Of a stretch of DNA of 46,647 nt, positions 1-46,647 are shown piece after piece. The stretch lies in assembly GCA_021432655.1 (NCBI GenBank), contig MU271181.1, positions 263,189 to 309,835 on the forward strand, written 5' to 3'. The notes under the pieces were generated by a model. It ran no database searches. It was not told the origin of the DNA and worked only from the letters and a program-made list of their open reading frames with translations. Numbering within the stretch: position 1 is the first letter of the stretch; each line of letters begins with the position of its first letter. The translations under genes and the position numbers were made by a program. This DNA comes from Atractiella rhizophila. Taxonomy: Eukaryota.

Positions 1-725
1 GCTGTGGTGGGACCATAATGTGGCAACGGGGGGTTAATGGTTCCAGGAAGCAAAGAGTAATGTGAGTTGCGCCCACCTGTCGACTGTCGAAAGACGGTTA
101 TGACAAGTGGATAGCTGATACGCTGCTATGGGTCCCTGGGCATCTGCGCTCCTTGATTGGCTCCAGGGCTATTCCAAGGTATAAGGAGACGAGTGGGAGA
201 TGACAGGAGGTGCGAAGTGATATGAGGGAGGTGGATGAGATCCAACCTGGGGACCTTCTGCATTGTACGATGGAGACGGCGTCAGGTTCGAGCGTTGCGT
301 GCTGAAGGCAAGGCCTTCCATATTGCTTCTGGCGTTGAAGTTCTCTACAAGAAAAACGAAAATGATGAGAATGAGAAGGGAAGGAAAGAGGCAAGCCCGC
401 AATCCATAATCCAATGCTCAGCTGAACCAAGTGACAATATAGTTTGGACAATCAACCTGGTAATTCATGCATCAATGTTATCTGTTCATCGGGTCTGGCT
501 CGATCAGCACGGGTGGTTTGTTTAGGCAAGATCGCCTCTTGTTCGGCTGCAGGTCCCTGTTCCCGTCATGTTGCCACCTCCCCTTCCTCGCTTCAAGCAG
601 TTTGACTCTGCACAGTGCTTCCAATCATCAAAAGTTCTTCTCTGAATGTTGACGAGAATAAAGCCATCAGACAAATGGGAAGGGATAGTGTGACGAGCAT
701 CTATGAGGCTGTCTTTGCTCAATTG

Positions 726-886
726 GGCAGTCGCCACAGGGGTCGGAGTTGGTCGGCGATAAAACTGGTTGACCAGTTTTGACCTGCTTTTTGGCTTGCA
801 AATTTTCTCAAAATTGAAGCGCAAAACCATTTTTCGCTTGCGGCCTCCGGCCGCTTGGGCAAACCCCTGGGGGCGACTAGTTTGCC
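726..886 (+). repeat. Multi-hairpin dispersed element, copy 1
   Basis: Ends GGCAGTCGCCACAGGGGT...ACCCCTGGGGGCGACTAGTTTGCC. Internal AAAACTGGT-TG-ACCAGTTTT (761-780), AATTTT-CTC-AAAATT and GCGGCC-TCC-GGCCGC. Aligns by eye to 19737-19900, 23542-23676 and 37217-37373. Ends 75 bp before the ATG at 962. Confidence 0.9.
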
Positions 887-961
887 ACTTCCCCCCCGCA
901 TCAAATAGCGTTCCTTCAGAACATTGCCAGTACCAATCTTTGTTCTTTACGAGCCAGCACA

Positions 962-3365
962 ATGTCAACTCACGGCGAAGTCTACGAGTTACTTTTTCAA
1001 ATAGTGCAACCTGGTGATGAAAATCACATTGTCAGCAAAACGTCTGTTATCGAATTTCCTGCCCATAAAACAGTGGCAGCGTTAGAGAAGGCGATGCGTC
1101 AGGAGTTTCCGGAATATCTCAGCGACCACAGATTTGACTTGTGGATGCTGGACCCTAAGCTGCCCAGCAAGGAGCGACAACTTCTGAAGACAATCAAGTT
1201 CCCCTCCGAAAGATTGAGAGAACTTGACCCTGCGTTTCGGCTAGCAGATTATTGGCAACAAGCGCCCGCCAGTGGATTTCTACATTTCGTGGTAGAGTTA
1301 CGTCTGCCTTCTCAAGAACGCCCACCTTCTCGTAAGGATTCCTTGGTGATCCTTCTTCCACTGACCTGTTGCCTAGCCTGGCATTATCATGGTAGCCTGG
1401 ATGAGTATCAATCCCGCGCACGTATCAAGACATCGACAAGAGGATCATTCTTGCCTCACTCTCTTCTTGCAGAAAACCGAATCTTCCCGGTCGACGTCCC
1501 GCGCACTAGACCGGACAACTCCCATGAAGATGGCAACATTGCAGCGCTCCGCCAAGCGAAAGCCACGTTAGGCAAACCGTTCCTGCTCCCCGTTGATCCT
1601 GACCCCGCTATGCTCGCAATCGGAACATCGCTTCAAAATGAGTTTTTCGGAGGTGCTGGGACCCATGGCCGAAGAGCAACGAAGGCAGAGCTTAGCCATT
1701 ATCATCATGTTGCTGTGGTCGAGGTACCTATGGAGAGATTTTTAGACGGCAAACAGGCGTATGTCAACTGGACCTACTTGATGCCTGTCGCGAGCGAGCT
1801 TTCCTGCCAGAGATATGGATTGATCAAAGTGTCCGAATTCGTCGCGTAAGCTCTCGCTCCTTATCGTTGACCGCTGCCAACGTAACCTATTGTTCAGGGA
1901 TAAGTCATGGCCAATTTGTCTCTATCCTTGCACTCCTGAATCGTCAAACAACCCCGCCATGCAGTACAAATATCAGCCTCGCAGCGACTTTCAGATTCGA
2001 CAGCATGGGATCCCCCAGGTTCTTGTCGAAATACAATCAAAAAAGACAGGAGAAGATCGGATTCGGATGTTACTGCAAGGTGCAGCCGTTGTCAGAGTTG
2101 TGCAACATGGAATCAAAAGTGATGCAGCGAAACCACATATTCTTATCGCTTACTATATCACCAACGAATTGGTCGCCCAGCAATATATATTGTGCGTTGA
2201 TCCAAACACAGTCAGTCAATTTTCTAGCTTGTCACCTGTTGATTCTGATTTGTCACAGGAAGATGTGTTTTACTCAGAGAACACGTTTGATCTCACCCGT
2301 CGTGAGAATGCATTCAAGTTTCTGCTTGAGTTATACAACTGCCGATTGGTGATCGACTCGGACGAAAGCGCAATGAAAGCCACAGCGAAGCGCATCGAAG
2401 AGAGCTTGAACTCTTTGGACCAGCTTCCGTCATTCACGGGCGGTGATACTTCGAATAAGAAACGCAAAACTAGTCATGGAAACGAGGGGACCGAAGGACA
2501 CGAAGGGAACAAAGGCGGGCTTCTTGCGGTCCCGCAACTGCAATCTTACCTCAGTAAGTTGGGATATCTATTGGAGTCGCCTAGGGCTGAAGGTTCCTGG
2601 AGTCCATTGGAAAATGTGCGTATTTCAAGTTATCGAATTCATCATCCTGAAGTATGACAATAGCTTTCACATCCGTCAGTGGTGGCGGCCTGCGCGCGAG
2701 ACGGAACCCGCGTGATGATCAAGCGCGCATGGAGCCTCAGGGAAGCTCAAGTTCAACAATGTCTGGCGAGTACCTCCGATGTTAGAAACCACACGATGAA
2801 CACTCGCGAAATTTTAGAATTCCAGCAAGACACGCTACTTGTTCTTCCTCGTGGGATTCCTTTGCCGTCCTTACGTCTGGATACACCGCTCGCAATATTC
2901 TTGGCAGAACAACTGATCGAAGGCGTGGGTTTCATGCACAGTCATGGATTTGTACATCTGGACTTGAAACCGAACAATCTCGTCGTCATCTCCAACCTCC
3001 TTAAAATCATCGATTTTGGATTGTCTCGCAAAGTCGCCCGCGATACTGTCTTGAAAGGATATCGCGGAACTCGACCATGGGTGGCCCCTGAACTTGGAAC
3101 TGAAGACGGACCAGAGCCAGCATTTCATCCCATCCCCGCTGATCTATGGGCTGTTGGTCGGATTATTTCTCGTTTCTTCGGTCCATTCCTTCCGCCGGGG
3201 CACTATCTTTTTCATCTTGCATCTCAGTTGATGTCAAAGGATCCTCAATCGCGGCCGCGACTGGACGATTTTAATGGGAGACCAAAGAAAAGAACATTGG
3301 AATCATTAGGCCTGGAATGCGGATGGAGCAATGGCGTCAAACGGAGACATCTCATTCCCGGTTAA
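962..3365 (+). CDS. Crinkler(CRN)-like protein: ubiquitin-like N-terminal header + PD-(D/E)xK-like nuclease + Ser/Thr kinase-like domain, ~731 aa, intact
   Basis: Exons 962-1331, 1377-1830, 1898-2210, 2259-2615, 2664-3365 splice at GT..AG into one frame. The 45- and 48-nt introns 1 and 3 are in-frame and are inferred from the paralogue. CRN-like TVAALEKA..FDLWML..LADYW..LHFVV; nuclease-like PRSDF..LVEIQS..DRIRMLLQ; kinase MIK, HLDLKPNN, DFG, GTRPWVAPE, DLWAVG; basic NLS-like SNKKRK and KRRH. Confidence 0.85.
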
Positions 3366-4399
3366 GTTCGGTGCTCAGTTGGTGAAGTGGCAGCAACAGC
3401 ACATATGAATAGCAGTGTTCGAATTGCTATTAAAACTGCCATTGTCATTGTTAGCGGAACGCATACGCCTCCCTACAAATGAACGTACACGCAATCTCAT
3501 CCTTACCTCTAAAAGCCATCTATTCTTGGCATGAGTCATAAAACACACTTTTGAGCATCCATACCTCCCTCAGCAGGCACATTGAAACGAAATGAATTAC
3601 ACCATCTTACTGAAGATGCTTGTGCCTTTCTGAAGCCGTGAGGAAATTTTGTTCTGAAGGGGGTAAAAAAATGTGTTTCATACTGGACTCAAACCCTCAT
3701 AACAGTCACAACAGGGTTCAAGGGCATGATGAGGAATGCAGATCGCAGTGCCACTAGAGCATATAGGAGTGGCGAAGCAGTGGAGGCAAAAGAACAATTG
3801 ATGAGCAGTGAATATGTGAAGAATAGTCAGTGTCGTTATCGCTCATGACTGAGAGGTTGACTCTTGCCTGAACTTAAATGAATTTTGGAGAGGAGCACAT
3901 CCTGAAAGTACCCAGACCCAGGCCAGTGAGTGTGGAGGGGTAAGATAGGTGTAGTGAATTTATGTGAGTTGGTCTGGTACATTCCATGAGTTCCATCATT
4001 ACAGAGGAAGGATAGGATCGACAGACATTGCCTACGCATGAAGAACATCATGTCGTCCAATATCCATGCCACCTGCCCATCATCAAGTTGACATCAACAA
4101 ACACCATTACATCCATTACAGAATGGAAAATGGAGGAGGTAAGAGAGACATACTGTCAGGACCTGAGCACTCACAAATTTCCATCTCCAATAATGAACCA
4201 GGGCAGTATCAGTATGGTCGAGAACGGCGGAGATTGATCATGGTAGTCTACGAGATATTGGGGTACTTGCTTGAGGTTTGAGCGCAAGCTGCGCTGTGGG
4301 AAACCTGAGGAAAGGTGAAGTGGTTACCATGACATTCTGTAAGAGAAATTTGTGGTCAAAAGGGCGGCGACAGACCTAGTACGGTAATCATCCATGTTA

Positions 4400-5014
4400 A
4401 AGAATACTTTAGGCTAACCTGAGACCATCCACATCCTTGTCAATTCTAGATCAATCTTGATGGAGTGTGTTTTTCAGTTCTGTCAACTTGGGCCATCAAC
4501 AGCCGGTGCTCAGGGACAGCCCAGCTAGTCCCCTTGTTGACCGGCTTGTCGTAGCTACCCGCGATATTTTCCGCAACAAGCGTCACCGGAGAATAAGGGG
4601 AGAACCAATGTTCAAAGCTTGGTCATAGTGGGAAGAGAGGCACACCTGGGGATGTGACCATAGAATGAACCCTGCGAAACTTTATCGGCAAGATTGTATC
4701 CCTTGCTCACAGCATTGGCGGACTTGTAACCTTCGCTCACCACCTGTGTCGCCAACTTGTAGTTGCTTGAGGGAAGATCAGAGTAAATGGGATTCCTGGT
4801 GTAGGAAGGAGACTTCGCAGCCTTATCCGCCAGACATTTGCCGCCTTATATGCCTCGCTCGCAACTTTGGTTGCAAGCTTGTAATCGCTCGTGGGAAGAG
4901 AGGTATAGCTTGGATTCTTGGGATGCTTTCCGAGTTCTTCCGCTTGGGTATAACACCGGTATCCCCATTGGTAATTACCATACTGTCCTTGGCATACAGG
5001 TTAACTGGCAACAT
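4400..5014 (-). pseudogene. Degenerate gene with short internal peptide repeats, unknown product
   Basis: Minus-strand translation gives NPSYTSLPTSDYKLATKVA / NPIYSDLPSSNYKLATQVV and YNLADKV / KCLADKA, with stops and a frameshift after the ATG at 5014. The 3' limit is approximate. Confidence 0.35.
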
Positions 5015-5038
5015 GGCTCTGCTGACACAGGTCTGCTA

Positions 5039-5136
5039 GTTTGCCGCCTCAGTTTTGATGAGGATTTGCATTTAGCCGACCACTTTTGGAGCAGTTTTTA
5101 ACCCCAACATGGCCGAACCCTAGGGTGACGGGTCTG
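5039..5136 (-). repeat. Diverged partial copy of the multi-hairpin element
   Basis: Reverse complement reads CAGACCCGTCACCCTAGGGTTCGG...AAAAGTGGTCG...GCAAATCCTCATCAAAACTGAGGCGGCAAAC, the same module order as the full copies. Confidence 0.6.
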
Positions 5137-5399
5137 GTTCTTTTTCACCAGTTGCTGGAATAATGTGCATCACATAAAAAATCAATGAGCAACGAACAAC
5201 TGTAATGCAGTGCAAAAGGGTTACACAGCAAAACTACAAGATGTCAATATTCAACCAGATCAAAAAGGACACAGATGAAGAGAAAAGGAGTCAGCTGATT
5301 TTGAATTGACCACGCAAGTCAGTGAAGAAAGTGCCTTCTGGATTGACCAATCCATCAGATCTTTTTGTAGATGAGAACAACAGAAACATACCTCACTTC

Positions 5400-6897
5400 C
5401 ATTTCACATAAAATCTCTGGTGTCCTCTTATCAATATCTCCATCGGTATTTCAGGAGGAAAAAGGAGTACGACCTCAACATGTTTTCGAAGAGCCAATTG
5501 TTGAGTGTGAGAGATGAGGGGATGGTTGAGAATGCGGCGTTTCGTATTGGAGAAGCTCGTCCAATTGAACATCTGGTCAGCTCCTGTCACATGAAACCCA
5601 AACTATTCATGATAGATAGTAATCCTCTGGCAATCCTGAAAGGCTCTGAACATGGTCTAATACTCATCAGCCTGAGTTGAGGCAATACTGGGTAGAGACG
5701 TTTGTGTGCGGTTTTGGTGCTCAGCATGCTCATGTTGAGACTAGGATCCTTCCTATCCCACTGGGAAGTGTACATTGCAAAAGAAACTCACCTACGATCC
5801 TTTCTATCACCCTGGGAAGCATGAGGGAAAATTCCTGGTAAGTGGGTCTATATGTATTTTTATATTGTGAGGCACTCATGTAATAGTAGTTGTCAAGGTT
5901 TGTCGTTTATCTCCAACAGCTCAGTAGTCTAATCAATGCTGTTGATTCTATTGTGAGGGCTGAATAGAACGAAAATTACAATGTGGTGAAACATGGCTTT
6001 ATATATTGTTCCTATCTGAGGCAGGGTTCTACTCTGGTTGAGAGGCAACATTTTTGCCAGCATCCTTCCTCTGTCACAGGGCAGTTGAACCCTGGTACGG
6101 TTAGTAGAATACTGGTGGTAGTCTACTCCATGAAATTGCAGAGTCTGTGAATGAAGGTACATAAATGGGAAGCATATGACTAAGTCAGGAAGCCACGATC
6201 CAGGAGATTGTGAAAGTGAGTCCCAAAGCAAAAGCGAAACTGAATCAGAGTTCGGCTAGGATTAGGCATCCTATCTACCTTGTATTTTTCTGCACACCCA
6301 ATTGCAATGCACTGAGATCACCTAGAGGGATGAGATCAGGCGGTACTTGGAAGATGACCTGGAGAAGACTCACAAGGACTTCAATGTACTGGCTTTGTGG
6401 AATGGGAATGGCCAGGAAACCGGTATCCTAATTTTGTGAAGCTAGCAATAGCTGTGCTCTCCTGCCTTGGGGCATACCATTTCCTTACTCCCTGCCTTCT
6501 GGTGACCCTTCCTTAGTGACCAGTACCGATGCAGAACACAATTCCAATGTGGGAGGACTTCAGATCACCAGTCTTTGGCACAATCTATCCCAAGATTCAT
6601 TTTGTGCTGCTATGGCTTTAGGCTCCTGGTATGATGCTGGATTGCTTTCTGGGACAGACAAAGAGCTTTTTGATTACTTTAAGACAAAGTAGACATATAT
6701 ACACATACAAACCAATCAGAACTACTCTTTCGTGTCCTGCATCGTGACTGAATCATGCAGTGCCATGAATAATCACCTGAGAATCATGACTTGAATGCAA
6801 TGTGTGTTTGGCGACATGACGATGAATTGAAATTTTGGTTAAAAAGTATGACTAGCCATCATGAACTTGTCATGTGAACTTGTCGTGCAAGTCCCTA
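5400..6897 (+). mobile_element. Decayed hAT-superfamily DNA transposon (3' part of transposase and right terminus)
   Basis: 6329-6650 translates, with a frameshift and an intron, as DEIRRYLEDD..FNVLALW..RYPNFVKLAIAVLSCLG / TSTDAEHNSNVGGLQIT..HNLSQDSFCAAMALGSWY, the hAT C-terminal dimerisation motif. Subterminal ATCATGA/GAACTTGTC repeats end in CAAGTCCCTA (6897). Left limit approximate. Confidence 0.75.
5733..5918. mobile_element. Solo LTR (family A) with 5-bp TSD GCTCA
   Basis: TGTTGAGA...TCTCCAACA termini, GCTCA on both flanks, homologous to 15655-15804. Confidence 0.9.
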
Positions 6898-7287
6898 CAT
6901 GCATCACATTTGTTGGTATACTGACCAAATTCCTTCACGATGACCTCTGGACCCAACCTTTACAGATCTATTATCAGCAATGGGCTCAAAAAGGTCAGCA
7001 AATAGAGGTGTACCAAGTTGTCCTCAACTTGATTTACTGAACCATCTTCGCTAAGCCAAAATCTGCAATCTTCACGACAGGGTTTATCCCACGAGAAATG
7101 AGAATGCTACCAGGCTTGGGATCGTGATGAACAATCTTTTTGGCATGAAAGGCAGTGATAGCTGGGAAGAACATCTTAGCAATATTCCTCGGGTCTTCGT
7201 CGAATAAACCTCCATGTTGTGAGACATAACTGTGGAGGTCTCCATCATTGACCTATTCAAGGATCAGACAAAGGTCATTGTTGTCGT
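6898..7287 (-). pseudogene. Internal fragment of a Chk2/Rad53-like kinase, paralogous to 22088-22487
   Basis: Colinear DNA match to 22088-22487, including an intron. Translates NDLCLILE*VNDGDLHSYVSQHGGL..HAKKIVHHDPKPGSILI..VKIADFGLAKMVQ. Confidence 0.85.
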
Positions 7288-7427
7288 CAAATCATTCGTT
7301 GAGTCAAGTCTCTAACTGGTTCATCAACATTAAGGAGGCACAAGCATCTCCTGATGTTGTACACTGATTTGAAGGAGTCAAGGTCAGAGGCAAGCCTACT
7401 GGGATGATGAAAAAGACTTCCAGGAAC

Positions 7428-7870
7428 ATTGTGCGCCTTCTCCATTTGCCACTTGCGCACTTGCGTGTTTAGTTTCCTTTGAGCATCTTCTAGAACTGTG
7501 GCGAATCCTTTTTGCCACAGGGATTCTAGCAGGGGCTTGAGAGCCAATAGTATTCCGTGCAGGGTGGTGGAGAGCATTGGCAAAGGCGTTTTGGTTGATG
7601 CTGGTTGACGTTGTGAACACTACAGGAAAACTGCTGCGCGACTGCAGCCTGATGCTGCATTGAAGGCTGCTATATCTTCCTTGAGATCGACTCAATCAGC
7701 CTCAGAATCACTTCATAGACATCCAGGGAGCCTATTAGGATATAGAAAACTATGTGTTGCAATTTTTGAATTTCCGAGTCTGCAAAAAGTCAAATTTTGA
7801 ATTTCCTAACCCTCTCTACTGAGTATGAGTCTCGCACTTGCAGGTTTACAAGCTTTTATAACGGAGACTC
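7428..7870. repeat. Two displaced fragments of the dehydrogenase pseudogene at 39.0-39.15 kb, in opposite orientations
   Basis: 7428-7526 is an inverted match to 39058-39152. 7820-7870 is a direct match to 39010-39061. Confidence 0.8.
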
Positions 7871-8225
7871 CATTGTCAACATACTCGAAAGTTAAATAGG
7901 AGAGGAGGATATTCTTGACGTGACACGCTGTCAAACTTTAGTAACCATACAATGGAGAGAATAGTACTTACAAGAATAGGTATTAGGGAGCTTGTGGACT
8001 TGATGGCAGGTGGATGGTGAATGTCGTTCCCAGAAAGTTCCGCACATGATTTATGTTCCCCCTCAAAATTCCATAACTTCAAACAGCACTCCCTCAGTCC
8101 ACAGCAACCACAGCAAGAACAGAATTGCAGCTACAAGCTCAGTGACTGTATTTCTACATTCCTATTGCATTTTACAATTTATTTGAAAATTCAAGAAACT
8201 TTTTTGAATTTCCTAACCCTCTCTA

Positions 8226-8367
8226 GTGTTATCTTGCACTTTGCAGGTCATGTAGCTTCTTTACATACTGCAACTCATACTGAATGTTATCTTGCACTTC
8301 ACAAGCCATGTAGTTTCTTTACATACTGAATGCAACTCATACTCAGTGTTATCTCCACACTTCACAG
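8226..8367. repeat. Tandem repeat, ~60-bp unit, ~2.3 copies
   Basis: GTTATCTTGCACTT..CATGTAG(C/T)TTCTTTACATACTG..CAACTCATACT repeated at ~8228 and ~8286, with a partial copy at 8348. Confidence 0.8.
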
Positions 8368-8526
8368 TGCTTGTACATTTGTGGAGGGGAAGACGATCAA
8401 GACTAAGGTCAGTCTCACTCCCGATAATCCGAGGCAGCCCACTGCTGTGTCATCGAATCCTTTCTCAATGGACATTCAATGTGGCAACAACCCATGTGTG
8501 AGTGGCAAAAGCGAAAAAGGATGAAA

Positions 8527-8987
8527 TCACGCACTTTGAAGCAGATGGGAAGAGACGAAGAACCTTCGTTGTGCATCTCCCAGTAATCCATCTATAGCGG
8601 CGAAGGAATAATTCAAGACATGGTCGTCCCCTTCCTCTTTATCTTCAATCTCCCGTTTCCTCTTAGCCATCCTGGCGACGCTGACAACGTCTGCCTGCAG
8701 GTGGCGGAAAGAAGTATAACCGGTGTTTTGGGACGGTAATTCAGTGATTTTCCACCTGTATCGACAGAGTATCAGGTGGACTCTGCAACAAAAGAGTTGA
8801 AAGGGACGCACCGACGTCCTGTGAGTGACTTCTCATGACTTTTCCTTCCACCCTGAGCCTTCCTAACTTGATGAACGAAGACACATGGTACTTTTAGAGA
8901 CAGGCAGCGCTCGCAGACTGTCCGTTGGTATCCCTTGAAGCACTCTGAGTCCGACTTTCGGCACGCTGTGCAAGCACTAATGGGCAT
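8527..8987 (-). CDS. Small Zn(II)2Cys6 binuclear-cluster protein (possibly truncated or pseudogenised)
   Basis: MPISACTACRKSDSECFKGYQRTVCERCLSLKVPCVF fits C-x2-C-x6-C-x8-C-x2-C-x6-C. Downstream exon structure is uncertain. Confidence 0.65.
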
Positions 8988-11900
8988 GACTATGATGGAA
9001 GACGCGTTTGAAGCGGGAGGCGGTCGGAATAATGCTGTGCGCGACCGTGAGAAATAGAGATGGACATTGAACCCCGGTTAGAAAATGCTTTCCGGCTTTT
9101 CACTTGTTTTTGCGATATGGAGGGACATAGGGCTATGCTGATGGAACGGCCACTGCTCGACCGATGATTCAGCCGAGGTTTTCACCAGCTTTTCACTTGC
9201 CCTTACCTCCCAGACCCCTCTCAGCCAGGACGACTAATTACTCGCTCTAAAGCTATCATCGACCTCAAAGCTTACGACCACTTCCTCGCCTCCGCCGTCT
9301 GCCGTCGCTCCCAGGCTGAGAATGATGAATGGGAACTACTTACCACCATCTGTAACTAGTGAGGAATCGATGTGCCGTGCCGAACAAATCGTGGCGTTGA
9401 GATTGAAGAAGAGGAAGTGAGAGGGAGTAGACCTAGATCGATGAGCGATGGGTTGATTAGGATAGACGGTGAAGGAGTTGCCAGGCAGTTTGCGTTGTCA
9501 TTAAGTATGTGGGAACAAAGGCTGAGTTGCACAGATGTTGGAATGTTGCCGAAAACATGATTTGCATGTCTCGGACGGCCAAGCTCTTCTTATGGATGAT
9601 GGTATTGATGCGATTTGGGAGGAAACTAGTCTATCTCAATACATTGAAGAGAAAGGTAGCATAGGATGAGGTGGAACGGAGGGGAGGGCCCAGTTTTAGA
9701 ATGTAAATGAAGACCGTTTAAGACCTTCTTGACTGAATGTATCCCAACCATTTACTGAACATAAAGGAGGTTTCTCATTCAAGACACAGCGGTAAACACT
9801 TTGCCATTGACAAGATACATTAACTATTCGCTAAACTCAACCCTACGTCATGCCATTTCTATTGAGATTATTTGGAAACAAGACCTGAGTCCCTCTTGTC
9901 CGCTTCAACTGTTCTAATTCATACTATGCAATCTGAAGTATTTGACCACATTATTCTAAGCACTGGTTACAGTTTCTATCTTTTAAAATGCAGTACCACG
10001 GAGAGTCTTTGTTCAAAATCTCCCCACAGGAAGTAGAGTCAGCCGATATCGTCATTGACAAGGTCTTCTATAGTACTTGAACTCGCTGTGGCTACAGCAG
10101 GATATGTTAGCCATTGCGAGAGGGAGGGAGCTCCATCGAGCTCCATCCATTCCTTGAAGCAGTCAACAAGTTGACAACTTTCACAGATTGACGGTGGCCT
10201 TTCGGCAGGTGCGGCAGTGGCCGGAGTGCAAAATAAATGCACAAATGACAGCGTAGCCCCATGTCCCTCCATATTGTGATTTTCCCTAGCTTTTTCCGTC
10301 TTTTCTGTCTAGCAGGAAAACACGGAATATATGGGTTGGGTTACGGTTTTTTTGGCGTTTTTTCCAGCACAAGTGACGAGGTGATTCGCGCAAAAAATAG
10401 GAATTTCCATTATTTCCTTCGGTTTGCCTGATTTTTCATCAATCCATGCCTCCTTCCCCTCCTCCTTCCCAAGTTCCAAGCCCTCCCCCGGCACCCGCTA
10501 CTCCCCTCCCTGCTCCACTATTCTACCCGTCTGTGCATGACCCTCCTTTCCAGCTCTACACAGATACAATCAATCTACCGTTAAAGTAGAGTTAGTAGAA
10601 ACCCTCACCGTGACCTTGACAGCTTTTGATTGCTCTTTCCAACGCCTATTCCAGTCCTAAAACAATTGGCAATCAGCAGAGCAGAGGACATACTAGACAG
10701 AAAGACAAACAGCTTTCTCAGCCGCCGAAAGAAGTGTGTATTCCTTTTTGAAATCCGGTTCTGCCACCATGTTGCCTGCAGCATGCTCTTGCTCGTACTA
10801 TTGCATACGGAACCGTTTGTACATCTCCCTGCATTACCATGAAATGACAGATTTGTACATTAGTTATGAGTTTCTGCCATACTGCACTGCTCACACACCC
10901 TCCACCTAGGATCCGCTTGTTTGTCCCTCCTTTTGGTACGGGGTAGACTCAATATGAAGTGCACAAGATGCCTAGCAACTTTCAGACACATTTAACACAT
11001 AGTATGTGGACAGTGCTTACTGTGAAAGATGACCCACTGTTGTTGACTGCCACGGTCTTCCCAAACATACAAGGTGGTTGTACCCTCTTCTCAGCAAAGG
11101 ATCGCGCAGACCCTGGAATGTTGCCTTTTGCTTTAATGTGTTGGTGAGTTAATGGGAATTTGCATTAAAGGAGCATTGACCAGATGGAGTGCCGTCGACG
11201 GTGCTCTCCCGCATTTAGCAACACTCTCCGCTATCAAGCTGGCGCACCGCTGCTTCTGTAGCGATATCCGTGGTCACAGCAGGTGCATGGTGTATGTTGA
11301 TGAGGGAAACTGGGACGGCTGCTGCATGAGATGAACGTGGCGGATTTGTCATAGCATCTAAAGCTTTCCTATGGTCAGCCTCATGACATTCTGTACCAGG
11401 AAGAATTACTGTGGCTTCTCTCAGATGCTACTATGAGATTGAAGTTATCTTCGGCAATCGTAAGTTGAGTGAGGTTAGTCGAATTTGAGGGATCCAAGGG
11501 AGGCGAAGCGTGGGCTGAACCGGTGACTTGGACAGGAGGGTCACATTCTGCACTCGATTGTAAAGCTCAAGTATATACGTTTAGCTATATTCCTGCATAA
11601 ATCAGAAAAATACTTACCACTATCAAAACAGAATGTTCCAACCCCTGCTTTCTTCATGGGATCTGTTGCCGTGCTAACTTCTTCGACAGGCAGTTGGTGA
11701 TGGTTCACAGTGGTGGCATATTCCACATTGCCCAGCGGCACATGTTTAGCAGAAGCGGAAGTCGTTGTACCTGCAGCTCATCATAATCACAGCCAATCAC
11801 TGCAGTGAGCGTGGCCACTTGAGTCTGCATTGCAAAGCAAACGACACACCTTTGAAGGAGATGGTGGCAACTTGCAATGCAGGATCTATCAGTATAGGAA

Positions 11901-12033
11901 CATCAACAAACCTGCCAGAATATTAGTCTGGAGTGGTATCAGATGAAAATGATGAACATTGTGTGGGAATCTGTTCTTTGCTTCTTGATCCTCTCTGCAG
12001 CGAGAAGTTGGTTCTTGTTCCGCTCTTTTGCTT

Positions 12034-12729
12034 TCACAGGCGGAATTGAGACCTGATTCTGTGGGATACTGGTTGTACTCCGGACGTGACCTCTCCGTTC
12101 CCAGTAGCTTCTTCTACTTTCGGACGCTTCTCGCGACGTCTAATACCGGACCTGAAATGCTCTAATTGACGATGTCTGTTTTCACCAAAGAGATGATCGG
12201 CCATTGCATGTCCTTTGCACTGGGTCAATTTGGGAAACTTGGTCTCAAGCACCGCGACACCACGAATGTGATGGGCATGAGGAATCTGTTGCCACGTCTT
12301 CTCGCAATGAAAAGGTCCATTGTACATCGTTTCCAGAATGTCACTAACCTCTCTCCTGATGTCCATCAGTCTTTCTTCAGAAACATTTGTACCATTTAGG
12401 TCCTTTAGCCATTCATACTTCCTTCCTACCTTGCCTTCTGCTGACGATTTCTGAGACTGAGATCTCCATTTCTTGAATTCAGCACTGGTGAACAGAATGC
12501 TGTGAGGCGGTGTCTTCTGGGAGGGAGGAGGGAGGCTGTACTTCTGATATTCATCAGGGATAATGAACTGTTGGGAAGTACTGGGCTGAGTATGCGAGGG
12601 AGCAGCGGGCTGAGGTCTGTTTTGTGGCGTAATGTTTGACGAAAGATTGCAGAGAGCCAACCTGGAAATTGTTAGGTTTCTTGTTACCCATGGCAAAATG
12701 AAAACAAAACACATACTGAAGAGACTCAT
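12034..12729 (-). other. Hypothetical protein-coding remnant, probably transposon-associated
   Basis: 231-aa ORF with a globular-looking segment (KYEWLKDLNGTNVSEERLMDIRREV..FPKLTQCKGHAMADHL). Family not recognised. Confidence 0.35.
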
Positions 12730-13659
12730 TAAGGCTTCTCAGTTTTTCCACCTCTTTCTTCAACAGGAGATAAAGCGATGTTACCCGTGCTGCTGGGACA
12801 ACGGACTGCTGTTGTCAGGTGTTCATAGGGTCTATTTCGGATGCTAGTAACAGGAAGTTAGGGAACCCATTCGTATAGTTGGATAGAGAGAAATTACATA
12901 CGGGATGCGTAATTGAAGTCTTCAACATCATTATCTCCTTCACCATCAGACCAATGTATGAAACCAAGTTCGGAATCTGAATCTGCAAAGTTGTAAAGAG
13001 GCTTTGTGGCCATATTAAAAGTACGATGCTTTAGATTATTCCCGGTCTATAATATATGAGGGATGCCTTTGTGGTGGTAAATATCGCTAGGGAGTACACA
13101 CGTGAAATAAATTTTCGAAATCACAATTCGGCCAGCTGTATGCCCTTCGCTTGCTTATCACAGTGAATCTGCAATGGAAGAGAGTGGAAGAGGGTATGGG
13201 AGTGTAATTACTCCAAATTTTGTAATGGACAGTGGACAAAACTTGCAAAAAGCTCATATGACCATCATGCCTCATATCGAGAAGCAGATCAGGCGATAGT
13301 GTGGATGGAGTTGTGAAACTGGCATTGACATCCATTCCGAGGAGGAGAGGAGGCCCAATATGGAGGAGCAAGAGACCTTAGGTGACAATCAAGGGGAGTT
13401 GCACGTGCTTGTTTTACATACCAAGTCGAGTTAGACTTGCTGACGACAAAGTTATGGTAATCAAGGCAATTTTGGCACCTCTCACAATGCTAACTATACT
13501 TCCCCTCCTAGCCTTCCTGCTGTTGCAGCCCCTACTGATGACACCATTCAAACAATACTGGATGAACTCGAGCAGCTTGAATATCGGCGACTGGTACGAA
13601 ATGGATGGGCTCGTCCAACGATGGGAGAACAAGGGGAAGAGGAGCCGTAAGATGATTTG

Positions 13660-14150
13660 AGTGAAAATGACGAGGAGGAGGATGAGAATGAGGACAAAGA
13701 GGACAAAGAGCCGGATTAGGGTCCTGGAGGTGAGGAAAATGAGAACCGTTATGGAGAGATGGAGGAATGTAAGTTCAGGTGATCTGGAGATCTACACGTT
13801 ATTATTGACCTTCAACCGGACTAGTGGATGAGCTGGCTGCTAATCTTTTGGCAGTTGGACAAGCAGCTCCATCATATTTCTATCCAACAGGCGACACTCT
13901 GTGAATCTGACCTACAGGCTCACCAAGAGCGAAGATGAGAAAGTATACTCCATTAACGTACGAGCAAATTATATCTCTTGAACTTTTCCTCATCTGCCAT
14001 GGATGTGCTGCTGGGGATTTGTATGACGATCTTTGTAGCTGGGTTCAAGAACGATTTGGGACAGGCACACTTTCTCTTGATCGAATAAGACGTTGCATCA
14101 GGGAGAAGTGCCATATTGTGCCGGAAGCCTGCCCGGAATCCCAGACCAAA
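13660..14150 (+). mobile_element. Possible N-terminal remnant of a CACTA/En-Spm-like fungal transposase
   Basis: Acidic low-complexity stretch, then LTYEQIISLELFL..YDDLCSWVQERF..LSLDRIRRCIREKCHIVP, resembling the segment before the DxC..C motif of such transposases. Truncated at that point. Confidence 0.4.
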
Positions 14151-14785
14151 TCGCGTTCGAATAGATGGGTCCATCAAGAGTTAAATTCTTCAGAAGATAC
14201 GCATGCTTAGCTGCTTTCTTGATCTGTCTGGGCAACGGGTACTACGAGTGAAGGTGTTGGAAATCGACGAGCTGAGGAGCGGAGCTAAGTACGACTTGGT
14301 TACGTCTGGCTGAGCTCTTACAAATACATGAGCACCAGGAAATGGAACTCTATGTGTTTATATAGCTTGCAGCAGTGGCAACTAGAAAGTAGTAGAACAT
14401 TCCAGAAAGCTAAGGAACTTTGCCACTGAGTGGCATGAAACTAGACTGCAAAATCCAACAGGAGGGGAGCAGGCATATGACGGAGCGGCATTGCTGTTAG
14501 AGGCACAGCACTAATTGCAGGGTGCCATTCGCTTTGAAGGCTGAGAGGATGCCAGAGTACTTCCATAACACAATATCACCTCAGCCAGAGCGGTACTATC
14601 GTTACCTCTGTCAACTTGTGGAATAGTCTCAATTTAGTACGGAAACCCGGAATATAAGAAGATATAGGACACAAAATGCATATAGGCATTAGACAATACG
14701 ACAGTGCCTAAGTCCAATCCAGGGATGGAGGAGACCAGGGTCAGGAATGATGTAAGGAAGAGGAGCCGGAAGCTCAATGTTAAGG

Positions 14786-15568
14786 TCAAGGAGAGGGTGG
14801 GAGGTAGGGATGCCAAGCAGGGAGGGCGGATAGACATGGAGACTGACAAGTGGGAGGCGAGTAGGTTGACGAAGGAAAACATGATCCCAGGGGGGTCATA
14901 ATGGGAGGAAGGTTACTGAGAAGGTGGGAGAACATGAAATTGGTGGGACGATAGCCAGAGGGTGGAGGCTTGGATGCAGGGGAGTGGCTGGATCTGATCC
15001 ATTTCGAGGACGTAGACAAGAGTAGGAGTCTCGGAGGTGTGGTGCTTGGAGATCTGGGGGCCAGAGTGGGTAGATGGTGCAGGGTGATGCGAACTAGCCC
15101 TAAGTGCCTCGATCTGCGACAGGAAGCAAGCTTGCTCATGCTCTGGGACTCAGTCCCAAGCAGCAGCAGCAATTTGGGCATATGAAGGAGAAGTGGTAGC
15201 AGGAGGGGGAGGTGCTTGTGTAGGGACAGCTGGGGGAGGGGAGCAGCCACAACCTGCTTATGCAGAGAGATGTTCTCTTCCACGACCTGTGCATATCTTT
15301 TGTCCAGAGCCTCAAGACGGGAAGAAACTTCCTTGAACAGGGGTAAGAGGCTGCGTAGAACTGGCGTGAAGGAGTTGGATGGGTCTGCGGCCCTCAGGGC
15401 CAATTCTACGCTATCCACGGAGTCATTCCCTCTTCTTCTCTTAGATGAGACCTCACCACTAGCATTATGGGAACTACCGCCACTAAGTACATCCTCGTCA
15501 CTGCCGGCCTCCTTCCTCTTTCTACCACCCCCACTCGGCCAGGGTTTTGCCGGGTTTGATGAGCTCAT
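14786..15568 (-). other. Degenerate ORF with basic N-terminus and coiled coil, retroelement ORF1/Gag-like (uncertain)
   Basis: RKRKE..SSKRRR then LFKEVSSRLEALDKRYAQVVEENISLHKQ followed by a Pro-rich tail. The later part looks frameshifted. Confidence 0.35.
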
Positions 15569-15654
15569 TCAAGCTGGTTTCCTATATACTCTCCACCTAT
15601 TGACCAACAATGTACAATTATACTGCCAGAGTTCTAAGTATTGGAGGGGGAATC

Positions 15655-15804
15655 TGTTGAGACTAGGATTCTTCCTATCACACTGGCAAGCATGAAGGAA
15701 AAAATCCTTGTGAGGGGAGGGGGTATATGTGTATTTTACATTGTGGGGCATTGCAAGGCACTCATGTGACCATAGTTGTCACGGTTTGTCGCTTATCTCC
15801 AACA
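15655..15804. mobile_element. Solo LTR (family A) with 5-bp TSD GAATC
   Basis: TGTTGAGA...TCTCCAACA, GAATC on both sides, homologous to 5733-5918. Confidence 0.9.
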
Positions 15805-16033
15805 GAATCAGCTTTGTACCCGCTGCACTACTTCCACATTAACAACCACTGACCAAACAGAGGCTCATAGTCACACAAATTCTCCTGGTCCACTGGACAA
15901 GTTGCTGCCTACTGTGTTGACACCAGAATCTTAATAGCTATGCTCAAAAAAATACCATAGATCCTTAACAGCGCGTCTCTGTACATCCAATAATAATTGT
16001 ATTTATCTCGGATAGCCTGGGAAACCTCACTAT

Positions 16034-16163
16034 TGTTGGAGATATCCAGTGTGGTACGATCACCGCACACGGGTGTACGTACGAACGGTTGATGACCTGC
16101 TCTCCCTAGGTGCTTACCACCAGGGATGAGCAGATCCACAACTATGCATGTTATTTCTCAACA
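16034..16163 (-). mobile_element. Probable short solo LTR (family B) nested in the pogo end
   Basis: Minus strand TGTTGAGAAAT...ATCTCCAACA. Shares ACACCCGTGTGCGGTGATCGTACCACACTRGATA with 32554-32586. Flanks do not form a perfect TSD. Confidence 0.55.
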
Positions 16164-16805
16164 TACTGAATTTCAGAAAAGAATCACATTCTTTTGCTCA
16201 GATACAGTGCTCCGATTGAGGAGTACTCATTCTCAAAAGACTGAAACTTGAGCCCGCTCAGAGGGTCGTGATGACAGATGATGATGAGTTGCGCACTTTC
16301 CTATTTAGGTAACAATCGATCCAGCACATTCAACTCTCAGCCAACTTCCGTAAGCAATCCCCAACATTTCAGCATGAGAGACCATCTATTATGCTTTAGT
16401 GGTTATGTATTAATGATGCAAGTACTCTATTATCCTAATAATGTGAAATACCACTCAAATTAGATTCAGCTTAACCAGCTTCCGGACATCCCATTGCCAT
16501 TGAATCCGTTGTGCATCCTAAGCTCTCAGGGAAGTATTGTGCGAAATTTGGCAATGGAGGACCGTGCTGTGTGGAGGAGATTAAAGTCATGGTGGTGCTA
16601 CTGGGGTAGAATGGATGGTATTTGATGTTGAAGGCTCTGATGTGGTGAGTATGATTGCTGCATCGGTTCAGGGTCCTGTGTGTGAAAGAAAGGTGTTTTT
16701 GCTGGTGGGAGGTACAGTCCAAAGTTGACCAGTGACGGAATTTGTTTTGCTGAAGCACTGGCAGCAGCTGGATGGTCTGATGGACCGGCACATTGTGCTA
16801 CCATC

Positions 16806-19011
16806 TCAGTTAGCATGAGTTTCAAAGGATTGAGAAGAACACACCAGCTTCTTCCTTCTCTTTCCTCTTTGCTTCCCTTGCATTAGCTTTCTCCACTTTT
16901 TCTCATTCCTTCTCCACTTTCTTCTGCACCGTCTCCACTTTCTTCCTCTCTCCTTCCTTTGCTTCTCCTCCGCTGCTTTTTCAACCACTAACATTTTCTC
17001 CCAGGCATCTGAGCCACCCAACAATCGAGCTGTAGTAGTCAATTCAGTCTTCTTGGCAGATTTTGTCTTCGAAGCAACCGTGTGACGCAACTGCCCAATC
17101 TCCATGTCCATCATCACAACTGATGTCCTCAACCTCCCCTCTTCAAACTGTGTCCTCACATGTGCGCTATCCAAAGCTGACAAGGCTCCATAGAGCAGCC
17201 TGGAGTCGCTTTTGACGATAGCTGGATGATCTTACCGTGTTGATCACCGAAGACCGTACGATGTTTTTTTGGGTAGAACTGAGCCGGATTGACTGGGGTG
17301 TGCAGGGTTACTGTTAGAGAGCTCCGAGCTGGGGGATCAGTCAGTGGAGGTTGTGCCGCACTGGGTGCTGGAATGCTGGCTTGAGGTTCGGATCGATGTA
17401 GGGGGCAGGCGGAAGTGTAACAGGAGTAGGTGCTTGTTCGTAGGGGAGACAGGTTGTTGGGTCAATGAGATAGAATCCATGCTCAATTGTGGGAGGTTCC
17501 TCTGGATTGGATGGGTGATCAGAGTCGTCATTGTTGTTAGAATGGCTGGGTGAGCTGGTGAGGGCAAGTTCAAGGTCCGGAGGAATACAATCTGGCAACG
17601 GTGTTCTAGACGAGGTTTGACGGGCAGGAGCAAAGTCAGCTTCCGCAAAGTGATTTCGACTCACAAATTCCCTTCCGGAGTGGTCATGGACTAAGAGTCC
17701 GGTAGCTGCCCAAGCACTGCCAATTGTTGAAGCCTTCATTCCTTCATCACGACATCGTAAGTACCTCTTGATAAGATTTCTCTTGGAGACTTCATGACCA
17801 TCCTCCAACATATCATCTGTTACGTCGCTCCAAGCTTTTCCAATTGGCCCAAACACACCAACCTCGAGAGGTTGCAATTTGTGGGTTGTATGGGGAGGGG
17901 GACAAATTATATTGACAATGTTGCGAAGGTTTTCCCAGACATAGCGAATAATGAGTGCCGATGCATGGGAACCATGGCCGTCAAGGATGAGAAGACAAGG
18001 ACGCTTTGGATCAGGTGGACTTTTGACAAATGGACGTAAACCAGTGTGAACCATAGATAGCCTAGCACCTCATTCGTCCATCCATTCTCTGATATCCCGA
18101 CACTAGAGTGATATGCTGAGCATACATAAAAGCACTTAAGCTGAAGACCAAAAAGGCGTACAAAATGACATTCTTTTGTGCTTCCGTCAAACCCTCTAGC
18201 CAGTTCTTCATAAAACGCTTGCCAGAGAAGATAAAAGCGGGGGCAGAGAATTCCCATCTGCAGTGACACATTCAATAAGTGTAACCAGCTTGTCTGACTT
18301 TGCCCGCTGTACCGATTTCCTCTCAGTGGCACCGATAACACGCCGTTCCCCCAACTTTCGACCTCCTCCCAGTTGCAATCCCTTCTCATCCATATTTGCA
18401 ACATCACACCATCTTATCTTATGCTTGTGCATTGTCTCCTCAATCAAATCAAAATAAGAATTCAGATTTGTCCGATTAAATGCCTTCGCATGTTTGGGAT
18501 CCAAGGGATTTGCTCTGAACGTCTTGATTTCGACTTTCTTCCGTTTCATGAAACTGGGATACCACTTCTTCCCTGGTACTCTTCCAATAATCTTCTTGAC
18601 CACTAAGTTCATGCCTCTCCGGTGAAGAGGTAGGCCAGAATCACCAACCCATCAAAGCCAGCTGACAAGGCAATCTTCTTCTCCAGCACTGAGCAGCCTC
18701 TGATGTTCATGACTTTCCGTGCGACTTAAGCCTCCTTGACACAGCAGCCTTAGTGTACCATAATTCATGTAAACAATCCCTCCCTTGCCATTTAAATAGG
18801 AGTACTGGTGCAATAGCTCTCTGAAGGAGATGATACACTTCGGGTTATTTGTCCTCTTAGCCTCCTCTCTCCTTTCCCAATAAATATTTACTGCCTCAAC
18901 AAAATCCTTTTCTTTCTGGGCAGCTACCTCCTGAGCCTCCTGTCGGACCTTTCTTCTTCCAACAAGGCATTTGGAGGATGGTGGGAAGTGTGAGGAAAAG
19001 ACGGAAGGCAC
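16806..19011 (-). pseudogene. DDE_1 (pogo/Fot1) transposase pseudogene
   Basis: CENP-B HTH-like LLSAGEEDCLVSWL*W..GKKWYPSF, plus NMDEKG, SENGWTN, LLILDGHGSH and PPHTTHKLQPLEVGVFGP. In-frame TGA at 18652-18654 and frameshifts near 18240 and 18055. Confidence 0.9.
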
Positions 19012-19736
19012 GTCATGTCAAAGAAGACAATCAAAGACAATCAAACAGAGTGCACGGTTGTTCCGCTTGCATGTGACCCAAAAGTGTGTCATGCTGCACA
19101 CTTTAACTCTAATTTGTGTATTTTGCACACTTTGCCTCCTCAAGTTGAATTGCCTTCAACAGGCTGTCTTTCAGCAAATTGCAGTCAGATCATTAAGGGT
19201 GTTTAGAATATGAAAGACTTGAACTAAGTCTTGAGATTGCAAAGAAAAAATCCAGTAATTGCATATAGGTAGTTGAAAAACACAGATTTTATGAAACACT
19301 ACATTTTCATTGATATCTCTGAGAGATTACAAGCAATGGTCTCGCCGTTTGGAGACAAAATCTGCACACAGGTGCGAAGATCTTGAATCCAGAATATCTA
19401 AGGACTGGAGCGAATTTTGAGGGACGTCAATATGTGATGTTAAGGATCTGGGTCTGTTAAGGTTCTGGTGTCAACAGAGTAGTGAGTAAATAATATTTAT
19501 TTGTTGTAGCCGAGCTAGGTCGTTCTCTTTTCGTATCTCACACTCTCACCAACAAACTACCTTTGAGAACCGATCGTGTTCCTTGATTCTACATGTGCTG
19601 GCAATTAGAGTCGGATACGCATAAGTAACGAGTTTCACAACATTCAGATGTTGAAATTCTCTCACTTTGTCGGAGGGTGGGGCGGTGCAGAGGAAGGGAA
19701 GGTGCGCTGCGACCGTCTCCAGGAGTCAGGAGGACA

Positions 19737-19900
19737 GCAGACCCGTCGCCCAAGGGGTCGGAGTTGGTCGGCGATAAAACTGGTCGACCAGTTTTGACCT
19801 GCTTTTTGGCTGGAAATTTTCTCAAAATTGAAGGCCAAAACCATTTTTCGCTTGCGGCCTCCGGCCTCTTGCGCAAACCCCTGGGGGCGACCAGTTTGCC
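19737..19900 (+). repeat. Multi-hairpin dispersed element, copy 2
   Basis: GCAGACCCGTCGCCCAAGGGGT...ACCCCTGGGGGCGACCAGTTTGCC with perfect palindrome AAAACTGGTCGACCAGTTTT (19776-19795). Confidence 0.9.
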
Positions 19901-21133
19901 GACCATGCTGCCATCCAGCCGGCAGGAGCAGGAGGGCGGTCGCATCAACATACTTCATCTGATTTTTTTACAGAGACAACTTCAAGTTCCACATCTTGCT
20001 CTTGCACCTTCCTCTTTCTACCAACCTTCCGACTCCTCTTGTCGCTCCGTCACTCCAGCTTCAGATGTTCCGTCCCTTCCCCTCCCACTGTTCGCAGAAG
20101 ATGGAAAGCTGGAGGGGATCGAATCGTTATCAAAAAGAGCGGAGAAGAGATGGAAGCGGTAGCTGGTGCTGGTGAGTGGTTTGCTGATTTGCCGTTGCAG
20201 GGAGAGTGACCAGTTAAGGAGATGCAAGGTTGGTCTTGACCTTTGCGAACAGCGGTCGTGGAGGAGTTTTTAAAACGGGCCATGGTGAGTGTTTTGGATG
20301 CTTTGCATGCTATGTCGCACATCGGAGGATATTTGTGAGCTCTTGCCTTCCTCCCTTCATCGTACCAATAAAGTCGAGACCTAGGTTACTAGATATCTTC
20401 AAGTTCAAGGCTGCCTGTGGAGGTATACTCCTTGTTGCGACCACGATGCATGTCACACCAAAGTCTGTGTTTTATCCTTTCAATTTCTTCATTCCTTTCT
20501 TTATTTTGGTTTCTATCTTACTTTGTGGATTGTTGGAGACACAATTGGATCTGTAGCATGGTCAATCAGTTCAGTGGACAGTTCATAATCCCGTCTTTGG
20601 GGCTGTCGTATGGTTTCCAGGCTGGTGCTCAATTGTGTTAGGCTCGTGAAAAAGACAACTGTGTCTCATTTGTCCCTTCCTTTCCCACCTCTGTCTTCAT
20701 GATAGATTGGGCATTCATGACGCCAAAAGCAGAAAACCTCGTCGCTCATCGATTGTAAGCCCCGACACTCCACATTTGTATGTCCTAATTCTTGCCGGCT
20801 ACCTTCTAACAATGGGCCATTACCAGGATAAGAAGACAACACAGGGTGTGGGAAGAACAGTTGTCAGAAATTGGGGGTAGTGCTGAGCAGGTGGGTATCT
20901 TTCTTAATACACCAGCAACAGCTTTCAAAGAAAATCAAGAAAGCATTTGGAGCCCGGCGACAGCGACCGTTCTAAACACGTCTTACCGCGCCAGGGCGGT
21001 CTATGATGTATCCGTAAAATTGAGGTTCCAAATCCTCCTCAATCTGCAACCGACAGTTTCCTCATTATGACAAGTGAGCTACAATTTCGAAATGTCTTCT
21101 CGTACGAATCGTAGGTTGAAGGCGACGAACGAG

Positions 21134-21173
21134 GTGGATATCAGAAGGACGTGGTGGATATCAGAAGGACGTG
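21134..21173. repeat. 20-bp perfect tandem duplication
   Basis: GTGGATATCAGAAGGACGTG x2. Confidence 0.85.
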
Positions 21174-21499
21174 GAGGATATAGTTGTGGTCTTGCATAGA
21201 GGCATGACAGAGACCGGATGACTACAAGCTGTGTTCCAAAGCAACATGCATAAGCACATATGCAGGGGAGAGGGAAGAGCATGAAGGAACAAAGTAAAAA
21301 TGGCTCAATCACGAAAATGAGTGCAAAGAATGTGCCAGACCCCTTTCCTGGCAGCTGTCGTTGTGGCAACGTCAGTTTCTTACCCCTCTGTCTTCCATGT
21401 TTTTCTCATCAAACGCTGGTTAGGATCCGAAGGTTTCTTGGAGTTGTTCCTCATACGTCTCTTGAGTTGGGGTTATCATGTCTTCACTGACATCGGGGA

Positions 21500-23450
21500 T
21501 GCATGAGCCTTCCCAAGCTTGAGCTTTCAGGACCAGGATTTGCCGGTACAACAGAGGAGTGGGTGAGAGCAAAGTTGAAGGAACTACAAAAGCTAATGGC
21601 TAACGCATCCAGTGTCGAATCTTCAGTAGGGAGTTGGCCTTCAGTTGTGGGTGGAGAAGAGTTGGTCAGAGACCTGTTGGCTTCTGGAATGAGCTGGATA
21701 CTTTTTGTTGCAGTGTATGACAGATTGGGAGCAAGTGACTCCAGAAGCCATCATTGGGGAAAGGATGGCTCTAGTCATACAGTTTTCAACACTAGGGGAT
21801 TCGCTTCATCCAGGATCCAAGGCGTTGACAAGCTTCTGTGACGCTCATCCGCTTGTCTACCCTTTGTCTACATAGCCGATAGAGGAAGTCGTAACCTGTA
21901 CATCACTTCAACACAATGCAGCAATGTATCCATGAGATCTGTCATACATTCACGAGAAGTACTCTTGGGCAAATCCTTGCACTTGGGAACACACCACTCA
22001 AGACGTGTGGCGAGAGGGACTTCCGAGTTTTCAGGGTCGAAAGGAAGGGCATTGATCATACAGGAGAGGATGATGAGGCCTAGATCCCATGCGTCACATT
22101 TATCGGTATAATCACCAAATTATTTCACGATGACCTCTGGAGCCGACCTTTACCGATCCATTATCAGCAATGGGCTCAAAAAAGGGAGGAAGGAGAGGCG
22201 TACCAAGTAGGTGTTTCACGAGTCATCCACAACTCACTTTGCTGGACCATCTTCCCAAGCCAAAGTCTGCAATCTTCATGACAGGGTTCATCCCATGAGT
22301 AATGAGGTGTTATCAGGCTTAAGATCCCGATGAACAATCTTTTTGGCATGAAAGGCAACGATGGCTGGGAAGAGCATCATAGCAATCTTCCTCGCTTCTT
22401 CCTCCGATAAACCCCCACGTTTTGAGACGTAAGTAAGGAGGTCTCCACCATCGATGTACTCGAGGACTAGACAAAGGTCATTGTCGTCTCCAAAGCATGC
22501 GATAAGCTTGACACCGTTTGGATGGTTAATCCCGTTTAGGACCGTCAGCTCTTTCTCAAACATTCCTTTGTTCGCTTCAGACTTCAGTCTCGACTTCTGT
22601 ATGTGCTTCATGGCTCGTGTAATGCTCGTCCTACGCTCGATCACGCGACATACCTTCACAAAAGAGCTCCTGTCACAATGAAAGTAAATGTGAGACAACA
22701 TTGCGAGAAAGGGCTAGAAAGAGAGCTGCGGAAATTCTGAGAGCCTCAATGAAATCATACTTCCTCCGAACACCTCCGCAGAATGCGAAAGGATCCTGAG
22801 CGAGGGGTTTATTCGGGTCTTGCCAATGAAAACCTACATCATAAATGGTCAATACCTGCAGCAACTGGGAAAGAAAGGGGTCCACCAAGTCCTGAATCCG
22901 AGTGGCTTCCCACTTTAACCTATGTGCTCATCAGCAAAAGTCATCCGTACAATAATAACATGCACCATATCTCCATGCTTGAGTATCGTAAGTATTCCTT
23001 TCCCGACTTTCTTCCCTCTTATATAGGTCCCATTCATCAACGTATCCTTCAACTAAACGTCCTGTAGATTGGGATCTCTCCAAATCTCGCAATGGATATT
23101 AGAAATAATCTTCGCGTCCAAGCGAAGGTGATTCTTTCTCGCTCTTCCAATAGTAAGGATTACTTCCGGAGGCTGGTTGAAAGGGATGGGGCAAAGAGAA
23201 GCACTGGTGGGCATCATCCTATCCGCCATATCACAAGCACCGCCTGAGTAAAGGCACTTGGAGAACTAAGCTGGATTGACGGCACACACTCCCCAACACC
23301 CTATTAATGCCTTCCAATGTTAGCTGTCTGTCGTGTTAAGGGAAGAAAGGTGAGCAAACATGGACCTGGAGGTAAAGGCTTCAGATAGCCCATGATCGCA
23401 TCTTCATCCCTCTGCATCGCCGGTTGAGCCACCTCAAGCTCTTCCTGCAT
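21500..23450 (-). pseudogene. FHA-domain Ser/Thr kinase (Chk2/Rad53/Cds1-like) pseudogene
   Basis: FHA at ~22960-23170: LTIGRARKNHLRLDAKIISNIHCEIW..V*LKDTLMNGTYIRGKKVGKG..LKHGD (in-frame TAG). Kinase RAMKHIQK..EKELTVL..LVLEYIDGGDL..HRDLKPDN..KIADFGL carries two 1-nt deletions and a degenerate Gly loop. Outer limits approximate. Confidence 0.85.
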
Positions 23451-23541
23451 CGAAGGTATCTCCGTGAGCGAAAAATTATCTGTCCCATTCAACAAATAGT
23501 TGAGCAAACGTAAGCTTGACAAGTGTGTCAATGCCCTCGTC

Positions 23542-23676
23542 CGTCGCCCCAAGGGGTCAGAGTTGGTCGGCGATAAAACTGGTGACCAGTTTTGACCTAG
23601 CTGCAAATGTTCTCGAGATTGCAAAACCATTTTTCATTTTCCGCTTGTGGCAAACCCCTGGGGCGACGAGTCTGCC
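23542..23676 (+). repeat. Multi-hairpin dispersed element, copy 3 (shortened hairpins)
   Basis: CGTCGCCCCAAGGGGT...ACCCCTGGGGCGACGAGTCTGCC with AAAACTGGT-G-ACCAGTTTT. The third hairpin is reduced to CCGC-TT-GTGG. Confidence 0.9.
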
Positions 23677-23679
23677 CAC

Positions 23680-24500
23680 TCGTCCACCTCGTCAAAGACA
23701 ACCTTCAAGAACTAGACATGGACGGGAGTACTGGAGGCATCCCAAGGCACTATGACAAGGAAGATCAACTGGTCGCTCCGATCCTACCAAGTTTGACAAC
23801 GCTTAAGCTCACCAGCGCTTTCTTAGGGAACCTGATTGATTCTTTTCCACACCTCCGTCTCTCATTACGGTTGGTGCGATTGAAGCTAAAAAAGGTTCCA
23901 ATAATGGCGGCCGCACAAGATGCCCAAGCTCAAGAGTTCCAATGTCACTTTCGGCATTTGCAGAGATTGACCCTGCGTAGTGAAACTAAAGAGCTGACAG
24001 TCAAGCTCATGCGACCTTTGTTCGACCACATCTTGCATCCCCACACCCTCAGGCGACCGGACACGGAATTGACCGCATTTGTGTCTGCAGCAGAGCGAAG
24101 TCTTTCCTCCAGATCTCGCGACCTCGAATTCTCGACATTTTCCTTGAGAGTTCCTTCGAGACTTTGGACTTTCTCCTCACATCAGGTCACACAATTCCTG
24201 GAATCTAAGACATCGCCTCTCAGGCAGTTTCTTTAAACCTAATTCACGCTGGGGTGATTGTATTTTTCATTCTTCATCTTTCAGCAATGGTTTGTGTGCT
24301 ACTAAAAGTCTCGAGTTCCGATTTCGTGTTGCTTCGAGCTGGCGGCACTACAGCTCTTATGTAACTAACTATATCTACGTTGGCGACGGAGGATATACAC
24401 CGTTTATTACATTTCTTTCCACTGCAACTTGGATGGATCACCTGGCAAACCTCAGGTTTCAACATCTGTCTCATGGAGTTCCAACCATTGACTTAAACTG
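23680..24500 (+). pseudogene. Leucine-rich-repeat (F-box/RNI-like) gene fragment
   Basis: NLQELDM..LPSLTTLKL..LVRLKL..FRHLQRLTL..PLRQFL periodicity. Begins directly at the edge of element copy 3 without a recognisable N-terminus and contains stops. Confidence 0.5.
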
Positions 24501-25139
24501 ACAACAATGATCCAACTACGAAAGCTTGACGGAGCGACTTGGGACAAGATTTGAGGTTACAGGATTGGAGTTCTTCAAGGCGAATGGGACAGATCATGAT
24601 ACTGAATGATCATGACGAGTGACCCATGGTCAACATCTAATATGGTCGAATATTCTGGGAAAATGCTATGTAACAATATGTGACCTCTGCAAATAGGAAG
24701 GTCCAGAAAGATCAGTTTTATTCCCTCCGTCCGTTATCAGAAATGCTTCTGGGTCAAGATCTGAAAGAGATGTAAAATTGCTATAAAGGCATGCGAAAGA
24801 ACAATGGGACGACAAGAAAGAACGTCAATAAAGGGACGACCACTTCATATAACATCTGGCTCAAAAGCAGTCTTGTCGCCTTCCCACGGGAACTGATTGC
24901 TGAGATCTTCTCAAGTTTGCAACGTTTATGTTGTTGCATTCGCTCTCCTTCCTAATATAATGCTGTTCATCCCCACATGGTACATTGAATTATGAAGTGA
25001 CAGGCTGCATCAAAATCAAAGTGCATGAAGGAGACGGTATCAGACAGACAGATGATCTGGGAGGGATGCAGGCAGGTGGATGGGATATTGAGTGAAGTGT
25101 GTTTTTTTTTGCTGCTCTCAGTCTTCCACTAATGACTTT

Positions 25140-25830
25140 CAGTGATGTCACTTTGGAAATGCTGCCTCAAACCCGGAACCCGATTGTAAATCCTCTGAAA
25201 CCTGCAGCGACTGCAATTCACCGACGCCAGAGGATGTGAAGGCAGAAAAGTTGTCTTTACTGAAGGAAGCACGTGAAGCAGATGATGCAGCCGAAACGAA
25301 ACGGCCCGTTTGGCTTGAGCTCGGCTGTTTTGGCTCTTGACAATTCCGAGGGGGCAACAATTCAATTGTGAAGTGAGAATCACCTTGTGGGCACACTGCG
25401 ATAAAGGAGCAATACATTATAAGATAAAAGGTGAAGCCGAAGGAGAGGGGATAGAGGTGGATGCGCGACAGGGGTTACTGTGGGAGCGACAGGTGTGTTT
25501 GTTTCAGTTGTTCGAAGCGCGAAGTAAGTTGATGTTAGTGTCGAGCTAGCACATCAGTCTTTCAGGACTCGCTATCGTGACGCTTGAGAACAAAGCCTTT
25601 TTCAGTGACGCCACCCTCAGTCTTTGACATGACGACACCACAGAACCTTCAGATACGGGCTCAGAGTATACACCTCCGCTGCATTGGTCAGAAGCAATCC
25701 CTCCCCATGGCGAATACACACGCACAGTGCCTTTGCCCACTGTTGTGTGTGTTGAGCGCAGCATCATGTATGAAAGAAGGAAACCAGAGACGGCGCACCA
25801 GGGGAGACTCGCGCACGGCGAGGTACGTTT
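25140..25830 (+). pseudogene. Degenerate spliced gene fragment, unknown product
   Basis: Protein-like frames (..LTIPRGQQFNCEVRITLWAHCDKGAIHYKIKGEAE..; ..PPHGEYTRTVPLPTVV..) interrupted by stops and GT-AG introns. Confidence 0.3.
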
Positions 25831-26259
25831 CCCTTTCCTTGAACCCAAAAAGCTTGACATTAGTACTGGACCAGAAGCTTGTTCTTCATGAGGCTGAGAC
25901 TGTGGCATTCAAAATATTGACTCTACGTTCGTCTGGTCTCCTTGCTTTAACCGTGCTGTTCACAGCGCAGGAAATTTTGACAAGTGCATGCCTGATTAGT
26001 TGAAGTTTAACGAAGAAGAGAGAAAGCGGAAGCTCGCAATGGAGCAGGAGGAGGCAAAGTTTCAGTGTGTTATGCAACACCAGAACCACCGTGTAAGTAT
26101 TCCATCTCATTTCATCAGAGCATTTGAATCACATGATATTACATCGATACGCTCTGCGTACAAATACATCTGGTTTCCAGTTTCTCCCTTTCCATGACTT
26201 TCCACTTTATGTAGCGACAACCCAGCTATGCTATTGGAAGGCTATGATAAATATGATGG

Positions 26260-28258
26260 TTAGAGCGATAATGCAGGACAATGGTTGGACCAACCAGAAA
26301 GCCGATTCCTCCTTGAGGTTGCTTCACCTAGTCCCAGACAGACTTTTGCCTTCTCCTCCTCAAAGTTCATCTCCGTCTCATGCCCCGAAACTCACGCATG
26401 TGAAAAGTCGATGAGATAGTCTTTCTGCGATCCGAAATAGAAGTTTTGAATTCGAATATCGCCGTGAAGCACCCCCTTTTCATGCACCCTCTTCAGCGCC
26501 ACAAAGGCTTTTTGTCTAGTCACCACACATCAAATATAGCTCCATAGCCTAGCACAATCCTACCTCGCTTCCAGCTGCACCACGTTGATGTCCTCCTTGA
26601 ATTCTCCTGCCAGTATTTCCATCACAATGATCCCAAATCTCTCCTCCCTCCCAAATCTTTCCTCCACTCCTTCAAAGCTGCCATAAACTTTAGGAATGTA
26701 CTCTCCCTGCAGACCGGAAAGCCGCTCATACACCTCTACTTCTCGTCGAACATAGTCCATATTAGTTTGACTAGGATGTTCCATCTTTCGCGAACCGTCA
26801 AAGTACTTAACGGCCACCTTTCTTTTCCCCCAGATAGCCTTGAAAACCGTCGCGAATGCTCCGGAGCCTAGTTCGTCTGTGATTTCCAATAATTCCTCAC
26901 AGCGCTCAGACTAGAGAAATACATCAGTGTAAAGAACTGTTGATTCCAAGGGTCGAAAGGAATGAATTACAATGAAGTTATAATGGGCTTTTTATACCTT
27001 AAGGAACTCGGTAAAATGAGAGAAACGGCAAAGGGGAAAGAAAACTAGAGCCACAATGACAGTGGCACGAATGCAGCTTAAAACGGTACCAAACTCTGAC
27101 AAGAACCTGACGGGACAGTGACGAACTGGTGTCCCGATTGCGTAAACTGGGTGACGCTTAGAGTTGAGGACAGACTTGGTAAACACCACATCCAAATCCG
27201 GCTAAATTGTGGTTGACGACTGTGTAGCACAATTAGACCACTTACTCGTGTCCCTGCTCCTTGGTTGGCTATCGTGCCTTTCTTCCCATCATGATTGCGA
27301 GCCGGAAGGGTGGTTATAGAAGATCCAGTCTGCGTTACTGACTGAGACACTTGAGTGGGGGAGGAAGGGTGATGGGAGACTAGAGGAAGATCCAAATTGT
27401 CCAAACACATCCCAACCATCGTCTTGATAACTCAATGCCCAACGACATCATACTGGTCGGAACACAATAGATAAAATCCATTGGGCGTAATGACTCGTTG
27501 GAAAAACAGGAAGGATTTCCCCCCGAAGAGTAGGCCGAAAGGCGCACCGTTTATAGCCATCTTTTTCCCGAGCTTGCAGATAATGAGGAAGTGGCAGAAG
27601 GATGGAATTAACATACTTTAGTGACTATAGAACGTGCTCCTTCTTCTGTTCCATCACCAGCAGAGTACAAATCAGTCCCGGCTCCGTTTTCATTCTTTCC
27701 CATGGCGACAATCTCATCCCCCAAGGTAGCTGAGACGGTGATACCTTTGAGCTCGATTTGGATTTTTGTGGTCTGGTTCAGCATGAGCCTTCCGTCACTC
27801 CGGGTACCGAGGCTGGTGGGATTGCGTTCAAGGTGCAGAACAAGGAAGGTTGCATCTTTGTATGCCGCATTTACAGCGTCAACCTAAGAGGTGAACGCAT
27901 GTGTATTAGCGATTGTTTCGTCCCTAATAGGCTTATTAGCGATATCGTCTAGATAGACAGATAATTTAATTTTCAGCTGATCCGATGCCTGTTTAGAGCC
28001 CAAAATTGTGTCAGCTGCTTGGCAGACAGTCTCAAGGAAGTTTGCTTGATAGCGGATGTGGTAGGGTCTATGGATGGCATAGGTTGACCTGAAGTTTTCA
28101 GGGCTAGTGGAGCGCGTTGGATCGATTACAGTCCGAAGTTCCGTACCGACAGGAAGTATCGCGTCGTCGAGCAGATTGACAATGGTGATAGACATTTCCA
28201 ATCTGAGTCCAGTTTCCAGTTTCTTCGATGAATTGTCACTCGCTTCATGGACATTCAT
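26260..28258 (-). pseudogene. PD-(D/E)xK nuclease + protein-kinase fusion gene, inactivated by in-frame stops
   Basis: TRSDGRLML..IQIELKG nuclease motif. Kinase LGSGAFATVF..VAVK..RREVEVYERL..IPKVYG..IIVMEI..HEKGVLHGDIRIQN..LIDFSHA. Introns splice in frame. Stops TAG 27884, TGA 27432, TAA 26992, TGA 26392. Confidence 0.8.
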
Positions 28259-28343
28259 ACCAAGCCCTAACCCTATTGACCGTTCTCACTTTGTTCTTGA
28301 AACTACAAATTCAGCTTTCCCTGGCACTTTTCCGTGGTTTTCG

Positions 28344-28353
28344 TTTATATAAA
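28344..28353. promoter_or_regulatory. Palindromic TATA-like box in a divergent promoter
   Basis: TTTATATAAA gives TATATAAA on both strands, between the ATGs at 28258/28195 (-) and 28514 (+). Confidence 0.4.
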
Positions 28354-28451
28354 GACTCTATTGTAGCGAAATTCTACGGATTTCTTTTTTTCTGGAGCTG
28401 TCCGTCTAAGGTATTGGTGGGTTGGTGGCAGCCGGCACAACAGGACACGTC

Positions 28452-28471
28452 GGCGCCCTCTAGGGGTTTGC
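28452..28471 (-). repeat. Terminal fragment of the multi-hairpin element
   Basis: Reverse complement GCAAACCCCTAGAGGGCGCC versus element end GCAAACCCCTGGGGGCGAC. Confidence 0.5.
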
Positions 28472-28513
28472 ACTTGCTCGAAGGATGCCAATCTGCCGTT
28501 TGCGTATGGAACA

Positions 28514-30926
28514 ATGTCAGCTCGCGAAGAAGCCTACGAGTTACTTTTTCAAATACTGCAGCCTGGTGATGAAAATCTTCTCGTAGGAGAAACTTCTGCT
28601 GTTGAATTTCCTTCCAACAAAACAGTGGCATCGTTGAAGAATGCCATTCGAGGGGAGTTTTGTGAAATTCTGGGTAGAGGAGAGTTTAGTTTGTGGAAGC
28701 TGGACCCAAAGCTATCAGACAAGGAGGAAGATCTGAAGACTATCAAGTTCCCCTGCGAAGGATTGGAAAAATTCGACCTAAAGTTGCTGCTCTCGGAGCA
28801 CTGGCCAAACCCCCCCCCGTCTGGACATCTACATTTTCTGATCGAGTTACTCCCACCCCCAACGTTAGGTATGGAAGCCATTCCATCAATTGCTCCATCT
28901 GATTTGTTTGTTAGACTGGCACCGTCACGACTTACTGGATCATTACCAATCCCTGGCGAGCTTCGTGACGCGCGAGGCTGGATCATTCAAACCCTTTGAT
29001 ATCGTCGCAGAAAACAAGATCCTTGAGGTAAACAACTCCGAAGACCACGACATCGTAGAGGCTTTCCGCTTAGTGAAGGTCAAGTTGGGACGACTATTCC
29101 ATAACCCTCTGAACCCTGACGCGGTTACGAACGCCGTCGCTACATCGCTGCAAAACAATTTTTTCGTAAGAAGGCCGCCGAATCAAGACCGAAAAGCTTC
29201 AGCAGCAGAGCTTCTTCATTACCATCAGGCTGCTACTTTACCTCCAAATCTGAATCGATTTTTGGATAAAAAGGAGACCTACTTTAATTGGACCTACATG
29301 ATGCCTGTCGCGAGAGAGCTCTCCCAACGCCGACATGGATCACAGGAGGTGTCCGATTTCATTGCGTCCGTAAACATACCTTGTCGTTGATTTATGTTGC
29401 TGCTGATATGCCGTATTGTTCAGGAATAAAAACTGGTCGATTCATCTTTATCCTTACACCCCTAACGTCCCCGCCACCGCTGACTCGCCGGCAATTCCCA
29501 GGAAACAATACAAATACAAGCCTCGTAGCGACTTTCAGATTCTACGACATGGGATCCCTCAAGTTCTCGTTGAAGTACAATCTGCCGACAACTCGGAACA
29601 AGATCGTTATCGAATGTTGCTGCAAGCTGGAGCTGTCGTTAGGGTTGTGCACCATGCGATTGGAAGAGATGTAGCGAATCTCCACGTTCTTATTGCCTAC
29701 TATATCAACAACGCGTTGGAGGCGATACAGTACTTATTGTGTATTGACTCAGATTTGGTGCGTAGATCTTCGTGGCATTTACCATATCAACTCTGACATT
29801 TTATAGGAAACCGTGAAATACTCCGAGTACAAGTTTGATCTGTGCAAGCCAGAAGAAGCCATCCAGTTTCTGCTTGAGCTATACAACTGCCCAGATGTGA
29901 TCGATTCGAACGATGGCAAGATCAAACCTAAGGCAATGAAAATCAAAGATAGCTTGGGTAAGGATGACTTCCCGTCATTCATCGGCGCCTCGACTTCGAA
30001 TAAGAAACGCAAAACCACTCATGGAGGGGATGGAAACGAGAGAAGCGATGGCGGACTACTTGCGGTTCCTCATGCGGAAGCAAACCTCCGTAAATTGGGA
30101 TATCAGCTGGAGTCCCGTCGAACTAAAACTGCATGGAGTCTGTTGGGAGATGTGCGTATTTACGTCTTTTGATCGCTGTGCTGATGAGTGTAACCAGACG
30201 TTGACGCCCTCCGTTGTGGCTGCCACTGCCCGCGATGGCGCACAGGTGATGATCAAACGAGCATGGAGCGCCAGGGAAGCTCATATCCATCAGCTCCTCG
30301 CCGGTATATCCGATGCCAAGAATCACACAATGGACGTTCGTGAGGTCTTGCGATACCAGGACTCCTCACTGCTTGTACTTCCCCGTGGGACACCTCTCCC
30401 TTCTTTATGTCTGAATCAGTCTCTGGCACTATCTTTGGCGCAACAACTTGTGGACGGCGTGGGATTCATGCATGCTCGCGGGCTTGTTCACCTGGATCTC
30501 AAGCCCAATAACCTCGTCGCCATCTCTAATGTCCTTAAGATCATTGATTTCGGATTGTCTCGCAAAGTCGGCGACGACACAATCTTGAAAGGATACAGAG
30601 GGACTCAATCTTGGGTGGCTCCTGAACTTGGAACAAAGGACGGACCACAGCGAGGATTTCGCCCCATCCCCGCTGATCTCTGGGCTGTTGGTCTCATCAT
30701 TTCTCGTTTCTTTGGCCCATCCCTTCCTCCCGGCCACTATCTTTTTAATCTTGCGGCTCGGTTAACGTCAACGGACCCTCAATCAAGACCACGACTGGAC
30801 AAATTTAATTGGGGACCAAGGAAAAGAGCTTTGGACTCAGCCGAGCTTGGACGTAATAATTTGGGTATGCAAAGTGAAGTAGTTGAAAGTGAAAGTGCTA
30901 AACGTAGGCATCTCATTCGTTGTTAA
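28514..30926 (+). CDS. Second CRN-like ubiquitin-like + nuclease + kinase protein, ~732 aa, intact
   Basis: Exons 28514-28868, 28915-29350, 29424-29757, 29807-30151, 30198-30926 splice in frame, with the same four intron positions and phases as 962-3365. Motifs LWKLDP..LHFLI, PRSDF..LVEVQS..DRYRMLLQ, HLDLKPNN, DFG, WVAPE. Confidence 0.85.
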
Positions 30927-31300
30927 ATTGGTCATGTGCAAGTTGTGTGGTAGCATAGCACAAGAAGTGGTAGTCCGGAATAACATGTATGAATACCAGT
31001 CTTCTCAACCCCTCTTATATAAAACAAAAGATGCAGTTTACATTGCACAGAGCACACAAACCTCCTTGCACATGGCTCCCTACACACTTTCACACCTTTG
31101 TGCTGGCAATCACGAATCAATTGATCACTTACACTTCCTCATACTCACTACTCACTGGTTCGTCACATCCATCGACGGCTGTGAATTCTCCAGTCGGAGC
31201 AGCATACGGGTCCTATTTGAAGAAAGAGGTGCTGGATATACGTGATGATACAATTTCAAAGGCAAGGGCGTGGTGATGAGTGCAAGGTAGTAAGAATGGG

Positions 31301-31385
31301 GGCAAACTCGTCGCGTCGAGGGTTTTGCGCTCAATTTCGGTGAAATTTGCGCCGCATCCCCCTGCAAACACAAAAGTGGTCGACC
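31301..31385 (-). repeat. Shortened diverged copy of the multi-hairpin element
   Basis: Reverse complement GGTCGACCACTTTTG...GCAAATTTCACCGAAATTGAGCGCAAAACC...GCGACGAGTTTGCC. Confidence 0.75.
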
Positions 31386-32553
31386 TCGAATATTCTTGAA
31401 TGCAAAAATGCAGTAATGATTAACAATTCATAATGAAGATAATTTAGACTGATCCAGTGTCTATGAAAAGGAATGAGTCTGTCTCTGAAGCAAAAGAAAA
31501 ACAAAATAAAAGATATAGGGATGTGGAAACTTGAAATGTAATCGCACCTTCCGACATGAATACCCAATATGTTTTCCGTTAAGTCACTTGAACGTAACGC
31601 ATGTGATTCTGTTGTTGCCATGTATAACATGTAATAACGATGAGTGAAAATTGAAAAGGGGGAGCAAAAAATATTCACCTTTATTGCTCCACCATTATCC
31701 ATCAAATTTCAGCAGTGAGTAGGATGAGTGCAAGATCTGAGAGCCAGCTACAACGACGTATAATTCGTAATAAGAATGAGCTAATATTTAAAAAACGCGG
31801 AGGAAAAAGTATGCACCTCATCTATGTCAAAAAATGCAATTTCCCGTTGCTTCGTCATTATCCACACGTATTTTAGACGTGAGTAGCGCGTACCTGGCAA
31901 ACTCGATCATCATTGAAACGTATAGGGACCACGTACTCACCGATATACGTGACATTGCTTTGAAGGATATTGCTTCAAGTGCACATGGATGCAGGCAGTG
32001 GTTTTGAGATTATCAGGATGGAGAGACACACCTGCACAAGGCGACGTGCCAGGAAATATGGGAGGCCTGCAGGTTCTACCTTGGGGAGTCCAACGATTAT
32101 CAGGAGCATCAAAGGTTTTCTTGACCCTTCCTCAGTCAGGGAGGTGGATTTATGGAAGAGCCTTAGGGTTAGGGATGAAGGTGGAACCAATATCAAGAAA
32201 CCATCAGAGTCAAACAAAGTAGGACTCCAAAGCAAACTACAGATGAAACACTCATAGTGTCGGGTTTGAGCTGATGGAACTCAACACACTAACTCCATTC
32301 TCCATTCCCCAGCCAAATTTGACTGACAGAACAGGTCTATCATAAAGGAATAATAGTAGTAATAATGGCAAGATACTGGCATTTGAATGTCAAGCCCTCT
32401 GTCTTCAACATACATATGCTTTAACCAAAGATGCTTGAACTGATGTGAATCCTGATTATTTCAAAACTTGAGGATCAGATGTACCAATGAGCACTGATAA
32501 AATTGTTCCTGCCTTGGGGGCTTTGTTCATCACTGCTTGCTTACAAGCTACGA

Positions 32554-32594
32554 CACCCGTGTGCGGTGATCGTACCACACTAGATACTTCCCAC
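32554..32594 (+). repeat. Fragment matching the 3' end of the family B LTR-like repeat
   Basis: ACACCCGTGTGCGGTGATCGTACCACACTAGATACTTCCCACA versus the reverse complement of 16034-16075. Confidence 0.7.
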
Positions 32595-33238
32595 AAGCAT
32601 CATTCCAGTGTGAGTGAGATCCCCAACAGAAAGGTCCAGGGATCCTGAACGGTAGCGAGACCAGATATTGGTATGATGGAATGATGCCACTGTAACAAGC
32701 AGTCTCTGAATGGGCTTTTTGGGTCATTGCAAGGCTATTTGCGTGTACTCTGTCGTTGTGCGGATTGGAAGGTTTAGAGGCTCGTAGGCGACTAGGCGAT
32801 ATGCCGTCATCCTAGGGGCGTGATACACATGGGTAACAGTAATGATGCCCAAGAAGCTGAGCTATAAGTTTGCAAAAGCGACAACTGCACTTGCTTTGAT
32901 GACCTGTGCAGCCGTTAGCTTTTGCACAGCCACTGAGTTTCTTCTTACCCGATCAGTGCACACACAAACGCCTGCTTTTCGGGTTCGAGTTCGTGCTCCT
33001 GTACATAAGTTCGATTTCAATTTGTTGTATTTCTATCTCCAGATTCCTCATGTAAAGTCACTCTGTGAGACGAGGAAACAGCAGGGAGAGATCTTCGATA
33101 TCATGAACAAAACGTCAAGGACGATTATCCGTTGGAGAAAGGTAACGAGAGGAACAATTTATTCGATTGGTTGTTGGATTCGGTACAGAACAAGACTCGC
33201 GGACCAAAAAGAAGCGATAAGGGCCAGATTAGGTATTC

Positions 33239-34108
33239 TTAGAGCTGTGCCAACAACCCAAGTTAGCGTTAGTCCACATAGATTGCTTGAGGAGGAGGAA
33301 GAGGAAGGAGGACGCACGTTCTCGAGTTGGGCGACGACCTCCTCCAACTCCTTCTTCGAATCCAAATACTTCTGTTGGCTCTCTTCATACTTCTTCTCCC
33401 AGTTATCCCTCTCCGCTTCAATCCTTTGAACCTGTCTCTCAAAGTGTTCCGCCTTCACATCCACCTGTCTTAACCTAATCATCCATCACATCAATACCAT
33501 GTTCCAAGAGTTGAGATAGGAAAGGACGCACTTCTCAGTGGTCTCCCTCAAATTCTTCTCCGCATTGTCCAGCTCGCTCTCCAAAAGCGCGATCTTCCTC
33601 TGCAAGTTCTCATTCGTCGATTTATGAGTCTCCTCATCGTCCTTGGCCTGTTTAGCGTCCGAAAGCTTCGCTTCAGCTTTATCGAGGTCGGTTTCGAGGT
33701 TGGAGACTTTGTGTTGGAGCGAAACGATCTCTTGATCCTTCTGCATCAATTCCTACAACCACCATCCCATCCATCCCATCCCTTCACATCAGCTCAAATC
33801 CCATCATAACACCCGACTCCGACACAATGACAAATTGAGGGCAGGACGTACCTGATCTTGCTTCTTCACCTTCGACTCTGCATCCTCTGCGCGAGCCAGG
33901 TACCGATCCGCTTCTTCCCGGATCTCGTTCATTCTCTAACCAATTTCGTCCAGCACAACGAGCGCACCATCCAGTCCAATCAGTGTCTTTCTTCTTCCGA
34001 CGTGCTATCAGGAGACGTACAACTTTCAGCCTGTCCTGTTCCGATCAAAGCTCACAATCAGCCTTTCCTTGTACCAACCCATAGAAGGAGAGAACATACC
34101 AAAGCCAT
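33239..34108 (-). CDS. TPM1: Tropomyosin (fungal Tpm1/Cdc8 type), 163 aa
   Basis: Exons 34108-34100, 34035-34021, 33935-33852, 33752-33532, 33474-33318, 33244-33239 give MALDRLKVRMNEIREEAD..KDQEIVSLQHK..LLESELDNAEKNLRETTEKLRQVDVKAEHFERQV..ERDNWEKKYEE..KELEEVVAQLENL. Confidence 0.93.
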
Positions 34109-34730
34109 TGTGTGCTGTGTAGGGTATGGATGAGCGGGATGAGTGGGCGAGTTTAGGAGCTGTGAAGGTTGTACGCTTCGGTTCCCATCTTAAGAAATTC
34201 CGTAATGTCCGGCAAGACTACAACTGGTCTTCACTGGTTATCAGAGTTCGTTGGTTTTAGTAGGAGGAGACATATCCTGTGCAAATTAATGAATCTATCG
34301 CTATCCGCTACAACCACCAGTAAAGCATACTAAGTGACACTCTCATTCACTGATGAACCAAACATGAGTCTTTTGAATTATGGGAATCGTGTGTGTGGTG
34401 GAAATGTCGAGCCCAAGGTAAATGAAGTTGAACATATTCGACCGAAAGAGGTATGAACCAACCGATTCAAAACTCGAAGCGAGAAAACGCCAAAGAGATG
34501 CACTTATTGGTGGCAGAACGAAGTGAAACTCGAAACGTGATATTGAAACCGAATCCTACTTTGTAAAAGGCGTAAAAGGCTAAGCGGACAATGTCGTGAT
34601 GTTTTGTCATGAGCCAGCGTTGCCTTCTGATGCTGGTGGTTCTACAACGACGAGCTCATCATCGAAAGTCGGTTGAGGACAAGGGTGAATGCCTCGATTC
34701 GGTGTGGCCTCAAATATCAACACATATATC

Positions 34731-36560
34731 TCAACAAGAACAGGAGGAGGGCGTGCATTGAGCAATCTGAAGCATCGCCTTGACGTCTTTGATCAAAACA
34801 GGTTTCGTGAGTACCTGATTCGCCCCAGCCTTTATATATCCAGTTTGGTCTTCCCGTAATGCGTTCCCCGTGGCACCAACAACGAAATCAGTACGTCCCA
34901 TGCTTCGGAGCTTCTTGATCGTCTGCTCCCCTGTCATCACTGGCATCATGTTATCGAGAGTGACCTTCAGTCCAAGCTTCAGCTATCGATTTGTTCGCGA
35001 CAGGAGAGATGGACAGACCATATCGAAGTATTTAGGAAACATGAGTAGGTCATCACTTCGCACCCTAATTTCGTGAGCATCCGGCTCATCAACGTTCTCG
35101 TCAGTGGATCATCTAAAAGATAAAGGTTCCTAAAGTTCTCTTCGTCAGTATAGAATAGAGACGAACCATCCACCACTAAAACCTGCAGTTTTTGAACAGC
35201 AGGTGTAGGTGTGGTAGGCTGACGTTCAGGAGCGCCAGCAGACAATATCTCTTAATCACTTCCTCCAGAACCAGCACGCTTCACGACCAACTTCCCAACC
35301 TCAACCTCGTTTGGAGGAACATCTGGAGGTATAGGTTCAGAGTGCGGCCTGTGCGGTAAGTGAACCGCCAAAGGAGGAGTGAGGGGACGGAGCTCGATGT
35401 CTGCCTTCTCCCTCTCAACACCTTTCTCATGAGCCTTCTCAGGCTCTTCCACGATCCGCTTCCTACTCAACAGATCCGCTTGTGAGTCGTTCGGGTCAGT
35501 CGTATTCGTCATGGTTGTTCTAGAAGCTCGAGAGAAGACAGGAGATGGAAAAGGCGGTGACGGAAGGGAAGTGTTTCGATTGGTCAGAGGCGATTCGTTT
35601 GGCGTCGTTGCATCGTCCTCGTCCAGAGTGTAGGGCAGGAACGAGTCTTTCCCCAGCTGCCGTTGCCTCTCCACTTCCTCCTTCGTCCTTAACCTGTACA
35701 TGAACTCGACCCAAAACGTCGATCCGCTGTTTCGCTGAGACTTGACACCCAGCCGACCTCCCATGAGCGTCACTATCCCAAAACGCTTTTTGCTGAGTGA
35801 GCTAAAAAGGAGGACGAAACAAAATACCGATTTGTCGCACGATTGCCAGTCCCAAACCTGAACCTGTGTTGCTCTCCCTTCCTAACCTTGCTTGAGAATA
35901 AGGCGAGAATAGGTTGCTTTCGTGCAAATCCCTCGCTTCACCCATGGTAGCAACTCAGCAATTCCACTCGCTTAGTCGAAACGGAAGAGAGGCTCACGTC
36001 GTATTCCGGGACCTGCATCTGTAACAGAGATCTTGACGATCATACTGCTCCTCCGCACTTCATCGTTTATTCCGACTCCATCCTCCGGCCGCGCAGAAGC
36101 TGTGACCATCCTCTGCTCCTGTTCTTCCCCTCCATCCGTCCACGCACTGGCGCTAGCAGCGAAATCTTTCACCTTCATCGCCAAGTTTAAGCGGGTGAGG
36201 AGGGACGATTCTCCACACGCATCGAGGAATTGAATGCCTTTCCTCTCCTCCTCCTGCGTCTCTTCGGGATCCGGAGGATGGGGATGTTCCGCGGTAGGAT
36301 AGATGGGTTCAGTCTTGACCCGTATCGCACCCTTTCCTTCCGGCGTGAACTTGGCCTATCCATCCAAAGTACCCTCGCATCCACTTCAACTTGAACTACC
36401 CACCATCCTTCGACTTTAACCATGACCGCCGTGTCGTTCATGCTAGGATGTGAAATGCCCAGAATCAGCCTACTCTAGCAAACATCAGCATCTCGATGAA
36501 ATGTGACTGTCTCTTCAATGACGTACCTTCGAATCCCTGAACGGTTCTCATCACACAGAT
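34731..36560 (-). pseudogene. Hybrid sensor histidine kinase (HATPase + receiver), 5'-truncated and degenerate
   Basis: KFTPEGKGAIRV, ISVTDAGPGI, LFSPY, GSGLGLAIVRQI, LMGGRLGVKSQRNSGSTFWVE. Receiver VLVVD/DDPLTR..LDNMMPVMTG..GATGNA..LTKP. Apparent deletion/frameshift near 35040-35060. No HisKA domain seen. Confidence 0.8.
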
Positions 36561-37216
36561 ACCGAGCCCACGACATCCTGGGCAGTTTTCTTTCAACAAT
36601 CTGATACCCATACTCTCCACTCCTTGAGCTCACTCCATACCTGCAATACCTTCAAACCGTTGGGCAACTTCCCACCCCTGTACAGGGAACAGTCTTACAG
36701 TCTATCAACAGCCAAGTGGAGTGTTTTGTGGGCTACAACACTGAATCCTGAATGAGGCAAGACAGGCGGGAAAGGGGGAACGATTGCAACATCGGACCCG
36801 TCTGATCGACATCAAAAAGATCAAGAGCGGCCTCTACCTCAAATTAAGAGCGTCGCTTCCATCATGGCAACAACAGCAGGAGGTTATATCTTACACGATC
36901 AAGCCCCCGAAGGAAGGACAGTTTGCGTCTGCTCTGACTGCGTCGATCCATCAGACTCTAGTCGAGGTCTCCCTCAAATGCGAAAAACAGAATATGAGCA
37001 TCAACGCCAAGTTGTTTGTGCCATCATCCACCTTTGCTAGGGGCTTAGCCCCTTGGACCCCAGCCCCATGTCTAGTTTGTTGTGGAGTTTGGGACATTTT
37101 TGCGATGATTCTGGCAGGATTAGGGGGAAGTGGGAAGCCGCCCGCTGGCAGCAAACCTAGCTGAGTGGCTGCGCAAGTAACAGCTCCTGGTTGTCAGATT
37201 TGGGACAGGATTTGGA

Positions 37217-37373
37217 GCAGACCCGTCGCCCAAGGAGTCGGAGTTGGTCGGCGCTCAAACTGGTAGACCAGTTTTGACCTGCTTTTGCTGCAAATTTTTC
37301 AAAATTGAAGCGCAAAACTTGGCAAGACCATTTTTCGCTTTGCAGCCGGACCCTTGGGGGCGACCAGTTTGCC
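37217..37373 (+). repeat. Multi-hairpin dispersed element, copy 4
   Basis: GCAGACCCGTCGCCCAAGGAGTC...GACCCTTGGGGGCGACCAGTTTGCC with AAACTGGT-AG-ACCAGTTT and GCAAATTTTTCAAAATTGAAGCGCAAAAC. Confidence 0.9.
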
Positions 37374-37430
37374 GAAATGATCTGGACGGATTCATCCATC
37401 ACCATCTAACCCTAACTCTCAGCCTCAATT

Positions 37431-37750
37431 ATGGCCACAATCACCCTTGACCAAATTGCACAAATGCTGAACGCATTTCAAACGCAACTGAGCGATCTAC
37501 AAGAGACCCTCTGCAGGAGATTCGATGTCATGGAAGGCAGATTGAATGTAATCGAAAACAGAATGGATGCAATCGATCAACGGTAGCTTGATATTCTGAA
37601 CACCATTCATGTGAAGGCATGCTATTGTGAGTCTGCTTGTTGTTCGGACAGGTTGTTGAAGTCTGTGGAGGTGGGGTGCATGGTGTGATTGATGCCTATC
37701 CTGCAACAACGGAACCGCCATGGAACTCAGGGCCGGGTACCTACAGGTGC
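37431..37750 (+). pseudogene. Small coiled-coil protein gene with premature stop (loosely Mug135-like)
   Basis: MATITLDQIAQMLNAFQTQLSDLQETLCRRFDVMEGRLNVIENRMDAIDQR*LDIL heptad pattern. ATG is 57 bp after element copy 4. Confidence 0.45.
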
Positions 37751-38859
37751 GTCAGCTTAAAGTTCACCAGCTTGAAAGGAATGACTGAATCGTCGTCTGA
37801 TAACAGGGCTTCAGCCTCAACATTTGGGACTAAAGGATGAATCGATTGACTTCGAAGGTGTCCTGAATTTTCACTTTGAAGATGTACTCTTTTTCTGCAC
37901 GTGTCTCAAACTGGTTTTGGTTTACATAAACAACTCAAATCATTCTTTCAGGTTCCTCTTACCCTACTGTCTTTTCTGCTTCCTCCATTCAACAACCCTA
38001 TGCTAGTTTCGGCGTAAGCTCAGCTAGCTCTGCCAGAATCCATTTCTTCTGATGCTCTTCTGCTTGGTTTGATTCTTCAAGTTGTGATCCTAAAGTTCTT
38101 GTCATCACAGCCTCACGGATACAAATCCAATCTTTCATTGGAAATTATGGTTGTTTCATCGCCTTTTTGACCTCTCTGGAACAAAATTTCCTTGCAGATT
38201 AAGAAAGGCACAAATATAATGCAGTAGGATGGTGTAAATCATTCCATTTCAATCTGCCTTGAGGGAGGTCTGAAACACTCATAAGTACATTCTCCTATGG
38301 TCCATGGTGAGGGAGGTGTGTGTGCAGAGTAGAAACATGCTTCTGCTGCATGACTTTATTAGGCAGTCGACTGGAGCCGCACCTCCCACATTGAGGCAGT
38401 AACGTTGAAGCTGAAGCTGAAGTATTTGGGCGAGGATCGAAGGAAGACGCACTCGCCAATCCAAGTAGGCATATCTTCAGCTGGCATTCGTGATAGAGAA
38501 CAATGGTCCTGGTTGTATCAAAGTTCTTTGCGAAGATCCTACTCGACATCAATCCACAGTGATTCCAAGAGACGTGGCTCGGAATTGCAGGGTTGTTGGG
38601 AATGTGCGACGATGCGGCCTTTTATAAGGCAGCGTCGGGAAGGATGGAGAAAGTGCACTAGTAGTTCGTTATCAGGATGACAGGCAACTGGCATTAGCGT
38701 CCATTTACATACCTGCGAACATTAGTGCTTTAATTGTGAAACGAGTGGCCGACAAAAAGGACGCCGAAATCCGCATACGTCTATGCCTAGTTCCTATGAT
38801 CCCCAACAGAAAAACGCATTACCTTAGAGAAATGTAACGAATCCATGGGTCGTGTTGTT

Positions 38860-40270
38860 TCAGCAACGACCGAAGAAATCATATGCCGAAATCCAAATTG
38901 AACAATTGAGGACGCAACAGCAAGTGCAAGACATACATCTTTATTGAATCCAATATATTGCAGTCCCTTCTGACAAATGTATGAGCGCTGCGAAGTGCGA
39001 GATAACAATGAGTGTAAGTCTCGCACCCGCAGGTTTACAAGCTTTTATAACAGAGAGATCCCTGTGGCAAAAGATTGGCCACAGTTCCAGAAAGTGCTCC
39101 GAGGAAACTAAACACGCAAGTGCGCAAGTGGTGAAAGGAGGAGGCGTACAATTCCGTCGCCTTCGCAGCGCTCGTATGGAGACCTTGCGGATTTCGGCGT
39201 ACCCTTTGTCGGCCGCTCCGCTAGCATATGATTCGCAATGGAAGAAGGTACCCATGCAGTCTACGGCCAGGTCTATACCACCCAATCCTCTGTCTGCAAC
39301 CATGAACTCCTCCGTCATGATCTCTGCGACCCTCCCCGAATACGCAATCCTGTACTCTCCCTCCTCCGCTAAACCACGACCACAAACATGCCACGCGCAG
39401 TAAGACAAAACACGCATAACAGAGGTGAGAATTGGGCGCACGATTCGGAGGAACAAACTCCTCCGACCCCACATAGGTGTTCGCGAAAGACAGCTTACGC
39501 TCTTGGATGTCGACGACGATTGTATTTCTTTCGCGACTGACCATGAGAGGAGCCCTATGGGACCAGCTCTTCACAACACCGATATTATTCTTTATTCAGC
39601 AGATAGAGGAGGAGTAGAGGGAGGGAGACGAACCCGCAGATGGCAACGTTCAACCCAGCTTTCATCAGCTGATACGTGCCACGCTTTGAGACGGCCACGG
39701 AGAGCGGTTCGACCATCGCTCTTCTTCTAGGGAAACGTTCCATCCAGTTGGCTTTGGTTACAAGATATACCACGGAGCAGAAGGAATGGAATGCACATCC
39801 TGAAGTTTGCAGGTGCTTCCACTGCAGACATGATAGCGATCGGATAGAGGAGTAGACGAGAGGGAGCGGTCGTACAGGTCGCCTGGGAGCTTGTAAAACT
39901 CTTGAGAGTTCCGTCCTGCCCTCCAATCCAGTTAGCACCCAAAATGTAGCACAGAGTGGACAGAAGGATGAGGAAAACTCACGAAAGGAGAGTTAGCAGC
40001 GAACTTGAAGGAAGGGCATACTTTCCCGCCGCACAGTCGTAACACGCCGTAAAGGTCTCTCTCCCGGCTCAAGCTCGACGTGATCTCCTTCTGTAGGTGT
40101 GTGACTTTTTCTTTAACAAATGGATGTGGATGAGAGATAGGAGCGGAGAGGTGGAGACGTACCACCAACGACTACGCCAGCAGTTGCATCACGCTAGACT
40201 TTAGCATCTTTGACCATGATATCTGCGATCGTGCCATTCCGGGATGTCGGAACTACAGATGCTCTTGCGT
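38860..40270 (-). pseudogene. Zinc-dependent xylitol/sorbitol dehydrogenase pseudogene
   Basis: Ordered remnants ICSSDI..GTIADIMVK; KVTHLQK; CPSFKFAANSP; DGTL; AMVEPLSVAV; IVVDIQERKLSFANTY; EGEYRIAYSGRVAEIM..RGLGGIDLAVDCMG. Many frameshifts. Confidence 0.8.
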
Positions 40271-42334
40271 GGATCCTGCATCCATCCTTTGATTAGTTGC
40301 AACTTGGACGCAGGAAGGGAGGAAGACAGACTGGTGTCTCATGAGGTTTGTGCTCGTCGCGCATTTGACCTGTGTATGTAAGGAGTTTTCGGTTAGTACC
40401 AACCACTCTTCGAGCCTCTGCATGCAGTCAGTCACACCCCGTCTCGCGCGGCTGTTCCTCGTGCCTCTGCTCGTGCATGCCATTGTCTCTGCGTCATTCT
40501 TCCAGCCCTTCTCGCCCTGAACTGTCAGTCCCACCTCTGTTCCGTCTCGCGGGTCTCCTTCACTCTGGCTGGTTCTGGCGTCCCCGTCCTGTTCCAGCCT
40601 CCTTCCTCATCCCCTCCGGCTTCTCTCTCCTCCGCAGTACTCTTCCATCGCAGCTATCCCACACCGTCCTCTTCTGCTCAGGCACCCTTCCAAGCCTACG
40701 GGTGATGGAGTCGGTACGAACCGAAATACTTGGACAGCTGGTGACAGAGCAGGCTCGCCAGGGTGGGGAGGCGCAGGAAGTGGTGACGGTAGCGGGAGCG
40801 TGCGCAAGTGACGAATACGAGTACAATAGCGCGAAGAACGGAAGGAATAAGATGCACTGCCAACAGAATGGTGCATAATAGAAGGCGAAGTGTGAAGAGA
40901 TGGGGAGGCATAGAGGGACGAGAGAAGAGGTACCGTCCCGTTCCCTCTCCCTCTTTGCATTTCTGTTTACTGACATATATATTCGGTTCCTCCCCCGCCA
41001 GCCTGTCCATCATCGCTCCTCTCCCCACTGCAATCTCGTCCCGCCTCAGCACTGCTCGACCCTCCCAGCGTCCTACCTTACGTTTAGCTACCGGGGCTAC
41101 GAAGCGAGAGGGCAGTTAGAGGGAAGCAGTAAGCGCCATCCTGCACCACTCTCAATACTATCCCACTTCCCATAACCCTCGCCACGACTATCGCCTCTTC
41201 TCGCTCCATCATCCCTCTCCCCACACCCCCGCCAGCATCCATCATCTTCAGCTCCTCCAGCAACCTTTCTGTCCTCCGAAACGAACGCCAGGCCGAGTTG
41301 GAGGTCGGATCGCGAAAAGAGGACGGAGCTGACACAGCGGGTTGGAGGTTGAGCATGGAAATCGGAGAGGCATGTCAAGCTTTCTCTCACCCACCATTGC
41401 CCTCTCGTTCCCCAAGCCGGATTCAGCCGTCCCTCCTTGCTTCAAGGTAGACATCGCAAGTGAACCGCGAAGCGTAGCAAAGACGCGTGATGGCGAATGA
41501 GGTGGACTGTGGCTCAGATGGGGTCAGAAAAAAGTCCCTGCAACCATTCGCCCATCCCACTCGTGTCGCCATCTTTCGTCGCCGCCCATTCTCTTGCCCT
41601 CTACTTATGCCTATACTCCACCAATCCCTTCCACCTTCTCTCGCAAAATGCTCATCTAAAATCAACCCAAAGCAGGAGAGGCACTTCAAATGGTGAAAAT
41701 GGTGGACAGAGGGGCGAAGTCGGTCGGTGATCGCAGAAGGACGTGAGAAGGACCGTCCCCGCATCTCTTCCACTCCTTTTCGAACTTTGCCTTCTCTTTT
41801 TCTGCACTAACCCTCTGCGCCGTGGTTCGCCTTTCATGTCACATTTCCCCAACCCCACCGCCTTTTTGCGCATACTAGGCTCGTTGGGACTTTCCTTTCT
41901 GCTGGCAGTGTATTCCCTTTCACCCTCTCTTTCCTTGCCGCCAGTGTCCTAATTGACATGTGCACTAGGCCCATCTCTCCGTTTTCTGCTAGTCTCACTC
42001 CACCTCCTCTCGCACTTCACCTGCACCAAGTCCATGAGCATGGGTCGAACGTGGACGTCGGATAGCGGGGAAGGCAGATATGACAAGGGATCGATTATCA
42101 ACATGGTATGTTTCGCGCCAGCTCGACATCCCCCACCGTCCTATGCCTTTCCCGTGTTCCATGCCGTCCTCCCTCATATTTCGTTGAAGGAGATGCATGC
42201 TCGTTTGACAGCTTATCCTAATGCCGGGCGTTTGCGGACATGCCTCTCGTTTAAGATTGACGATGATATCAGCGTTGAGATGGTGAAAGACGTCATCGCT
42301 GGCTTGCCGAATGTTACGGAGGTGGAGATGAATG

Positions 42335-42594
42335 CATTGTCGAGAATATTATGCGGAGGAAGAAAACTTAGAAGGAGACTCGCAAAAAAGGATGTTCGTT
42401 TCAGATCCCTGGGCGACCTGCTGAGCGAACCGGAGGCGACGCAGGCGGTATGGGAATTTATTAGACGGAGCGGGAAATTCAAGTTATGGATCACAAGGGC
42501 GCAGAGGGTTTTGGATAGAAGAAAGGCAAAAAGGAAACACACGGCGGAGTCAAGAGGAGAAAAGGATGACAGCAGGGAGGATTGGGAAGATTAA
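42335..42594 (+). mobile_element. 3' end of a non-LTR (LINE, Tad1-like) ORF2
   Basis: HCREYYAE/RKLRRRLAKKDVRFRSLGDLLSEPEATQAVWEFIRRSGKF resembles the post-zinc-knuckle C-terminus of fungal LINE ORF2. Confidence 0.55.
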
Positions 42595-43029
42595 AGACAA
42601 CAAGTTACGTCCAGATTTTTCACTTCCGAACTGAGGCACCTTTTGCAGGAACCCAACGTACGACGGAGGTCGGAACTCATTTCACCTACACACGGGTCCC
42701 CAAGGAGGAACACAATCTGCCATTCAGCATCTTCTAAGCATAATTTACCTCACACAAATAGCCATCGCGATTCAGTAACCCCCCACTCGGTCTCACTTCC
42801 ACCAGTACCATAACATTATAAGGGGATTGTTGGGGGCCTTTTTCTTTACACATTACACGCATACTTCGCTTAGTTAACCCATTCATGGCCAATTTCACCT
42901 TGTAAACCGTGTTTCTTTTCAATAATGTGATATCCCCCAGAATGTAGAGCTACGTTGACTATAGTCTGACAGCTCTGAAATATGATCACAACAACAAACA
43001 ACAACAAGGTACTTTCCGACACGCAGTGG

Positions 43030-46000
43030 ACTTGTTTACCTTCTTTCCCGGCAGCTCTAGAGTTTTCAAATTCGTTTTTATCAGCGCTTTGTTCAGCTTA
43101 GGGCTTAACGAATTGGCGCCTTCCCTTCTGCAAGTAATTCCCGGTAAGTCTCTTCACCAACCGCCCCCGCCTCTCAAAGCATTCTGATCTGGTTTCGGAA
43201 AGAATGGTTTTCCATTGGCAATCACAACATTACGATTCCCTCCTTGCCTCCGCTTTCCATCCACGCCAACTTGTCGCAGCCTTTTGCTGGCACAGATTCC
43301 CTCCGCACACCTGCTACGGGATTAACCCCTTTCTTGAGTGTGGGGTTGTCACCCAAGGTCGTGGTACCGATTCCCGTGATCCACATTCCCAACAGTTACG
43401 AGGTGTATCCCACCGATGTCGTTTCCTTGACATATGACTGTGCATCGGTGGCGCCTACATACGTCTCAGACCCAAATGGTGACAATGCTCAAGAAGTGTA
43501 CGATGGAGGAGCGACTTACGGAGCGGGTGAATTTTTCGGGTTTGGGAAAGCTCCTTTCTACCCCAATAGTGAGTTATTGTATCTCACTTGCCCTTCCACA
43601 GGATTGACTGTTATCCAACTTGTTATAGGTGCAGATTTTCTCTCATCTATTTTCAAAACTCGCCCCTGACAACACCTCCATCATTCCTTCTTTCGATGGT
43701 GTTATAATGGTTGCCGTTCAGACGGCTCCATTGAACGCTATTTTTGCTGAAACCTCATGGTTCAACTTTTCTTCTGTTCCTCAGTTCTCGATCCCTCCCT
43801 CCTGGCGCACGTATCAAGAGGAGTGGCTACTCATGGGGAACGGCCCGATCGCGAAAGAAACGTCAATACTCTTATGTCTTCCTCAGTTCTCCGTGCAATC
43901 TTACTCTGTCGCCGTCGACTCAGCTCAAGTGGGGGGGCAGCTGGAGAATCCACTTCCCTATCGAGTCGGGAACATTGATGAGACTCAACTGAAAATTGCT
44001 CTGTCCGACTCTCTGCACGAGCTTGCACGCACCGCCCCTTCCATTTTTACGACGGAGTTTGTGGATCAAGAACGCAAAGCCACAAATCTTTCAAATTCTA
44101 CTCTCGTTGACACTCCTGTCGACGCGAATGCCCTCTCCGAGAGCATTACCGACATGGTCCGCGGCGCACTATCTGCATATCTGACTGGCGGTCCGTTTGG
44201 TACGACGGTAATCCAAAGCCATGGTTACAGGATGGGTCTCGTGCTGCGTGCACAGAACGAATTTCTTTGGATCGTGGCTGCTTCCTTTTTCTGTCTGGCT
44301 GTAGCCGGCGGACTCGTGCTTGTTCTCCAGCATCGAGAGAAGCGCCTTGAGAGACAGCTTTCTATTGCAGGAGTCTTGCGGCTCGTGCGTTGGGATAAGG
44401 AGACGTCTCTGGTTGGGGAAAAATGGCTTAATGGACGGGGGCTGATGGAGTTTGCAACCGACCTGACGACTGGATGCGGAATGACTGATGAAGAGGAGGA
44501 GAAGGTGCATTTTGCTTTCCGAAATTCGATGGTGCGAATAGCAGACTTTCCAGCTGCAAGCGGAACGGTGCCGACTGTCCGCTTGCAGATGACGCCGGCG
44601 CCAATGAGGAAATTCAAGATAGAAGGAAGAAGCTTGAGGAAGCTCCTTGGGTTTATCACACCGGTGGTGGGAGGAGCGTTCATCGCCTTTGGAGCATACG
44701 CATATACCCACGACGTGATTATTCCCGAAGATATCGGAGATGTTCGACCGGTGCTCCTAGGAACAACTTTCACCGTCGTCATTGGGTCGTGGAGAACTCT
44801 GGCTCTGGGGGGAACCAGGAGCTCCATTCGTGAAGTGCGATCTGAGGTACGTCTTCATTACGGAAGCTTTAAGGACGCCCGTATAGCGATATTCGGCTAA
44901 TATTTCTGTTATCTAGGAATGGACACGTTTGTCAAGTCGGGCAACCACGCAGGGGATAATGGCGCAAGAAAATGTCAGAACCGCAATCGGGGACGTGTCG
45001 ACAAATACTACGTCAACTGTTGATCAACTTCGACGTTCCGTCCTGTTTAAACCTCACTCCCTCATATCCAAGTATTATCGGCTCGCAGTGCTTTCATTCC
45101 TCATCATGTCTGTTTGCTCCATCACTTCTCAAGGAGCGATCCAACTACGCCGTCGCGTAGTATCCATTGGTTCAAGCGAACCAGTTGCTATCAATGCATA
45201 CTCGACAAACGTTAGCAGCCTATACACTATTTTGAGCGCATCTCGAGAACCATGGAGCACAAGTCAAGGCATAGGCAACAGTGATTTAGATTTTGCCGTC
45301 AATGGCTGGCGCCAGGAATTTCTTATCTCGAGTGGCGTTGGTTATATTGAGGAAGAGCTAGATATCGCAGTGGCGGTCCAAATGCCTCCAAGCAACGCGG
45401 AAGGATACTTTCTTCTGCAGCCTGCCGGGACGGAAGACTTAAAGGGTATCAGCATTCGCTTCTTGACTGACCTCGGAGTGTGGAAAATGTCTTGCGAATG
45501 GGCTGCTCCAAGACTTCAACCGTGGAGCGCGGACATCAATAGTTCCTCCTTTGTCTCCATCCAGCTCATGGAGCACAATTTACAAGGGCTCGTAGCGGTT
45601 CCTTCTCCGTTTTCCTGGTTTACTCCCCTTCAGATGCCTCAACGCATGGACAACGAAGAGTTTATCTCCAGCGGCCTCTTCGCCTGGACGCTTTTCGCAG
45701 GCTCACGGATCAATGTTGATAATGCGCCTTTCTCCGATCTTTCAGCTGAATGGCGAGATTGGCTCACTAGCGAGATTTCTCAGTATAATCCGGATTATGG
45801 ATCGTTTTACGAGATTCCCACAAGACTGACGACGCTTGTTTGCGGACCGAATATCAAGATTTTCTATAACTCTGAAGTGACAATCTATAACAACACTGCT
45901 TCTATCCGCAAGAGGAACCGTGAATCAGAGGAGGTCGGAAACCTCGAATTCGGACAGCTAGCCTTCCAAGTTTATGCTATGGGATCCATGCTGGGCGAAT

Positions 46001-46389
46001 CAGAACTAGGTCGTTTCAGTGACAACTTACTTATCGGCTCTCGCGCTGGCCATGTAGCCCTCTCCAACTCATCTGACGCGAATTCTATCGTGCTTCGAAC
46101 GGGAGCTGAAGCGGCACGGTCGTTGAACAGTATCCTGACATCGGAGCTCAAATTAGTTGCAACAGTGAATATTCACAATGTCACCACCCTGTCTGCTCCA
46201 GTGGGAGAACGCTATGTAGTCGACGTCTCTCTTCCTCAGCTCGTGGCCTCTGGCGTGATGTTCGCAATACTTTCACTACTTTTACTTGTCTTCCAAGTCA
46301 GAACGAGGTTGAGAAAGTTCACTCTTGCTGGAATATTACTGGCAGGAGGCACGGACTTGCAGGACTGGAATAGAATGACTGACGATTGA
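43030..46389 (+). CDS. Large multi-pass membrane protein with two homologous halves; 5' part apparently disrupted
   Basis: Long ORFs 43244-43669, 43629-44900 and 44929-46389. Intron ~44846-44917 joins RSE/EWTRL. Hydrophobic TM segments and many N-x-S/T sites. Frame change near 43630-43660. Start not resolved. Confidence 0.65.
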
Positions 46390-46647
46390 GAACACCAATG
46401 GTTTGCAATTTCAATGATAGATTTAATCTGTACTATTACATGTAATGTCGACGTAACAGCAATTTTGACAATGCCAACCATTATCCAGAAGATCGACGTC
46501 ACGGTAGGAATAACGTATGGACCTGGGTCTATGCCTGTTACTGACGCCCTATTCTGTGAGGCAGTTGCGTTCGCGCCTGTCCCTCCCATCGGGTCACTGG
46601 ACGGCGAGATCTCATGAAGGACGACGGAGAGCTCAAATGCCTCAAAA

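Follow-up and report, generated by a model that had tools for sequence, protein, structure and literature searches.

What is the element of about 160 bp that recurs in the window, a 46.6-kb stretch of DNA from the basidiomycete Atractiella rhizophila? The original prediction had inferred selection on its structure and considered a structured RNA (an ncRNA or a 5′ leader), an ssDNA origin or recombination site, and an unusual MITE. The last of these fits the dispersal, the sharp ends, and the inverted termini described below, whereas the selection on structure that underlies the other options was not supported. The element is probably a new family of small non-autonomous terminal-inverted-repeat DNA transposons, which are MITE-like, non-coding, and ~135–165 bp in length.

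Copies of the element in the window

Direct reading, a repeat search, and self-blastn showed that the four near-full plus-strand copies (c1–c4, Table 1) are real, are located at the coordinates originally given, and are 135–164 bp long. The repeat search recovered them as five repeat families. By self-blastn, c1 and c2 were 93.6% identical over 157 nt, and the values for the other pairs were 78.5% over 177 nt (c2–c4), 77.2% over 162 nt (c2–c3), 76.6% (c1–c4), and 74.9% (c1–c3). The nhmmer E values for the full copies were 1e-40 to 6e-55, with a model built from those same copies. Partial minus-strand copies had also been proposed at three places. Two of them are plausible as weak nhmmer matches: 5039–5136 (E 7.9e-4) with the terminal motif at 5123–5137, and 31301–31385 (E 1.6e-4) with the motif at 31302–31316. 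The third, the 20 nt at 28452–28471, is at chance level. It had no nhmmer match at E ≤ 10 in the window, and ~0.4 matches of its quality (17/20) are expected there by chance according to our own arithmetic. The 46.6 kb therefore holds four full and two partial copies, and all four full copies are oriented on the plus strand. Cut-and-paste elements tend to hop locally, and the clustering of the copies would fit such behavior.

Table 1. Copies of the element in the window and features of copy c2
Feature	Positions	Strand	Description
Copy c1	726–886	+	Left terminus with 4–5 nt deletion (GGCAG-TCGCC)
Copy c2	19737–19900	+	Most complete copy; served as reference
Left terminal inverted repeat of c2	19737–19759	+	GCAGACCCGTCGCCC plus AAGGGGTC
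Hairpin 1	19776–19795		Perfect 20-bp palindrome; built from the terminal 10-mer motif in both orientations
Hairpin 2	19815–19829		A/T-rich palindrome AATTTT-CTC-AAAATT
Hairpin 3	19854–19868		GC-rich palindrome; helix 5, 76% of cells paired
Right terminal inverted repeat of c2	19877–19900	−	Reverse complement begins GGCAAACTGGTCGCCCCC
Copy c3	23542–23676	+	Left terminus aberrant or truncated; internal deletions
Copy c4	37217–37373	+	Both termini intact; 9-nt insertion; hairpin 3 absent
Partial copy	5038–5137	−	Diverged or related subfamily; left terminus kept (CCAGACCCGTCACCC); hairpin 1 absent
Diverged copy	31301–31385	−	5′-truncated, internally deleted; right terminus kept (GCGACGAGTTTGCC)

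Termini and internal motifs

The terminal inverted repeats of the element are about 16–23 bp long, and both ends carry the same ~15-bp motif in inverted orientation (GCARAC..GTCGCCC). With ≤2 mismatches, the terminal pattern GCARACNNGTCGCCC had nine matches in the window, as compared with 1.31 on average and at most 5 in 100 shuffles, and 8/9 of the matches are located at reported copies. The terminal 10-mer, which is the core of this motif, was found at least three more times within the element; two internal occurrences, both in the left half, are direct, and one is inverted. Besides the two units that form hairpin 1, a third copy, direct and diverged, is located at about 19762–19771 in c2. 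When ≤3 mismatches were allowed, c1–c4 contained 4, 6, 5, and 6 matches, respectively, versus ~1.0–1.3 in 2000 shuffles (one match is built in because the 10-mer was derived from c2 itself); the observed counts were reached by 63, 1, 7, and 1 of these shuffles. The reverse strand of 4/4 full copies also matched the nhmmer model (E 4.6e-6 to 9e-3), which reflects an overall dyad symmetry.

Class II transposons of the Ac/Ds and En/Spm types have reiterated subterminal motifs to which the transposase binds. The element resembles them in that its terminal motif is repeated within the ends in both orientations, and these repeats are putative binding sites. Unlike hAT and CACTA elements, its termini do not start with the motifs of those groups, and the target-site duplications (TSDs) expected of them (8 and 3 bp, respectively) are absent.

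Hairpins and the test for selection on structure

The variable center of hairpin 1 (TG, CG, G, and AG) and the AATTTC-ACC-GAAATT form of hairpin 2 at 31301–31385 are present as had been described. The latter is the sole compensatory change (pair 90–94), and it is offset by a noncompensatory double change in the same hairpin of c3, which gives G.G at another pair. Hairpin 3, which had been thought to pair throughout, proved dispensable. Copy c4 lacks it and has the 9-nt insertion nearby, c3 has a reduced form, and some genomic contigs skip the region around it (19832–19883). The form proposed for c3 (CCGC-TT-GTGG) has a loop of 2 nt, which is too short for a hairpin. Two variants at ≥10% of depth fall in the hairpin 3 stem (19856 G>A and 19863 G>A). 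Both convert CpG to CpA, and the contig variants listed include no change at either partner position.

In an alignment of five sequences, 84% and 90% of the cells of helices 1 and 2 (the terminal stems, 18 pairs) were paired. Among the 39 pairs, 20 were invariant and two changed on both sides, a count reached by 57/500 shuffles, and the covariation score (0.092) was identical to the shuffled mean (0.092). Because five sequences give this test little power, the result leaves selection on structure without support but does not refute it. Both strands folded better than shuffled sequences, with plus/minus z values of −2.67/−3.76 (c1), −5.25/−3.14 (c2), −3.93/−2.93 (c3), and −3.13/−3.25 (c4). The plus strand was better in c2 and c3, the minus strand in c1, and the two were equal in c4; after composition control, there was no consistent strand preference. 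The raw folding energy was lower on the plus strand in all four full copies (by 0.6–7.2 kcal/mol), and this is a point against the MITE-like reading. Rfam had no match at the gathering score over the whole window and none at E ≤ 1 on c2. No tRNA was found, in agreement with the original prediction.

The plus-strand z values (−2.7 to −5.3) and the single compensatory change in hairpin 2 are the structural observations in favor of an RNA (an mRNA 5′ leader or a separate ncRNA) under selection for three hairpins closed by an outer stem. However, covariation is at the shuffle level, the minus strand folds comparably, hairpins 3 and 2 are missing or broken in c4 and c3, respectively, the CpA variants of the hairpin 3 stem have no listed partner change, and Rfam gave no match even at the permissive threshold. 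In the case of a MITE-like element, the “hairpins” would result incidentally from small palindromes and inverted binding sites in the DNA, without selection on an RNA or ssDNA fold.

Neighboring genes

The position of c1 also bears on a possible leader function. On the same strand, 75 nt separate its end from the downstream start codon (962) annotated for a Crinkler-N-like/kinase gene (NCBI BT69DRAFT_1234978, with the same first Met). An ORF of ≥50 amino acids begins at the first or second ATG within 80 nt downstream of 5/6 copies, versus a background of 18% in this post hoc comparison. These observations favor a leader, and the shared orientation together with the downstream-ORF pattern would not be predicted for a purely selfish element, which counts against the MITE-like reading. 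The downstream ORFs of c2 and c3, however, fail as gene starts: the c2 ORF has no homologue, and the c3 “ORF” is internal to a 5′-truncated, frameshifted F-box-like pseudogene that the right end of c3 abuts. Furthermore, scanning ribosomes would probably be unable to pass a leader that folds with −60 to −73 kcal/mol. A structured RNA is very unlikely.

The kinase gene has a paralog in the window, and the two (959–3305 and 28511–30839) are 67.6% identical. Since c1 and c2 are 93.6% identical, the copies of the element are younger than the duplication of the kinase gene. A full copy is located upstream of just one of the paralogs, and the two loci have nothing in common beyond the gene itself.

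Dispersal and sharp ends of the family

Genomic contigs were available as two sets (X1 and X2) from one sample, which is probably the source of the assembly, and they are not independent support. On c2 ± 100 nt, 194 (X1) and 152 (X2) contig pieces were found. The summed word depth in X1, which is not a copy number, was ~565 in the left flank and 13,600–65,700 inside the element, and the depth inside was ~25–115 times that of the flanks. Loose ends of contigs were located at 19736 (nine in X1 and nine in X2) and 19735 (three in X2) on the left and at 19900 (seven in X1 and six in X2) and 19901 (five in X2) on the right, and the ends of the family are sharp at 19736/19737 and 19900/19901. The flanks vary from place to place, as their consensus agreement was only 0.47–0.59. 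Those of the copies in the window are also unrelated; the best flank pair, one of 20 comparisons without correction, was reached by 11/500 shuffles. Among the 194 X1 pieces, the similarity to c2 was ≥99% in 66, 95–99% in 31, 90–95% in 72, and <90% in 25, and this spread fits a young family. The ORFs crossing copies (522–968, 19589–19951, and 23304–23630, all on the minus strand) contained no Pfam families, and the element shows no recognizable coding capacity. It is like MITEs in being small and non-coding, with terminal inverted repeats, a whole unit that can fold back, and sites close to genes. Also MITE-like are the number of its copies (tens to about a hundred), their dispersal and high similarity, and their sharp ends in unrelated flanks.

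The contigs also bear on the origin of the unit, which might be a foldback or solo-terminus remnant of a longer transposon, with its two termini fused or paired after internal deletion or end recombination. The left half is 2–4 times deeper than the right (62,800–65,700 at 19754–19779 and 13,600–17,200 at 19858–19896, X1), and single contigs match the left 48 nt alone and then diverge (loose end at 19784). Copy c3, whose left end is truncated, is located at a junction with the 5′-truncated pseudogene; c1 (+) and the copy at 5038 (−) bracket the first kinase paralog, and the copy at 31301 (−) follows the second. Recombination between copies would also account for lost TSDs and chimeric flanks. 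On the other hand, contig stops are about equal at both ends (nine and seven in X1; 12 and 11 in X2), so complete short units predominate, and the kinase loci share just the gene. We consider such an origin unlikely, and it departs from the preferred MITE-like reading in origin only, not in kind.

Target sites and candidate mobilizers

As had been noted from the sequence, TSDs are absent from the three copies with both ends intact (0/3): no flanking direct repeat of 2–10 bp was found at any common offset in c1 (CAAT|..|CTTCC), c2 (GGACA|..|GACCA), and c4 (TTGGA|..|GAAAT). A TSD should remain visible because the copies are 78–94% identical. An 8/9 direct repeat (CCCTCGTCC and CACTCGTCC) was found for c3 alone, and it is ambiguous as it lies beside the truncated left end; its estimated probability by chance across the offsets tried is about 3–4%. 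As a MITE, the element is unusual in lacking TSDs, one of the defining MITE features. Self-comparison of the window gave no empty paralogous site, and no joint across the element is listed among the c2 contigs. The paralogous kinase locus has no element, and its upstream region was not alignable.

No other element in the window shares the termini, and scans of public sequences for longer relatives gave only chance matches (29/29 loci match the bait alone). A pogo-like DDE_1 transposon remnant is located at 15902–19489, and c2 is about 250 bp away from it. Like the element, this remnant is class II with terminal inverted repeats, but the termini of the two show no relationship, and the remnant is therefore not the obvious mobilizer.

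Helentron derivatives insert without TSDs and have short inverted termini and a subterminal hairpin. The target site of Helitron2/Helentron is T|T, and that of Spy is AAA|TTT. Eukaryotic DNA transposons without TSDs are described for the Spy group of the PHIS superfamily (PMC4482050). The element resembles Spy and the Helitron2/Helentron derivatives in its insertion without TSDs and differs from them in its flanks, which are neither AAA|TTT nor T|T, and in its near-symmetrical termini. A recombinase or HUH-type enzyme, in place of a classical DDE cut-and-paste transposase, might read the palindromes or hairpins and insert the element without target duplication, in which case the hairpins would be functional. 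The lack of TSDs (0/3 intact copies), the conserved palindromes (one perfect over 20 bp), the lower raw folding energy of the plus strand in 4/4 copies, and the location of all four full copies on one strand are consistent with such an enzyme. Nevertheless, composition-controlled folding has no consistent strand preference, the element can do without hairpin 3, hairpin 2 is damaged in c3, the flanks match neither known target site, and no gene for such an enzyme is nearby in the window; this reading is decidedly unlikely. Its more specific form, in which the enzyme would read strand-specific hairpins as in bacterial IS200/IS605 ends or integron attC sites, with functional palindromes and a possible orientation-dependent effect on the downstream gene, is very improbable.

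Proposed mode of spread and implications

Here, we propose how the MITE-like element may have spread. A transposase encoded elsewhere would bind the terminal and subterminal sites, pair the ends, and move the element. The family would have reached its tens or about a hundred sites only recently, which would explain why the copies are so alike. Some copies landed beside genes, and c1, 75 nt before a start codon, may affect expression. In the basidiomycete Laccaria bicolor, four MITE families with 249 copies are reported from gene-rich regions (PMC3411680).

If this is correct, A. rhizophila, an early-diverging member of Pucciniomycotina, would harbor an unannotated and probably recently active MITE-like family, which would be of use in the repeat annotation of its genome and as a marker of recent transposition. 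The missing TSD is the one feature that could lift the element above routine. The family may also supply promoter or 5′-UTR variation to the fast-evolving kinase and F-box-like gene families.

Copies of the element in the window and in genomic contigs

The four plus-strand copies of the 160-bp element, c1 (726–886), c2 (19737–19900), c3 (23542–23676), and c4 (37217–37373), were recovered at the predicted positions by direct reading, a repeat search, nhmmer, and self-blastn. In self-blastn, c1 and c2 were 93.6% identical, and the remaining pairs shared 75–79%, the lower values arising mainly from indels. Among the partial minus-strand copies that had been proposed, those at 31301–31385 and 5038–5137 were plausible but weak in nhmmer, each of these diverged pieces retaining one terminal motif, whereas the 20-nt piece at 28452–28471 was unrecovered and is, by our arithmetic, a match at chance level. 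The sequence AAATCCTCATCAAAACTGAGGCG is present in the diverged minus-strand copy at 5038–5137, and one genomic contig that joins the right end of the element carries a stretch resembling it as an insertion, which hints at a related subfamily.

Contigs of two sets (X1 and X2) from one sample, probably the assembly's own source, were aligned on c2 plus 100 nt on either side, giving 194 (X1) and 152 (X2) aligned pieces. At the left end, contigs stopped at 19736 (nine each in X1 and X2) or 19735 (three in X2), and at the right end at 19900 (seven in X1 and six in X2) or 19901 (five in X2). Beyond these ends, the agreement among contigs was only 0.47–0.59, near the level of unrelated sequences. 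The stacked stops and the disagreeing flanks indicate that the element has sharp common ends and occupies many different places. The summed word depth in X1 was ~565 in the left flank, compared with 13,600–65,700 inside the element; this figure is not a copy number and warrants no finer reading than between tens and about a hundred copies. One contig follows the element as far as 19784 and then diverges, which makes it a lead toward a longer relative. Because 97 of the 194 X1 pieces were at least 95% like c2, the family appears to be young. At 19813, 19834–5, and 19867, most copies in the X1 and X2 contigs depart from c2 and match c1. Just to the right of c2, the word depth at 19923–19974 was ~2–3 times the flank level in the source-sample contigs, which suggests another low-copy repeat.

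No contig of a wetland metagenome (X3), sharing 0.05 of words, aligned to the element, and the sequencing runs listed as sharing its words included no RNA run; these results are uninformative on habitat and expression. With a 20-nt bait outside the hairpins, scans of public contigs returned nine metagenome loci and 20 prokaryote genome loci; all 29 match the bait alone in nhmmer and are thus chance matches.

Termini and palindromes

The ends of the element are inverted repeats: the left end begins with GCAGACCCGTCGCCC and the right end, read as its reverse complement, with GCAAACTGGTCGCCC. Together with the neighboring GGGGT/ACCCC, the terminal inverted repeats reach about 23 bp. The terminal 10-mer recurs internally, in direct orientation near positions 26 and 42 and in inverted orientation at 48, with 4–6 matches per copy compared with about 1.1 in shuffles. 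Hairpin 1 (19776–19795 in c2) thus pairs the terminal motif with its own inverted copy. In c2, this hairpin is a perfect 20-bp palindrome. The variable center described for it corresponds to a CpG at the dyad, where no alternative letter reached 10% in the genomic contigs. All four copies also matched the family model on the reverse strand in nhmmer, so that the unit as a whole forms a loose palindrome. Terminal sites reiterated in subterminal positions are the look of transposase-binding ends in several class II families, and the layout of the reiterated motif in the element may be likened to such ends.

Selection on structure

The original prediction favored selection on structure, as in a structured RNA or leader, a single-stranded DNA origin or recombination site, or an unusual MITE. 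Its proposed structure (39 pairs) was examined on a five-copy alignment with shuffled controls. Changes on both sides were found at only two of the 39 pairs, a number reached by 57 of 500 shuffles, the covariation score equaled the shuffled mean, and paired cells amounted to 89% compared with 88.5% in the controls. Twenty of the pairs never vary and are thus uninformative. The copy at 31301 does carry the compensatory change in hairpin 2, but c3 has another pair of this hairpin changed on both sides to G·G. Hairpin 3, said to pair still as it shrinks, is missing from c4, would need an impossible loop of 2 nt in c3, and is passed over by some genomic contigs. Its stems carry two CpG-to-CpA variants that reach 10% of the depth in the genomic contigs, and a change in the partner is listed for neither. 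The folding z values against shuffles were −2.7 to −5.3 for the plus strand and −2.9 to −3.8 for the minus strand, neither being consistently ahead, and the raw folding energy was lower on the plus strand in all four copies. Rfam searches with the whole window and with c2 gave no match. Recent spread explains the high conservation of the copies, and palindromy of the DNA accounts for the hairpins. Because five sequences have little power, selection on structure is unsupported rather than disproved.

Neighboring genes and repeats

Atractiella rhizophila is a basidiomycete of the Pucciniomycotina, and the window is eukaryotic in character, with a low ORF density and intron-containing genes. A tRNA scan found no tRNA in the window, in line with the lack of tRNA boxes noted earlier. 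The main features are listed in the table.

Features of the window around the element copies
Feature	Coordinates	Strand	Remarks
Crinkler-N-like/kinase gene (BT69DRAFT_1234978)	959–3305	+	Paralogous to 28511–30839; 67.6% DNA identity
Crinkler-N-like/kinase gene	28511–30839	+	Paralogous to 959–3305
Kinase-domain fragment	22288–22701	−	
Kinase-domain fragment	26560–26889	−	
Pogo-like DDE_1 transposon remnant	15902–19489		Flanked by inverted repeats of 36 nt with 83% complementarity
5′-truncated F-box-like pseudogene	23679–24600	+	Homologues P0007–P0010 (440–555 aa) align only from residue 125–246 onward
Low-copy repeat pair	6898–7298 and 22088–22501		
Low-copy repeat pair	7428–7524 and 39058–39152		Inverted
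Low-copy repeat pair	3560–3654 and 38179–38272		Inverted
Low-copy repeat pair	16033–16081 and 32549–32596		Inverted

The kinase paralogs combine a protein kinase domain with a weak Crinkler-N-like N terminus (Pfam E 0.004, not reaching the cut-off), and together with the fragments they look like a local expansion of kinase genes. The ORF at 962–1849 is identical to the N terminus of BT69DRAFT_1234978 except for one 45-nt intron, and both share the same starting methionine. In the pogo-like remnant, the transposase frame is split into several minus-strand ORFs. The other low-copy repeats (50–400 bp, 79–90% identity) are scattered in the window and unrelated to the element.

In a comparison framed post hoc, once the pattern had been seen, five of six copies were followed within 80 nt, on the element's strand, by one of the first two ATGs opening an ORF of at least 50 aa, compared with a window background of 18%. 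The pattern stands for c1 only, which lies 75 nt upstream of an annotated start. The ORF downstream of c3 (P0001) had no match of comparable length; in a library search, it corresponded to an internal part, from residue about 125–246, of F-box-like proteins of 440–555 aa. The ORF downstream of c2 (P0002) had no homologue among longer proteins. These two cases make a common, conserved 5′ leader unlikely. The F-box-like homology begins at 23679, no more than 3 nt past the end of c3 on the right, and passes through three frames, shifting near 24095/24098 and again near 24214; its N-terminal part was not detectable upstream of 23679.

On the minus strand, a frame is open through the whole element and beyond at 522–968 (148 aa), 19662–19958 (98 aa), and 37157–37405 (82 aa), and the ORFs across c1, c2, and c4 have FNFEK..KAGQNWSTS..ADQLR in common. 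Pfam gave no match for the three scanned minus-strand ORFs that cross copies (522–968, 19589–19951, and 23304–23630), and the open frame is probably a chance frame inherited by all copies.

Classification of the family

A composite transposon carrying a kinase gene between two copies was rejected since the two paralog loci share the gene body alone, and the pogo-like neighbor was rejected as a mobilizer since it and the element have unrelated termini. The right flanks of c1 and c3 scored 10; in this set of 20 comparisons, 11 of 500 shuffles did at least as well, and the resemblance of the flanks was treated as chance. Within the window, no partner element sharing the termini was found. Neither the aligned regions upstream of the kinase paralogs, which held nothing usable, nor window self-blastn gave an empty site. 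As noted earlier, target-site duplications were lacking: in c1, c2, and c4, the three copies that keep both ends, none was seen at any common offset. The flanks of c3 form an 8/9 direct repeat, but it adjoins a truncated left end. The missing target-site duplication is the sole remaining oddity for a MITE-like reading.

Five strings from the element were not found in the papers searched, no paper among them combined "Atractiella rhizophila" with "transposable elements," and no title listed in a wider search of the Atractiella and Pucciniomycotina literature concerned this 160-bp repeat. The repeat is a real, previously undescribed family, for which a MITE-like, non-autonomous DNA transposon, its superfamily unassigned, is the best reading.

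What the first reader, a model, noticed from the sequence alone, without database searches (positions are those of the whole stretch)
962..3365. Intact Crinkler-type ubiquitin-like + nuclease + kinase gene: candidate single-gene toxin-antidote or selfish effector
Seen: complete spliced ORF with CRN-like header, nuclease-like core, full kinase catalytic motifs, NLS-like basic clusters and no signal peptide. Established: CRN-type proteins combine ubiquitin-like headers with REase and kinase domains. Podospora SPOK spore killers pair a PD-(D/E)xK nuclease (killing) with a kinase (resistance) in one protein. Inference: this could be an analogous nuclear toxin/self-immunity, meiotic-drive or host-directed effector family in a basidiomycete. 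It stays intact while nearly all its neighbours have decayed.
Basis: partly seen in the sequence, partly recalled or inferred. Interest (0 to 1): 0.72.

Follow-up and report, generated by a model that had tools for sequence, protein, structure and literature searches.

The report
Expanded fungal Crinkler nuclease-kinase gene family
This is a real, expressed gene of a root-dwelling fungus that joins a restriction-enzyme-like domain to a protein kinase, a design already known from Crinkler proteins; it is one of dozens of scattered copies, often next to a small repeat, and whether it acts as a self-protecting killer gene is untested.

Summary
The gene is real: five exons give 736 aa, identical to a deposited Atractiella rhizophila protein, and a public run shows three of four introns spliced. 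It has a weak Crinkler header, a restriction-endonuclease fold and a protein kinase. This REase+kinase design is a catalogued Crinkler class, and the Spok parallel is already in print. It is not a Spok: different header, no cysteine cluster, no ExK lysine (site reads SD..ExS..DxxR). It is not a lone survivor: 38 family places were examined, six look fully intact, one of them in this window. Both domains are under purifying selection. All 27 named outside relatives are Agaricomycetes, many wood-rotters, which argues against a plant effector. New here: copies spread as compact intron-bearing units, and a 165-bp repeat or its end motif lies upstream of most close copies; the repeat also flanks other expanded families. 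Best reading: a nuclear, kinase-gated nuclease of internal conflict or defence. Drive is possible but unshown. The scan earlier noted the same design in a rotifer, not this sequence.

The parts
728..886 (+). Repeat A: copy of a 165-bp dispersed repeat with imperfect terminal inverted repeats; its 3' end lies 76 bp before the ATG
   Evidence: (46 matches in G000, a lower bound); no target-site duplication in 28 of 31 copies
859..876 (+). End motif of repeat A (AAACCC-Y-N-R-GGGG core), also found 20-120 bp upstream of 13 of 18 family genes with a mapped start
962..1331 (+). Exon 1: Crinkler-type (ubiquitin-like) header; Pfam PF20147 match at 1049-1297, below cut-off
1332..1376 (+). Intron 1 (45 nt, GT..AG); header swaps between subfamilies map around here
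   Evidence: (joint 1331>1377)
1377..1845 (+). Exon 2: variable linker and first helices of the REase-fold domain
1846..1897 (+). Intron 2 (52 nt, GT..AG)
   Evidence: loose end at 1846
1898..2210 (+). Exon 3: REase core with D310 (1986-1988), E324 (2028-2030), Q326, S327, D333 (2055-2057), R336 (2064-2066)
2211..2258 (+). Intron 3 (48 nt, in frame; no RNA joint listed)
2259..2615 (+). Exon 4: end of the REase domain (to about 2381) and linker with basic cluster KKRK (2457-2468)
2616..2663 (+). Intron 4 (48 nt, GT..AG)
   Evidence: joint 2615>2664
2664..3365 (+). Exon 5: protein kinase domain (2667-3272; non-RD, no glycine loop) and basic tail KRRHLI (3339-3356)
3499..3724 (.). Repeat B: a second dispersed repeat (about 226 bp), not shared downstream by the paralogs
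   Evidence: 43 matches, a lower bound
28514..30926 (+). Second intact family member (P0006, 737 aa, 59% identical, four introns at matching positions); 96% identical to a copy on contig C25 over window 28489-31284 only
28454..28471 (-). Reversed repeat-A end motif upstream of the second copy
31301..31385 (-). Diverged, inverted repeat-A end 16 bp beyond the 3' boundary of the duplicated unit
   Evidence: weak, E 0.008; 23 of 28 letters

Best explanation
An intact, transcribed member of the Crinkler (CR) REase+kinase class that stays inside the fungal cell and probably goes to the nucleus. Shown: the three-part anatomy, the fold, expression and splicing, purifying selection on both enzyme domains, and a species-wide birth-and-death expansion from one founder. 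Inferred: the REase domain acts on nucleic acid through a rearranged site (D310, E324, with D333/R336 on the next helix standing in for the missing lysine); the kinase sets its activity by phosphorylation; and the protein serves as a held-in-check conflict or defence nuclease (against invading DNA or non-self nuclei) rather than a secreted effector. Copies spread passively as compact DNA units with their introns, often breaking at the end of a 165-bp repeat that also sits beside other fast-expanding families, and they swap headers at the end of exon 1.
For: Fold: model pLDDT 87; 19 of the top 23 structural rows are restriction enzymes or REase-fold nucleases (by title, or by my recall for DrdV, NucC, Can2), best Z 9.9 to 7.4 at rmsd 3.1-4.9 over 117-186 residues; Atlas structure rows include type I HsdR and McrBC clusters, under its naming bar. 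Site: D310 55, E324 51 (+7 Q), S327 58, D333 59, R336 58 of 65; lysine migration to that helix is a described variant (PMC3424549). dN/dS 0.00-0.37 for REase (13 pairs), 0.06-0.27 for kinase (12 pairs), 0.15-0.62 for header (12 pairs). Seven A. rhizophila proteins form one clade, 100/100. 27 of 30 looked-up relatives are named from Agaricomycetes, 1 from A. rhizophila, 2 unnamed (class and lifestyle from my knowledge). The review of CR proteins gives REase+kinase as about one sixth of C-termini, with the kinase thought to regulate the REase, and finds them in free-living eukaryotes. Compact units and mosaics. Repeat link.
Against: No activity, localisation or phenotype was measured. Foldseek found no match at E<=0.001, and the tool warns that Z under 8 can be a common arrangement. 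The two best structural rows are mitoribosome proteins, which I recall as non-catalytic REase folds. The ExK lysine is absent. The profile match to Uma2 is motif-level only (probability 3-6%; score 23 against a shuffled maximum of 16). A defence role has no direct evidence; it is reached partly by exclusion.
Confidence: 0.5

Rival explanations
1. A Spok-like single-gene toxin-antidote: the REase kills, the kinase protects carriers, and copies persist because they drive at meiosis or between nuclei of a heterokaryon.
For: Same domain order and spacing as SPOK. Dispersed, compact, lineage-specific copies with many pseudogenes, and a link to a dispersed repeat that recalls wtf genes at LTRs and 5S rDNA (PMC9562144). 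Both domains conserved; expressed with an intact site. 7 of 8 copies with REase exons and a broken kinase also have an upstream break or a changed site residue.
Against: No lysine at ExK (SPOK3 K240 is needed for killing), no cysteine cluster, ubiquitin-like instead of coiled-coil header, protein-kinase-type instead of ELK-type loop. In CRN8 cell death did not need kinase activity and depended on phosphorylated serines. The 7-of-8 pattern is expected from age alone, and the eighth copy (C70) keeps its site. No strain or cross data. Searches listed no title or abstract opening on such a driver in basidiomycetes (listings only).
Confidence: 0.2
2. The REase fold is catalytically dead and works as a DNA- or RNA-binding or sensing module for a signalling kinase.
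For: Lysine position variable (Q, D, N, V, A, S); E324 is Q in 7 of 65; two copies carry G at D310, one with an intact kinase; top structural rows are ribosomal proteins; expression without evident harm.
Against: D310, E324, S327, D333 and R336 are conserved in 51-59 of 65 proteins that are mostly only 18-31% identical to the query, the pattern of a metal-binding site; ExS with a basic residue on the helix occurs in Uma2.
Confidence: 0.15
3. A host-directed Crinkler effector delivered into root cells to act on plant DNA.
For: Crinkler header and nuclear signals; the species is a root endophyte; relatives in Serendipita, Russula and Lactarius; header swapping as in Phytophthora CRNs; precedent RiCRN1.
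Against: No hydrophobic signal stretch; relatives in wood and litter decayers such as Wolfiporia, Fomitopsis, Grifola, Lentinula, Steccherinum, Candolleomyces; no in-planta expression shown (root and rhizosphere RNA runs held only 5-8% of the words).
Confidence: 0.1
4. The protein moves its own gene: the REase recognises the near-palindromic repeat-A motif, cuts there, and gene copies are captured at the break (homing-like selfish gene).
For: Motif upstream of 13 of 18 genes in both orientations; repeat termini facing the unit at 5 of 32 boundary flanks, two with no gap; at least four gains or losses on the header tree.
Against: Repeat A also flanks FunK1 kinases (4 of 37 loci), F-box-like genes (4), a TPR gene and a patatin; no motif at score 10 lies within 1 kb upstream of the seven distant-subfamily copies scanned; 27 of 32 boundary flanks have no repeat terminus; units have no shared ends.
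Confidence: 0.05

Closest known systems
Crinkler/RHS-type (CR) proteins, REase + kinase class (Zhang et al. 2016, seen only through PMC5289972 and PMC12693581), e.g. Phytophthora infestans CRN8
   Same: Ubiquitin-like header, REase-fold domain, Ser/Thr-type kinase, nuclear signals, recombination at the end of the header, lineage-specific expansion in repeat-rich DNA.
   Different: Non-RD kinase (HLD) without a glycine loop, no predicted signal stretch, host is a non-pathogenic basidiomycete, relatives in saprotrophs. Which numbered CR-REase family it belongs to could not be checked; no CRN8 sequence was compared.
Podospora SPOK spore killers (PMC6660238, PMC9972908)
   Same: One polypeptide with N-terminal domain, PD-(D/E)xK-fold domain, disordered linker and kinase; multi-copy and mobile.
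   Different: SPOK has a coiled-coil start, a catalytic lysine needed for killing, a Cys/His cluster and an ELK-like kinase; none is present here. Killing and resistance are shown for SPOK, untested here.
Uma2/DUF820 (PF05685) putative endonucleases
   Same: Structural matches 9y1l Z 8.6, 1wdj Z 7.8, 3ot2 Z 7.0; shared P-x4-E-V-x-S motif with an acidic and a basic residue on the next helix.
   Different: Stand-alone bacterial proteins; profile comparison aligns only 14-19 columns; K-x3-Y there, R-x3-Q here.
Fission-yeast wtf drivers beside LTRs and 5S rDNA (PMC9562144)
   Same: Compact genes dispersed in association with a small dispersed repeat.
   Different: Unrelated proteins; there the repeat flanks up to 87% of genes and drive is shown; here the repeat sits mostly on one side and also serves other families.

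Membership tests
CR (Crinkler) REase+kinase class | N-terminal Crinkler/ubiquitin-like header | tested here: met
   PF20147 E 8e-4, below cut-off for this copy, above it for the window paralog and for many family copies; 11 of 62 aligned members match
CR (Crinkler) REase+kinase class | Restriction-endonuclease-fold domain | tested here: met
CR (Crinkler) REase+kinase class | C-terminal protein kinase with catalytic residues | tested here: met
   glycine loop absent
CR (Crinkler) REase+kinase class | Recombination at the end of the header | tested here: met
   C1029 and C403b join one subfamily's header (90-95% DNA identity) to another's body (92-93%)
CR (Crinkler) REase+kinase class | Assignment to a numbered CR-REase family of Zhang et al. 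2016 | not testable with these tools
   paper and its alignments not held
Secreted CRN effectors | Secretion and delivery into host cells | tested here: inconclusive
   no hydrophobic N-terminal stretch, but CR headers may lack classical signal peptides
SPOK | PD-(D/E)xK fold followed by a kinase | tested here: met
SPOK | Catalytic lysine of the ExK motif | tested here: not met
   Q326; K in 2 of 65
SPOK | Cys/His cluster before the kinase and coiled-coil N-terminus | tested here: not met
   read from the sequence against the description; header is Crinkler-like
SPOK | ELK-like kinase loop | tested here: not met
   HLDLKPNN, DFG, APE; best solved relatives are DAPK, PAK, CIPK protein kinases
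SPOK | Sequence homology to SPOK proteins | not tested
   no SPOK sequence was obtained from a tool
SPOK | Killing by the nuclease, resistance by the kinase, distorted segregation | not testable with these tools
   needs bench work; the pseudogene pattern has no power
Uma2/DUF820 | Profile-level homology to PF05685 | tested here: inconclusive
   no Pfam match; motif-only alignment; structural Z 7.0-8.6
AgaK1 kinases (label recalled from Coprinopsis annotation) | Membership of that kinase group | not tested
   no looked-up relative bore the name; one search listed 4 papers, not read

The most novel reading that the evidence does not exclude
A widespread, uncharacterised basidiomycete family of single-gene nuclease-kinase toxin-antidote elements, the functional counterpart of Spok with a rearranged active site, which in this fungus has spread by duplication at a 165-bp repeat (as wtf genes did at 5S rDNA) and biases which spores or nuclei survive.
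Probability: 0.15. Interest if true: 0.8.

Novelty: new member of a known kind. Interest (0 to 1): 0.42.

Why it matters
The design is known, so the gene alone is not a surprise. What it offers is a tractable test of an open question: whether the many REase+kinase Crinkler proteins of non-pathogenic fungi are self-regulated killers like Spok, defence nucleases or dead scaffolds. Databases label them only as kinases or hypothetical proteins, so the nuclease fold and its unusual SD..ExS..DxxR site are hidden. If the drive reading held, it would be a killer-type driver in basidiomycetes. The 165-bp repeat beside this family, FunK1 kinases and F-box genes points to a shared route by which conflict-type families expand in this genome.

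Tried and rejected
Folding the whole protein from six sequences failed (pLDDT 35). Foldseek gave no match at E<=0.001; a sequence search of solved structures with exon 3 gave nothing under E 0.5. The profile search looked only at proteins over 1657 aa and returned unrelated kinases. No Rfam match in 8 sources. The gene as an autonomous transposon: rejected, since duplicated units share no common ends. Retroposition: rejected, since copies keep their introns. Repeat A as a classical TSD-making element or an A|T-inserting Helitron: not supported (no duplication in 28 of 31; varied flanking bases); one pair shares the repeat plus about 470 bp of 3' flank from the repeat's 5' end. Motif as a general promoter element: not supported; of 43 exact sites (control 7) 8 lie at 7 family genes, and of 13 other sites fetched 8 lie in repeat A and none by a family gene. 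Motif as specific to this family: weakened. Long-ORF bias beside the repeat showed no side preference. The prediction that kinase-dead copies must first lose the nuclease has no power. A brute-force splice search chose wrong introns on the known gene and was discarded. No model of nuclease and kinase together was obtained, so their contact stays open. RNA runs X4 and X6 laid only 2 contigs each: no evidence of habitat or expression. Horizontal transfer from Agaricomycetes was not tested (no root, few other Pucciniomycotina). PMC12881547 passages held nothing relevant.

Full report
1. The gene. Removing four GT..AG introns from 962-3365 gives one open frame of 736 codons that equals a deposited protein, P0001, which its source names as a hypothetical protein of Atractiella rhizophila on a contig of the same length as the window's. 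That species is described as a root endophyte (PMC6450171, passages). Of 4 runs laid, X1 has exact contigs over the exons, joints at introns 1 and 4 and a loose end matching intron 2. Its library is not on record and reads were laid at 88% likeness, so I take this as expression and splicing of the gene or very close copies, in unknown tissue. Intron 3 was not listed as a joint; the window's second copy has a 49-nt intron with a stop at the matching place.

2. Domains. The header matches Pfam Crinkler weakly (20.5 bits, cut-off 24.6); the paralog in the window passes the cut-off. The kinase has K523, E530, HLD603LKPNN, DFG, APE and D663 but no glycine loop in any of 65 members; its best solved relatives are ordinary protein kinases. 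The middle has no Pfam match. A model of residues 195-444 from a 62-row alignment reached pLDDT 87. Against 48,161 solved chains the top rows were two mitoribosome proteins (Z 9.9, 9.2), DrdV (9.1), an Uma2-type protein (8.6), BpuSI (8.1), TT1808 (7.8), 3ijm (7.7) and EcoRI (7.4); 19 of the top 23 rows are restriction enzymes or REase-fold nucleases, by title or by my recall. Foldseek gave no significant match, though its weak rows lean the same way. The fold is therefore REase-like. The site is not canonical: D310 and E324 sit on the expected strands, but position 326 is K in only 2 of 65, while S327, D333 and R336 are kept in 58-59 of 65. Uma2 proteins show a similar ExS followed by D and K on the helix, and such migration is described (PMC3424549, passages), but the profile comparison aligns only that motif. 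Activity is inferred, not shown.

3. A family, not a lone survivor. Searches of the own genome with three exons gave 82, 21 and 30 matches (lower bounds, and the first includes other kinases). I examined 40 loci, 38 distinct places; some may be assembly duplicates (C1497 and C1803 are 100% alike, C40 and C1497 99%). Six match all five exons without stop or frameshift and keep the kinase residues and D310/E324/D333/R336: the two window genes, C37a, C120, C25 and C1029. Five distant copies are open over the exons that match but four have changed site or kinase residues; the rest are broken, partial or cut by contig ends. dN/dS is 0.00-0.37 in the REase domain (13 pairs) and 0.06-0.27 in the kinase (12 pairs), higher in header and linker. 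Seven A. rhizophila proteins form one clade (100/100) among 59 rows. Of 30 relatives looked up, out of 150 listed, 27 are named from Agaricomycetes, one from A. rhizophila and two are unnamed; by my knowledge they include ectomycorrhizal, endophytic and many wood-decay species.

4. How copies spread. Close pairs share only a compact unit that keeps the introns: C25 and the second window copy are 96% alike from 26 bp before the ATG to about 360 bp after the stop; C3 and C204 96-97% over the gene and short flanks; C258 and C70 99% over 5.1 kb. Units have no common ends. Two copies join the header of one subfamily to the body of another, one with a 75-bp direct repeat around the inserted body, as described for Phytophthora CRNs. 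A 165-bp repeat ends 76 bp before the window gene's ATG. With a profile built from 25 copies that are not next to family genes, 6 of 18 genes with a mapped start have the repeat in the same orientation within 152 bp, against 1 of 69 control segments; 13 of 18 have its end motif within 20-120 bp, two of them reversed, against 0 of 211 farther tiles. Repeat termini face the unit within 50 bp at 5 of 32 boundary flanks, against 4 of 3000 random stretches (I chose the boundaries after seeing some of them, and two of the five belong to one subfamily). The header tree needs at least four gains or losses of the repeat body. Against a family-specific role: beside 37 repeat loci, 46 long frames included FunK1 kinases at 4 loci, F-box-like genes at 4, a TPR gene and a patatin, and seven distant family copies have no motif within 1 kb upstream. 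The repeat most likely marks or helps the duplication of several expanded families; whether it also lends a promoter is open.

5. How it most likely works. Shown: anatomy, fold, expression, selection, dispersal. Inferred: a nuclear protein whose REase domain acts on nucleic acid and whose kinase sets that activity. The review of CR proteins gives this design as about one sixth of C-termini, assigns toxicity to the REase and regulation to the kinase, and finds such proteins in free-living eukaryotes (PMC5289972, passages and section 11). Two tested examples point in different directions: in SPOK the kinase is the antidote (PMC6660238, passages and section 17; PMC9972908, passages), in CRN8 killing did not need kinase activity (PMC3426532, passages). 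I put 0.5 on an internal, kinase-gated conflict or defence nuclease, 0.2 on a Spok-like driver, 0.15 on a dead scaffold, 0.1 on a plant effector and 0.05 on self-mobilisation at the motif. The pseudogene pattern cannot separate these: 7 of 8 kinase-broken copies with REase exons also have an upstream break or changed site, as age alone would give, and the exception has a near-twin that differs by nine single-base indels, several in homopolymer runs.

6. Known and new. It meets the CR REase+kinase features that I could test and fails three SPOK features. The link between Spok and this architecture is in print (PMC12693581, passages), and selfish spread of a Crinkler-like gene has been reported in fish (PMC12957317, abstract and outline). 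Zhang et al. 2016 was not available, so I cannot say whether this basidiomycete family or its motif is already in its alignments or supplements. Searches listed no paper on this family in Atractiella or on a basidiomycete driver of this kind (listings only; most subscription papers are outside the library). The wtf comparison rests on PMC9562144 (passages). Earlier scan notes: none for this sequence; one rotifer case of the same design.

7. Verdict. Real and well formed, a new member of a known kind; the toxin-antidote reading is a fair, untested hypothesis; the repeat association is a modest new observation. Interest 0.42.

Noticed in passing
window 728-886, 19736-19900, 23542-23676, 37216-37373; L052-L080, L173, L177-L183: Repeat A (165 bp, imperfect terminal inverted repeats, no target-site duplication in 28 of 31) sits in the 5' region of FunK1 kinases, F-box-like, TPR and patatin genes as well as this family; its class and mobilising enzyme are unknown.
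   Followed up: partly
L056:1031-1666 and L058:1483-2128: Repeat A plus about 470 bp of its 3' flank is duplicated (98%) with the boundary at the repeat's 5' end, as in read-through capture.
   Followed up: partly
window 3499-3724: Repeat B (about 226 bp, at least 43 matches) lies 134 bp after the stop and within about 1 kb of repeat A at several other places (C176, C1568, C103, C653).
   Followed up: no
L044:2639-6333 (C1029): A distant-subfamily gene body sits inside a close-subfamily gene after exon 1, between 75-bp direct repeats.
   Followed up: partly
L186:4057-7347 (C401): Tandem 1.5-kb duplication (96%) of linker and REase exons; one copy has no kinase behind it, the other ends at a gap.
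   Followed up: no
L142-L154 (C418, C40, C475, C113, C391, C46, C885): Other Crinkler headers, several in tandem arrays about 400 bp apart, score far higher on PF20147 and seem to belong to other CR families of this genome.
   Followed up: no
window 17344-18069 (-): DDE_1 transposase match (E 1e-7).
   Followed up: no
window 22291-22713 (-) and 26563-26910 (-): Two further protein-kinase pieces that did not match this family.
   Followed up: no
window 33162-33485 (-): Tropomyosin exon (E 3e-16).
   Followed up: no
window 43629-44900 and 44917-46389 (+): Long open frames (423 and 490 aa) without Pfam match; the second resembles unnamed fungal clusters (score 0.97, DUF3176 in 24% of one cluster).
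   Followed up: partly
window 200-750: Run X1 has exact contigs upstream of and into repeat A, so this stretch may be transcribed too; no gene was identified there.
   Followed up: no
P0001-P0006, P0008 in the tree: The A. rhizophila clade sits among Agaricomycete proteins (nearest named: Paramarasmius, 98/88), which would fit horizontal transfer; unrooted and thinly sampled.
   Followed up: partly
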